From: Haplodiscus bocki
Lineage: Eukaryota
Length of the DNA stretch: 64,000 nucleotides
Assembly (NCBI GenBank): GCA_965655095.1
Contig: OZ296648.1
Span: 164,858,001 to 164,922,000 of the forward strand
Reading direction: 5' to 3'
In this document: positions 1 to 64,000 of the stretch, piece by piece
Layout of the letters: each line of letters opens with the position of its first letter
Numbering within the stretch: position 1 is the first letter of the stretch
The notes under the pieces: generated by a model
Database searches by the model: none
Seen by the model: only the letters and a program-made list of their open reading frames with translations
Told to the model about the DNA's origin: nothing
Made by a program: the position numbers and the translations under genes

Positions 1-1
1 T

Positions 2-1057
2 AATGCACTTGATTCATTATTTCAACATCTACCGATTGAAGAAAAAGTTGTAAAAATTGAGGTAAATAGAATAAGAAATGGATATTTTGTAGATATTTTA
101 ACATCTGTTGATATTCGAGAACTTTTGAAAAATAGAGGAAAAGTGGTTCGAACCTACGAAGGAGTTCTTAGAGAAGTTTTTAAAAGATCACCGTTTAAAA
201 AAGTTATTGAAAAAATGTTTGCTTAAGGACAAAAAAATAAAGACGAAGGAAACGATTTGGTTCAAGGTTTGGTTAAATTACTGATGAACAGTTTGTATGC
301 AATTCAAATACGCAAAGATATTAATGATTTTTATAAATGTAATTCTGAACGTTGGATGCTAACAGAATATGATAATAATGTTTTACGTGTTTGGAAATAA
401 CCAATAGAAAATTACATTGTAAAATTGAAAGAAGATGTTGGGCTAAATGTTGCTAATGACACAAAAAAATACAATGGTTTTCACGTAGGAACACTCATCT
501 TAAGTAGCATCAAAATAATTTTGAAAAATTATATTAAGGAAATCAACGGTTTTTACAGAAATAGTATATATTACGGAGATACGAAAAGTTTGTATATAGA
601 AAAAAAAAGTTGGTATGTATTGGATGAAGACTTTTTAGTGGGTGATAATTAAGGGCAGGTTAACAATGATTATAAATCAGGAGGCAGATTCTATGGTTTG
701 TTTTTAGCACCAGAAGTCAAACACTGCTCAGTTTTAGATAAAATTGGTATTATGCAGGAACACAAGACTTTCAAGGGGTTCATTGATTCGAGAAAACTAT
801 TAGATCATTCTCAATATTTTCAAATGATAAAAGGTGAAAACGTGTCATGTATGTTGCCTAGACGTTGGTAAAAGTCGTTTATTACCGGAGTTGTTATGTC
901 GGTTAAAATGAGAGTTTGTAATAAAAGTAATGATAAAACATTATGTGATGAGTGTAATAATGGAGTTTACAAAAAAAAACTCGAAGCAAATTTATATCTG
1001 TTGAAAAGACAAAATACTTAACAATTTGGACGTATGCTTCTTCAATATAAACTATAA
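2..1057 (+). pseudogene. C-terminal half of protein-primed family B DNA polymerase (Polinton/Maverick-type), decayed
   Basis: Frame +2 reads ...VKLLMNSLYA (275-301; Kx3NSxYG motif B)...IYYGDTKSLYI (572-589; YxDTDS motif C with D->K)...GLFLAPEVKHC...KTFKGF. Internal TAA stops at 224, 398, 650, 869 and 1019; terminal TAA at 1055-1057. Runs off the window start. Confidence 0.85.
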
Positions 1058-1563
1058 ATTTAATGTCAACTTTCAGTACTGTTTAGTATATTATATGTTC
1101 TTTTTTTACTTCTTCTTTTACATAAGTAAGCTCTTTATTTTATTTCCTTGAAGGTGTATGTGTTTAATTTACGTTCAATTTACGGACAAGAATCTGAGCA
1201 TCTTACTTCTCTAGTGTTAAACTTCTTAAAATTGTTTTGACAATTGTTGTTTAACCTAAATTTCTATGTGATAGATATTGAGAACATATTTTTTTGTGAA
1301 ATCTATATTTTTTCACATTCATCAGACTAAGGTAAGAAAAAACCAATCAGGAATCATTTTTTAACCGTCATCAACGGTATTATGATAATGATTGTTTTTG
1401 TATTCATTTTAATCTTGAGTAGAATAATACCATCAAGGAGACTGTGACTCTTTTATAACGTTACCAGACCCCTTTTAAATACCTAAATAGTAGTTCAATT
1501 TTGACGTTTTATTGAAAAGATATGTTGTTTAAATGATATCCTTCCTAATAAAAGAATGGTATA

Positions 1564-2140
1564 ATGAACGAAACTTGATTATGGCATTGTTATATATGTG
1601 ATAAAACGATTAATTTTACTAGTAGATTGAAACATATTACTTCTAAGTCTCATAATCACAAAAAAACACGACACCGTCGTTAAAGAACATGAATTTATCA
1701 ACCCAGAAATTGATGAAGTGAATTATTTGGTCATTCACACTATTAAAGAATGTAGAATTAAAAGTTTTCTTTCATTTGAAAAAAAAAATGTTTATATGAT
1801 ATCACTTTTATAAAACTGGAAAATAATAAAGAAGTTAGTTTAACAATTAATATTGCGTATATGAAATTCATAACCTCAATACTGTGGATTAAGTAAAGAA
1901 AGCAAAAATGCAAGAAAGAATTGTTTTAAAATTAATGAAATAGTCAAATTAACAACAAAAATTGGTTCAACTCTATCAAAAAGAATCATATGTTATTATT
2001 TACAAATGCCAACATCAATAATACCTAGAAAATTTTTTGAAACATTATCTTGAACTTCAGTAGATGTTCAACATGTTTGTAATGATAGAATTAGGCCTTT
2101 TCATTTCACGTGTTGTCAATGGATGAGTAACCAGAAAATT
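1564..2140 (+). pseudogene. Decayed small protein with N-terminal C2H2-like zinc finger
   Basis: ATG at 1564: MNET*LWHCYICDKTINFTSRLKHITSKSH (C-x2-C...H-x5-H). Continues after a frameshift (VKEHEFINPEIDEVNYL). End approximate. Confidence 0.5.
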
Positions 2141-2184
2141 GAAAAAAAATGTGAAAACTGATTACTCTCTTAAAGATGGTAAAG

Positions 2185-2560
2185 TAATAGTGTCAGTTGA
2201 CGTTTTCGAAAAAATCACCCTTGAATAACTTTTTTCGACCTTTTCAACGGTACGTAAAATGTCATAAATTTTAAAAAAAATTTCATTGACATATTCCATG
2301 TTTGATGTTAGTTTCAGGTTTTTGATGATAATAGTTTCAGTCAACGTTTTCGAGAACATTATCATTAAAGAGCCGTCTTCACTACCTTTTTTATGATATA
2401 TAACACTCCACTAATAATGAAAATTTTTCTTTGAAATACCAGTTTCTAGTGCTACTTTCAGTGTTTTTGCATTTTTTTGATGGTAATAGTTTCAGTCAAC
2501 GTCTTCGAATTTATTACCTTTGAGTAGAACTTTTCGAGACCTCTACAACGATATATTATA
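2185..2560. repeat. Three ~150-bp degenerate tandem units (possible subterminal repeats)
   Basis: Core taatagt(g/t)tcagt(t/c)(g/a)acgt(t/c)ttcga at 2185, 2329 and 2484. Confidence 0.65.
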
Positions 2561-5016
2561 CTTTTCTGTAGCTCAGAAATCCGTTGATTTCGTAATTTTT
2601 ACACGTTTAAGGGTCCGTGGGAACGTCTGCACGGAATATGAAAAAAATTTCCACTCAACTGGTTTCTAATTACCTTTTAACACTTTGATCTTTTTCAAAA
2701 CTAATTTTCCCAAGGACTATGATAGATATGAAACTCAAACTTTCAGGGCAGACTAACTAGACTATGAGTTTTTGAGTTTAATTGAGACCGATAACCTCTG
2801 AGTATGTCATGGTAAGATGGTAAGTCTTGTTTTCACCATGTTTAGATGGTAAGTTCAATTTTTGATCAACTTTTTTCGCAAATTGAAATACTCAATTCAA
2901 GCAAGTTTCCGCCAGTCTTTATTTAACCTAAATCGAATAAGTATTCGTGGAGATCTCCTTAAAAACTATATACCAGTTAAGCTGACAAAATAAAAAGTTC
3001 TTAGAAGTCATATCTTCCAACCACAAACAAAAAACTTCACTCGCCAACTTTCATGTCTAGCATTTCAGCCGTCTTCGAGTGAGCATTCTTGGTGAAGTTC
3101 CCCATCTCGATCAAGTCATCTTTTTCAAGCTTCATGATATAGACAGTTCCTGCCACAGCTTCATAGCAATTGCACGACATAGATAGTGGGACGTTGGATG
3201 GTAGTGAACCACAACACACTATGACCATCCAAGCACAGCCTTAACTTTTGTCAGTGTCCCTTTTGCATATACCAATCAGCTATAGTAGGAGACGAAAAAG
3301 AAAGAGAAAACTAGTTTATGCATGTACACATGGTATACTTCCATCTTCACGGTATATAGACATTGTTGGTGTGTGGTGGTGGTGATTTTTTCAGTCTCGC
3401 TTAAACATAAAAACTGCATTTTTGTGTACTGCTAGACATTGGTAGCATGTGCAGATGTATTTATCTCCTCAATTCTATGCTCCCATAAATGTGGAAAATA
3501 TTTATACATGCTTTCATGCATCCGTGCTTAGTTGGAGTATGGTTTTTATGTGGTGGAAAAAACGGGTGAGTCAAATGTCTTTTTTTATATTTCCTGTGGT
3601 ACGATGACTAATACTCAAAAATATTTGACTACTACCCAAAAATGGTTTGACTGCTACTATCTGCAGGTATGTTTATCATTAACGTGGTCCCAATTTTATT
3701 AAATATTGGTATCGCCCCCCATGAAGGAAAGATTCAGATCATCCAGTTTTGCGTCAAAAATTCCCCATTTTTCTTGTGGAACAGCTGCAGCAGATATTTT
3801 CCAGTTTGAGCAATGCCATTTTAATTGCACATTTTCCTAATGCATTCCTAGGTAATTCCAAAACTTGGGAGTGATCTCGCGAATTTTCCGTAGACAAAAT
3901 TGTTCGTAGAATATATGGCAAATAAAACAGTTAAAAATGTGGAGCTGGTATGTTAAAATCCACGTAGGTTGAAAATATCGCAGTAAATCCCCCAAGTTAG
4001 GGTGATCGCGGGAAACATGCTTTGCCATTTGGGTTTCTCGGAACTGCAAAATTAATTCTGGGACTTTATTCACGGGCAAAAATGGTGTCGCTATTGAAAT
4101 GCTTACAAATTTTGGGATTTTTTTCGTTTTCTTTGTATGCGAAACTCAGGCTCAATCTTTGCGAGGCTCAATATATGCATTAAGTAAAATAAAAATAACA
4201 ACCATTTTAGACTTTCAGAAAGTTCAGTTTCGACAGCCAAAATTAATGCCCTTACGGAGTCCAAAATAATTTGGGCATGTTGCCATTGTCCTCTATCATC
4301 TTTTTCGGTTTTCGTTTTGATAATTTGGAAATTTGTATATAATGGTGTTCTTTTTCCTTCTTAACAAACACCCCAGCGAAAGGAACTTTTCGATTGACTT
4401 TTATTATGTGGACCGTAAACAGTTGATGAAATGGTCAGGGGATGCCTTGAAAGTTCTGATAAATGCGATAAAGGTTGGTCATTTTTTTCGTGGCAAAACC
4501 AGCAACTCTAATTTTCTTGTCTTTTTCGTTAAAAACTTCTTTGGAATTTTCCGCTGACCGTTAATTGGTAATCTTCTGGGATCTTTCGAATTTCCGGCAG
4601 TTTTTTTGGCCGTGATTCGGTTCAGAGTGCATTTTTGGCGCAAACATCTTCATATAAAGTATCGATATTAATTGTCGGATCTTTTTCGGCGTTTTTTATT
4701 TTTTTGGACAACTTTTTGGCTTCTTTGGACGTCCGAGCTCAATGGTAGACGATTGTGTAATTCGGTGGGGAATTTTATAATTTTAGCAAAAGTTGGCGAC
4801 ACTCATTTGCGCTCTGTAAATATGGAAAAACATTGTAAACACCATGTTTTGGGTTTTTATTTCGTTTGTTAGATTATGCGATGTATACCAGATTTATGTC
4901 GCCATTATTTGCGATACTAAGACAAAATTTTGTGTATGGGTCAGCGTGTCCATTTTTTTAAACGCGACTCAATTTTCGGAAGTTTGGACGAAAACCGCAA
5001 GTTCAAATCAAACTTC

Positions 5017-6929
5017 CCCGGGTTGACGTCTCAGAGACATTCAGCGCTGATCATCTCTGATTCAGAATACTTTCAGGTCTGTTTCAGCGCTGTTCATTAC
5101 CTGAAAATCTCTGAACAGCGCTGATTCAGCTCTGAACAGCGCTGAAAACGCAAATTTTCAGAGCTAAAAATCAGCGCTGAAACAGCGCTGATTTTTTCTG
5201 AAACAGAGCTGATTCAGAGCTGAACAGCGCTGATTTTCTCTGAAACAGCTCTGAAACTGGAAATTTTCAGAGCAAAAAAAATCAGCGCTGAATCAGAGCT
5301 CTTTCAGTGCTCATTTTCTCTGAAACAGCGCTGATTTTCTCTGAAACAGCGCTGAAAACACAAAAATTCAGAGGAAAAAAAATCTGCTCTGATTCAGAAT
5401 AATTTCAGGTCTGTTTCAGCGCTGTTCATTACCTGAAAATCTCTGAAACAGAGCTGATTCAGAGCTGAACAGCGCTGATTTTCTCTGAAACAGCGCTGAA
5501 AAACCAAAAATTCAGAGCAAAAAAATCAGCTCTGAATCAGTGCTGTTTCAGCGCTGATTTTCTCTGAAACAGAGCTGATAACTACTGAAGCCTTCTGAAA
5601 CAGCTCTTATCATTCCTGATTTTCCCCTGAGACAACGCTGAACAGCCCTGAAATCTGTCTTCCATTTCTTGTCCTCACCGGACTTTTGCAATTTTTCTCC
5701 AGGGAAACTTAGATATTACGCTTTCTGGATAATTATATCTTATTGCTTCTCAGCAAATACCAGATCTTTCATTTTTCGCGAAACTTCTGCAGGAAAGCTC
5801 AAGTCTTACGGTTTCTGGGAATTGCGATCGCATTATTATTCTGCAAAAAACTCTTACTCTCTTTTCGCAGATTTTCTCTAGGAAACCCCAGATCTTCAGA
5901 TCTCTGGAAATTTAGATTTTAGTCTTTTTTCGCAAATTTCTGCGGGAAAGCTTAGCTTAGATTTTACGCTTTCTGGGAATTTAGATAAAATTCCGTTAAG
6001 CCAAAGTTAGATCTTTCTTTTTCCGCTAATTTTCTCCAGCAAACCTCTAATCTTAAGCTCTCTGGAAATTTAGATCTTAGTCTTTTTTCGCAAATTTCTG
6101 CCGGAGAGCTTAGATCATACTTTCCCTGGAAATTTAGAAAATATTCCGTCATGGCAAAAATATATCTTGTTCTCTTTCCGCAAGTTTTTTCCAGGAAACC
6201 CCAGATCTTAAGCTCTCTGGAAATTTAGAGTTTAGTCTTTTGCAAATTTCTGATGGAAATCTTAGATTTTACGCTTTCTGGAAAATAGATCATTCTTTTT
6301 TCGCAAATTTCTGCAGGTAACCTTCCATTTTATATGCTTTCAGGAAAATTATTGCCTATTCCTCGGCAAAATCTAGATCTCAATCATTTTTCATGATTCA
6401 GAGCTGTTCAGGGCTGTTTTCCTCTGATTCAGCGCTGTTCAGCGCTGGTCAAAATTCGTCACATTTTGGTCTGAAATAGTAAAAAAAAAACTATAATTAA
6501 CACAACTTTTGCTTTATTTTCAGTCCACCTTTTACTCAAAACCCTATATTTCAGCCTTTTTACTATTCTACAGGTCACGTACGACCAAGAAGCATGAGGA
6601 AGAGGCGGGTGCGTCAATTCGAATTTTTGACTGGAATTTCGCTGTAATGATTTTTTCATAGCTGGTACACTCCAAAAGAACATGTTTTTCGTGATCCCAA
6701 TACCTTTTCGAACTTACACGAAGCATTTTTGTCGGTTTCTCGATTCGCTTTGATACAGCGCTGAACAGCGCTGATTCAGAGAAAACCAGCGCTGAACAGC
6801 TCTGAAACAGCGCTGATCAGCGCTGGTTTTCTTAACCCATTCTGAAACAGCGCTGATCAACGCTGAAATTTATAAAATCTCTGAAATAGCGCTTTTCAGC
6901 GCTGATTTGCTCTGGGACTTCAACCCGGG
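5017..6929. mobile_element. Non-autonomous TIR DNA transposon, CCCGGG-ended (CMC/EnSpm-like), CAGCGCTG subfamily
   Basis: Left end cccgggttgacgtctcagag; right end ctctgggacttcaacccggg (18/20 inverted match). 2-bp TSD TC/TC. Dense cagcgctg/ctga arrays in both arms. Confidence 0.88.
5690..6385. repeat. Internal ~156-bp tandem repeat inside the CCCGGG element
   Basis: tctctggaaatttaga at 5901, 6059 and 6214; subunits carry cgcaaatttctg and agatctt motifs. Confidence 0.75.
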
Positions 6930-7603
6930 TCGCTTTTTCCTCAAATTGTGATGGGGGTCGAACAGTCATCGAGTAGTTAATCTTGGCGCACGCGTTATCT
7001 ACTATTATCTCAAAATCCCATTGGGAACGAAGTAATTTCGGTTGTATCAGATCAGTTATTTATTTTCGCTTCTTTGGAATTTCGACGTTGTTTTCTCATT
7101 TTCGAAGTTCATGGGAGGTATCAGTTCACCGCCGAATGAACTAATTGATGCTATTTTTACAAAGTAACGCATTGTTGTAACTATTCCCTTGAAAAACAAA
7201 CTGATTAAATTCTTTGACTTGTAATTAGGATTATAAAGCTTCTTGTGAAAGCCTTTCCATAATCGCACTCCGCTATTTCATGGCCGCATTTTTAATCTTA
7301 CAAAAAGTTTTCCTCAATTCAATTAGAGCTCGTCCCTAAAGCACAAATCTTACCATGAAAGGAAATTTTTGCACCGACTTTTGCATTTAGCTTCAAAAGC
7401 GCATCGGCCTCTGTTTCTGCAATTATTTTCTCAAAGCAAGATTCTACCTGTCTGAAGACGTGACGTTTTAGGGGTCCGCTGATTATTTTCGGAGACTCAT
7501 TCATGTGAAATCTTTTCTGCAGTCATAAAATTGTTCAGGAAATGTACACGTGCAATTTACATAATTTACATTTTGTCCCGGATGTCCAGAACATAAGTGG
7601 CGT

Positions 7604-7743
7604 GACTGACGTAATTTCTTGTGACGTCATTTTTTGTTACGTCTGATGACGTCAGAGAAAACGTGGAGCTGCATTAAATTATATCTGCAAAGTAATGGAT
7701 GATGATATCAGCGGGAAAAACGTCTGTCCAATTGAAGGTAAGT
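7604..7743 (+). promoter_or_regulatory. Cluster of CRE-like TGACGT(CA) sites followed by a candidate first coding exon
   Basis: tgacgtaa, tgacgtca, ttacgtc and tgacgtca within ~60 bp. ATG at 7695 gives MDDDISGKNVCPIE, then a G|GTAAGT donor at 7737/7738. No downstream exon identified. Confidence 0.3.
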
Positions 7744-7840
7744 AAAATTATTGATGGTCTGTTATCATTCACAGCTTTTAAGTAATCGGAAAAAAAGTAG
7801 GAAAAAACCTTTCACGAAGGCCAAACTTTCGATTATGAAT

Positions 7841-7927
7841 TATGTACAGAAATGTACAAAATGTAAAAAAATGTAAAAATGTAAAAAATTGTAAAAAATG
7901 TAAAAAATTATGTAAAAAAATGTACAG
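7841..7927. repeat. (A)nTGT degenerate simple repeat
   Basis: About nine copies of tgtaaaaaaa-like units. Confidence 0.8.
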
Positions 7928-7959
7928 ATTAAAACAACGAGCAAACTATAAACAATGGA

Positions 7960-8429
7960 TTATTTGCAGAATAATAAATTGTATTTGAAGTATTCAGGCT
8001 GCTTAACTTGAATTAACTGAGGTAGACTGTGAGGGTAGGTTTCGGTCACCATATGAGAGTTGGTTTCTGCCTCTGGGCTATTGAGTTGACCAGAGTGGTG
8101 AGGAAAATACCCCACTTCGGGATAGGGATCGTTTGAGGAGCGATCCCCATGAGTTTCCCGGTTTTCTGAATTAGCGTTTCCGGACGTTCCTTGAACAGCT
8201 ACGGAACTAGTCCGAACTTGTGGGTTCAGAAGGAACTCGTCAAGTTTCGACAATGCACCCAAAATACGTGACTCAGTTTTGCTAAATTCCTTATCTCCTC
8301 GGAGACTTGGGAGATGTAATCTTGGGTTAACTCAGGGTCAAGTACAGTCTGTCCTCTACTGCTTCTACTGCCTTCGGGCGTTTCTCTTGAAACTGCCGCT
8401 AATTTCTTCTTGTTTCTCAATGTTGCCAT
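7960..8429 (-). pseudogene. 5' part of gag-like retroelement ORF, copy 1 (frameshifted, truncated)
   Basis: MATLRNKKKLAAVSRETP...DYISQVSEEI / EFSKTESRILGALSKLDEFLLNPQVRT... Homologous to 15285-15683. A ~28-nt deletion near 8290 causes the frameshift. The gag identity rests on my recollection of similar N-termini, not on a visible capsid or zinc-knuckle motif. Confidence 0.6.
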
Positions 8430-8629
8430 ATTTCTTGAGGGAAAATCTTGTCAGTGATGAAGACTGAATTTAATTTTATCTTTATTATCAGTAACAATCT
8501 CCCCTTAGTATGAGGGAAAAGTTTTGGTGAATACAAACAGTCAAATGATTTTAAAAGAAAAATGGTACAATACCGGAAGGCTACAATTTATATAATAATA
8601 ATTGTACTTTTATTTCTCCTATTTATACC

Positions 8630-8860
8630 TTTCCTTGGCGGGAAACATAATTGTTTACACGCCAGGTCAAGGTACAAATAGGGAAAAGTACTTGAATCAT
8701 ATTATTTATCAAAGAAAAGGGATGCCGACTCTGGCGGGAAATAAACACCTTTCCGTCCATTTCTTCGTCACGGACCGCGTCTTTCCCATCTTTCGACAGG
8801 AAAAAATACGGTGCGATCCGTCGGAAATGGACATCAAAGTGGTTCTTCCCGCGCCGACAT
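8630..8860 (-). promoter_or_regulatory. Conserved structured 5' leader RNA element (packaging/translation-type), copy 1
   Basis: Outer stems gcgggaa/ttcccgc and tccatttc/gaaatgga enclose a GAAA-tetraloop hairpin (8782-8803). Conserved at 15855-16078 with a compensatory change. Confidence 0.55.
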
Positions 8861-9931
8861 AATAAAAAAAAAGCATAAACAAAAGATCAAAGGTATTTCC
8901 ATACAAGGATTAAATACTATAATACAATCGAAAAACAATCTAAAATATGGAAAAAATGAGGTTTATAATATAAAAGATTCATGATTACAAGCTGCATCAA
9001 TTAAAACCACTGTTTGGAACAAACTAGGCGTATTTCCTAACCCGTTCCATGTTTCTACCAGCTCAGGCCTCACTTTGGCCGGAGCGTTCCGTGGCGGCTA
9101 TGTAGCCGCTTGTAGCACTGCCTTCCGCAGTACTACTGAGGAGAATGATTCTGGTGGCTACGTAGACGTTCCGTGTCCGTCCAAAGTGAAGCGGCGTAGT
9201 AGCACAGCGGATTGGCTGAAATTCTAGTGACGTCACCAGATTAGTTACGACGGATTACATACGGAACAAATATTCACTTTTAAAGTCAAGCTCTGTTCTG
9301 AATAGTCAAGCTATTGAAACCTGTTAAAGCTGTCAATCTAAAAAGATTACTGCACAATCAAAAAGGTGGATTTTTATAATAATTAACTAGATTAATTATA
9401 TAAAATAGCACCTAAATTTAATATAAAAATAGAGTGAATATTCGTTTGCTCCGCATCTAATCCGTCCCAATAAGGATCAGTTCACCAGAATTACACGTAT
9501 CGGATACGTGCTTTTTATGAAATAAATGTTATGGGACGATACGTAACTACTACGTATCGTCCACATAAATTACATGTGTACGTACTAGGTGGATACGTAT
9601 CTACTACGTATCCTTAAATATGAATTAATAAGTGAATCATGCAATAAGTGTTTGAGTAAGTTTGAATGTTTCACAGTTCTTTCCTTCTCGATGGACCTGG
9701 GATGTCTTTTGTTGAGGGGATCGTCTTTCCGCAGGCTTCGCAGACGTGCTGCGACATTGACCTTACCCAGATAATCTCAAGGAGCATCTTAGATAATCTC
9801 GAACGCAGACACGTCCCCGAAGTTTTCGAGTAATTTTGGCCTCAAGCAGTGAGTTACCCGAGAAGTACCCCCTAATGAATTACATGAACTACCTTAGATA
9901 GGATGCCGTTCTATTAATCTATTGTGCAATT

Positions 9932-10611
9932 CCCGGGTCGACAACCCTGTTCAAACATGACGATCATGCTATGACATAGTATGATCATGGTGATTCATAC
10001 TTGCCATGGTAAGATCATGGGAAGATCATGGCATGGTCATCATGTAATATAGCATGATCACGTTATGACCTTCATGGAAGATAGCATGATCATGTCATGG
10101 TTACCATGGTCATTATTAGAACGTCGTCCTGAAGTTAATTATGCAACCACTTTTGTTAATTAGTACCTTGGCGAGAATCTTTCCACTTTTCAACGAAATA
10201 TGTTCAAACAACCCATGAAAACTTTCCGACAGACGTTTACTAAAATGGATCTCTTTCTCAAAATGCCGAAAGCTGTAACTTATATGTCATATTGAAACTA
10301 TTGTTAAATAAGAACTTGCTGTTTGGTTATTGCAGAATCGTTTAATTTTGCTGACTTGGTAGTTCGCAAAAATCCTCTAAAGCCAGTCAGGTGCCATAAA
10401 ATGGTTTTTGCAGCAACTATTTGAATATGAAAAAAATAATCAGTTTTTAAAAAGTATGGCAAACATGATGATCATACCATGATCATGCCATGAATCATGG
10501 CGACCATGTCAGGAAACATGGCCGCCATGCCGTCATCATGGCATGATCATACCATATTTCCCCATGATCAGCTGTGATCATGGAGTGGCAGCCATGTTTT
10601 TCAAACCCGGG
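9932..10611. mobile_element. CCCGGG-ended non-autonomous transposon, CATG subfamily
   Basis: cccgggtcgacaa...tttcaaacccggg; TSD TT/TT. catgatcatg arrays in both arms; unique middle at ~10120-10455. Confidence 0.85.
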
Positions 10612-12229
10612 TTGAACGAAGTTGAATTGCACTTATCCAGCTCTAGTCATTTGTCGGAATTATTACGTAACCGAATCACTCTTACTCTGCCAATAATATT
10701 TGAGAAAGGCCCTAAAATAGTCTCAGTGAACAATTGGCTCAACGACCAGTCGACTAGTTGATACGCACACACCTTAAATATGATAACGAGTCAGTTAGTA
10801 AACGTAGTCCTAGAACGATTGTCAAGTAACATATGTTATATTTGATACCGTAGCTAAATTTTGAATTTTTTGGACTTCTGGCCTGGTTCTTGAAAATTAC
10901 AGTGTGTGGATAAAAGCTTCAAGGCTTCATTTAGTCATTTGACAATCAGAAAATATCAGATACTTGGATAAATTGGACAGCTACTCGGATCACTAGAAAC
11001 TTTTGGGAAATTTAGAAGAAAATACACTAACGTAGTCGAGGATGCATGGAAGTCTCAGACGAATTTTGATGTCGCATACACTTTTTACAAAATTTTAGCA
11101 AATGCCTAAAAAATTTCACATGCACCCCAGCATGACTCCAGCATAGAAGCTTTTAGAGATTATACAACTTTAGATGCAATTTGCAAAAATTTGGTGATTT
11201 TTCTGTGCTACGTACAAAATTTTTTGCAAGCTTGAGTTATCACCTTTTCCGAAATTTTCTATTTCATAGAAAATCAATTTAATATTTATTTTGGTAGCTT
11301 AACAGCATTTTCTAGGCATCATGGAACGATTTCCATGCGCATTAATCATTTTTACATACAAGCAAAAAAATGAGTTGCGGTTATAATCTATCAATTTCAA
11401 GGATTTTTTTATTTTGACTTCCAGAAACTTTCATTTCAGGTATTTTTCTTCAATTATGCAAAATAAGGTTTTTCAAAGAGTTTCTAACAGAACTTCGTGG
11501 CTGAATTGAAATGTTGATGAAAAAAAAATTAACTGTTCAAAAGAAAGAAGCAGTAGTATTGTTTGTTATAAAAATTAACTCCAGAAAATACAAACCGCTC
11601 TGTATTGAGTCGAAATTTTGTTTCTGGATCTGAGTAACTATGATTAGACTCACATATAATCAATACCTGTTCGTTTCAACAAATTGGTCAATGTTTCATT
11701 CTAGTAAAAAACATGAAGATTTCAGAAGAAATTTTAAGGAAAGTTTTCCAAGGTGCATAAATGTTCGGTAAGACTTTTCGATGCAACCCGTTTGAAAGTT
11801 TGTCAAAACTTTTACCTGCATTCATCAATGCTCAACCCTCAAAGGAGGTAGAAAACACAGAATTGACCGTTTCACAGCTTGGAACTTCATCTAAAACTTT
11901 CAACTCAAAAAATTTTCTGAGATCTGAAATCCGACAAAGATGAACCTTTTTTGTTACTGAAAGGATAGAAAGCATAGAAGAAACTCAAATTTGGCGAAAA
12001 ACGGCTCAAATACAGTTTTCTCGAAAACCCCTTGTGCTTTGAGAAAACAAGCTCCAAAACTAGCCATTTTTTTGCTCACGACTTCACTCAATAAAAATCA
12101 GTACTGTATATTTCCATCAATCCTCGAAAACGTCAAATAAACAACAGGAGTAGAAACAATGGATTCTTCTTAGTAGAAGTTGATGAAAATGAGAAGAACA
12201 AAAAAATTGTCATAGTGGTTCTAGTGTTA

Positions 12230-12401
12230 GGACAAAACAAGTCTTGCAAAAATCTTCGAGAACTTTTTTCAAGATCCTGTAATATATTGCATTATTCTTG
12301 CAAAAGTCTTGAAAGATAAACCTTCATCCTGCAAGTTTCCTGCGAAAAATGCATTCACATTGCAAGATTCTTTCAAGAAAAGCATTATTCGTGAAGCTTG
12401 G
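12230..12401. repeat. Short CTTGCAAG-motif MITE-like repeat (degenerate)
   Basis: Clustered cttgcaa/tgcaag/ttcaaga motifs; resembles 17033-17246 in opposite orientation. Ends eroded. Confidence 0.45.
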
Positions 12402-13819
12402 TTCTTAGGAATTACCACTACTAAAAGCCCTCTTTCCGTAGCTTTGCCGGACTTGAAATCATTGTAGCTGCTTTAGTACAAGATCGACCTTTTCAGTGGA
12501 AAAAAGTAAAGCAGCGACTCAGGCTGAAAGAAGTTACAAACGTTTCTTGAAAGTCCATGCGTTTCATAACGGCTTTATAGATATTCCATTTGAATAGCAT
12601 TTCAGAAACTTGCCCTATGGTTTCAGCAAAATGGTACTCTCAGAGTAACTATTAATTTTTTTTAAATTACAAAATTCTGAAGTTAACTCCAAATTGCTGG
12701 AAAGTTATGACAATTTGGACGCAAGACTGAATTTTTTTCTGCAAAATTTAATTTAAAGATAACTCCAGGGAGCTCCTCGATCAACTTGTAACTGGAAGTG
12801 AAAGTTTTGCATCAGTGTGATTCCAAAAATTTTTCGCAATTCAAAAAGTTTTCCGAGACTTACGAAAATAACCTGGAGCAATTCGGGAAGAGATCTCACA
12901 GACGTTTTCAGAAATGAAACGCAATAAGTTCCACTGAATATCTCTGTCTCATTGAATCCATCATCCGACAATCAGAGTATAAACCAATTAAAGGTTTTTT
13001 TTGATGAAATCACAGGTAAAATGATTATTTGGCCTATTAAAAGTAGTCACGCCAACTTCCAGAGAAGTTTGAGTGGAAGTAGCGAACTTTACAAGAGTTT
13101 TTGTACTTGAAGCTATGCAAAAATTTTATTTGAGTAAGAAAAATCTGCTTGAAAAAAGAAAGGAACCGGCGTTTGGTTCCACGCTTCAGTATTATGATAT
13201 CAGTTTTTTTTCTGTAAGTGCGAAAGAACCAGTGTCGTTTGAACGTCCTTTTCCAAATATAATATCTTACGCATAATGTGAGGAGATGGACAACCAAATA
13301 ATCTGGGTCCAAGTCTGCTCCTGCACTATACTTTGAGACTCCTGATAATTCAATTTTGAGAAGAAGTAGTTGTTTGGGAAAACAGTACACGAACGACAAC
13401 GTAACAAAAAATGAACGAAATCGAAAATGAATCAAAAAGTTTCAAGAAGACATTGACTTTGCTTCAACCAGATATAAATCTCTTCACTTAGGTTTGGTTT
13501 GCAATCATTGTTAATGGAACAATCACAAAAAGAAAAATGGGCGAACTGAAGATCGAAATTTTTGTTGTTTATGAAATAATTCGGTTGGTTATTCCAAATT
13601 TGCGCAAATTGACACAAAAATGTCCCGTTGTTAACCTGTTTATTCAATTACGCCCGATAACTCCGCTGATGTCTTTCGCATAATCATTATATCGCTTATG
13701 CGGGCAAGACATCTAGTTTACCGAGTTTTTTCACAAACAAAACTATGCTTCCGAAAGATTGAATGCAGATCTTAGCTTTCCTTTGAGAATCAGCTACTCT
13801 TTTTCCTGTAATCATCCAT

Positions 13820-14770
13820 GCCAAAGTTGGTGATTAGGACCTTGATTGAAGAGACTGAGACGACAGTTTTAATGAAAATTGAGCTTGAAAAAAGAGATGA
13901 ATAAAAATTTAAAGCTTTCTCAGTCTGTTTCAGACTAACAAGGCTCCAATGCAGGGTCAAAAAATGTAACTTCATTCATATGGTCCCACACAAGTAAAGC
14001 ATTGCCGATTAAAATCTTGAAGGAAGTTGGCAAGCCAATAGATGTGGAGAATCATCAATTTGAAAACTGAGATGAAGCATTAAAAGTAGCATTTTTTGAA
14101 TTTGCAGTCTATAAGGAAGCCGCGGCAAAGAAGGAGGCCATTTTAATTCAAATCAAAACTCCCCAACATTTTTAGTGCTGCTGATTGAGACCGTGATGGT
14201 GGAAGTCCAGCCAGCAACCACGGCAAGTTTTGAGTTTTTCACTCAATATAGACCAATACCATGGGAATAATTCAGTTTTTTAGACTATCAAGAATCCAAC
14301 GCGAGGAATGAAATAGTTGATTGCTGAGTCCGATGGCCCATCGGAAACAATTTCGGTCTAGTTGAGACCTAGATGGAAGAAGCCTTGTGCGTAAATTTGA
14401 ATATGTAGATCTATCACCGTTAAAGCTTTTTCTCGGATTTTCCGAGTATGAAGAAGGCAAAAAAATTCAACACGTTGTAAACAAATAGTCCACCACAACT
14501 GTAACACTGCTGGTTGAGACCTTGATATAAGAAACCAAGTGACTGAAATTGGTCAAATTTGAGTTGGACTGTGGAGATGTGACAACTTTTTAAAATTTTT
14601 GATCATTTCGAAACACCACCTTTCAGGAATATGATATTTTCCAAATTTGATTAGTCCTTTCCAAATAACAAGTTGCCGGTTAAGATTTTAACGAAGTTTT
14701 TCAACCCTGCAGTTTGAAGAAAAGTGAACCTCGACGGCAAAGAGAATCAAAAACAATTGCACTTGTTGCA
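13820..14770 (+). repeat. Degenerate ~177-bp satellite, family A (~6 monomers)
   Basis: gagaccttgatggaagaa-like anchor at ~13836, 14011, 14187, 14364, 14516 and 14703. Confidence 0.65.
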
Positions 14771-15284
14771 ATTGACGCAATATGGGGATCACAGAATGAT
14801 CCAGGAAGAGTCTCAAAATAACTTTGTATCTAAACTTCCCGACAAATGTGGATAGGCAACAGAATTTAATGCGAAAAAGCAGAAAAAAAGTTCAATTCTT
14901 CTTCTCAATTTTTATTTTTATTTTGAAAATGTATATTCTTCCTGTTGGTTTTGTAGCAAAAACGAAATGTCTTTCCGAACTCACAAATTTTTTTCTGCAC
15001 AATTTCAATTTGCTTTCAAAAAAACAGGAAAACGAATCATTATTTCAAAAAATGATGACTTTTATCACAAAAACGTAAATTTCATTTAAGAAACCTTGTT
15101 TTTGCTATTTAAGGAAAGAGTGAGCCCACACAAACATTTGAAAGCAATAAATCATCAGTTGTAATGAGATTTGAGCCCGCTACCTAATAGCCACCCAACC
15201 GCGGGGACTTCGCTTCCTTGTATTAAGGATGCCAACATTTAACTGCAACGAAAACTTAGTTCGACGGAAACTATCAAAGAAAAA

Positions 15285-15683
15285 TTATGTCTCTTTTGGG
15301 CCGAACTCCTGTGAGTACTGGCTCAAGGAGACAGCCACTTCAGGATGAGGATCATTCTGGGAGTGATCCTTATTCGTTTCCTGTTTTTCTCTGATCGATA
15401 TCCGGGATGTCTGCGGAACGTATCCGAAGTAATCCCGGGCCTTTTGCTTCAAACGAATTTTATCTCTTTTTTACAAGGCGTCCAAAATCCGACTCCTTAC
15501 CGCACTGAACTCCTGAGACAGCTTTAACGTCACTCTACCCTCGATTTCTTCTGACAACTTAGTAATATAATCTTTCCGAAGTCTCTGACAATTTGTGTTT
15601 CGAACCTGGTTATTCCTACGATTTTCCCCATGATTACCCCTGTTGATGGATGCTACCTTTCTTTTATTTCTCAGAGTTGCCAT
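15285..15683 (-). pseudogene. 5' part of gag-like ORF, copy 2
   Basis: MATLRNKRKVASINR...DYITKLSEEIEGRVTLKLSQEFSAVRSRILDAL*...SQNDPHPEVAVSLSQ; aligns with copy 1. Confidence 0.6.
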
Positions 15684-17030
15684 TTTTGAAAAGTGGAATT
15701 AATCAGCAGCGTTTTAATACTAAATTGTTTATCATCTTTTTGTACAAGTCGGGAGAAATGCAAGAGTGTCGTTTTCAGGAACACAATTAGAGTTTATTAG
15801 CATCAGTACAATTTTTGTGGTCCATTCGTACTTCAATTTCCTTTATTTAGACCTCTTTGGCGGGAATTATACTAAATGACACGCCAAGTCAGGGTACAAA
15901 TTAGATAAAGTACTTTCATGAATAAAGATCAAAGCGGAAATGCGGACTCTGGAGGGAAATAAACACCATTCCATCCATTTCATCCCTCAAAGGACGCGTT
16001 TTTTCCATCCTTCGATAGAAACAAAACGGACCTGATCCGTCAGAAATGAACTTCAAAGTCTCTCTTCCCGCGCCGATATTTCATTTACAAGCAAACCAAA
16101 GTACATAATTGGAGAAAGTAAATATTTATTTAATCCAAAAAATGAAAAACTTATGATGTTAGCGATGGTTATGGAAAGGGATAAAAAATGGTAATGAAAG
16201 TAAAAATTGATTCTTGCATCTCATAAGTATTGTCCTTCGTTAGTGCATCGGTATTCTTGGTCAGAAATGAGGAGAAACTAGTAGCTCTACTAGTTTACCC
16301 CTCGTTCGCGGGAGTAGCTACTAATAGTTTCTGGAGATTTCTGTCTCGACTAGTAGCGGCAATCAAAATCATTCAAGCCGAGCAGGATTTAGGAGTGAAT
16401 ACGGAGTCACTCAGTATTCATTATAGTATTACGGCACAGCTGAGTGGTCGGAATGGTTTAGACATCACCAGATTGGAAGCGACGGAACTTGTGGAGAACA
16501 AATATTCACTCGTGCAGTCTTTCACGCTGTATCGAGGGACGCTGCTAATTCAGCTGAAGTGTTAAACTGCACTATTTTAACTAGTATTTACTCCAGTCAA
16601 TTAAATTAATCACTCATAAAGGTGGATATATGTTACATAATAATTAAATTGTTACAATTGTAGCACCTTTTGAAAGGAAAAGCTCTGTGATCATTCGTTT
16701 TCCGTAACGGTTTCTTCCTAGTCTGGATCAGTTCACTACCGTGATTGGTAGATAATACGGATCACTTTACATGTACAAAAAGTATGAGTTTTTCTTAAAT
16801 TAAAAATGAAAGTCTAAGTCTCATTCTGAGTCTTTAGATGTTTTTTCTGCAGGCAAGCGTTGACCGCAGTCTTCGCAGGTGTGCTGCGACAATAACGAGA
16901 TAACTGGAGCCAGAAGCCTTCTGGTTGTTTTGAAGTGAGTATGGTTAGTAAGGTTTTTCGAGCAAATTTGTGTGAAAGTATTCGATTTTCAGGTTTGTGT
17001 AAAAGTTTCCTTATCTCTTTGAATTACGGA
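15285..17030 (-). mobile_element. 5' portion of LTR-type retroelement, copy 2 (diverged)
   Basis: Same block order as 7960-9850: ORF, leader 15855-16078, inverted-repeat block 16467-16738, cttcgcag..gtgctgcgaca at ~16871-16891. Confidence 0.55.
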
Positions 17031-17032
17031 TG

Positions 17033-17246
17033 TTCCTGTAAAAGCAGGCTCAATAATAGTTGTCTTGAAAGAAACTTGCAAGAAAAAGATTTTTTCTTGC
17101 AGGAATTTTTCAAGAATTTGGCATGATTTCCTTTCGCTGCAGAGTTCTAGCAGGAAAAACATTGTCTGGCAGAATACTGCAATATTTGCATTGGTAGTAA
17201 GAAACCTGCAAGAAACTTCCAAGATATGGATTCAAGTTCGTCTGGG
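17033..17246. mobile_element. CTTGCAAG-motif MITE-like element with GGG right end
   Basis: Arrays of cttgcaag/ctgcaag variants ending ttcgtctggg. Left end and TSD not recognisable. Confidence 0.45.
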
Positions 17247-18268
17247 GGGATCATCGAAGTCCGAGCCTGAGTCACTTCTCTGTAGGGGATTACCCACCAA
17301 TCAGAAAGATAATTGCTACGAGAATTTGTTTAAGAATTAACTCCGAGTTTGGAAATTGACCAAAAAACCGATGACTGGATTCAAGATTTTTGTAATGTAC
17401 ATTTGAACAAAAAATGAGACTCGTGGCAATGAGATCTGTGGCGGTGAAATCATAGGGGATGGGTGATCGAAGTTCGTGATTGGAACAAATTGCGTTTATT
17501 GAAAAATGGTTTGCAGAGCATCTTGACAACAGAAACATAAATTATTCACGTACGGTTATCAATAAAACTTTAAGTTTCTGCGAAACAACAATATTGATAT
17601 TTTGATAACTCCAACTTTGTTAGCCCATGGAAAACGACAAACAAATATATACCAATTTACGAATAGTGAAATATGAAAAAAGCTTTAGTTTGTTTCAAAA
17701 CATCAGAAGAAACAATTTTGAAATTAGAGCTACATTATGAGTGACTTTCGTTTAATGCTGTGCAAGAGTTTTTTTAGACACATCAGGGTTACCCTCCCAG
17801 AGATGAAACTTAGAATTCATAGTAAGACTCAGATAGCTGCGAAGGTAACAGATGTGTTATAGTACGGTCCAGGCATAACTTACCAAATACCATCTCTAGG
17901 CCTTATTCAATTATCTTTGGGCAGTAGTAAGTTACATCTGGGCCTTAGTAAGTTATCTAAAGCGTTTTTATGTACGCATAGCATTCATTTGAAATTGTCT
18001 GATAAATTATGCAACTCACGAAATTATCAACTTGAAGATCGTATGAAGCTAGAATTGGGAAAAAGTGTTTCAGTCGTGGAGTAGTGACGTAAAATCAATT
18101 CAAAATGATTAAAAATAAAAAAATTTAATTTTCTGGGAAGTATTTTTGATTCACTTTGTCTGACTATAGTAACAAGAATCAGCAATTGTCTTCCATTAAT
18201 GCGTCTCGTCTTTCTGGATACAATCTCATTTGCTTCTGTTTCTGAATTAAGGTGCGTTTCTACACTTG

Positions 18269-19122
18269 CCCGGATTGTCAGCCATGGTTACACAGGCCGT
18301 TCATGTCATGACAAGCCATGATTATGGTAATTCATACTCGCCATGGTGTACTAATGAAAGATCCTTAAATGGTTATCATTCAATATGTTATGAACATGGC
18401 ATGGCTGTCATAGAGTAAAGAAATATTGGATATAGGTGACGACATGGATTTTCTCACGTGCCTTTACTCCATCATTTTTGTGTTCCTTCAGCGAAAAGCT
18501 TCGCCTAAATAGCCGGGTTAGCATTAAAGTCGTTTTTCGGTAACGCGTATCCTGAAGCCGAATGATAGCTAAAAAATCATTCAGTTTTATTTCTTTTGAA
18601 AAAGTCTAAATAATCTCTGGAAAAAATTTGAATCCAATTTGTGATATATTTTACTTCGGAATGAGAAATAGCGTATACAGAAAAGTCTCAAATCGTATCT
18701 TCTTTTATTGATATTCACATGTTATTACCGAAAAGGACTGTGACATTATTCTTTCGATATTAATTAATGGTGCTCTGGATTTGTATGATGCTGAATTCAT
18801 TTTTTCTTGGTCACACTGGAAGCCACGTCCTCACCGTGGGTCCTGGCATGTGTGATACAATTTGTCTCGTTAGCTGAGTTCCTGTTTGAATTTACAGCAT
18901 AAGGACTCTTGTATTGAGATCTGTAAACCTGGTTTACAATAAATACCTGAGAAGTTGAAACAAAAAATGTATAATGGCATACCATGATCATGGCGAAACC
19001 ATAGTAAGAAACATAGTGACCTCAGTAAACAAAAAACATGGCCACCAGTCGATCATACTGGCATGGTAATATCCATGTTTCACTAAAATCATGGCATAGT
19101 GGCCATATTTTCCCAATCCGGG
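18269..19122. mobile_element. CCCGG-ended non-autonomous transposon, CATG subfamily
   Basis: cccggattg...caatccggg (perfect 9-bp TIR); TSD TG/TG. Arms homologous to 9932-10611; middle unrelated. Confidence 0.85.
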
Positions 19123-19239
19123 TGTGACTTAGCAAACAGAAAGACCAATTGCATTGGAAGTTGCTAAAAAGTTAAACTAAAAGAACAATTTCATAGTAAT
19201 ATTTTAGAATATAATATGGTTCCAGAGATAATTTACTAA

Positions 19240-21700
19240 GTTCTTACTGCGGCCCATAGATAATTTGCTAAATATCATCTCTGGTGCAGAGTATTCTTAA
19301 CAAGATCTTGTAGTACGCTTTTTCTCTGACAGTGCTGTGTCCAGAGCTGGACCGTAGAACGTTATTTTTGAGGTAATCAATTTGAGTTAAGTGGGAGAAG
19401 TATAGAGGCCCAATTAAACCCCTTATGATCTGAAGTTTTCTTAAAACATTCTTACACCTTTTTTGTATTAAATTCAATATGTTTGTTCTTTATATAGTTT
19501 AATCGACCTTCGATCACTACCAAAGTAATACTGATACTCGAAGCTGCAAATGATCAGGTGATGCATGCAATTTTGTTAGAGGTTTGCTCAACCGTGTTGC
19601 CATCCATTCTGGTGTCGCAGTCATTGACTTCACTGCTTTTAGTCAAATAGAGCAAATCTCGAATCAAAAACTTTTCCCGGGCGTACCACCATACAAAAAA
19701 CGGAAATCATAGAAAGTCATATATAGAGATCTATGAAAATATTCAAGTCATAGAAAGTACCATAGAAGTTTATGGTAACATGCAAATCATAAAAAGACCA
19801 TACTATAGTATGATTCCATGCAAGTCGTACAATGTACCATAGTGTGGCAATAATATGGAGAACCATGCGCGAATTTTATCAGATTATAATAACATATTCT
19901 AGCGAACAAAAATTTGACTTGAAATACTCATGGAAGATATTACATTAAAGTGTGAAGTTCAAAACTTCTGGCAATAATACAACTGGGGAACATAATAAAC
20001 GCCATCTACATTCATTTTTGTTGCCTAAAATTAAAAATGAGATTTTGTGAAATCCCATTCCCGAAAAGTGCAGTCTACAGTGATGTAGTGTTGGACAAAC
20101 TACGATGAAGGTATAGATCTTTCTTTCCTAGCAATAATACGGAAAGTTAAATTCTGCAAGCTGTTGACGGGCATTCCCTCTGTACCTTGAAGTTTTCCAG
20201 ACTTTTGAATTACTCGGAACTATGTAAATAAGAAATTGGAAGTTGTTTGTTGAAAAAAAACATGAAAATCATTGGATGACAATACAAAATAACATTAAAG
20301 TCATTAACTAACCATACAAGTTTATGGCTGACAGGCTTTCTATACTATGGCCATAGAAGAAAAACAGGAAACTAATGGCATTATCATAAGCTGTTTTTTT
20401 TGTAAGGCAGTTTATGGTGCATAGTATGATTTGCATGGCAGGTCAACCCGGGTTGTTTTTTTTCATGAAAAACTTTTCTGAACAAGAGTTACTTTTCAAT
20501 TGAATGCAAATGGCGTGATTCTCGATAGGTAAGGAAGACTCTCATTGCATTTTCAACTCCTACACCTCAAGATTTTTAGCACCATTTCAAAATTACATGT
20601 AGTTTTTTATCCTCAACAACATCAGTCAACAGGCTGTCCCTGATGCTTACAAGGATACACATTATATTCTGAACTAGTGGTGCAGCGGAAAATAATCATT
20701 GGGCTTGAATGAGATCGAATGTCACCCTCATCTGACGACGCTTTGCATGATAAGTGACCCGAATTGTATCACATTTGAGAGGGTTCAGACAGTTCAGCTA
20801 ATGTTAAATTTGTTAAAAAACCACTTTGGGCTGTTACCACCGTTGTTTTATGTTCTCGCGGTGCCCAAACACGCTATGCTTGAAGTTAACACCGGCAAAG
20901 CCAGGTACTAGACGATTTGAATCATCTTGTCGTTTCCTGAACATCAAGGCCGTTTTCATTAAGTCTCCTTCAATTCTGAACAATAAATATGGTTTTTATG
21001 AAAAGGTCCCAATTTATGGCATAGATTTGAATCTTACATTCCTTTTTGAGTTTGCTTCTAGATAAGCATCATACTCTCCTGTTCGATTTCACAAAAAAAT
21101 ACTACTCGAATTTTTTACCTTTCTGTAGTTTTTGATTCACACCGTTTTTGGGACTGATTAGAAACAACAGATAATGCCGTTGAAGATCCAGTGCCAATTG
21201 ACCTGGTTGGATTATTTGTGAATATATGAATCAATAATTTGGGTGCATGAGAGCTTTTAATCGAATTGAAAAAGTAATTTGCTCCCGTATCATACAGGGA
21301 TATTCCCTTGACACTTATCAGCAACGGTAAAAACCGCTTGCTACTGAGAGTTATATATTTTCAAGCTAGTCTTCATAATTGTAATCGTGGATAAAATTAA
21401 TGAAATATAAGAATATAATTCTATGATTTCTGTTAGATTATACTATTGTTAATCATGCTACCAGGCTAATAATAATCTTACCATATATGTATGTTACCCT
21501 AGCTGACCTTAGCAAGATCAAGTGCGAGATTTTGTATGACTCTTATGGTGCCATATTGTGGTCAGATTGTGATCAAGCTTGTGGGGAAACCCGGATAGTG
21601 ACTTTTATCGCAGACACTCTGAGTGAAGAAAAAAGCGGTCTGGCTTGCAATGACTAATAAATGTATTTAGTTGTAATGAATCTAGGCTTAGTTAGAAACG
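19240..21700 (-). pseudogene. Probable fossil multi-exon gene with very short introns (product unknown)
   Basis: GT-AG segments at 21118-21079 (40 nt), 21037-20976 (62 nt) and 20837-20798 (40 nt) separate GC-richer coding-like blocks. The frame is kept across the first (GQLALDLQRHYLLFLISPKNGVNQKLQKG|EYDAYLEANSKRN) but broken elsewhere. Confidence 0.35.
19676..20452. mobile_element. CCCGGG-ended non-autonomous transposon, CATA/TATG subfamily
   Basis: cccgggcgtaccaccatac...gcatggcaggtcaacccggg; TSD TT/TT. Arms rich in catag/ccata/tatgg. Confidence 0.75.
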
Positions 21701-22006
21701 TAAAGCTATGTCGAAGGCAAGGGTCAAAGTGCTTTCAAATAGGCACCCGTGTTATCAAAAGAATTTGAAAGGAGAAGCACAATACAACATTGAATGGAGT
21801 GAGATTGATACAATGTAGGATCTTGCATGGAGGTCCATCCTTCGTCTATGTCGCTTAATAAACATGCTGATTTCAGAGTTTGACGAAATTAACCACGGGT
21901 TAAAAAATCGAAGTCATCGCACACGGACTTTTGCAACATGCTGGGCAGGCAAAGGAACATTCTGAAATTATAAAGGTTGGAAAAACACAATCTGTGGGCC
22001 CACCTA

Positions 22007-22780
22007 CACTGCAAAAACGGCGCACGTAAATTTACATGAAAATGCAGCAAATTTGACTGCGAGCCGCATGTATTTTCGAGCCACATGTGGTTTTCCTGCG
22101 GTACCTAAGGCTTTATCTGCCAAAGCAGGCATAATTGCCGGCGGTTTCGCGTAGGACGTCCGGTGCCCGTGATTTACATGTAGTTTACATGCGGGCTACA
22201 TGAAGATTGCCTGAATTGCAGATGATTTTGCCGGAGAATCGCATGTAAATTATCCTGAGAACGAAAAGCAGTTTTGCCTGAGTCTTTTGTGAAAATGCCT
22301 GCGTTTTCCAGGTAACACTGCTTGCATTCCACGGGCAATTCTGCTAGATAACTGCAGGAAAAATTACATGAAACTCGGAAGCAGTTTCATTTATGAAGCG
22401 CATGCAGTTTAAAATTCAACCACAGGTAACATTGCCAAAGACGGCAGGTAGTTCTGTCTGTGGTTTCATGTAAAATACTCTAAAAATTCAGGTAAAAAAA
22501 ACTTTTATGTCGCAGACAATTTTCCATCTCGTCAGCAGATAAAAGTACACGTGCAAAGCAGGCAATTTTACTTGTCAGTGACAAGCATTTTCACAACAGA
22601 CCGCAGGCAAATTTTTTGTTCTGCGAATGTAAACTACTTGTGAACCCCCGGTCGTCCTACATGAAAAACCCCATGTAAATATATGTCTGACTTGGCAGGC
22701 GAATTTAGTTGAAGCCTCAAGCATCTCAGGTAATACGCATATAGCACCTTTACCTGCGGTTTTCAGGCGAAACAATTCAA
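22007..22780. mobile_element. Truncated CACTG-ended (EnSpm/CACTA-like) non-autonomous element
   Basis: Starts cactgcaaaaa, followed by many tacatg, catgtaaa and gcaggta/tacctgc motifs. No matching right TIR. Confidence 0.45.
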
Positions 22781-24351
22781 TTACGCACTCAAATAGACCC
22801 AGAGCAAAAAAAGGTCGAATCAGACGTGAAAAACTTTCAACCTTTGATATCAAAAACACCAAAAAACGGCCTATTAATGTTGGAACAGGCTTGAAAAACA
22901 TTTGCGAAACAAGTCAGATTCGCAACATGTTCAAATTGTTTAGTTTCTGCTAGCTGAAAACATGATTTTTAGCACTGGCAAGGCTACACACGAGCAGTTG
23001 TAACAATGAGTCTCATAAATTTTAATAACATCGTGAATCTAGTAAAAACAAGATTCCATCAGTTCTGATAAAACCATTTTCAAAACCATGTCAAGGGATA
23101 AGTCATGAATTTTTCGCCATGAGGTCATTTATTACCACCAATTCAAAGCTTTAGGGTTGAAACACTTGAGGACTCAAAGATAAAACTTATTGCTCGAAAA
23201 ACAAGAGCATTAAAAAAAGACGAGCGTGTTTGAAGTGGAGATGAGGAAGCTGTATACCGTTACGCGGAGAACTTTTTAGGAAGAAACGAATCAAGTTTTC
23301 GAAGTGGAATTTTTTTCATATTGACAATGAGTTTTTCAGACTGTTGAAGTTCATCAAATGGTCTAAAATTTCATCCCAAATTGCGAAAATTGTGAATTGG
23401 CTTCATTTGAGTGAATTAAACAGAAATGGTAGTTCTCTGATACCACAGAAGTACAACAGAAAACTTTGAAATCTATGGAAAAAAAACTGTAATGTGGAAC
23501 AGAAAGTATCGAAGAACGAATGAAAGTTTCATGAAACATAAATCTGTCAGACATTTATAATTGTTTAAATCGTCGCAATATAAAAGCGGTGACACCGCGT
23601 ATGCCTACCATGGAATACCTTAAAAAATCAGCAACACAAAGTTTGCCTGCCTTCCTCAAAGTCTGCAGAAGATACAAATTGCACTTTTGAATTGAAAATT
23701 TTCCCTTTGAAACAATTTGTCAACGGAACTTTTGAAATTTGGCAGAGAACAATAATTTTGATACGAGCAGAGAAAATGAGTCCTCAAATTTCAAAATCGT
23801 AATATCAATTTAAAAAAGGATTGGCAAATACTGAGATTCGAAGCCGTACTTAGTTGCTCAGAACCATGTCATCCTACCCATTGTGCCATAGGATTTTCTG
23901 AAACGCGTACGACTGATTCGGGAACCTTGACTTGCGACCTGAGAGATCTTTGTGTCTTTCCACCATATCAATTCACTTTTTCCACTGTATATCGGAAAAT
24001 GCTTTTTTTTCTCGAAAAAATGGATAATCACAATGGCAAAGTCCTGTGCCACGGTTGATAATTTTTTGATTTGCATAGACGCTTGAACGAGAAATCTATG
24101 ATTAATTCTACGCTTAGACCGTCTCAGATGACGTAGTAGGGCCAAAAGTTGGGTTCTTACGTGACTGATTACGGCCCTAAGATTTAGGTTAACAGGATAT
24201 CTTTGGTACTTCTGAGACTGTCTCTGTCTTACTAAGAAAAAGTTTCATCTCTGGAGACGAACCCTAGACCCGACAGATTTGGCAGATAAAGATGACCCAA
24301 TACTAACAATCGACAACGAGGTAGTGAATTCATTCATCATGATTACCAGCC

Positions 24352-24556
24352 TGTTATAACTATCCAGTAGAGGCAACTAGCACAGCACAGAGACCGAGTG
24401 CATTGAGAGCAGTATGACAACGCCAAACTATATAACGACGACAGTAATACGGCCAGTGAATAAATACGAAACGAGAAGCCTCGTTTAGATATCGGACAAT
24501 GATACAGCGGACACTGCAATGGGACACTGCCGTGGGCTAACGATGACGTCATAACA
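24352..24556 (+). mobile_element. Possible solo LTR (205 bp)
   Basis: tgttataac...gtcataaca (8/9 inverted match); internal tatata followed by aataaa. No TSD seen. Confidence 0.4.
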
Positions 24557-26295
24557 AATGAATTGACCGAACAAGCAAACAAACACTACTGGTACACAGC
24601 ACGCAGGGAATTGTCATTCCGAAAGAAAGGACTGTCGGAGTTTGAAAAAAAATCTGCGAAGAATTCGGAAGATGCAAGAGAGGGCATTCTGATACAGAAA
24701 ATGAGATGCAGGAATCTCAAAAATTCGTTTAACTGTCACTTTTTGAATTATCAGGCACGTTTCAGCGCTGCGCAGACGCAGATTTTTGTCAAGATTGCGA
24801 AAATGCCTCTCAACATTGTCTCAATATTTTTACACGGAGCACCGCGCAAAAATCAGGAACCAACTAAAAGGAAGCTATTCTAAATGTCCAATCAGCGTCA
24901 AACACGCGACAAATTAATGATTGGTTGGAAGAGGACATCATGCAAATGTGTCAAACATTTTTCACTTGTTTGTGGTGAAATGTTTCACAGCTTGATTCCT
25001 GCCAGCGCAACACGGATTGATCTCGTGGAATAAAAAATAATTCACGAAGTAGGTACAAACAATATTATTAGCTGATATTTTGCATGCACACTGTGCCATC
25101 ATGACTCTGGGTCCCAATTTTAGCCTCGGGGACTAAACACGGACCTGAATAGAGTAGGTACGCAAATTTATTTGCAGTAGACCCTTTTTTGAAATGTTCA
25201 GTGTCCTTATTTCTCCATTTGAGAGTGATTTGAGCGCCTTATCAGAGCCAATAACCCGAATGTTGCTTTTTAATCAAATGAAAATAGAGTCTGGTTGGTG
25301 CAACACTGACCGTAACGATAATTTTTGCCTAAATTTTTCTCTTAAATATTTTGAGATTTGTTCATGTTTGGAAAGATAATAGTGAATGTTTGCATTTAGT
25401 TAGGCGAATACTTATCAGTGTTGCCTTAATTGTTCAAAAACCCCAAGTTTCGTGCAGTGTTGTTTAAAGTTGGCGTCCATATTAGCGCTGCACTCTCTGA
25501 GGTGTTCATGCTGATTGTAGCAAAACCCGGGAAAGACAAGAAAACTTTCCTAAACTGTTCAGTCTTGTCAGCATTGGAGGGAGGCCGCAAGCGGAATTTC
25601 AACAAAAAAGGCAATGGTCTGATTCGTTGTTTCAGCGAAAAACCGTGTTCAAAAAAATTTCCCATGTGTTCATAATATAATAAAAACCCGTTATGGTTGC
25701 AAGTTAGTTCGAATGAAACTAATATATCGTCCTCCTCAAAGGCTAGTGAAAAGAAAGTGTTCCTCAGGAGTGCCTAGGACCAAATTACTTCCCCCAGTTC
25801 TACCTTCTAACGGCATGATACGCAAAGGTAGCCTATCTGATGAACAAGTCAACTAAATTACCTGAAGAATGGAAAAATCTGGCCAAAAAGATGAAAGACG
25901 AGAATAAGAGATCACAGAGTACGATCTTGACGGCCCTAAGTATTCTGTCAAAGAACGCACTAAACAACGGTTATACTAGTCTTGGCCCGAATTTATGCCG
26001 GGTGATGAAAATTTGGGACTAGTACAACCTACGTCACATGGACCTCATCGGGACTAGGAAATTATCGATCCTGATGAACCATTTGACGACCTACTGACGC
26101 AACCATATGACACTCTGTCCGACTATGAATTCTAAGTTTTGACTCTAGGATGGCAAGCGGGAAAGTGGAAAGAATTACGGACCCTGTTGCTTTATCTGTG
26201 GTCAACACTTTTGTAGAGGTTAATTGCAAAAGAACTGTTTAGAAAAGAATCGCATACTGGTACTTTTATGAAAGCGCCCGACAATTACAAAAGCA

Positions 26296-26395
26296 TTTGT
26301 TTGCCTATTTATTTGTTTGTTTGGTTGTTTGGTTGTTTGTTTGTTTGTTTGTTTGTTTGTTTGTTTGTTTGTTTGTTTGTTTGTTTGTTTGTTTT
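26296..26395. repeat. (TTTG)n microsatellite
   Basis: Direct reading. Confidence 0.97.
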
Positions 26396-26694
26396 TGTGT
26401 CTGTTTTGCACCATTTACTCGGCAAAATATTCAGATTGTTCAGAGTTCATGTATTCTAAGATCGTAACATATTCTCCAAACTGTAAGCCATACAAGTCTC
26501 CCTCACTTTGCGTTTTCAGGAAAAAGTGCTTATCTGGGAAAACCTCTTCCAAAAACGTTTCGGTGATGCTCCTTTTACAAAAATCAAATTTTTTTTCGTG
26601 GAGGTAAAGACCAAAGAGTTTGGCTTTTGGGCTTTTGGTATATTTTTGGTTTAAAATGTAAAATTATATAGCCAATACTAGGGCGCGAAGCTAG

Positions 26695-26742
26695 ACCTGA
26701 GGATTTAGAACCCTTTTGTCCTACCCACTCGGCCACGGATAC
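26695..26742 (-). mobile_element. tRNA-derived SINE-like head (internally shortened)
   Basis: Minus strand gtatccgTGGCCGAGTGGgtaggacaaaagGGTTCTAAATCCtc contains A-box and B-box-like motifs. Confidence 0.5.
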
Positions 26743-27305
26743 TTCATATACGCAAAAAAAATATTGTTATTAGATTTTTTCAAAAAGTAGATCTTTCAGT
26801 GTGCGACTGGATGACTGGATAAAACAAAAGAATAAATGCAGGTCGCCGTAAAAGTCGCGCATTTTTTTTGTAAAAAGCTTCAACTAAAAACAAAGTGAAA
26901 CAGGTTTTTAAAGATAACTGAGTTGTGACAATACCATTGGCTGGATGAACCGTGATTTTTTCATGAGTACTATCCAGTCATGATAATAAATAACACGACG
27001 AAGCAATTGTAATGGGGAATGAAAACTAAGTCGAGGAGTGAATAGTAACAGTTCGGAGAGAGCAAGTGTACTCTGAGAACGTTCATTAAAAAACTATCAG
27101 ATCGTTATTTTATTCTCGCGAAGAAGAACTTCATCAATCAAACAGAATAATGCGTCAAAAATTTGAGCAAATAAAGTAATCGAGTGTCGGGTATTTTTAC
27201 TAATTTACGCACTGTTCGTCAGACTAGTTGGCAACTATCAAAACCATTTGCCTGTATTGATCATTCGTCAAAACTTTCAGCGTTACCAATTTTTTCAGAA
27301 ACTAT

Positions 27306-28219
27306 CCCGGGTTGACAACCTTACTACTTTCAGCGATAATCACAGCAACTCCAAATTGGTTTAACAATTCAATTATATTTTTTTTCAGAATGTTTTACAA
27401 CTTATAATTGATGCACATAGCATCAATTTCAATGGAAATCGCTGGTTCAGAGCTAAAACAGCCACGATAAGTGTTATTTCAGAGTAAAAATTCAGCGATT
27501 CTTAGAGCTCAAACAGCTTTTATCAGAACTAAAAGTCTTAGGTCGTCACTGAAAATTATTGAACAACGCTAAACACTTATGAAAATCCTCTTAACGTTAC
27601 TGCAATTGTTTGCGAACCACTTTATGAAAATTGCTTGCTATCCTTCACGGATTCAGAATGGATTAATTCGGCTAAATTCCCTTATTGTTTCTGGAACATT
27701 TCAAAATACCTTAAATTTGGCAGCAAATTCTGATTTTCAGCCCAAATGGCGAGAAAAAAGGAACAACAAAGATTTAGTTGTTCACTCTTTTCACAGGCTG
27801 AAGGTATAACAAAACTTGAACTTTTTTGGTTTATGGTACTGCTCAAGTAACAAAACTGAAACAGTTCAAACTTTTGAAAACGTTTCCCGTTTAGTGGAAT
27901 GAGCTTTTAACATTATTTCGAGAAATTTGAGTTTTTGCTGTCACTTTGTAGAAAATTGGAGAATTTCCAACAAAAAGAATGTGAATTTAAAGACCACTTC
28001 ATGCGTGTTCATCTCATTTATCGCATCTTGGTGTTCTCATCTACACATGCAGATATCAGAGTTGATCCAAAAATCCAAAAAAATATCAGGGCTGATTGGC
28101 TCTGAGATAGCGCTGAACACTGGTCTTATTTTTCGTGTTCTCTGAACCAGTGCTGAAAAGAGTCAAAACTGTGGAACAGCGCTGTTCAGCGCTGAATATC
28201 TCTGGGACTTCAACCCGGG
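27306..28219. mobile_element. CCCGGG-ended non-autonomous transposon, CAGCGCTG subfamily
   Basis: cccgggttgacaacc...ctctgggacttcaacccggg; TSD AT/AT. Right end identical to that of 5017-6929; left arm matches the right arm of 61383-63960, inverted. Confidence 0.88.
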
Positions 28220-28535
28220 ATGAAATTTCAGAACAAATGTGCAAAAAAAGTATAATTTAAACACCCTGTGTTCAGCACATTAACTTGTAGATTTTAGCAA
28301 CAAACCAATTTACTTTTCAGTGATTTTTCAATGACTTTCCGCCGGCAAATCATAGCCGAGGTCGCAAAAAAATGGGGGATCTATTACTTTGGTGAAATAA
28401 CGCTATTAATTTTCATTGTTATAAAATTCCAAAAAGTCAAAAATTTGACCTAAAAACGCACTTTCTAGTGTTTATTCTATTCCTCGTAAAATCGCAAACA
28501 ACCATTATATTTTTCTAGAATTAATTATAATTTAT

Positions 28536-28978
28536 TTATACTATGAAGGCAAAATCTTCCTCTCATATGGAACGTTTTTTTCTTATCCGACGTTTGCCAA
28601 TTGCGTTTACGCCAACATCGGCAGTTTGTTCACGTTTCTGAACGTGAAATTTTTTTCACTAAATTGTAGCAAATTTGCCGTAGAATGTGATTGAAATCCT
28701 TGGTTTTTACAAAACGTTCAAAATTTGGGTTTCAAAATCGCTAAAGGTGGCAAATTCACTATAGAATGCGTATCAAATGGTAGTCTTTCTTAAAATTTTC
28801 TTTTGCGCCCTGATTATGAGGTTTTTGGCAAAAAGATCAGAAAATTTTGAACGTTGGAAAAAGAAGAGAATATGATGAAGAAGGAGTGATTTTTCGAGAA
28901 AAAAAATATCGTCTTTTTAAAAGCCTTCTTTACAAAAATGGAAGGCGCAAAATATGCCGGTGGTAGCCGGCTGTCTTG
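28536..28978 (+). mobile_element. Non-autonomous Helitron/Helentron-like repeat, copy 1
   Basis: 3' GC hairpin gccgg-tggtag-ccggc (28956-28971), then tgtCTTG|tt. No TIR or TSD. Full-length inverted homolog at 59183-59677. Confidence 0.6.
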
Positions 28979-29978
28979 TTAATATTCTTGTCTAATTTTT
29001 TTCTCTCTTTTTCGAAATTATTCCTGCTGAAAGTCGAGGTGCAATTAACGTCTAGTCACATCATTTAACATCAGGACTGTACTTTATTGGAATCATGATA
29101 AAAATTTCTATCATTCAGTCTTATTTGTAGTCAATTTGCGCATTCACAGTCAACACTCTTTCAATTATCAATTCATTCTGATAACTCCCGATTTCCTAGA
29201 CAAGGTTGCATGCATTTTTTATATGATTTTGTTTGTTACCAAGCACTATTTGAATGATTTTGAACGATTCATATGAAAACTTTGGTATTCCAAGTTTTTT
29301 TTCAATGAATTTTGTAGAATTTGACAGTGTTTCATGAATTAGATGCAAAACATGAATGGCCACAAAATCTTGAGAAAAAATCCAAGTTTTAAGATGGAAC
29401 TAAAGTTATTTTACGTTAAACAGCTCACGTATTTCACCGCGATTTTTCTATTTTAACGCTGCTGTTTTTCCGGTTAGTAACCGCTTCTGTGACTAATTTG
29501 AACGCCGTTCAAGCTTTTATACCTAAAATATTTTAAATCATATTTCGACCCGGGTCCTTAATAAAAAGATAACATAAGTAGGTCTCTTTTTCCTACTTGA
29601 TAATTTTCAACAAAATCGCAATGAACTTGACTTCCGTCGATGAAAAGTCAACTAAGTTCATTAATTTTTCATTTAATTCAAAGACAGTTTTTGTTGATTC
29701 TGAGTCTGCAGAGGGGATTATTATTGTATTTTCCACGTATTCCTATCTTCCTTTCCCTGTCCGTCAAAATTTTATGGACGTGGATGTTCGCTTTTCCCAG
29801 AGGAGCTAATTTTACACGAGATGAGGTTAGATATGGGGACTATGGGGACATTATCAATATGATAAGATGAAAATTAGAATCATGCAAATTTAATAATCAT
29901 CAACTCAAAAAAAATGTGAGGACGAAATGAAGTGGCGCAAAACAACGATATTGAGTATATTGAGGAGGGCTCCCCATG

Positions 29979-30064
<86 letters not shown>
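29979..30064. repeat. (GA)n microsatellite
   Basis: Direct reading. Confidence 0.97.
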
Positions 30065-30068
<4 letters not shown>

Positions 30069-30789
30069 AGCAGAGTATTGCCATTTCAAGTCACTGGTAG
30101 TCTGTACTCATAAGAAAAGAGTTTGTTTGTGGTATTAAAAAACCCAACTTGAATGCAGTTTCAATTGAGACACTGAAATGATGACAGAAAGGCACTCCGA
30201 AAGCTTATGTAAAGCTTTGAAAGCCTCAAGAGCGACAATCTTTTTATTTGAGCTTGAAATTTTAATCACGTGGATCAGCTGGCTTTTGTCGTCGTGGTTA
30301 CTTGAGAAGGCATGGAAATTCTAGCTACCATAGAACTTGTCAGAAAAGATCCATTTGTATGCATGCAAGTTTGACACTTCAAGGGAATTTATAAAAAAAA
30401 ACCGAAAAAAAAACAAATCTGAGCCACATGTGAAGTTCAAAGTATCCTTAGGGGGAAGCATTTGATGTTTGGAAAAGTCATAGCTTTCAGAAAACTATTA
30501 TGCCAAGAGTGAGGTTCTGGAATTAATTTTTCGATGTGCAAAATTTTTAATTTCATACCAATTCAAAGGAAACGGATAATGGTATTCAGGTCGGTAACAA
30601 ATGACATCAACTGCAATATTTTCCATCAGTGAGGCGGAGAGGGTATTGATCGAAAATACATCAGATATTTGACTAAGGGACCCACTATTTTGGATGAACG
30701 GCGGCTTGCAAATAAAATATAAAAAATGCCCATTTTTGCCATTTCCCACCACCAAGCTTCTAATTGAATTTTAACTTTTTACAAGCAAA

Positions 30790-31750
30790 CGTCCTTAGAG
30801 AATTTGATGGAAGAAACCCACAGGGTAATTACTCCGAAAATTGACATTAGATATGGTGGAGCATCATCAGTAATTGCATTTTCTGACATTATCGGTTCAT
30901 CAACAATCCGACTTGAGAAGCACACCGGAGGTATTTTCGTCCAATTACCTTTTACAAACAGAACAATCTTGATTGAACCTTGATGGAGAAAATGAAGCTC
31001 GTAAATTGGGAAAAATTTGTGTTTGGATATCGAAAAATGGCAGCATTTTTAAATTTTTGTCGGCACGTTCGACCTACTAGGATTTCAAAGCAAAAAGCAA
31101 AACTTGCTCCGATTCATCAGGGAAAAGCCTCTACAAGTCAATGAGAATTGATTAGAATCTCGTTGGATGTAATGCCGTTAGTATTTATGGCGAAAAAAAG
31201 GTTCGACAAACACGGGAAAACAATAAAGAACGCAATTTTGACACTTTCGTCTCATTAAAATCCTGAAATGAGGATAAGCTGAGTATTAATTTCCCTACAG
31301 TTTCCTCTAAAAGCCAAAACTGTTCATTGAGAGCTTGACAGAAGAAATTGACCTTTATTTATTTCAAAAAAAAACTTGGATGTGGCGGAAAAATTTTGTT
31401 GATTGCACTTTTGGCATTTTTGGCAATTTTGGCCTATCAGGATTTCAATGAAAGACGGAAAACTGGTAATGACCTAATGGAACAATTTCTGAAAGTTGAA
31501 AATTTTTTGCCGAGTGAGACCTTGATAGATGCCATCCAGCCGTGGTTGCCGGTGGTTATGGAGAAAACCGCGATCGAAGTTTGCGGTCAAATTAAAACTG
31601 ATTGCACATTCTTGCATTTTTGGCTTTTCAGGATTCCGATGGATGACTCAAAAATGGTGGTCATTTAGTTGACTACTCTTTTGAGAAGGACTGTTGATTG
31701 CAATGAGACTCTCGTGAAGATTATGCAACCGGTGCTTACGGTGAAAAAAA
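30790..31750 (+). repeat. Degenerate ~180-bp satellite, family A
   Basis: Anchor at 30798, 30975, 31516 (three periods later) and 31705; shared ggcctatcaggatt motif. Confidence 0.65.
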
Positions 31751-32064
31751 AGACTGACACATAAAATCAAAGTTAAAAAACTTTTTGAAGTATTCAGCTT
31801 TGCAAGATTCTGAACTCAAAGCAAAAACTTTTTGTTAAATATTTCTAGCCTTCTTCAATAAAAAAAATGTCGGACGAGAACTTCACTCAAAGAGATGCTG
31901 CGGTACCTATGGCGGAAAAAAGCTCGGTGTGGCGAGAAATCCTCGTTAACTTCATGTTTTTGCATTGTCGGCCCATCACGATCTATGTACAAGTTCAAAA
32001 AATCGCAGTGGCTTAACACAAAGTCCTACTTCAGAAAAAAATCAGCTGATTGAGAACTTGGTTT

Positions 32065-32264
32065 NNNNNNNNNNNNNNNNNNNNNNNNNNNNNNNNNNNN
32101 NNNNNNNNNNNNNNNNNNNNNNNNNNNNNNNNNNNNNNNNNNNNNNNNNNNNNNNNNNNNNNNNNNNNNNNNNNNNNNNNNNNNNNNNNNNNNNNNNNNN
32201 NNNNNNNNNNNNNNNNNNNNNNNNNNNNNNNNNNNNNNNNNNNNNNNNNNNNNNNNNNNNNNNN
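32065..32264. other. Assembly gap (200 N)
   Basis: Run of N; the round length suggests a placeholder of unknown true size. Confidence 1.
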
Positions 32265-32323
32265 ACTCATCCTGACTCGAATGGAAAGAAAAGTGATAAA
32301 GAGTAAATAGTTGAAGGTCTTTT

Positions 32324-32898
32324 TTACAGGACATTTCAAATGGGCTGATTAGTAATAACTTTATCAAAAACAGAGTTCAATACATTAAGGAAAAAACAGT
32401 TTCTTCAAGTTTATTATTCATATAGATAATTGTTGAAACTTCTCATCCTCCTTCTTCGTTGAAAATTTTCAGACTTGATCATAGGAACTCTTTGGCTTGT
32501 CCTCACTGTAACGCTGCAGAGTCACACAAATCTTTCTGTTTCCTCGGTCCACTACATCAACTATCTTGTGAGCCAGTTTGAGTTGTTCATCCATGTTTTG
32601 GACATTGTGGGTATCAGCACTCGGGACAATTGTTCTTCTCTACCAAAGTTTTCTGCTGCAATGACCAGTTGATTCTTCAATTGCATAAACTGTTTGAAAT
32701 CTGCCTCTCCCATTGTAAGATTTTGCACCAGTCGCAACTCTTTGCTGTCAGCTATCTTATAAACTTTGAATTTCACATCCAAGTAATTGGAATCATTTTT
32801 GGACCTGAAAATAGTCCAAATCTGTCTTGGCATTTGGCAAAGTCCACATAGTTGGTACAAGTTAGCTTATCCGAGGAAGCAGTAGTGTTGTGCGCCAT
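32324..32898 (-). pseudogene. Decayed ~190-aa accessory protein, possibly tandem PC4-like ssDNA-binding fold
   Basis: MAHNTTASSDKLTCTNYVDFAKCQDRFG / SKNDSNYLDVKFKVYK...VQNLTMGEADFKQFMQLKNQL / MDEQLKLAHKIVDVVDRGNRKICVTLQRY... with several frameshifts. The fold is inferred from the beta-beta-beta-helix pattern. Confidence 0.55.
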
Positions 32899-34039
32899 GT
32901 GTTAACGGGATTGAATGCCGGTAGCTAAAATAAGTGACTTGTTTTTGGGAATGAAAGTTAGAGAATGCTTTTATAGGTTCAATTCGATACTTGTATACGC
33001 ACTTTCTGTGATGATGGTCACGTGGCGATTATAAACTATGGAAGTTTTTTTCCCTTTCTGGTTAATGTCACATGATTTTTCTATATAAAAAACCTCTTTC
33101 TTTTTTGGTAGGTTTGTACAAAAAGTAGTGATGATTTGTTTTTCAGATTCATTTGTTCAGAAAACGACTCACCAATTAGATGGCAGCTGTAATGTTACGA
33201 GTGAATCCCAGCTTTTAAACAAATTATTGAAAAAGCAGTCTTTTCATTTCTGCAAACACTTATGGAAAAAACATTGTGAGTAAACAATAATGTCTTGCTC
33301 GCCACGATGACAATATGTGCTTCCTACCCAATTGTAATTATCACATTATACTAATAGGAGACATTAAAGAGTTGCTACAAAGTGTGGATTCATTCCGTTT
33401 CAACTACCAATTTGTGAACTATCTGTATACATTTCCAGTACCGATTCATCGGCTAAATTGTTGTCAAGAGAGGTCAACCCTTTGATGATGTGCAGAAGGC
33501 AGTTCATTTCAACCACCAAAAAAGAAGATTGAGCAGAATGTCAGGCATCGCGAGACTCTTGAGGAAAAAGTACAAAAAACATTTGTAGTGCTCCTTTCAA
33601 AACACTAAATCGACAAAAACTAGTGGATCAATCTTTGCAGACAGAATTGAACAACTTAGAAAAACTAAATTCGAATTAGAACTGATAAAAATTGTGGGTT
33701 GTTTTCCAGAGTGTCATAGTTATAATACTACTAAGCTAGTATGTTTTGAAAAAAAATCTTCTTAAAATAACCATTTTTGGAATTCCAAGGACATTTTTAT
33801 AAACCAGTTGATAGTGTAAATGATAAAGTCATCACACTCATCAAGAACCTAATTCCCATAAAGAACGCAATAACTAAAAATTAGTACCAAATGTCAGACA
33901 AACACACGCCACCCATTCATAGAGAAGCAGTTTAAACCAAGCTTCCTCTTTTTCCAACAAGTTGTTCTTTGATGTCGGTAACACTTTGGTAATAACTCAG
34001 CGACAATCTGAAAAGACGATATCAAAATCAGAATTGAAA

Positions 34040-34360
34040 TGAAATATTTACAACTTGTCAGATTTTACATTAAAAGTTTTACAAGGTGTCAGATTTTAAT
34101 TTTTAAAAAATACAACGCTCCATATATTGAATTAAAATTTTTGCAACGCGTTAGACTTTGAATATAAAAAAATACAACTTGTCAGAATTTGAATTGAAAA
34201 AAAACCCAACGCGTCAGATTTTGAATCAAAATTTAGAAACGCGTCAAATTTAAAATTAATTTTTTTCGTCTTGTCAGACTTCGATTTGAAAATTTTACAA
34301 CGTGTCAATTTTTTTCGAAAATTTTTCGCCTGGTCAGATATTCAATTAAAAAATTTTCAT
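34040..34360. repeat. ~30-bp minisatellite (~11 copies)
   Basis: Unit approximately tacaacgcgtcagattttgaattaaaaatt. Confidence 0.85.
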
Positions 34361-34755
34361 CTTTTAAATTAAATTCAATTTAAATTCAATCTTAATTTCT
34401 AAACTACTCCCACCACATGTACTTTTCACAACTACTTCTTCCATGTAACCATGCAAATTTGCAGCCTACAAAATCTCCGTCAACTAATTAATAGCATTAG
34501 CTACCTTTCAAACAATACTTCGTGTACTCGTTTTCGCAAAGTCTTTGACTCTTCATTTCGCTATAGTTTCCCACTTGTTTTTCTGTATGGGCTTGATATA
34601 TGCAGAAATTTGCTGCTACTAGTAAAAATGATGATGACCATACTAGAACTGATTTGTCTCATATGTTTCACTTGTTTTTGAGAATGTTGATGAAAAAATG
34701 AAACACGTCATTCGGAGTTCAATTTAAAATTCATACACAGTAACAATAGAATAAA

Positions 34756-35847
34756 TTAATGAAACAAACTTCTAAAAACATAATCGGGAACATTTTCAAT
34801 TCTTGTGTCGAATGGGTGACTTCTCATCAACACAGGGGGTTGGGTTTGTCTCTCGGAGACTGGAGTTGTTGGATGAGGAGGAGGAGAAATCTCCTTGTCT
34901 TGCTCTTCGTCAATCAGAATCGGGTTTCCAGCCATTGAACCCATCTCAGAATTGTTAAAAAATGAACGGGAAAAAGTTGTATCTTTGCTTGGTCTAAAAA
35001 CAGTGTCCACATCTAGCTGATCATTTTCCCTGTAGTTCTCAACACCGTCCGGATCAGACACTTGCTAACCGCTTGTGTCCATATCTTGTGCGCCTACACT
35101 TGAAAGCACTTCGTCCTTCATTTCCATACTCCCTTCATGTTTGGGTTTAAAGAGAACTCGCGCTAGAGGATTATTCGAGAAGTCTTGCCTTTGAGACAAC
35201 AACAATCTCCAAGCTGTCAGAGAAATTTCTTGGGAACTTAATGTCTCTTCTTGGATGAAATCTTTTACAGTCAGAGTAACTGAACTTGGTCCAAAATCGG
35301 GAGACCACTCAAAACCTCCATTGGAGACTGAAATATTATGTTGCTTTACTGTATATTGAAAGTGTACAAAAATGAGAATGCAAACGATCATCTCCAATCT
35401 CATTTTTTAAACTATCAGTCTACAGTAAAGCAACATGATTGATTAACTGTATCAACCGATAGGAATTCTACAGGATCATGCCAAAAATGGAATGATTTTT
35501 GCTTTTTTGGCTCAAATGCGGGTGTTCTTCAATGTGATTAGCGGAGAAAATTCTCGAAAAATGGAGTGGACTTCGTTTTTTCATAGTTGCAACTCGTCGT
35601 CATTGCCAACCAATATGTCAATTTGTACCATCACCACCAAAGAACAAAATTTTTGATTTTTCGTCCTTAAAATGAATAATCGGCACTTGGGAACAGGGTT
35701 TGCACTTTTTATAGTCGTAAAAACTAGAACTTTTGTTCGTTGAAAGGTAAACACACTTTTAGATTGGGGACTTTGAACTTCACACATCTCCAATAACATC
35801 TTGAATTGATTTTTTTTTCTCTTCAAATTTATATATTCCTCAGCCAA
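34756..35847 (-). pseudogene. Decayed accessory ORF with acidic/Pro-rich C-terminus
   Basis: ORFs 35403-35065 and 35061-34756 are in the same frame, split by one TAG. The upstream piece 35847-35581 is probably the N-terminus. Confidence 0.55.
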
Positions 35848-36560
35848 ACTTCAAGAAAAACGAATTTGTTTGATCTGTAAAGTCAACATTGCGCACCTTA
35901 CACGTTGACGAGTATTGATAGCTGCATCTTTCAAGAGATTGGAACGTCCTTTTGTGCACGCAAATTATAGCAGAACACATTGTGTCAGGACAGTACACGT
36001 TCCCGATGAGTTTAAAAATGCTATTGTCATACCGAGAATTAGGGGTGAACGCACTACACATCGTTATTGGTCTCAATTATTTCACACTTGTTCGCAATGT
36101 AATATCGGTTCTTGCAGGGGTGGTGAATTTCGTGATGGTTAAGGTTGACTATTTCTGTAAGAGTAAATTGATTGCAGTGTAGTTCAAACTTTTGATGGAC
36201 AATACGCAATATTTGTTGTTTCCAAATCGGAGCGAAAAATGAATGTGTCTATTTCGATATTCAATGATATCGTTATAGTAGTGAGCAGAGTGATTGTCTC
36301 TTGACTTTGTAGATCCAATCTCAATTTCGGGTTTCGGTAATGGAATTTGTAAACACTTGCGCACTTTATCAAAAGTTCTGAGGAAATAGCGCGAACTGTT
36401 GAGCAAAGAACTGAATTTTTCATCTGGAGATATTCACTTTTTCTTGGAGGATATAACGCTGCTGTATTGTTAGGTTGCAGAATTGGAAGAATTTGAATGC
36501 AATACACTTTTTGTTGGAGCCTTTGCTAACGCGTAATTTTCGATGTTGGGACTAAGATAT
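35830..36560 (-). pseudogene. Decayed accessory ORF(s), unknown function
   Basis: LLNSSRYFLRTFDKVRKCLQIPLPKPEIEIGSTKSRDNHSAHYYNDII..., continuing after a frameshift as ELHCNQFTLTEIVNLNHHEIHH. Confidence 0.45.
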
Positions 36561-37496
36561 GTCAAAAGTGTTGCGCTAAAAAAACTATCCACGTCAGTTT
36601 TGTCCAAAAGCTCCTGTTATTTCTTCGTAAAATGTAAATAGTTTGCACGAACTGGGAATTTCTTTTTTGACTGACATCAACTAATTTTAAACAGTATAAT
36701 TTTCAAAAAATGAGTTATCGGTAGTGTAGACCGTTGCGGACTGAGTAAGGATTTCGACTTTCAGCAATGACAGCACTGGCAACGCTTTTGTTTCAACCAA
36801 TCTGATTTAAAGTTGGCTTTTCGCATAATAAAATATCGAATTGTTGTTTAGTGATTAAAAGCCTCGGATCACGAGATGTACTTGCTGGTGAATACTATCG
36901 TGCATGATGTTGTTCCAGTGCTTTTAACTTCTACACTACAAAGAGTTTTCCTTTTTTAAATTTCTTTTACTTTTATGGAAGTCTTTTTGATTGACAGTTA
37001 AGTCCACGATAAACAAGACAAACAGAAAAAATAATTTTCTAGGACAAGCTGAAGAGTGGGACTTGTTCCACTTGAGTATTTTCACCAGACAATCTGCCGC
37101 TTTATCACGGATTTTGTTCCACTTGATTGATTTCCTCAGAGACGCTGTCCGGAAATGTTAATCCACTGGAGTATTTTCTTCCGATAGTCTGTCACCACAC
37201 TAGAGGAACTTGGTCCACTTGAAAAGACTTTCAAAGACAAGCTGTGAAAGACTATTAAACAAAAATTCAAATATCTACAGTCAATTTCCAAGATTAAAGA
37301 AAGTGATTGACAGCTTCTGTCGCATTGCCTTTTATAGTTCGTCACTCTATTTATGATCTTTCCGTATATGGTGATTTTGTACAAAGTACCACTTGCGACA
37401 AATTTTTCACCCTTAATTCTCTTGCATTGCTATAGTCAAGTTGCTGCAATCTCAACGCTTAATTTAGAGTTTTTCTCCTAACCTATCTTTACTCAA

Positions 37497-39075
37497 ATGC
37501 CTTCCCTCAATCGCAACAAAAAAGGAAAATTGTGAAAATTGCGGTACCAAAATTACACGACTCAATGTTGCGCATCACAAAAAAAGATGTTCCGCTGGAT
37601 CCCGTACATATTCTTCTTGCACCAACTTCTCGACAAAATCCCGAGATGAAGTGAACTATCAAATTGCCAAAAACACTCTAAAAGAAACTGCTAGGGTCGT
37701 TCATGCATGCAAAATTGAGACAAAGACTTGCACAGCTTTTACTTCTTGCGAGAACATAAGCGGCAAGGACATGGAGCACAGAGAAGTTCAGGTGCTCAAA
37801 ATGTTGATATTACACAACGAATGGGAGATGTTGACGACAGCAACCTTAAATAGAAACGAGAAACGTGCAAACACATTTTGGTGAACAGTGAGAGAGAGAA
37901 TGAGAGACAAAGAGGTTCGAACTTTGCCATGGATTCTCTGGATCCGATATATCTGTTGGAAAAGTTACATTTTGTGTTTGACGGTCTCAAATGAGCAGCT
38001 CAGCTGAATGCAGCATTCGGCTTTATGCTCAAATACGTAGAAGACGGGAGTTGTAAATATTCTTATGCACACGAAAATATTACACTATTGGAGAGATCTA
38101 AACCTGTGTCTACTACTTTATTCGACAAAAATCAAGAATCTACTAAGTAACACCGACGTCATGGAATCGTGTAGAAGACCGAGCCAACACAAAATGGAAG
38201 TCTTACAAGCTGACGAATGTTACAATTTTTGCAGCATTAGTCAAAAAAGTTCCCGTGGGCTGCAAAGACACTTATTGCCAGATCCACTATTGAAAAATCA
38301 TTCCGTCAAATGTTTAACATTTGAGGAGAATACCCGAAAGCCGTACAATGACAAGTTATGTTTCTTTAGATCTCTGGCGTTGCATTTAAGTAGAAATGAG
38401 AGACTCCAGGAGGTAACTTCCAAATTTTTCAATCTATTCCTCAAAAAAAAACAGCAGGGACTGATCCTGCAAATTTTGGAAGTGTTTTTTTGAAAGGTGT
38501 TGCAGCAGTGGAGGATATTGTTCAGGCAGATATCTTTGGTACGATATTCACATTGTAGACGGATCTTTGATTGGGGACCTTGCGAGGAAGAGCGTTGGGA
38601 AACACTCTGATACTGTACGGCTTTTACGTTATAATAGCCACATTTGCTGTGTCTCCAATATCGACGCTCTTTTCAAAGCCTATCGATGTCCATCGTGTGA
38701 TGAATCCATCAATAGAGGTCAAAACCTGGAGCGACATTTGGGTACTTGGAGAAAACGACTTTAAAAAGTTTTTCCAAAGAAGGTGTATCAACTGCGGGAA
38801 ACACTATTTGACAAATTAGACTCATCCAAAATCCCTTACTTGGATTTGACCAAACGCTCTTTCAGTACATGGCAATATTCGATTTCGAATCAATTTGTTT
38901 GCAAGAATATAAATTCCGCGATACCGATACTAAAACATGGAATATTAACCAGGGTTTAATATATGTATCAATTTCGTCCAACTTGATTGAACAATCAATG
39001 TTTTTATGCAATTCGAATCCCACGGCTTTGGTTGAGTCATTTGTTGATGTTCTTAATGGGTTAGGAACACTGATA
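37497..39075 (+). pseudogene. N-terminal part of pPolB-like protein with zinc fingers and ExoI motif, frameshifted and truncated
   Basis: MPSLNRN..CENCGTKITRLNVAHHKKRC, then DKLCFFRSLALHL, LLRYNSHICCVSNI..YRCPSCDESINRGQNLERHLGT, and AIFDFESIC (DxE, ~38875). These patterns are typical of Polinton PolB N-termini. Ends abruptly at ~39075. Confidence 0.72.
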
Positions 39076-39499
39076 ACCGTTTGAATATTTCAGACCAAAA
39101 ACTCAAAACTTTCACGTTTGGCATTAGAGAACAAAACAAAGGAACCGCAAAACCTCAAAGACAATAACTGGAGATGGAGCTTGTAACCAGGAAGAAACAA
39201 AATTAAATTATTTTGAGAGAGGCCTTTAGGTTACAACTGTGAGAACTTCTGCAAGACTCCAACTAGTCAAGTCATAAAATGATCAATTTTTTTGTAAACT
39301 TGCTGGGCCATGGCAAGTTCAATTACACTACCAATGCGGCCACGTTCAGTTCCAGACTCCAGTCCCCTGCAGTTCTCCCACACTTTCGAAGAAATATGCT
39401 CTAAAAGCGTCCTAATCCTCTGTCAAAAAAATGATTGACCATGAGTTTCTCATTCTTCATGTAGTGAGAAATTCAGATTTTTGGTAGATACAAGTTTTT

Positions 39500-39670
39500 T
39501 CTGGTATAACAGCGTTAACGGCGTTCAACCGGAACACTAAAAGCATTAACGGCGTTCCTTGTCGGTATAAAGGCGTTAACGGCGTTTTGCTAGTAAGTAA
39601 ACGGCGTTATCGGCGTTTACGCGATTATAGCGGAAAAATAGCGGCGTTTTCCCAGATAGTTCGACCCGGG
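39500..39670. mobile_element. Orphan right arm of a CCCGGG element, GGCGTT subfamily
   Basis: gcgttaacggcgtt repeated about every 30 bp, ending ttcgacccggg. Left end not found. Confidence 0.65.
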
Positions 39671-41149
39671 CACCATTCAGTTCCAATGCAGTGAAATTGA
39701 TAACATTAAAGTTTTATCCATAATCCAGACAAAAATTTTCATACACTTTTTTTTATCTCGGAAAGTTTTCAATGACAAACTTTCGAGATGTCACTACCAA
39801 AAACACTCATTGGTCTTCTGATGAGCTTGGATGCTGAGGATCGCTGTCACAGAGACATCCAGCTACGTCCAGACTACGCCACGGCCTCACACTACCAGAA
39901 ACTTTTTTTGGTCGAAAACGACACTACCTCAAAAAACATCAACGCTTTAAAAACGGCTCCGCTGCACCCTCTTCAAAACTGAAACTCAACAACATCCATT
40001 CATTCCGTGGAAATAATGACCCCTGTCAGCCCTGACAGTGATTTAATGTAAACTTTGATGAAAGAAGCGAAGCTAGTATTTTTGGGGATTAGATTTTGAA
40101 AAAAAACTGTCAATCTGAATGATCAATTTCGTATTTTTGGCCTATCGTGATGGAAAAAGAACGGAACAAATCCGAGAAACAGAACCCGAGTCAAAATGGT
40201 TAAACAGCCTTGTGAATTTGGAACTTTTTCGATTCAAAGCTTCATTGGAGATATCAAGCCAACAGATCATATGCCCTTGAATAACGAGGATAGGCTGTAC
40301 TAGTTTTTTCGACATTCACTCTATTCCAAAAATCTTTTCACGACTACGAAAACAACTGCAAAGCGACTTTTTACTATTAGAACATGATCCAATGAAACGT
40401 TAAAACAAGTAATAAAGTAAGTTCATTTTGGTAGAACTGAAGAAAAAAATTTTGAGTTCTCAAAATTTTCACAATTTCTGTCAGTTTCAGCTAATCCGGA
40501 TACCTTTTCGAGAAACAGGAAGCACAATTTTTTTGTGAATTATTTTGTTTTGAAGGACGAGTTTAAAATGAGAACTTTGTAGAAAACATGAAGGCTGGTA
40601 GTCCTGAGAAAAAATCAGTAAAATCTTTGGAAGTGAACATTATTAACACTTTTGGTTGCTTTAGCTAATCAAAATATCCACAGAGGACGCAAAACGAAGG
40701 CTGCTTTTGTCCCGGAAATTTTCGCCTAAGGAAGACTGAATGCTGAAAGAATTCTTGATTGGAGGGAACTTTTTTGTAGTTCCGCAAAAATTGAGTTTGA
40801 ATTTCGTGAAACGTAGATACTTTTCCACCTTCTGTTTAAACCAAACAACCTTGCACTGAAACTTAGAAAAGCGATGATTTGCATAGTGACACATCTTCAA
40901 CGTTGAAAGAAATTATGGTTGTCAAGTTCTGGTTTGGCGAAAACAAGTTTGAATTTTCAAAAAAACAACTGCTAATTAGAAAATCTCATTTTTTCGGCTT
41001 TTCAAGATTGCAAAATCAGCACAGATACTTGAGTATGTTCCTGAGAAATTACTCTCATAAAACATTTCTGTACTCATTTCAAACGAGCCCCTATTGTTAC
41101 TTCAAGTCACTTAATTTCAAAGGAGCGCTTCTTCAGGATCGCTTTTTTC

Positions 41150-44100
41150 TAATAAAAAGTATGTGATCCAAAATTGTTTCAGAAGCACAAAGTGTTGATT
41201 GAAACCACTCATCAAAAAAGTTTTCCGCTGAAAAATTCACACAAGACTTTTTCCTTGCACCAATTTCAGTAACCAAGAGCTTACTGAAACTCAAAATTTT
41301 CATTTTGAGCACCTTTTTGAGATTCTGTTTGATTTCTTAAAGCTGCTCATCTGTAAATTGCTCTAAAATGTTATGGTTTCAATTTAGGTCTTTTAATGAA
41401 AACTTTTTTCAAGCTCAACTGCTCATTCGAAATCTTATGTTGAAGGTTGAAGCAACAAATTAATATATGTAAGCCGATATGAGCGGGGGCAATTTTTCAG
41501 GTATTGCTTCTTTCTCCGAAAATGCTTGTCCGAGAATTGCTTTGAAAGCATCTGCAGTCGAAGTTTGTATTTTTCAAAATAGTCTTCGTCATGACTTTCA
41601 CATTTATTTCAAATTCTTCAATGTTTTTGTCGACAATTTACTCTCAGTCTGAAGATTCTCCAAGCGGACCGTCTTTTTGATAATGAACGTCTTTTGGCGA
41701 AACTGGCCCTCCAAAACCAAATGATTCCGAGATTAGTCATCAAACGAAATATTTTACGCCTGAACTTTTCCCTTACTTCTTTCTTTTCGCGTTGGTAGTT
41801 TCAATAATCTTCACTTTATTATTTTTTTTGTTTTAATTAGGTTTAATTGTTTTTCGAGACCTTGTTTTAGTTTCTGACTATGATCGTCGATAAATTACTT
41901 CGAAAGAACATGATGTCTATTTGAGACCAATTCCGAAAAAGTTTTCTTCTTGAACTTATCAATAGAATTTTGTATACAAAACTTAATTGACAGCCTACTT
42001 TTTGCAGATTCCTTAAAATTTAGCATAGTTGCGATATTTTTTCTTCTCAAAAAAAAGGTCTAACAATTGTTTCAAATGCATATGATGTCAATTTAAATCA
42101 ATTTACGAAAAGGTTTACTTTGGAACAACTCTTTGAAATCTTCACAAAAATGGCTGAAGAAACAGCATATATTCTACGGATTCTTTTAACAGGACCCTGT
42201 TTTGTTGTTGTTTTCATTCCTTAACGGTGATTGTCCAAAGGATGCTTGAAAAGTCTGAGATGCCGATTTCAATCGATTATCAAATCCATTATTGTGGTGA
42301 ACAACTAACTCAATTTGTATCATTTGAGTTTCAAACGGAAACCTGAATCTGATCAAAATATATATTTGTGTGGCACCACGTTGAAATTCTGTATCTTTAC
42401 TGTAAATTAGTGATCGAAACATTTCTCCAGAAGAATAAAGTTCTGATTTCAAGGAATTCTTATAAAATATTTGTTTTTAAACTACTGAAGCAAAAAACTT
42501 CTTTTACTGATATTTGCTTAAAAAACAGCCTACTGTGAGTCGAATGATGAAAATCGAGCATTTTTTCAAGATTTTGCTTCATATTCTGACAATTATCGTC
42601 CAAACAATGCTTTAAGAGCGTTGGATGTCGATTTGAGTTCTTGTTCAAATTGGATTTTCTTTTAACCACTCTTTTAATTTCTTACAGCTTCCTTTTTTCT
42701 ATACAACTTAATCCACCGACTTCTATCTTCAAGTTCTTTTAACTGGAGCGCATTTTTAAGATTTCAAAATGCGCGAAGGGATTGTGCTAAGTCTGTGATC
42801 TCAACTTCAACCAGTTTTCAAAAGGAGTTAGTCTTGAGCCCCTCATTCTTTTGCTTACACTAACAACGGCTCAATCAACATCTGACTCCAACTTGGACAT
42901 ATTTAAGGGAGCTCCTCTTTGAGTGAGTGATTCCATCTGCAAAATTGACCATCAAATTATACTGCAAAACCAAATGACTCTGATTTCAGCCAATTATCAT
43001 AATGGCTTTCTTCTTAAACTACCAACTCATTTCTTTCAGTACGGCAATCTCAGTAATTTACGGCCCAAAAATGGTTGGTTGAGTTAGCCTGAGAGTTTTT
43101 TCCAAATATTGTCTAATTCTTTGAAATTAATGGTCCTGACGCAGCTTCAACTACCTCCAATTCGACAGTTTACCACAAGCAGATACATTGGAGCAAAGCA
43201 CAGAACTGATACTAATCGCTAACTTCCCTTTTTTAACGCCCTAGTGGACAGCATAAAAATCGTAGATTCATTCAATTGCAGCATTTGATTAATTCCTGGT
43301 TCGATTGTTAAAAAATTGAATGTTCCGAGACTGCTCTGAAGTTAGAAGAATCCGATTACCAAAAATGTTTCCATGCTACAAAACTCACACAATTGCTTTC
43401 AGGCTTTGCCTTAGCGGGAGCGTATTACATCTTGCTGGGAACAAGTGGCGCAAAATTTCGAGTTTTGCTTCATTCTGTAAAAATGTTGAATCAAGAATTG
43501 TTTTGAAAGTGTATGATTTCGGGTTGGTTTTTTTCGAACGTTTTCACCCGCAATTACTCAATCTATCCCCTTTCGTTGCAGCCTAAACATCTGCTTACAA
43601 ATCGACATTTGATTAGTGTGGCAAGGTTTTCGATATCCAAAAAAAGTTCGAAAGTAAAATATGGTCGAATGATTGCTTCAAAGCACTTGGAGTTGATCTT
43701 GTTTGGCTTTAATTGTTTTGGTTTTAAATTTCTGGCTTTCTCACTTTCTATGTCAACCACTTCGACAAGAATTTTTCTGTGTTTTCTGTGGATTTTTTTG
43801 CAGCCTAGCTTTTTTTCAGCATTTCGTTCTCTTCTTAGCAATGATGCTTCAGAACCAAATCACCTTCATTCCAATCAAATATCAAAATGTCTTTATTGGT
43901 GAACTATTCCCTCAATTTTTCTAAATTACGGTATTTTGGATCTTGATTACCTTACTAATAAGCCATTTAATTCAAAACAGAAATTTTGACGAATTAGTTT
44001 CAAATTGTGAACAGGGTTGTCTGCAACTTGAACTGAAAACAAACAAACTTGATCTCAATGCCTCATCAAAAACAGTAAACTTTCAAACTAAATCTCCATA

Positions 44101-47100
44101 TACTTCAGTTTACGACTCCTTTTTTAGTCGACAACTTACTGTAGGTTCATTAACTTGAGTTATCTTAGATAATCCAAAATTCTTTTCAAATGCATAGCCT
44201 GTCGATTTCGATCAATTTCCAGAATGGTTTCCTTGTTCAACTACTCAGTCATATCTTTCCATTCAACGCCTAATAGGCAGTTTAATGTTTGTTGATGTAT
44301 ATAAGTTGAGCATTTTTTGTATGTCATGATCGGATGTAACCAACAAAGGTCCAAACGTTGCTACAAAAGCAACGTATGTCCTTCTCAATCCTTCTCAAAA
44401 GTACAGTTCTCCTCCTGCACTACTGGCTCTTTTCCTTTCGCTCACCGAGTTCTTCAAAATGGTCAATTTACAAGGTAATCAATCATTCAAGTGGATATTT
44501 TGTGATGTTTTGTTCCATCTTCTGGGAAGATGATCCTACGATTGCTTCAAAGGCAAACGATCGGGATTCCAGTCAAGTAACACATTTGTTGCTCCTATTT
44601 TACTCTCTCAATTCTTTTCTGATATGTGGTTTTCAGTTGCTGACCGTAAACTTGTTGAATTGGGCTTTTTTAAAACTTCTTTCCGTTTCTTTGACAAAAG
44701 CGGTTCAAATATTGCCTGAAAAGCATTTGATTCTCAGTTAAATCTTTAACGGAAACAGTTCTCCTCTCAAGCCTACTAGTTCGAATGCATTCGTTTATAC
44801 AATTTTCTTCAGCGTACTATGTGTCAATACAAATGAGTTGGGGACGTTTTGAGAGGATGAAAATTTTTTTTTTAAACGCTGGTCACACAATGCTTCCGAA
44901 GAATATGATTTACTGTTCCTGTTGTTTTTTGGAAGAATGAAAATCTCCCAATCAAAGTTTCAATTTGCTTTGTCTGCAATTCAAAAAGTAACCTATTGTT
45001 TGTTGGTGGATTTAAGAGAAATAGTTTTTACAGTAATCTTTTCATTCCGTTGAAATGATTGTCCAATTTTTGCTTCAAACCCATATGATGTCGAATTTTG
45101 TCAGCCAAAAAGTTGGTTTCTTTTCTACGTAGTCTGTCTTTTCCGTACTTTGACAGCCTAAATTTCAGCTCACTAGTTGGAATTTTTTTTGAGTAAAGCC
45201 ATTTGTTGTGAGTTTGCTCTATTTTTCAAAAGATGATTTTCCAAATGTCGCTTCAGAAGCATGTCAGCATAATTCAAGTGAAAATTTCAAACGATCTTCA
45301 TCCAAAACTAATCAGAGACATCCTTTCGTCTACTGTTTAAACGGTACCTTGCGTCATGTCAAGTTGTTCAAATTGATCATTTTTCTGATTTTTGCTCGGG
45401 CTTTTAATTTCAAAAAATGTGATGATCCAATAATTGCTTCAAAAACATTGGATGTCCATCTCAGTGAAGTTCCAAAGTGTTATTCAACATTTTTTCACAC
45501 CGTACTGCTTTCAGTCAAAAACTTGCCAACAGTTTTTCCATTTGTATGTTCATAATATCGGAGTAAATTTCGAGAGTTTTTTCTATTTTCAATTTACGAA
45601 AGTCCAAATATTGTTTGGGAAACATTAGTTTCGGCTTCAGACGCTCATCAAAATTGTTTTCATCTCAAATTGCTGTCTCAAGTCCTATAAATTGCAAATT
45701 ATTCTTTTTATTCTCAATGGAGGTGAATTGGGGACTATTTCGAGTTGTTGATTGGTTTGATAATGATGATTGAGAATTTGATGTAAACCTAGGTGTTCGG
45801 TCCTTTTATCAAACGGTTTTCTTCTGAGCTTACTCTCTGAATTACGCACTATTTCGGTTACACACTATTTGACAGCTTTTTATTTGTATAGTTTTTTAGG
45901 ACAACCACTCTGCGGGGTCTTTTACCTGATAAAATGAATGATAATCCGAAAATGATTTCAATTTCATAGATTTTCTAGATTAGCTTTCCTTCTATTCTAT
46001 TTGCCTTTTCCCCCTTCAATTACCACTTAACCTACAGTCTAGTGTATGGCAAGTGTTTTTTCAGTGGGGCAAAACGTCAAAATTTTGACTATTCTTAACA
46101 GGAGGTTGGTCCAAAAGTCCTTTCGAAAACCCAAATTTTCATTTCAGTCAGTTATCATACAAACTTGTTTTCTTCATAAACGATTAGATCACTTGTTTTT
46201 AAGTATAGGCTTTTCAACAGCTTACTACTATATGTCAATTTTTTTAGTTTGGTTGTTTTTCCAGATTTGGTTTTCCTTCAATTTTTGAAACAAATGGTTC
46301 AAAGAATGCTTCAGAGAAAAAGAATTTGTTTTAGGTCGGTTGTTCCGAATGGTTTTTCTCTCAAACTAATCATTAATTTCTTTTAGGTTTCTCTTAAATT
46401 GACAGCGTCATTAATATAGATTTTTCCAGGTAGAGCACTTTTTCTCCACGTTCTTTTTGAACAAACGAGGCTCCAACGATTGCTTCAAAAGCGTATGGTT
46501 TCAGTTTCCGTGAATTCAAAGAACGGTTTCACTCTTTTTTTAATTTGTTTTTTTTTCATTTACAGTTTAGTCAAGGTCTATTTTACCTTAAATCTATGTT
46601 GGGGAGTGTTTTTTGGGAGTATCTCTCAATCTTTTTAGAGAAAAATTGTTAACCAATTTTTGCTTCGAAAGTAAATGATGCGAGTTTTGTCCAGCCTTAA
46701 CATCATTTTTTTCTTGAACTCTCGATTTCTTATTCTAACGTCCTATTTTACTGCCGAATAAAAAGAATTTTCTGACCGTAGCATTTTGCAGATACTTCAA
46801 TTCCTTTTTAAAACAAATACAGGCCAAAAATCTTTTAAAAAGCCTATAATGTCAGTTGTATTCAAATTTGAAACTGTTTCTACTCCTAAAAAACTCAATC
46901 AAATCCATTCTTTCACAGCTTAAACTGCAGCTTGCCGTAACCATTTCTTTCGATTGACCCCTTTTTCTGGTTTCCGTTTTTTTAATTTTGAAAAATAATC
47001 CAAAGACTACTCAGAAAGCATAGGATTGCGACTTCAGTAAAATTCCGGATTTTTTCTTGTCTATCTTTAATGCCAAAATGCTTCAATTAGAATAATTTTT

Positions 47101-47850
47101 TCAAGATTTTTGTTTTCAGATGGAGGCAGGTGGGCATGCTTCAAGACTCTGTTTGTTTTCCAGAAAATTGAAAGTCCAAAGATTATCTCGAAAGGATCAG
47201 TTTCAACTTTGGTCATTCATCAGAATTGTTCTCAACTTAAACTACTGTCTCAAATTCTTGATATCGCGGATTAAATCACAGCCTATTTGATGTCGATCAT
47301 GGTAAGTGGCGCACTTTCCCTGGGTTTTTTATATCTCTAAAGCTGATGGACGAAACGAAAAGACTTTGATATCGATTTCAGTTGTTTTCCCAATTGCTTT
47401 CCTTACTAAATGCATTTTATTTTTGGAGAAACACTCTCTGGGAACTTTTTCTTCATTAAAATAATGATATTCAAAAGTAGCTCTAAAAATTTATTTGATT
47501 TGGATTTTAGTGGATTTCAATAGTAATTTTCCTCTTTTTCACTTCAATTACAAATCAACCCATAGCCTACTGTATACCTATTTCTTCATATGGAGCATTA
47601 CTTCAAATTTTTGTTTGTATGGTTAAAATTTTGCGTCAAAAATGTATGTTTTGATTTCAGTCAATCATCAAATTTGTTTTCCTCCTAAACCACTCGCTCA
47701 CTTTTTTTCAAAAAAAAACGACCCGTTTGATGGTGCAAGTGTTGCTTCAAAGGCATATAATTTCAACTTCAATCATTTTCAAGCTGGTTTTCCTCCCAGG
47801 TTAATCACTCAATTTCCTTCATCCATGGATGACTGAATCAAATTGCCATT
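41150..47850. repeat. Cryptic ~177-bp tandem array, family B (~35-38 monomers)
   Basis: attgcttcaaaagcatatga-like anchor at, e.g., 41175, 41538, 41896, 42068, 42243, 43674, 43845, 44543, 44713, 44891, 45071, 45249, 45435, 46306, 46481 and 46660 (31 periods in 5485 bp). Confidence 0.75.
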
Positions 47851-49713
47851 CTGTGTAAAGTGATATACCCGGTGCCATTTTTTTTAGTTTATGGTTTTTT
47901 AAAAAACATTTTTCAATCCAAACTGTTTTTTTCCAACATTCAATCATGAAGAAACGCTTTTTTGGCGAGCTATCAATTATTCAATAGCAAATCCCCTTGG
48001 TCGTCTGCAAAGTTTTTATTTGCCTCTAGTGATATTTTGTTTTGCCAATTGTTTTGATTTCGTGATTTTTGATGGGTTTCAGAAGATTTGCATCAATTTT
48101 GTCAGAAAGCTTAAAGTATCTCTTGGTCTATTTTCAATTGATCATGCAAGACTCCCAGCAATGTTCCCGTTGAAAAAAGTTTCGATCTTGAATTCTCAGT
48201 TAGAAAGCGTGCACATTTTTGGCTGGCTTTCAAACCCTTCAGATCGTGAACCCCTCCAAGCACATATATGAGTTCAAACATTTATCCTGTGCAAAAGTTA
48301 CATTTTGCAGTCTAGTCACATCCAGTGTAAACGGTCAAAAGTGGCCTATTTTTGGTAGGTACTTGTTCATATTCACGTTATGTATTGTGCAAACTTCTGA
48401 CATATTGGGCAAAACGGCGTAACCTGAAAATACATAACTGACTGATCAATTTTTTTTACAAAGAGAAAGTGTTGCAGGTATTTGTTCATTTTTGCATTGC
48501 TCAGTGTAAACTTCTTACACATTCGGCAGCAAAATGGAACTGCCGGAACTTTATACAGCCTGCTGTACCAACTAAATGTTGTTCTTGATCACAAACTGTC
48601 CATTTTTTGTTTTTTGTTCGAAAATTTTCCGCCAAGCAGCACTTGGTCATAGAATCCCTTTTTACTCGCAGAAATTTTTGAAATCCGTGGAAACTCTTTC
48701 GGAAACGACTTTTTCTCAGCGCCTATCTGAGCTCATGGTGTTATGTTTTGAAAAGCACCACTGCAAGACTCAGAGGTTTATTTTGGCGGTAATCACTGTC
48801 CTCCAAGTGTTTTTTTTTCGAAAGCATTTTATGGTATGATCAAAAAAAGAATGTGGTAAAATTAAGGTATGAATGTAGAACTTGTTCCTTCTTAACAACA
48901 GAACATGGCGCAAAAACTGATGAGTTTGTTTCGGATGGATTGAAGTTGGGGTTGAGGTCAGGGCTTTTACTTGCTAAAATTTTTTCAGTAGAATTTGGGT
49001 GGTAAATGTAAACTTCGAACATATTATTTTCTTGCCAGAATAAATCTAATTTCTTGGTTTCTGACTTTCAAAAGTGCCATGTTTAGGCGTCAAAACGGCC
49101 TAAATTTCCGAACCAAGTACAACTTTTGTTTCATGTCTTCCACGGGCGCCGCGAACTGACTCGATGCTCAATATATGCGGTCCTTCCGCGAGTTTGGTTT
49201 GCTTCGACAGAAAAATGAACGTCTCTGGTAAATGATTTTCAAATTTTACACACTACAGCCTCAAAAGCCCCATTTGGCAGACTACAAACAGCTCTGAAAG
49301 AAATTAATGCTGAGAAAGAACTCTGCCAAGGACTTTGTGTGTGGCGCGAAACCTCGCGGTAAATTTTTAGCGCTTTTATTTCTGAGGGTTCCCGTCCTGA
49401 TCTTGTGCCGTAACCTCTGCGTTTTTCGACCTGCAAGCATCATATCCCAGAGCGTATTAATCGAATTTTTGATGAAAACTTCGGGGCACGCTCGTAGGTG
49501 ACCATCTCGCATACTTTGAGCCTCCGGAAATTTTTCGGTGAGAAGTTATCACCGAGAACAATCTGAAAATACAAAAAACTTACATGACGATTTCCTAAAT
49601 GTCAGATCTATCTGTACCAAATGCACACAATGGGTGCGTGCGCTTGCCGATTTGATGGAAAACAAAAAAAGGCAGTCGCACTGCGATGTTTCCCCTCGAG
49701 GTGGCACTGAGAT

Positions 49714-52700
49714 GATAGATTGAACATACAACAACGGATTTTAAAAGAAGAAACAAAACTCAATTTTGAGAGAAAAGGCTGTCGGTTGAGATCTTGATGG
49801 AAGAATTCAAGCCAATGTAAGAAACCAAAGACTTTTCAGTATAAAATTCCTGTAGTAATACTAAAGCGTTCATTCAGCATTCAGATACTGATACCAGATA
49901 TAATAACTGTAGTCTTCGAGAAGGACGAGTTCGAGTTTCGAAACGAGTCTGAAGTAAAGTCACTTTTGCCACTACTGGCCTATCAGGATTGCACTGCCGA
50001 TGTAGAATAATATTTTGAGATGCTTATTTAGGAACAGTTTGCTTCAGTTATGAAGCTATCGAGATTTACACCACGATGGAAAAATGAATTAGATAGATTT
50101 GATGAAGTAAAATTTTGAAAATCGAGTTGTGTCAAGGCTAAAAACCAATTCTGGCAAATCTGGTCCTTCAAGACTCCACAGAGGGGTACAAATTCAACGA
50201 TTGTCGAATAAAGTTTCCAAACTCAAGTAGGATGCAATACGTTGAGTTTTTGAGAGAAGATATTAAGTTAGTAGTTATGGGGAAACCTGGGTTTGCAACT
50301 CGGATGACTGCATATTGAAAAATATTCCTTTACTTTTTTGGACTATTAGAAGTCAATCGCAAGGAAAATAAAAGATAGTTATTGGTGGTAATTCTTCTTA
50401 AAAGTGGAAATCCTTTAACTGTGACGTTGGTGGAAGAAATGAGGCCTGTAGTTGGAGTCAAAGATGACTTTGCATACCGAGATAAATCAAAAGTATTAGC
50501 TAAGTTTGGAAATTTCGGTTTATCAGGATTATGATGCGAGGAAAAACACCATCGGTTTCGTTTGTCAATAGGTTGCCACAAGTTTCAAGTTGTCGGCAGA
50601 GACGAAGATGGAAGATACAAAGCCTCTAGTTATGGGGAATTGAGAGTTTCAAAATGGAGATGACACATTTTAATTAGCATTTTTTGAATGGAGCATAAAG
50701 ATTCCAATGCAAGGACCAAAATCGTCAAATTTTTCATCGAGATGCTTCAACTACTAACAATTTTTAACTAAGATATAGGAAATGAAGTCTGTAGTAACGG
50801 ATGGCACAAAAGGATAGGATTGATTATCGAGTAAACCTATTTTTAGGAGTTTAATTGGGAAATTCCGGATTATTGGAATTCTGATGCAACAAGCAAAAAC
50901 CACGGTTTTTTACCTCCGTACTCCTTAACAAATGTTATATTTAGTCGTCGTCCGATCACAATAGTTGGATTGTGTTTTAAGCAATCATTGGTTTTGTGTA
51001 TGAGCCCAGAAGGAGTTTCAATGGAAAGAATAATATTAATGTATTTCACGGCACTTTCAGCTTCTCTAAAGAGGAACGAAGTTAAAAAACGCAGACTGTT
51101 CACTAAAAAACCTCTACTGAAAATCTAATTGAATTGCCTTAAAGCACATGAAAGCCAAACAGTTCCCGGACTTGTTCATTTGTGGGAAGAAAATAAAAAG
51201 CACGTTTATTATTTGGTTTATCCTGGAATAATCCATAGTAAACTACCAAATATTTACCGTGACTGAGGTCAAAAAATTCTTGAGTTCTCATGTTAATAAC
51301 TTAAAGATGTGTTTAAGCTAACTATAACAAAAGACGCAATCATACTCCGTTTTTTTGTCAATGTGGTACAGAAAGGATAGATTGAACATAAAACAATCGA
51401 TTTGAAAAAGATACCCTTTTTTGAGAGAAAAAAGTTGACTATGGAGATCTTGATGGAAGTATTCCAGACAATTTACGGATTAAAATGAGATTTTTTTCCA
51501 GTAAAAACGTCATGTAGTAGTATGAAAGCGTAAGTTCCGGACTTGATACAAAAATTCAAAGCTGTAGTTTTTGAGAAGGTTCAGTTGGAATTTCGAGATA
51601 TGTCTTAACTAAAATCACTTTCGCGACTTCCGTCCTTCAGGATTCCACTTCCAAGAATGGGATCAAATATTGAAAATTTTGGCAACGAACAGTCCGCTTC
51701 AGGTATATAGCTATCGAGGTTGACACCCTGATGTACGAAAATGAAATAGGTAGAGTTGAAGAAGTATAAGTTTGAATACCGAGGTGTGTCAAGACTAAAA
51801 GCATTTTGTGGCATATCTGGTCCATCAAGATTCCACAGAGGGGTACAAATTCAATGATTTCTAAATCAAACATTCTAAGTCAAGTAGGAGAAAATACAAT
51901 GAGACTTTGAAGGAAGACATCAGATTGGCAGTTATGGGAAACCCGGGTTAGAAAATTGAGAAGACTCTAGGGTGGAAAAAAATCTTGACATTTTTGGACT
52001 GTCAGAACTCAATCGCAAGAAACGGAAAGGATTTTTGTTCCAACTACTACTCCTAAAACAAGCAAGCACTCTGATTGCAACCTTGGTTGAAGAAATGAAG
52101 CTTGTAAAAACCGACAATAATGACTTTGAATGCCGAGATAAACCAAAATTAGTAGCATATTTTGGAATTTTCGGACCATCAAGATTCTCATACGAGGAAG
52201 AAAATCAATGAGTCGATCTGTCAATCAAAGTCAACAAGTTTCGTGGTGTTTTCGGCAGAGACCAAGATGGTAGACAGAAAGCCTTTAGTTACGGAGAATT
52301 TAGAATTTCAATTTCGAGATGAAATTTTCAAAATTAGCAGTTATCGGAATCTTGTGAGGTTGGCATTCCAATGCAGGGAGAAAAAACAACAACCTTACCT
52401 TCGATAATGTTTTCACAACTGAAAGGCTTTTCATTGAGATTTTGATAGATGAAATGAAGCCTGTAGTTATGGGTGAAGAAAGAGGATGAGTTAGAAAGTC
52501 GAGACAAAAAATTTGACGGAAGGTCTTTTTGGAAACTTTGTACTACAAGGATTTTGATGCAACGAACAAAATCAAAAGTTTTCACCTCAAAAGTTCTGTA
52601 CAATTGTTATGTTTTAGACTGAGTTCAAGACTGAGGAATGCGAAATTTTAGAGGCTGAAGAACACAAGTTTAAAAATTCTGCGAAATAAAAAAGTAGCAC

Positions 52701-53500
52701 TTCTCGGAAGTTTCGGAATGTCAAGACACTGTTTCCAGGAACACAAATCGACAATTCTCCCATCAAAAATTTCTTCTCAACTAAAGTTTTTTCGATGCCA
52801 ACCCTTATCGAAGAGATAAAGCTTGTGATTTTGGTGAAATATGACTTTGAATTTTGGGAAAATTTTTTATTCAGATGTTTTCTGTAGATTTTTCGAACTA
52901 TCAGAAAACTGGTGGAAGAGAGGAAAATTTTGATGCTTTTAGTTGAATTTTCGTCTACAAATGCTTGGTTTTCGATTGAAAATTTTATCGAGGAAACCGA
53001 ACTGGTGGTGGCTTAGAAATGAAAGTCTTAAAATTGGGCGAAATCGAAACAAATAGCAATACTTTGGATTATGTTGACCGCCACGAATCCGATGCATGAG
53101 GCAAGACTAAGGCGTTGTTGAATGAATTCTACTCCACAAACGGAAAGTTTTTGATGGAGAATTTGGTTTGAAGAATCGTACCTTTAGTTACTGAGAAACA
53201 GGAGTTTGATTATCGAAACATATAATTACTTTTAAACCATTCTTAAAGTTTCTGACTGTCGGGATTACCAAAGAAGATCACAAATTATGGTTTTTTAATC
53301 ATCTAATAAAATCATAATTTTGATTCGGACCTTGATGGAACAAACTAGAAATATAGTTGTTGAGAATTAAGTGTTTATATAACGATAAAAATCATTGCTT
53401 TTCATAAATTTTGGTTTCCAGGATTCTGATGCGAGGAACAAAAACCGATGTTTGTCTACTGAAACAATTCACAACGAGTGGAAACTATCCAATAAAGACC
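49714..53500 (+). repeat. Degenerate ~180-bp satellite, family A, with a ~1.66-kb internal duplication
   Basis: aagcct-like anchors at 50442, 50620, 52098, 52279, 52457, 52819, ~53000 and 53178. Blocks at 49714/51376, 50176/51833 and 50593/52252 are duplicated. Confidence 0.78.
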
Positions 53501-53993
53501 TTGATTAGAAGTATTAACTTGTATTTTTGCCAAAAAAAATAGTTTTGAAATCAAAAAATTCAATTCCATTTGGTCCTATTGGCATTATTCCAATTTCCAT
53601 ATCACCAAACGATATGATGCAGCAGACAAAAGCTCGCAAAAAAATGCATTTTTGGTTTTGAATATTTTAGGGAAAAGGAAAGTCTAATAAACGGAAACTG
53701 GAAAAAAATTGTAGAATTGATTAATTTTATAGTTAAACATTAACAGACTTTTTGACAGACGCGTACCGTATGAATTTTTTTTCGAATTTTTCACAATTAT
53801 CAAGAAGTTTTTCTCAAAACTTGAAAAAAATTTGCAAAAGAACCGTTTGTTTCAGTTACGTGGGAAAAGGGGCAGTTTTTGAGAAAAGAAGCCCATTTAC
53901 CAAAAAACTCTAAATTTTTGTCAAAAAAACCCTGTTTTTGTTTTTAAAAAATAAAAACGTAATAACGAGTATCTAAAAAAACATGAGAATTAT

Positions 53994-54070
53994 GTTCTAT
54001 GGCGGGATTTGAACCCGCTACCTCCAGCTTCCGAACGGCGGTGACACCCGACACTTGTATTATACAAGAC
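53994..54070 (-). mobile_element. tRNA-like/SINE head (degenerate; not a functional tRNA)
   Basis: Perfect T-arm gcggg-TTCAAAT-cccgc; weak acceptor and anticodon arms. Related fragment at ~15164-15185. Confidence 0.5.
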
Positions 54071-54327
54071 ACCAACTCCACAGATTTGAATTCTGCGCGT
54101 CATGGGCATTTTCAGCAAAGGGAAAAAAACGCCGACTGCTATATTGAACAATTTCTTTCCGCAAAAACTTTTCAACAGAAAGTAACAATAACGTTGTGAG
54201 AAACTGCTAGTTCAAAACTTCTTCTGTTTTTTAATGTTCTGATTTTTGGCGGAAAAATTTTTGTAAACATCGAAGACAAATACTATTTTCGTCATTCGCC
54301 ACTTGTTTTATATTATACAAGTTATTA

Positions 54328-55029
54328 CAGTGGAACTCACTTAATAACACATCGGATAATAGCACACACCGGTTAATAACTACATTATTTACATGTCCGG
54401 TCCACCGTGTTAAGTGGATAACCCTGCTTAATAGCACACCGGTTAATACCAAAACTCGGTTATAAACATCAACTTTTGCTATTGAATTGGTTGTTTACAT
54501 TCCGTAATAGTCGCATTCTGATTGGTCAGTTTTGCACGGATTAAAGCTGATGTGTGAAACATGTGTATGCACGCCGTAATACTTGGACGTCGATTACGAT
54601 TTACAACCTCATGCTTTTCTCAGCGAAACTGAGTTGCTTGCAGAAGTTCAGCCAAATGCTAATGCTGAATCATCAGATGATGAAGCGTCTGACGGACACA
54701 TTGACCTTTTAGTTCAACCACCAAGCATTGCTGAAGGACTAAAAATGATTGAGAGACTGCGATCAATATTTCCGAATGACAATATTGCTCAGGTGTCCTT
54801 AGACAACGTCCAAGTGCAGTTAGAGAAGAGGCAGGCCAAGGTTCAAGTTAAAATCACTGATTTTTTCCACGTACAAGTGTATAAGTAACGTATAGTTCAT
54901 AATTCAAGTTTATGTTTGACTATTTTTTTCTTAATTTTACTAATTTTTAAGACTCGGTTAATAGCACACATCGGTTAATAACACAAAAACTCAATGCACC
55001 AGCGATGTGTTATTATCCGAGTTCCACTG
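54328..55029 (+). mobile_element. pogo/Tigger-type (Tc1/mariner superfamily) internal-deletion derivative
   Basis: 27-bp TIRs cagtggaactc...taataacacatcg with 3 mismatches; TA TSD on both sides; subterminal cggttaata repeats. Confidence 0.92.
54583..54888 (+). pseudogene. C-terminal tail of pogo/Tigger transposase
   Basis: Acidic linker, then PPSIAEGLKMIERLR helix and a terminal QVKITDFF (PIP-box-like). No DDD core and no ATG start. Confidence 0.8.
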
Positions 55030-58000
55030 TACTTGTTTTATATGCACCAAGGGACCTGTTTTGTTCAGGTGTAGATGTGCAAGTTTTTCCTTGATGATAC
55101 TGAATTTTTTTGCTACTGAAACTTTTTTTGCCAAAAAGCAGCTTAAAATGAAAAAAACTGAAAAATTATCAGCGGGCATTTGTTACTTTGTCGCCTTTGT
55201 CATGGATCATCTGGCGTGGGTTGTCCACAAATGCTATATTGTCGGCAAGGCAAAAATTTTTAAGATAGCGGTTTCTACCCCGAAACTATTCGACTCTTTT
55301 GACTGGAGTTTCGGCGGAACTTTTTGGGCAAAAAAGCGTGGACCTCATCGTCTAAGACTTTGGTGGGCTTGAGTCATTCATTACTTGACTATGGGAGGAC
55401 CAACAGTCCAAAACGGACGTCTCGACTTTTTCTGTTGAACAACTCGATGGGGTTCTGGCAGATATAACTGCAAAGGATGTAGAAAGCTTCAAAATTTTTC
55501 TCTTTTCATCAATGTTGACCTGTCCATTTTCCTTCCTTAGTAAATTTCCCTCAATCTTGTTTTCAAAGAGCACTTCTGAAGGAGTCAAAAAACTAGATAA
55601 GATCTTCAGTTCTTTCGGTAAACTTTTACCGCCAGAATATGTGAGCGTCAATCTTTTATCTCAGTTTTTCAAAAACATATGAACGTTGAAATGTTCTTCC
55701 AACGATTTGAAGACTCCAGCTTGAATGAGTTTTTGGAGGCGTACCCAACTGACTTGTGAAGGCAGAGTTTTTTGTGGAGGTAAAAGTCTTTTAGCTCACA
55801 ATTATGTGAAAAAATTGTGAAGTTTGATTAACACTAGAAGAGGTGATTTTCTGACTCAGATCTCCATTTTTTTGTACAAAATGCAAAACTCATCACTGAA
55901 TCAAAACACTGACAATTATATTGGGAGTTTAAATGGGTAAATTGAAATTCTTGATTTGGTGATTTCTGTACAAAAGATGCGGAAACACATTAGTTCTAAC
56001 CAAGTATTCCTTTGATTCTATGGCCTGAAGTTTCAGCATAAAATACTCTTCGTTTAAGAAAGAGCTTCTGGCAGTTGCTTTGCTCAACTATTTCCTGACT
56101 TCTGCATTTCACGAGCTCTGCGCAAAGCATTTTGCATCTGCTTTTGGCACATTTTGAAAAATAGAGAAAGTGTCCGGCGAAAAATCCCTATAATTTAAAG
56201 CCCAGCGTACCAGCCGGGATAATGTTTTCAGACTCACCTTAAGAACAATTTGGGCTACATTTTTGTAGAGAAAAATGCCGAAAACATTTCGCCTTCGTTG
56301 TATTTTTGCCGAAACAATGTGAAATTTCGAAAACTTTCCTTGCTAAGTTGGTAAGTTTGCAGCACTAGTACATCGAACAGTGACTCGATGCCCGGTACAC
56401 TGCAGAATGAGGTCTGATGATCTTGTAACTTTCCTGAGTGAATTTTGGAAATTGCAAAATTTCCCATAGTTGAAAGTTTCTCTGAAAGCAAGGTGTTTTA
56501 GACGAAAAAACGAATTTCTACACAAACGTTGTCTTGCTAGCGCTCATGGCTGCAAGTAAAGCGCAAGTGAGCTCCCACATAAAATGTTTCCTGTTTTCGC
56601 AGGTCAAAAAATTTTTTCTGTTGATTTTTGGACACTTGAATATTACTGAAAAACGCTCAATTGTGCCAAAAACACCGAAAGTTGAGCTTTGTTTTCGAGA
56701 TGCACCTGTTTTGCTTTCCTAACTCCCAAAACAACTGTCCCATGAAGTACCAGCAAAAGCTGCGTAAAAGGTTGCTAACAATTTATTATTATCCACTCAA
56801 CGGCACCTGCGGCGAATTATTTTCGGACAGTCGAGACTTATACAAAGAATGTTTGTTCTATTTTTCCAAATAGTTACCTTTTGTGTTAGCATGACGTTTT
56901 TCTAGTGAAATTTTTCGTGAGGTTACAAATGGTTCATTTTTAGACATGACTCAAATCGTTCAACGTGCTTCTGAAGCAAAGCACTCACAGTGTTTTGGTG
57001 TAGAAGTTAGAACACATGGTTTTGCTCACATGATAAAATTTTCATCTCTTCAAGTTTTGAAAAAGTTTCAAGTAGTGTTCAAGTATTCTATAAACGAGTC
57101 TTTCACTGCTGAGCAACTGGAACGCTCTGATTTTCCGCGGTTTTGAGCCTATAATTTTTTTCTTCGTGTCCTTGATTTGCGACCTTCCATCTGCGTTTCT
57201 TGACTCTGAAGATTTCATATCTGAACTTAGAGACCGGAGTCTCCCAGTTTTACTAAGGACGTAACCGGCATGGTCGTATTTGAACATATCAGAAGTTTTC
57301 GGCGTGTGGAAGTTCATCGCCTTGAAGTTGTTAGCTAAAACAATTTGAAAACGAAAAACTTCTGGACAAAGAGTCATGTTTGAATACTATCACTACTAAA
57401 TACAAACAGTGGTTGTGTATGGTTGTAGAATCGAGGCAAAATCCAAATTTCTGAAAGCCCGAATTTGGAAAAAATGAATAGTTTCCAACTTTCTTTTAGC
57501 TCAATTCTACTGAACTGTTATTTGAGTAATTTTATCGAAGAAAGTTGAAAACCTTTGTTTTTGGGCGTTCTTATCTGTACTAGCGTTTTCAAATGACTTC
57601 GTTGATTTGAAGCAATGTTGAATTGACTCTATAAAAAGTCACACAATGAAATCTGTCGGTTGAAGTTCTATCATACTGCGTTGTTTTTTGCAGTTTTTAC
57701 TTGAAAAAATTGATAATTTTTGTTTTTGAAGAATTTTTGGTCCCTCGGGTTTCCATTTTGCTGGTTTGCTTCTATGCAAATGTTTGAAAATTCAAAAACG
57801 TCGGTTTAGATTCTGCTTTTTGCGAGCCTATTGCCAAACTCTTTGAGCCTATGGCTTTTTGTTGTGATGATTTGGAAATCCTATATTTTAACGCTTTTAT
57901 CTCAAAACATGTTCGACCCACCAGAACAATTTTTCACAGCTCTCGGCGCAACCCTCAGAGAAAATTTTTAGCCCAAAAAATTTACGAAATTCCCACCAAC

Positions 58001-59182
58001 ATGGTTTTTTCGCGGATAGAGTTTGAGTTTTAGGTGGAATTATTGTACATTGAGAAACGTAAACAGTTCCTGTAAATTTTTAATCCCATCTTTTGGCGCG
58101 AAATATGATGATGCTGATTTTGTTCCAATGCATGGATTTTTCCATTTCATACAACATGTCGGAATTTTCGAAAAATGTTTTCTTTGGTAGCAATCGGGCT
58201 TTTTAGTTTCCAACTCTCAACTATGGCACTTTAGAGCCTGGAAGAGGTTTCCATCGGCAAGCCTGATTCAACTTTTTCCATAAATCTTCCACGGGTACTA
58301 CAGCAAGTCTTAGTTTTGTTTTGGGGAAAAAATGAACTATTTTCTGAACTCACTGTTTTTTTCGCCGGAAAAGTTTTCATTTTTTGGCCTTTTTTGTCAA
58401 ATATGACGCTCTAAAGCCTCGAAAGCATTTTAAAGCCGTCTCATTGAGCTCGAGTTTTTAGCTGCGTTGTGTGATTTTGAGTTGGAATTAATTGATGGTT
58501 TTTCTGCAAGTTTTTTTCTACTTTAAATCTATGGTTGAGCTCTTTTTTTCTCTCGTTTATCAAAGTTTTGGAACGTAGATTTGTGTTTTTTTTGTTTTAG
58601 CTAACAACATTACCCAAGGCAATGCCAATAGCATCATAGGTTTTTTGTGTTTCAAAACACTTGCACAGCGCTGGAAATTCTCAAAAAAACAACTAATTCA
58701 GAGGAATCTTGTGAAAGGAACTAAAAATGTCATATTACCCTCATCTAAATCTAAAATTAACCAGCGAAAGTTTCGCTCTTCTCGAGATACTCAAGTACTT
58801 TTTCGCTCTTTCTCAGATAAATTTTTGCACTCTCACTGCGAAACAACGTTATGCGAAAAATTTCCTGCTCAAAGTAGCTGATAAAATTGTGCTGAAAAGC
58901 GTTTCTTTCATTGTAGTGCCTTCATTGCGATATCAGAGGAAGAAAGAGTCTTTTCAAGGCGTCTCTTGACTTTCAACGGACATGTGTTTGGCTTTTTAGG
59001 TATGTTTGGTTGGCGAGTTTTCCAACAATTTCGTTGGCAGCTAAATTATCAAATTTTTGTAACTGCGCCTTTTGTAATTTTTTCATTCATTGCCAGTTTT
59101 CTAGCTCTGAAGACACAGAGGATATGTTTTTGGGCTTTATCAGATTGTTCTTCGCGGCGTTAGTTTTCAGTGGAAATTCAAA

Positions 59183-59677
59183 CAAGACGGCCGGCTACCA
59201 GCGGCATACTTTCCACCCTCCAATTTTGTTGAAGATGCCTTTTAAAAGGATAAAAACGTTTTTTTTTTTAAAAAAAAATTCTTCATATATTTTCTAATTT
59301 TTCCAATTTTTTATTTTTTTTGCGACAAAACATCACGGTTAAGGTGGAAAGGAAGTTTTTGAGAAATTTTATCATTAGATACGCATTCTACAGCAAATTT
59401 TCTACCTTGACCGATTTTGAAAAAATTCAATTATTTTTCGAAAAAGCCATCGTTTTTTTTCAGAAAAAACCCAATATTCCTAAGTTTTGAGAAATCTTAA
59501 TTTTTCAATCGCATTCTACGGCAAATTTGATATAATTTGCCAATCAAAATTTTCCACTGTCAGAACTGTCATTTTCGTCATCATTTTGCCGGACACTGAC
59601 ATTCGGACATCATCAATTGGCAAAAACTTGAAAAAAAAACGTCGCTTTGGGTGGATGATTTTCCGTCCATATTATGA
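59183..59677 (-). mobile_element. Non-autonomous Helitron/Helentron-like repeat, copy 2
   Basis: aa|caagacggccggctaccagcggcata is the reverse complement of the 3' end at 28950-28980; internal gcattctac..caaatt blocks are shared. Confidence 0.6.
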
Positions 59678-60722
59678 AATTAAACGGAAAGTTTCAGTTC
59701 ACCAATATGATATTTTGACCAATCAGAGTAACGTGCCGTGCAGAATACAGCTGTTTTCCCCAGCATTTCATGTGGCCATAGGAATTAATGAACAGGCCTG
59801 TTTTTTTATGACAACATTAATGAATCATCAATGATACCAATGTGTTCTCGAAGGGGGAAGCGATCATAGGAGATATTTCTTTCGAGCCGAAGGAATTGAT
59901 AAATTGAGTTCCTGGACGATCTCATCTCAAGAATGTTTTCGGGATTTTTATTTTAAATGCACTGTAAATGTGTAGCGTCAGTTCAAAAAATGTGTTCTCT
60001 TTGAGTTAATTTGAAAGTGTTTTTTGAGTGTTTTGCTTGAAGGCCTTGAGCTAGATTCCTCTGTCCGTATGTTTTTTGACCTCCATTATTTTTTGACCGC
60101 GTTTTGTGTAGTTCATTGCAATTGTACCACCTCTTTTATTAACTTCCCAAACCTTTAAGGACACACGCCTGAAATATTTTCAGCCTCATGGCAATCGCCA
60201 CTGACGCGTTTTGAGCTGGTTGCCTTTTCTGATTGATTTGTCCATTGGTAGGAATTTTTTAGTTTAGTAAATAGAATGCACTTCTTGCAACATTTTCCGA
60301 ATTTGGGTCCAACTGTAGTCGCTAATTTTACCATTTTTTTGCAAAATCTTAACTAAGATTTTTTCATTCGTGCCGATTTTACACCTATACCATGTCTGGA
60401 ATTTCTAGGAAACTTTAAATGTCTGTGATTGTACCACCTAATTCTGGCGCTACGATGTAACAAACAAAACTCAAAACATGTGTGAACATTTCAAGGTGCG
60501 CCTACGTAGACTGGGTGCATTTTGAGTTAGCTGTCCTAATTTTGCGGTTCTATAACTAGAATACAGTTTTCGCACCATTTGTACACATGTTTTCATCATA
60601 TAGCATTTTGATCCTAGAGATACTCATTCATAACAACTGATGATGAAATGCAGTTTTTAGAGTTAGAAGTGCCTCAAATTTGGTATTACCAAAAACAAAA
60701 GAATTCCACTTCGTTCTACCTT

Positions 60723-60724
60723 TC

Positions 60725-60797
<73 letters not shown>
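60723..60797. repeat. (CT)n microsatellite
   Basis: Direct reading. Confidence 0.97.
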
Positions 60798-60798
<1 letters not shown>

Positions 60799-61382
60799 CT
60801 CTTCTCTTTTTCTCTTTCTCTTTACTGCATGACATTCGTAATATTTTCTGTTTTCTAGTTGAAAAAAAACAATTACACCGAAGTTGTCTTTTCCATTAAC
60901 CTACCTCCACATTTTCCACAGATTTTTTTCTCTCTTTTTCTGTTCACGTGCTGTATAAATTGACTGCCGCTGCAGATTTTTTCCATTCCCATGGCAGGGA
61001 CTGCAGCGTATGTGTGTTATAGTGGAAAAAGTACCTCCATGTCATTCTACCTGAACACACAGAAGGCTTTACATCACGTATTAGTCTATACACTCTTCTA
61101 GCTCTGTTACCGCAATAAGTATTTGCTGTTCTATATATTCCTCATATAATTTTACCATTACTATACCAAGCCACGTGACATTTTTGGTACATGAGCTCAT
61201 CTTGTAGTATAACATTGCTTCAACATTCTTGGGCTCGCTGGTTGTTGCAAAAAAAACGTTATCTCTACTGATTTCATCAATTAAATAATACCCCTTAAAA
61301 TGTACTTTTAAAATGCCAATAGCTTTAAAGTAACCCTGAATTGGTACGCGCAAACTGATATCACAATTTTGAAAGAGCTGTA

Positions 61383-63960
61383 CCCGGGTTGAGCTCTCAT
61401 AAATATTCAGTCATTTTCAGCGCTGATTCAGAGATTTTTGCGTTTTCAGCGATGTTCAGAGCTGAACCAGCCGACTTTAATTTTGACATCTCTGGTCATA
61501 ACTGATTCAGTGATGAACATTTCTGAACATCTCTGATTCAGCGCTGAACATTACTGGCAAGCAGCAAACAGTCAAACACCATGAAAAAAGCCAAAAAAGT
61601 GTTTTTTTTCAATATTAATGCTGAAGAGACGAGAAATCAAAGATTTCAGAATAACTTTTAATGGGTTATTTTGAAAAATTCGAAAAATGTGATTTTTTCC
61701 GAAAAGTGTATTTTCTTTCGATTCCATGTCAAAAGACTTCTTAACAAGAACAAAACCGGTGACAGATACTAAAATACCTCCTGTAATAGGGGAAAAAACG
61801 TTACAGGAGTTATATTTGATGTTTTTACAGTGTTTTTGAAGCGAACATGTAAAGTCTCTGCGCCAGCAATGTTTATGGCTGAATCAGAAGAAATCAGTAA
61901 TGTTCAGAGCTGAATCAGTATTTTTCAGAAATGATGCAGAGAAAATAAGTTATTTTCAGAGCTGATTCAGTATTGTTCAGAATTCATCAGAGTCTATTCG
62001 ACGGAGCAGAATAACGTCTCAGGTTTATTTCCTAATCACATTCTGGGGGGGTCAAGAATTACGTGTAAAGAATAACGTCTAAATCAATTTCGGGAATAAA
62101 ACCTAAAGCCATGCCAAGTTCTTCCAGTATTTTAGTACATTGTGTTTTGGTCGTTATTGATTTAAACGTTACTCTCGAGTGACTTTAACATGTTTTCTTT
62201 TGATGTTTTAGGGGTTCTAGATCTTATTCTGTTTTGATGTTTTAGATCTTTATCCCACTTTGGGGGAGGGGGGATAACATCTGAATCCCCTGCGGGAATA
62301 GCGCCTTAAAGCAAGGTGACGCTCACTCTGTTATGGATTTTTGCCTAACGCGTGTTTAATTTTGTCCTCATTGTTAATTTATTTTGTTTTCTTTTGGGGT
62401 TTTTCTTAAATGTAGTTCATACGAAGTTGACAAAACATAGGTCGAAGACCATTCGGCGATGAAGAGCCGTTGTTCAGAAATGATCAGAGTCTTCGACGGA
62501 GCGGAATCGTCTCAAGTTTTAGTTCCTGCTTTCACTTTGCGGGGGGGGGAAGGTGCGGTGTCAGATGATTTCTTAAGAATAACGTCTAAATCCATTTCGG
62601 GAGTAAAGCCAAAAGTCATGCCAAGCTCTTCCAGTATCTTAGTACAATCTTTTAGGCGCTATTCCCGAGTGACTTATAGTATCCTTTTGATGCTTCAGGC
62701 GTTTGTGGGTGTTATTCCTTTTCGATATTTCAGATCCGGTGTCGTCTCACAGCTCCGAAAAATAAAGTGTAGCTGAACTCCGAAAATTTTTAGTCACGTG
62801 ACCCACGCGGCGTTAGTGTTCGGCGTTCATTTTAAATAACACTTCAACAATATATAATTAACAATTTCCCCAACGTTTTCCTTTAGGGATGGAGAATGCC
62901 AATTCGAAAACCCTGCCAATTTCGTTCGTAAAAGTCCCAAAAAATTCGCAAGAAGCGTGAAAACAAAAACATGAGAAAGAAACTTCACAGTAAGTAAAAA
63001 ATTTCAAGAAATGTTCCTCCAGACATGTATAATGCGGTTTTGATGACTCGGCCAAAAAATTTTCACTCAACATATGACACTTTTAACGATCTTTATTTCC
63101 TCCGACAGAACATTTTTCTCTTCAAAAAATTCCCCCGGCCACCTAGAATTGAAAGTTGACAATACTGCCGAGTGTTTTCTGCTCAAAGTCCAAATTATGA
63201 AAACCTAAAAACTTTTTCAACTAAACTGTTTTGTCCTAATTATTAATTTATTTTCTTTTTCCTTTGGGGTTTTTCTTAAATGTAGTTTATACAAAGTTGA
63301 CATAACATAGGTCGGAGACCAATCAGCTATGAATAGAGCCAATAGAGTTTTTTTGACCGTTTCAGATTTGAAACAGTAGTTTTCAAAAGTGTTCAGTGTT
63401 ATTCAGGCATTTTCAGAGATGACCAGAGATTGTCATAGATGTCCAGAGCAGTTTTCAGACATTTCCAGTAATGTTAAGAGATATTCATAAGTGTTCAGCT
63501 ATGTTTAGGCCTTTTCAGAGATGACCAGAGATTTTCATAGATGTTTAGAGCAGTTCTCAGACATTTTCAGTAATGTTATGAGATTTTCATGAATGTTCAG
63601 CTATGTTCAGGCATTTTCAGAGATGACCATAGATTTTCATAGTTATTCAGCGGTTCGCAGACATTTTCAGTAATGTTCAGAGATTTTCATAGGTGTTAAG
63701 CGATGTTCAGTAATTTTCAGTAATGATCAGAGATTCTCAGTTCTGATAATAGCTGTTTCAGCTCTGAAAATCGCTGAATTCTTACTCTGTAATAACACTG
63801 ATCATGGCTGTTTTAGCTCTGAAACAGTGATTTTCATTGAAATTCATGCAATGTGCATCAATTATCAGTTCTAAATCATTCTGAAAAATCTATTTACATC
63901 GCTGAATCAATCTGGAGTTTCCATGATCATCGCTGAAAGTAGTAAAGACGTCAACCCGGG
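61383..63960. mobile_element. CCCGGG-ended non-autonomous transposon, CAGCGCTG subfamily, with nested insertion
   Basis: cccgggttgag...gacgtcaacccggg; TSD TA/TA. ttcag arrays, including a ~102-bp unit at 63403, 63505 and 63607. Confidence 0.85.
61985..63345. repeat. Nested head-to-tail diverged dimer of another repeat
   Basis: atcagagtct..tcgacggagc at ~61986 and ~62483; ggggtttttcttaaatgtagtt at ~62396 and ~63266. Confidence 0.7.
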
Positions 63961-64000
63961 TATGCTTAGTTGCCGTAAGAATAATCGCTGTAATTCATCC

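What the first reader, a model, noticed from the sequence alone, without database searches (positions are those of the whole stretch)
5017..63960. Modular family of CCCGGG-ended, 2-bp-TSD transposons with interchangeable subterminal motif arrays
Seen: six complete elements (5017-6929, 9932-10611, 18269-19122, 19676-20452, 27306-28219, 61383-63960) share a CCCGG(G/A)-type terminus, and each is flanked by its own matching dinucleotide (TC, TT, TG, TT, AT, TA). Their arms are built from different short motifs (CAGCGCTG, CATG, CATA/TATG); an orphan arm uses GGCGTTAAC. Known: CMC/EnSpm elements make 2-3 bp TSDs and use subterminal repeats bound by a TnpA-like protein. Inference: one conserved cleavage end has been paired with several diversified DNA-binding codes, implying a radiation of partner DNA-binding proteins. 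I do not recognise this family as described. This is the best candidate for an undescribed system here.
Basis: partly seen in the sequence, partly recalled or inferred. Interest (0 to 1): 0.75.

Follow-up and report, generated by a model that had tools for sequence, protein, structure and literature searches.

The report
Mirage-type transposons with CCCGGG ends
The six repeats are real cut-and-paste DNA transposons: short non-coding derivatives of roughly 20-kb elements of the already known Mirage (CMC) group. The unusual part is that their transposase is fused to a histone-methyltransferase-like SET domain.

Summary
All six elements sit at the stated coordinates, end in CCCGG(G/A)...(T/C)CCGGG, and have identical 2-bp flanks (chance 2e-7). 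In a wider sample from this genome, 19 of 21 automatically paired ends have matching 2-bp flanks.

The elements are not an unknown system. Both arm types of the CAGCGCTG-bearing elements (el1; el5/el6) are the ends of about 19-22-kb elements that encode a DDE transposase matching Pfam DUF1258. The literature equates DUF1258 with the Mirage group of the CMC (CACTA-Mirage-Chapaev) superfamily.
- el1 is 90% identical over 1.38 kb to the left end of one such element.
- el6 is 98-99% identical to both ends of another. Its left arm lies 11-13 kb upstream of four separate transposase copies.

The transposase is fused to a SUV4-20-like SET domain. Relatives at 36-45% identity in other assemblies often share this architecture. 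I found no description of it in the papers searched.

No transposase was linked to the CATG, CATA or CGTTAACG families, and arm swapping is not shown.

Verdict: a new variant of a known kind, of moderate interest.

The parts
5017..6929 (+). Element 1. A 1913-bp internal-deletion derivative of transposase lineage I. TSD is TC. The ends read CCCGGGTTGACGTCTCAGAG and CTCTGGGACTTCAACCCGGG.
   Evidence: Read. Bases 1-1380 are 90% identical to L018:243-1580, the left end of an element carrying the SET+DUF1258 genes. The last 100 bp of its right arm has at least 787 candidate copies; the 39 scored apart from the window's own copy are 96-97% identical.
5017..5616 (.). Left subterminal array of element 1: a dense run of the palindrome TCAGCGCTGA and its variant CAGAGCTG.
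   Evidence: CAGCGCTG occurs 14 times in 600 bp.
5858..6284 (.). Internal 158-bp tandem repeat of element 1 (2.8 copies), also present in the autonomous copy L018.
6380..6929 (.). Right subterminal array of element 1 (CAGCGCTG motif).
   Evidence: CAGCGCTG occurs 9 times.
9932..10611 (.). Element 2. 680 bp, TSD TT, arms built of CATGATC/ATGATCAT. An old, high-copy family.
   Evidence: Read. At least 2579 candidate copies; full-length copies are 69-74% identical. Its left arm is 69% identical to that of element 3 over 147 bp.
18269..19122 (.). Element 3. 854 bp, TSD TG, termini CCCGGA...TCCGGG, arms of the CATG type.
19676..20452 (.). Element 4. 777 bp, TSD TT, arms built of CCATAG/CATAGA. A homogeneous family of elements about 785 bp long.
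   Evidence: Read. At least 2346 candidate copies; full-length copies are 85-87% identical. A second copy with TSD GT is at L042:129-1780.
27306..28219 (-). Element 5. 914 bp, TSD AT. Same family as element 6 but in the opposite orientation. Its left arm matches the right arm of element 6.
   Evidence: Read. Left arm is 83% identical over 250 bp to the right arm of element 6. Bases 1-316 are 82% identical to L053:13144-12833.
61383..63960 (+). Element 6. A 2578-bp internal-deletion derivative of the roughly 22-kb lineage II element. TSD is TA.
   Evidence: Read. The 3' 732 bp are 98.6% identical to L053:12413-13144, which ends at a CCCGGG terminus downstream of the SET+DUF1258 genes. The 5' 258 bp hit at 97-98% identity, 11.4-12.7 kb upstream and in the same orientation, at four transposase loci.
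63380..63739 (.). 102-bp tandem repeat inside the right part of element 6, shared with the autonomous copy L053.
29400..29554 (.). Orphan right end reading ...TTTCGACCCGGG. No partner end in the window.
39440..39670 (.). Orphan right arm ending ...GTTCGACCCGGG, built of AACGGCGTT/CGTTAACG motifs. It belongs to a high-copy family.
   Evidence: At least 2534 candidate copies at 90-94% identity. No left partner in the window.

Best explanation
The six elements are non-autonomous cut-and-paste DNA transposons of the Mirage group of the CMC (CACTA-Mirage-Chapaev) superfamily. They make 2-bp target-site duplications.

They keep only the parts the enzyme needs in cis: a terminus of about 10 bp (CCCGG[G/A]TTGA or a close variant) and several hundred bp of subterminal arrays of a short, usually palindromic, family-specific motif. 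They are moved in trans by transposases encoded on rare master copies about 19-22 kb long.

That transposase is one protein of about 1000-1100 residues. It has an N-terminal SUV4-20-like SET domain, a disordered linker and a RAG1-like DDE core.

Shown here: the termini, the 2-bp duplications, the copy numbers, the physical link between two arm types and two transposase lineages, and the domain make-up of the protein.

Inferred, not shown:
- The conserved terminus is the cleavage site, by analogy with the RSS heptamer.
- The subterminal palindromes are binding sites read by a dimeric part of the transposase, by analogy with the RSS nonamer or the En/Spm TnpA sites.
- Each motif family has or had its own transposase lineage.
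- The SET domain acts on chromatin at the element.
For: - **2-bp duplications.** 6 of 6 in the window and 19 of 21 in the wider sample.
- **Lineage I link.** Element 1 bases 1-1380 are 90% identical to L018:243-1580. L018 starts with a CpG-decayed terminus (CCCAGGTTGACGTCTCAGAG) and then carries SET and DUF1258/Transposase_21 reading frames. Two copies on different chromosomes (L027+L017 and L018) are collinear at 87-93% from that terminus inward and unrelated outside it. On the C1 copy an element-1-type right arm lies 18.96 kb from the left end.
- **Lineage II link.** Element 6 is 98.6% identical to the right end of L053, which carries the same genes. Its left arm lies 11.4-12.7 kb upstream, in the same orientation, of four transposase copies on C11, C5 and C4 (two copies).
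- **Transposase identity.** DUF1258 matches above the Pfam cut-off. DUF1258 is equated with the Mirage transposases in PMC3985635.
- **Catalytic residues.** The two D, the CxxC, the DYMH block and the E are conserved.
- **Fold.** The predicted structure matches SUV4-20 SET domains (E 5e-9) and the RAG1 core (E 1e-7). A sequence search of solved structures gives SUV420H1/H2 at E 1e-11.
- **A relative elsewhere.** An element of about 14 kb in another assembly (L054) has a ...CCAACCCGGG right end, a TG duplication, its own palindrome (CCACCGGTGG) and an 847-residue SET+DUF1258 reading frame.
Against: - No transposase was linked to the CATG (elements 2 and 3), CATA (element 4) or CGTTAACG (orphan arm) families. 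They are placed in the group only by terminus and 2-bp duplication.
The lengths of 19 and 22 kb come from coordinates, one of them mapped through a second assembly.
- No empty site or insertion polymorphism was seen.
- The termini are CCC...GGG, not the CA...TG / CAC...GTG reported for most CMC lineages (PMC12730594; PMC4079192).
- That Mirage elements make 2-bp duplications is from my own knowledge of Repbase and of Yuan and Wessler 2011. I could not find the statement in the held papers.
- The structure model has only moderate confidence (mean pLDDT 63).
Confidence: 0.82

Rival explanations
1. The elements belong to the ISL2EU / PIF-Harbinger (PHIS) group, the other eukaryotic group known to make 2-bp duplications.
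For: 2-bp duplications are reported among Harbinger relatives (PMC12730594). SET-carrying Harbingers (HarbingerS) exist.
Against: A search of the whole genome with DDE_Tnp_4 (PF13359) found nothing. Two arm types are physically joined to DUF1258/Transposase_21 genes.
Confidence: 0.03
2. The CATG, CATA and CGTTAACG families (elements 2-4 and the orphan arms) are moved by a transposase unrelated to the SET-Mirage one. They share the CCCGG end and the 2-bp duplication only by convergence.
For: No master copy was found for them. None of their best 40 genomic hits lies near a transposase locus. The left end of element 4 reads CCCGGGCGTA rather than TTGA.
Against: The hexamer and mostly the next four bases are the same, the duplication length is the same, and the arm architecture is the same. 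The genome holds at least four further diverged Mirage-like lineages with no arms assigned, including one with uninterrupted 1016-residue frames. In another assembly the same terminus goes with yet another motif on a SET-Mirage element.
Confidence: 0.12
3. A new transposon superfamily. On this reading the neighbouring Mirage-type genes are only passengers or neighbours.
For: The CCC...GGG termini are unusual for CMC. I cannot name a matching Repbase or Dfam entry.
Against: The same arms flank the gene at five or more independent loci, at constant distance and orientation. Similarity between copies starts exactly at the terminus. The short elements are 90-99% identical to both ends of these units.
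Confidence: 0.03

Closest known systems
Mirage group of the CMC superfamily (MIRAGE1 of Caenorhabditis; Pfam DUF1258, PF06869)
   Same: The DDE transposase matches DUF1258 above the family cut-off, with a weaker Transposase_21 match. Duplications are 2 bp (for Mirage this is from my own knowledge). There are terminal inverted repeats and many non-autonomous derivatives.
   Different: The transposase is fused to a SUV4-20-like SET domain. Master copies are about 14-22 kb long with long internal tandem repeats. Termini are CCCGG(G/A). Placement on a tree next to the nematode Mirage elements was not tested.
CACTA / En-Spm elements of plants, and animal CACTA such as ENS1_Cis
   Same: Same superfamily. 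Short conserved termini plus several hundred bp of subterminal repeats in both orientations. Large master copies with many deletion derivatives. ENS1_Cis-type elements also make 2-bp duplications (PMC6004678).
   Different: CACTA ends in CAC(TA)...GTG and mostly makes 3-bp duplications. En/Spm uses a second protein (TnpA) for the subterminal repeats; no second protein was found here. The match to Transposase_21 is only weak.
RAG1 / Transib and the recombination signal sequence
   Same: The predicted catalytic core superposes on RAG1. [quoted passage not shown] The logic of a cleavage motif at the tip plus a separate binding motif further in is similar.
   Different: Here there are many binding motifs per end rather than one nonamer. 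Duplications are 2 bp rather than 5 bp. There is no RAG2-like partner.
Transposons that carry SET domains: HarbingerS, some Helitrons, the Plavaka accessory gene PAG2, and primate SETMAR
   Same: A histone-lysine-methyltransferase-type SET domain is encoded by, or fused to, a transposon protein.
   Different: Those cases are in other superfamilies or in separate accessory genes. SETMAR is a host gene that captured a mariner. Here the SET domain is N-terminally fused to the transposase itself and is conserved across a deep clade.

Membership tests
CMC superfamily, Mirage group | Transposase matches the Mirage profile (Pfam DUF1258, PF06869) above its gathering score | tested here: met
   Nine genomic hits, seven above the cut-off. 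Single reading frames score 35.9-41.6 bits against a cut-off of 33.1. Of eight relatives scanned, seven score 35-52.5 bits and one 32.9. DUF1258 is equated with Mirage in PMC3985635.
CMC superfamily, Mirage group | [quoted passage not shown] | tested here: met
   LFTDGV, LVADL, GCCYC and ANE are conserved across five loci of two lineages; the sixth, L022, covers only the first two and has variant residues. They are invariant in 13 full-length relatives, at D540, D624, C643/C646 and E777 of P0005.
CMC superfamily, Mirage group | H(3-4)H motif of the CMC/Transib signature | tested here: inconclusive
   An invariant DYMH block (D715-H718) and H657 are present. I did not map them onto the published motif with reference sequences.
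CMC superfamily, Mirage group | 2-bp target-site duplication | tested here: met
   6 of 6 and 19 of 21. That this is the Mirage value rests on my own knowledge.
CMC superfamily, Mirage group | Termini 5'-CA...TG-3' (CAC...GTG), as in most CMC lineages | tested here: not met
   The termini are CCCGG(G/A)...(T/C)CCGGG. The papers say 'in most cases', so this is typical rather than strictly defining.
CMC superfamily, Mirage group | Short elements share both ends with a unit that encodes the transposase (elements 1, 5 and 6) | tested here: met
CMC superfamily, Mirage group | Short elements share both ends with a unit that encodes the transposase (elements 2, 3, 4 and the orphan arms) | tested here: inconclusive
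   None of the best 40 hits of each family lies near a transposase locus. Only 40 of more than 2000 candidates are scored per search.
CMC superfamily, Mirage group | Placement on a tree with reference Mirage rather than CACTA or Chapaev transposases | not tested
   No named reference sequences were at hand. The only proxy is that DUF1258 scores above Transposase_21 and that DUF1280 (Chapaev) is not among the reported matches.
CMC superfamily, Mirage group | RAG1/Transib-like catalytic fold | tested here: met
   Foldseek hits to RAG1 cores at E 1e-7 to 1e-5 over about 560-620 columns. The model has moderate confidence.
ISL2EU / PIF-Harbinger (PHIS) | Transposase of the DDE_Tnp_4 type | tested here: not met
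   No match to PF13359 in the whole genome.
Tc1/mariner | Duplication is always TA | tested here: not met
   Only 2 of 23 duplications are TA.

The most novel reading that the evidence does not exclude
A deep and so far undescribed clade of animal Mirage-type transposons whose transposase is permanently fused to a SUV4-20-like (H4K20-type) SET domain.

The clade keeps one cleavage terminus (CCCGG[G/A]TTG) while the palindromic subterminal binding motif changes from lineage to lineage (TCAGCGCTGA, CATGATCATG, CGTTAACG, CCACCGGTGG), in step with the transposase. Sister lineages would therefore not cross-mobilise each other's short elements.

The SET domain would mark chromatin at the donor or target site as part of transposition, or to control the element.
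Probability: 0.3. Interest if true: 0.6.

Novelty: new variant of a known kind. Interest (0 to 1): 0.45.

Why it matters
- **For annotation.** More than ten thousand candidate copies in this 1.5-Gb genome, in five arm families with about 800 to 3300 candidates each, can be filed under CMC-Mirage rather than 'unknown'. Two master-copy lineages are located.
- **For transposon biology.** A transposase with a built-in SUV4-20-like methyltransferase domain, conserved across many paralogues and at least three assemblies, would be a natural case of a mobile element carrying its own chromatin writer.
- **For DNA recognition.** Sister families with the same tip but different palindromic motifs offer a natural test of how DNA recognition and cleavage are split in RAG1-like enzymes.

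Tried and rejected
- **Transposase_21 (PF02992) genome search.** Only two weak hits.
- **DDE_Tnp_4 (PF13359) genome search.** No hits, so the ISL2EU/Harbinger reading was rejected.
- **A 4.8-kb pair of ends at C1:9477573-9482420.** Looked like a possible master copy. It is one orphan end plus a 446-bp short element.
- **Fetching 20 full copies and the right end of the C1 master copy.** No master copy of this genome was read end to end and its duplication was not checked.
- **Sequencing runs, to look for empty alleles.** I did not try another route.
- **Paralogous empty sites among the held loci.** None found.
- **A nested insertion in L042 as an empty-site test.** The inner element is truncated and the host copy too diverged for a clean junction.
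- **Inverted repeats around the transposase in L015, L016 and L019, and in five foreign loci.** Found only in L054, because the ends lie beyond 10 kb.
- **Protein atlas.** It gave CMC-type families for the DDE part and nothing for the SET-containing frame.
- **Literature.** No paper in the library states the Mirage duplication length or its termini, and none describes a SET-Mirage fusion.
- **The two longest reading frames in the window.** No Pfam match.
- **Arm swapping ('interchangeable' arms).** Rejected as unnecessary.


Full report
**What is in the window.**
Each begins CCCGG(G/A), ends (T/C)CCGGG, and is flanked by the same dinucleotide on both sides: TC, TT, TG, TT, AT, TA.

Two random dinucleotides of this window agree with p = 0.0765, so six agreements out of six has p = 2e-7. 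CCCGGG occurs 15 times in the window against about 2 expected from base composition. The 11-mer CCCGGGTTGAC occurs 3929 times in the genome against 92 for its reversed control.

Two further right ends have no partner, at 29549-29554 and at 39665-39670.

The assembly gap at 32065-32264 lies in none of these features, so its continuity does not affect any of them. I did not try to fill it.

**The duplication is 2 bp and is a general property.**
I used a simple rule: a CCCGG core, with orientation set by TTGA or TCAA on the inner side. I paired neighbouring left and right ends in the window and in about 30 other places of the genome fetched with a 446-bp copy as query.
- 19 of 21 pairs have identical 2-bp flanks.
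- 1 of 21 pairs has identical 3-bp flanks.
- 4 of 21 pairs match at the next dinucleotide outward, used as a control.
- The binomial p for 19 of 21 is about 1e-19.

The duplicated dinucleotides vary, and the reconstructed targets show only A+T richness.

**Families and ages.**
The arms fall into groups.
- Both arms of element 1, the right arm of element 5 and the left arm of element 6 share the palindrome TCAGCGCTGA.
- The left arm of element 5 and the right arm of element 6 are 83% identical over 250 bp. Elements 5 and 6 are therefore one family with two unlike ends, lying in opposite orientation. No exchange of arms needs to be assumed.
- Elements 2 and 3 share CATGATC/ATGATCAT arms.
- Element 4 stands alone, with CCATAG/CATAGA.
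- The two orphan ends share CCCGGGTCGAA. The 39670 arm is dense in AACGGCGTT/CGTTAACG; the 29554 end has only isolated copies.

Each family is abundant. The counts are candidates of the tool's first look, and the identities are for the roughly 40 copies that were scored.

| Family | Candidates | Identity of scored copies |
|---|---|---|
| 446-bp relative of element 1 | at least 3352 | 75-93% |
| Last 100 bp of the right arm of element 1 | at least 787 | 96-97% |
| Left arm of element 6 | at least 817 | 96-98% |
| Orphan arm | at least 2534 | 90-94% |
| Element 4 | at least 2346 | 85-87% |
| Element 2 | at least 2579 | 69-74% |

This looks like successive waves of amplification.

**The partner transposase.**
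The window has no reading frame longer than 142 residues. Searching the whole genome with Pfam profiles gave two weak hits for Transposase_21, none for DDE_Tnp_4, and nine for DUF1258. DUF1258 is described as the Mirage group of transposases, close to Transposase_21/CACTA, in PMC3985635.

One of these loci, L018 on C12, begins at position 243 with CCCAGGTTGACGTCTCAGAG. This is the left end of element 1 with one CpG-type change, and it is preceded by TA. Element 1 aligns to L018:243-1580 at 90% over its first 1380 bases, including the 158-bp internal tandem repeat. L018 then carries SET and DUF1258 reading frames on the other strand.

A second copy on C1 (L027 plus L017) is collinear with L018 at 87-93% from exactly that terminus inward, and unrelated outside it. 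On C1 an element-1-type right arm (97% identical) ends at 189943344, which is 18,961 bp from the left end at 189924384. Element 1 is therefore a deletion derivative of a master element of about 19 kb, which I call lineage I.

**A second lineage with its own arms.**
A public contig that is 99.8% identical to the C11 locus (L053, ENA ERZ26859043) runs further downstream. It passes a tandem repeat of roughly 590-bp period spanning about 4.8 kb and the 102-bp repeat also seen in element 6. It ends at ...GTAAAGACGTCAACCCGGG.

The last 732 bases of element 6 are 98.6% identical to this end. The first 258 bases of element 6 hit at 97-98% identity, in the same orientation, upstream of four separate lineage II transposase copies:

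| Left-arm hit | Transposase copy | Distance upstream |
|---|---|---|
| C11:23712796 (+) | C11:23724338 (+) | 11.5 kb |
| C5:55199292 (+) | C5:55210702 (+) | 11.4 kb |
| C4:66190116 (-) | C4:66177390 (-) | 12.7 kb |
| C4:55125814 (-) | C4:55113817 (-) | 12.0 kb |

Mapping L053 onto C11 gives an element of about 21.9 kb. Elements 5 and 6 are thus derivatives of lineage II. Its transposase is 61-63% identical in protein to that of lineage I.

**The protein.**
Five loci of lineages I and II and a partial third (L022) share the blocks LFTDGV, LVADL, GCCYC, DYMH and ANE. These correspond to the two catalytic D, the C(2)C, a His motif and the E of CMC-type enzymes. Their stop codons lie at different places, so the copies decayed independently. 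One copy (L015) keeps an open 654-residue frame.

A SET domain lies upstream in the same orientation at every locus examined. In L015 and L016 it is separated from the DDE exon by a stop-rich, T-rich stretch of about 270 nt that looks like an intron. In L022 both domains are in one frame.

The word-based protein search found 37 relatives. Most hits at 36-45% identity are 750-1100 residues long. Thirteen of the 37 carry PF06869 plus PF00856 in one protein. All but eight weak hits come from unnamed ENA assemblies.

An alignment of 13 of them has an invariant SET block (RF.NSDC.PNC ... GDE..VKY ... C.C..C) and an invariant catalytic set. A structure predicted from this alignment has moderate confidence (mean pLDDT 63). 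It shows a folded N-terminal part (about 40-260), a disordered linker (261-402), a helical region (414-469), an RNase-H-like core with a helical insertion, and a C-terminal beta-rich domain.

Foldseek matches the N-terminal part to SUV4-20 (KMT5B/C) H4K20 methyltransferases (E 5e-9, target TM 0.62-0.64). It matches the rest to RAG1 cores (E 1e-7 and weaker). By sequence, the best solved relatives of the N-terminal part are also SUV420H1/H2 (E 1e-11). The His of the usual NH.C motif is Ser here, so methyltransferase activity is not assured.

**Relatives elsewhere.**
- In another assembly (L054, ERZ25074608) an element of about 14 kb carries an 847-residue SET+DUF1258 frame. It ends ...TTCCAACCCGGG and has a decayed matching left end. 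It is flanked by TG on both sides, and its arms are built of yet another palindrome, CCACCGGTGG.
- In a third assembly, a 570-bp short element (L056:19969-20538) has CCCGGA...TCCGGG ends, an AA duplication and the TCAGCGCTGA motif.
- The terminus, the 2-bp duplication and the family-specific subterminal motif therefore go together beyond this genome.

**How it most likely works.**
The transposase excises and reinserts any DNA bounded by two proper ends, making staggered cuts 2 bp apart at the target.

The tip, which stays the same between families, is most likely what the catalytic core recognises and cuts. The dense subterminal motifs, mostly 8-10-bp palindromes, are most likely bound by a dimeric DNA-binding part of the same protein. 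They would serve to load and pair the ends, as the nonamer does for RAG1 and the TnpA sites do for En/Spm. These two steps are inference.

The spread of transposase copies at about 85, 62, 55, 44, 37 and 31% identity to one copy fits one lineage per motif family. This spread includes a group with uninterrupted 1016-residue frames at four or more places. The fit is shown only for lineages I and II, whose arms are themselves related. What the SET domain does is unknown. Marking chromatin at the element is the obvious guess.

**Comparison with what is known.**
This is a Mirage-type CMC element by transposase profile, catalytic signature, fold, duplication length and architecture.

It departs from the usual description in four ways:
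- its CCC...GGG termini (CA...TG 'in most cases' for the wider clade in PMC12730594; CAC...GTG for Chapaev in PMC4079192);
- the size of the master copies;
- the absence of a recognisable second protein;
- the SET fusion.

SET domains are reported in HarbingerS, in some Helitrons and in a Plavaka accessory gene. I found no report of one fused to a CMC transposase, but I could not consult Repbase or Dfam.

**Limits.**
- No master copy of this genome was read from end to end.
- The families of elements 2, 3 and 4 and of the orphan arms are assigned by their ends only.
- The placement within CMC rests on profile scores, not on a tree.

Noticed in passing
window 9480-9610: A dense array of ACGTATC / GATACGT motifs (7 in 300 bp), just upstream of element 2 and not bounded by a CCCGGG end. 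It is possibly the arm of a different transposon.
   Followed up: partly
G000 C12:23948358, C4:79627473, C2:24981343, C8:66707410 and others: A family of Mirage-like genes only about 31% identical to the lineage II transposase, with uninterrupted 1016-residue frames at four or more places. It is a candidate for a lineage that is still intact. Its ends were not read.
   Followed up: no
L053:7330-12100; L055:10700-20149; L056:15800-18984; L057:13800-16000: The large SET-Mirage elements carry kilobases of internal tandem repeats: a period of roughly 590 bp in L053, and a satellite more than 9 kb long containing GGCAAAA in L055. GATA-type microsatellite arrays lie 0.8-2.6 kb downstream of the gene in L056 and L057. 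This may explain the size of the elements.
   Followed up: no
L054:2288-2478 and 16569-16756: Just outside the ends of the roughly 14-kb element, the two flanks are inverted repeats of each other (69% over 195 bp). It looks as if the element landed inside another inverted-repeat element.
   Followed up: no
L042:129-1780: An element-1-type copy is nested about 65 bp inside an element-4-type copy. The younger family has therefore inserted into the older one. The inner copy is truncated.
   Followed up: partly
whole window: The window holds 4 exact CCCGGGTTGAC ends, against a genome average of about 0.17 per 64 kb. This is a local density roughly 25 times the mean, with members of at least four families. 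I did not test whether it reflects target preference or regional retention.
   Followed up: no
G000 C7:21577150, 21579916, 21582808: Three copies of the orphan-arm family lie in the same orientation at a spacing of about 2.8 kb, which suggests a tandemly repeated unit that contains this arm.
   Followed up: no
L060:1155-19367: In a foreign assembly, a repeat ending ...GCAATTTTCCGGG occurs 13 times around a SET-Mirage gene, all in one orientation. It is a tandem or dispersed array of one element end.
   Followed up: no

What the first reader, a model, noticed from the sequence alone, without database searches (positions are those of the whole stretch)
41150..47850. 6.7-kb cryptic array with nucleosome-length (~177 bp) period but extreme monomer divergence
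Seen: the region looks like unique T-rich DNA, yet a degenerate attgcttcaaaagcatatga anchor recurs with 170-186 bp spacing for over 30 periods (mean ~177). Neighbouring monomers are barely alignable by eye. Known: many satellites have nucleosome-repeat-length monomers. Inference: length conserved far better than sequence suggests an ancient 'ghost' satellite or a selected nucleosome-phasing or chromatin scaffold that standard tandem-repeat finders would likely miss.
Basis: partly seen in the sequence, partly recalled or inferred. Interest (0 to 1): 0.7.

Follow-up and report, generated by a model that had tools for sequence, protein, structure and literature searches.

The report
Decayed 177-bp repeat array in transposon
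The hidden 177-base periodicity is real, but it is most likely the old, eroded internal repeat block of a rolling-circle (Helitron-like) jumping gene, and its steady unit length is what neutral decay predicts, so nucleosome-based selection is not needed.

Summary
Observation confirmed. Window 41139-47832 holds about 38-39 head-to-tail units on the + strand. Spacing is 176.9 +/- 7.8 bp, and units are only about 47% identical to each other (28% expected by chance). Tandem Repeats Finder misses the array. A profile HMM and k-mer autocorrelation (peaks at 1-20 x 177 bp) show it clearly.

It is non-coding: no period-3 signal, closed frames, no Pfam match, no Rfam match and no hammerhead.

The unit family is scattered over all 12 large chromosomes in short arrays of 2-10 units. 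Arrays share a right flank that ends in a short hairpin plus CTAG/CTGG, followed by a host T. Some also share a left flank. A right-flank profile built without the window hits the window only at 47917-48029, directly after the last unit.

Best reading: an unusually expanded, very old central tandem-repeat block of a non-autonomous Helitron-like element, as known from oyster HINE and Drosophila DINE-TR1.

The claim that length is conserved better than sequence fails. With this genome's own indel rate (0.06 per substitution), neutral simulations give a length sd of 7-8 bp, as observed.

One residue remains: the roughly 14-30-bp core is better kept than uniform decay predicts.

The scan had already noted similar diverged ~177-bp satellites elsewhere in this genome. 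This is a new member of a known kind, of low to moderate interest.

The parts
41037..41132 (+). Possible further decayed partial unit upstream of the first clear unit; the true 5' edge of the array is uncertain
   Evidence: Full-unit HMM hit at E 1.6, in phase with the array. No shared left flank was detected in the window.
41139..47832 (+). Array of about 38-39 head-to-tail units of about 177 bp, non-coding, about 47% mutual identity, not interrupted by other insertions
   Evidence: nhmmer hits; spacing; k-mer comb; alignments A1 and A2; closed frames; no Pfam match; no Rfam match.
45054..45103 (+).
   Evidence: 86% identical over 50 bp to a unit on another chromosome. The core is the most informative 14-column stretch of the unit alignment. 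The 33-nt core pattern has 138 genome matches against 0 in the control.
47833..47916 (+). Spacer part of the last unit, running into the right flank
   Evidence: Aligns to the same part of the arrays on C2 and C275.
47917..48029 (+). Right flank (RF) of the element family, which is the likely 3' end of the mobile element
   Evidence: An RF profile built from three other loci only hits here at E 6.7e-10, the sole significant hit in the window. Similarity to the other loci stops exactly after CTAG.
48007..48023 (+). Short A/T-rich subterminal palindrome: 5-bp stem here, 6-bp stem in the family consensus
   Evidence: DNA fold -2.8 kcal/mol, z -2.1. Of the 16 genome matches, most have GCAAAA...TTTTGC, and one has a change on both sides that keeps the pair.
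48026..48030 (+). Terminal CTAG followed by a host T
   Evidence: CTAG or CTGG followed by T, then unrelated sequence, in 4 of 4 loci held.
39070..39670 (.). Unrelated young high-copy ~600-bp element in the left neighbourhood; not part of the array
   Evidence: About 90% identity to 40 scored copies out of more than 3400 candidates.
48281..48540 (.). Unrelated ~255-bp repeat-family fragment in the right neighbourhood
   Evidence: 73-78% identity to 40 scored copies out of 1681 candidates.
49673..50300 (.). Unrelated ~625-bp high-copy element; used only to calibrate indel rates
   Evidence: About 78% identity to 40 scored copies out of more than 3400 candidates.

Best explanation
The 6.7-kb region is the internal (central) tandem-repeat block of a very old non-autonomous Helitron-like rolling-circle transposon family. 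The family layout is left flank, then n units of ~177 bp, then a right flank ending in a hairpin plus CTRR.

Most copies in the genome carry 2-10 units. This copy carries about 38-39, presumably expanded by unequal exchange, replication slippage or rolling-circle read-through (inferred). It appears to have lost or outlived its left flank.

Since then the copy has decayed roughly neutrally, by about 0.43 substitutions per site per unit. The 177-bp period is still visible only because small indels are rare in this genome (about 0.06 per substitution, mostly 1-3 bp), so each unit's length has drifted by only about +/- 8 bp. No selection on length is needed.

The better-kept core of each unit is most simply a site that mattered to the element while units were still diverging in active copies, for example a protein-binding site. 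This is inference, not shown.

Shown: periodicity, non-coding nature, dispersal, shared flanks and terminus, neutral length drift.
Inferred: rolling-circle mobility, mode of expansion, role of the core.
For: Periodic array:
-.

Non-coding:
- No period-3 signal in conservation.
- At most 7 of 31 units are open in any frame, against 12% in control DNA.
- No Pfam match. No Rfam match, hammerheads included.

Dispersal:
- Seven other loci on C1, C2, C4 and C275 hold 2-10 units each.
- The anchor 20-mer has 125 genome hits against 8 in the control.
- The 33-nt core pattern has 138 hits against 0, on all 12 large chromosomes.
- A two-unit query finds 175 candidate loci at 66-87% identity, some collinear over 2 or more units.

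Element ends:
- The arrays in the window, C2_95.3M and C275 share a tail whose similarity stops at ..GCCTCTAG|T. C4_59.2M ends in ..CTGG|T.
- An RF profile trained on the first three of these tails, the window's among them, picked up the C4_59.2M end, which was not in the training set, at E 1.8e-14.
- An RF profile built without the window hits the window only at 47917-48029, E 6.7e-10.
- The RF-end pattern has 16 genome matches against 0 in the control.
- Four of those matches were not used to design the pattern. They lie 0.35-3.7 kb downstream, on the same strand, of unit cores listed.
- A shared ~290-bp left flank occurs in three loci. Two loci are complete left flank-array-right flank elements, of ~850 bp and ~4.8 kb.

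Age:
- RF and LF copies are 54-65% identical to each other, about as diverged as the units.

Neutral length drift:
-.

Precedent:
- Oyster HINE elements carry 160-180-bp repeats, mostly 2-3 per array, between conserved flanks with a 3' palindrome (PMC7492417).
- Drosophila DINE Helitrons have central tandem repeats that gave rise to satellite arrays (table in PMC9659126).
Against: - No left flank was found in the window, so a complete element is not demonstrated here.
- The 5' terminus (TC after a host A) could not be defined from three decayed left flanks.
- The hairpin is short and A/T-rich, with only -2.8 kcal/mol in the window copy and weaker in another copy.
- Only 4 right flanks and 3 left flanks were examined directly.
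- 38 units is far above the 2-10 seen in the other copies held.
- The core is conserved above uniform neutral decay: 14-column information 0.83 bits against 0.66 +/- 0.04 in simulations. The explanation accounts for this only by an extra assumption.
- The indel calibration used best-scoring transposon copies, which may understate indels.
Confidence: 0.72

Rival explanations
1. It is a free-standing ancient satellite, a relic 'monomeric layer' of one of this genome's ~172-180-bp satellite families. It did not come from a transposon. The flanked short arrays elsewhere are secondary captures of satellite units by mobile elements, and the right flank next to this array is such a capture or a chance neighbour.
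For: Earlier scan notes report several very diverged 172-180-bp satellites with higher-order repeats in this genome. The array is four or more times longer than any flanked copy held. No left flank is present. There is a faint 3-unit higher-order signal: +1.1% identity, p 0.002 before correction for 11 tests.
Against: The right flank sits directly after the last unit, in the same orientation. It is the only right-flank match in 64 kb. It is as diverged as the units, so it is not a recent neighbour. No large homogeneous array of this unit turned up in the pattern or BLAST lists, though those lists are incomplete.
Confidence: 0.15
2. It is a functional, selected chromatin element. Each unit positions one nucleosome or carries a protein-binding box in the conserved core, in the manner of a CENP-B box. 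Selection keeps the spacing and the core while the rest drifts.
For: The unit length is in the nucleosome-repeat range. The core is conserved beyond uniform-decay simulations, z about 4.5. The same core is the best-kept part in other loci.
Against: Length variation equals the neutral expectation. The 10-bp WW periodicity is no stronger than in flanking DNA: 1.50 against 1.38-1.58. The centre of the core is not kept as a palindrome in the commonest genomic variant. Copies are scattered in short arrays in both orientations with transposon-type ends. Seven or eight of 39 units have lost the core.
Confidence: 0.06
3. It is an array of expressed units: tandem exons (mutually exclusive or repeat-domain exons), or small RNA genes such as hammerhead retrozymes or piRNA units.
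For: The + strand is pyrimidine-rich with many TTTCAG-like sites. One + frame is open through the unit consensus. Tandem ~170-400-bp hammerhead retrozymes are known in invertebrates (PMC7229834).
Against: No frame is open in more than 7 of 31 units. There is no period-3 conservation. There is no Pfam match. There is no Rfam family, hammerheads included, even at E <= 10. Dispersal at more than 100 loci in both orientations does not fit one gene. No RNA run holds the region, which is weak evidence only.
Confidence: 0.03

Closest known systems
Cg_HINE: Helentron-type non-autonomous elements carrying satellite-like repeats in the Pacific oyster (PMC7492417; PMC8268682)
   Same: Both have a left flank, then tandem repeats, then a right flank. 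Both have units in the 160-180 bp class. In both, most arrays are short (2-3 units) and scattered over the genome, the repeats keep one orientation relative to the flanks, and a palindrome sits near the 3' end.
   Different: No microsatellite or subterminal inverted repeats were identified in the flanks here. The 3' end here reads CTAG/CTGG followed by T, which looks more like a canonical Helitron. The copies are far more decayed (flanks 54-65% identical). This copy has about 38 units. There is no sequence similarity to compare, since the oyster sequences were not at hand.
DINE-TR1 / DINE Helitrons of Drosophila with central tandem repeats that expanded into satellite arrays (Dias et al. 2015, as listed in PMC9659126; PMC9957191)
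   Same: Both are non-autonomous Helitron-type elements whose internal tandem repeats are expanded at some loci into much longer arrays.
   Different: The Drosophila arrays are younger and homogeneous enough to be called satellites. The array here has decayed to about 47% identity, and the assignment to Helitrons rests on the 3' end only.
Monomeric (non-higher-order) alpha satellite layers flanking primate centromeres, and euchromatic alpha-satellite copies (PMC7719264)
   Same: Both have old, diverged units of nucleosome-range length (171 against 177 bp), have lost homogenisation, and also occur as short dispersed arrays.
   Different: Divergence here is much greater. There is no link to a centromere. 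Transposon-type flanks are present. There is no sequence relationship.
Tandem-repeat-containing MITEs such as DTC84 of the clam Donax trunculus (PMC3879986)
   Same: Both are short mobile elements with a central block of a few tandem repeats that can seed satellites.
   Different: Those elements have terminal inverted repeats and target-site duplications. Neither was seen here. The end found here is of the CTRR type.

Membership tests
Helitron (canonical rolling-circle transposon), non-autonomous | 3' terminus CTRR | tested here: met
   CTAG in 3 loci held and CTGG in 1, with similarity between loci ending exactly there. The 16 genome matches to the end pattern against 0 control show that the end is repeated, but CTAG was written into that pattern.
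Helitron (canonical rolling-circle transposon), non-autonomous | Short hairpin a few bases upstream of the 3' end | tested here: met
   The palindrome ends 6 nt before the terminus. The family consensus has a 6-bp A/T-rich stem, and one copy has a pair-keeping double change. The window copy has a 5-bp stem at -2.8 kcal/mol, z -2.1, and a second copy is weaker. This is a weak hairpin.
Helitron (canonical rolling-circle transposon), non-autonomous | Insertion between host A and T without target-site duplication | tested here: inconclusive
   A host T follows the 3' end in 4 of 4 loci. The 5' junction is undefined, and no empty site could be fetched.
Helitron (canonical rolling-circle transposon), non-autonomous | 5' terminus TC | tested here: inconclusive
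   The three left flanks begin to align near a shared stretch, and each has a TC 1-25 nt upstream. The preceding host base differs between them (A, G, T).
Helitron (canonical rolling-circle transposon), non-autonomous | Autonomous partner encoding Rep/helicase with matching ends | not tested
Earlier scan notes report many Helitron-like elements in this genome, but no link to this family was made.
HINE-type element with central satellite-like repeats | Conserved left and right flanks bracketing same-orientation tandem repeats | tested here: met
   There are two complete elements (C2_95.3M ~850 bp, C4_59.2M ~4.8 kb) plus partial ones. The window has the right flank only.
HINE-type element with central satellite-like repeats | Subterminal inverted repeats and a microsatellite in the left flank | not tested
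   No microsatellite stood out in the three left flanks aligned, but no directed search was made. An inverted copy of the unit core lies at the 3' end of the left flank.
Classical satellite DNA | Long arrays of near-identical units kept alike by concerted evolution | tested here: not met
   Identity is 47% and independent of distance between units, with only a +1% trace at multiples of 3 units.
Centromeric alpha-satellite-like higher-order repeat | Higher-order repeat units of high identity; centromere location or CENP-A binding | tested here: not met
   There is no dominant higher-order peak. Location and binding are not testable with these tools.
Non-LTR retrozyme (tandem hammerhead units) | Hammerhead ribozyme in each unit | tested here: not met
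   No Rfam match at gathering score or at E <= 10 over the array.
Tandem coding exons | Open frame and codon-periodic conservation | tested here: not met

The most novel reading that the evidence does not exclude
The roughly 30-bp core kept in each unit is a working protein-binding box, for the element's own Rep/helicase or for a host factor. In that case this 38-unit array would be a regularly spaced binding platform that still shapes local chromatin or small-RNA production, and the core's excess conservation would reflect selection in place rather than history.
Probability: 0.07. Interest if true: 0.55.

Novelty: new member of a known kind. Interest (0 to 1): 0.27.

Why it matters
It shows that a 'nucleosome-length period with extreme divergence' need not mean selection. 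In a genome with few indels, a tandem array keeps its period long after its sequence is nearly randomised.

It adds an animal example of a rolling-circle-type element whose internal repeats expanded into a satellite-like block, and it gives profiles (unit, left flank, right flank) with which the family can be annotated genome-wide.

It also offers a calibrated neutral yardstick for the many other ~170-180-bp 'hidden satellites' already flagged in this genome: 0.06 indels per substitution, which gives a unit-length sd of about 7-8 bp at 47% identity.

Tried and rejected
- **Coding exons:** rejected.
- **Known RNA families, hammerhead retrozymes included:** none found.
- **Anchor as a conserved hairpin:** the 5+5 palindrome in the anchor is not kept in the commonest genomic variant (TGCTACAAATGCA), so this was dropped.
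- **Collinearity with other loci:** none found between the window array and other loci; only core-centred matches.
- **Shared flanks by plain BLAST:** almost nothing. The flanks emerged only from motif and profile work.
- **Array inside a larger repeated element:** the left neighbour 39690-41135 is single-copy, and the right neighbour is unique apart from unrelated repeat fragments. No link to the Polinton-like module at 32-39 kb was seen.
- **Higher-order structure:** only a faint 3-unit trace.
- **10-bp WW periodicity:** not above flanking DNA.
- **Genome search with covariance model R1:** failed three times with a machine error, so there is no genome-wide census.
- **Neighbouring ORFs:** no Pfam domains.
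- **RNA evidence:** no RNA runs are available. Four DNA runs from one study hold 91-100% of the array's words, so the array is not an assembly artefact.
- **Read laying:** One caveat: re-used model R1, which had been built earlier from an alignment containing one unit over those places. That call returned an error. Two later local scripts still ran nhmmer over the stored whole-window file, those places included; only the last script left them out.
- **Earlier-scan satellites:** a sequence look-up against earlier scan findings was blank, so I could not show whether this unit is the same as the 172-180-bp satellites noted elsewhere.
- **Organism:** identity was not pursued.
Full report

Yes. Shuffles give 0.02.

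A profile HMM seeded on these matches and iterated finds 38 + strand hits from 41139 to 47832. Nothing comparable occurs in the other 57 kb.

Anchor spacing for adjacent pairs is 176.9 +/- 7.8 bp. Where an anchor has decayed, the gaps are 2x or 3x about 170-180 bp. With interpolated units the phase runs unbroken through about 35 periods.

5-mer autocorrelation gives peaks at every multiple of about 177 bp up to 20x, and folding is best at 176-177.

Tandem Repeats Finder reports nothing with this period, and plain base autocorrelation is weak. Units are 47% identical in a multiple alignment against 28% expected from composition. The description 'cryptic, extremely diverged, ~177 bp, more than 30 periods' is therefore accurate.

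Four DNA runs of one study, from two samples, hold 91-100% of the array's words, so the array is not an assembly artefact.

**2. What it is not**

- **Not coding.** No frame is open through the core in more than 7 of 31 units, against 12% for control DNA. Column conservation has no period-3 signal. The longest ORFs have no Pfam match.
- **Not a known RNA.** No Rfam family reaches threshold in the window. None, hammerheads included, appears even at E <= 10 over the array. This excludes tandem retrozymes of the kind described in PMC7229834.
- **No conserved hairpin in the anchor.** The palindrome-like centre of the anchor is not maintained in the commonest genomic variant.
- **No rotational-positioning signal.** The 10-bp WW signal is no stronger than in flanking DNA.

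**3. The family is dispersed**

A BLAST of the array against its own 1.5-Gb genome finds weak (72-86%) matches at seven other places on C1, C2, C4 and a small contig. The unit HMM shows each to be a short same-orientation array of 2-10 units.

The anchor 20-mer at <=2 mismatches has 125 genome hits against 8 for the reversed control. A 33-nt core pattern has 138 hits against 0, on all 12 large chromosomes, sometimes in pairs 173-175 bp apart. A two-unit query from another locus finds 175 candidates at 66-87% identity, some collinear over more than two units.

The window's immediate neighbours are single-copy DNA sprinkled with unrelated repeats.

**4. The arrays have transposon-type ends**

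Plain BLAST of the flanks found little. However, the window and the C2 locus stay similar beyond the last unit, and an exact 11-mer is shared with a third locus at the same offset.

Aligned, the tails of the three loci share blocks and then lose all similarity right after ..GCCTCTAG, followed by T.

A profile of this right flank, trained on those three tails (the window's among them), then found a fourth, independent copy on C4 at E 1.8e-14. It lies downstream of that locus's array and ends in ..CTGG followed by T.

A right-flank profile built from the three non-window loci hits the window only at 47917-48029, at E 6.7e-10, directly after the last unit and ending at CTAG.

A gapped pattern for the right-flank end has 16 genome matches against 0 in the control. 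Most show a GCAAAA...TTTTGC palindrome ending 6 nt before CTAG. Four of these matches were not used to design the pattern. They lie 0.35-3.7 kb downstream, on the same strand, of unit cores listed. With only a few hundred listed cores in 1.5 Gb, this is far beyond chance.

Three loci also share a ~290-bp left flank. Two loci are complete left flank-array-right flank elements, of ~850 bp with 3 units and of ~4.8 kb. The window has no detectable left flank.

A 3' CTRR end with a nearby short hairpin and a following host T is the signature of Helitron-type elements. The 5' TC, the A|T target, an empty site and an autonomous partner could not be tested. The layout matches oyster HINE elements (PMC7492417) and Drosophila DINE elements with central tandem repeats (table in PMC9659126).

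**5. Age and neutrality**

Right-flank and left-flank copies are 54-65% identical between loci, about as diverged as the units. The whole family is therefore ancient, and the array's expansion is about as old as the insertion.

Indel behaviour was measured on two unrelated transposon families with copies at hand. It gives 0.06 events per substitution, sizes mostly 1-3 bp, and a mean-square size of 11.

Star-like neutral simulations matched to 47% identity give a unit-length sd of 7.0 bp, rising to 8-9 bp at higher divergence. The observed value is 7.8 bp. The period therefore survives because indels are rare, and selection on length is not required.

Caveats: the calibration copies were best-scoring hits, and the simulation assumes a star phylogeny.

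**6. What remains unexplained**

The core is better conserved than uniform decay predicts. The best 14-column information is 0.99 bits for the 31 units with a detectable anchor. It is still 0.83 bits when all 39 phase-defined units are included, against 0.66 +/- 0.04 (maximum 0.73) in 20 simulations. The same core is the best-kept part in other loci.

There are three candidate explanations:
- constraint while units diverged in active elements, which I favour;
- mutational or alignment heterogeneity;
- function in place, which I consider unlikely.

A faint 3-unit higher-order trace exists: +1.1% identity, p 0.002 before correction for 11 tests.

**7. Context from the scan**

Earlier notes on this genome describe several very diverged 172-180-bp satellites with higher-order repeats. 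One of them was said to share units with small dispersed transposon-like elements. They also describe many Helitron-like chains.

I could not test whether those satellites are the same unit family. The sequence look-up was blank, and the genome-wide model search failed. So a similar thing was found before on other DNA of this genome. My contribution is the flanks, the terminus and the neutral calibration.

**8. Handling notes**

The caveat, and the two later local scripts that still read the whole window, are stated under Tried and rejected.

These limits left the 5' end and the census open.

**Verdict**

This is a real, ancient, non-coding tandem array. It is most likely the expanded central repeat block of a decayed Helitron-like non-autonomous element, a new member of a known kind. 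The nucleosome-selection idea is not supported, and the conserved core is a modest open point.

Noticed in passing
window 39070-39670: A ~600-bp element about 90% identical to 40 scored copies out of more than 3400 candidates across the genome. It is a young, very high-copy SINE- or MITE-like family.
   Followed up: partly
window 49673-50300: A ~625-bp element about 78% identical to 40 scored copies out of more than 3400 candidates. It is an older high-copy family. I used it only for indel calibration.
   Followed up: partly
window 48281-48540: A ~255-bp repeat with 1681 candidate copies at 71-78% identity. At some loci (for example C1:33414124-33414510) the hits overlap in series, which suggests that this family is also tandemly arranged.
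   Followed up: no
window 5071-5501, 6397-6868 and 63380-63776: Blocks of 10/11/21-bp repeats built on CAGCGCTGA-like or TTTTCAGAG-like words, with 101-102-bp higher periods. A 158-bp x 2.8 tandem repeat lies at 5858-6284.
   Followed up: no
left flank just upstream of the first unit: L002 (C2:95.35 Mb), L003/L010 (C4:59.19 Mb), L004/L018 (C1:95.99 Mb): The 3' part of the shared left flank holds an inverted copy of the unit core, followed by sequence that continues in the forward unit register. Each element therefore begins with a core in the opposite orientation to the array.
   Followed up: partly
C4:59.19 Mb (loci L010+L017), about 10856-13673 of the joined 20 kb: About 2.8 kb of unrelated sequence separates the main array from a last unit plus right flank. 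It is probably a later insertion into the array.
   Followed up: no
window ~32065-32264: A run of 200 N (assembly gap or masked), left untouched.
   Followed up: no
They lie in a T-rich spacer of one unit.
   Followed up: no
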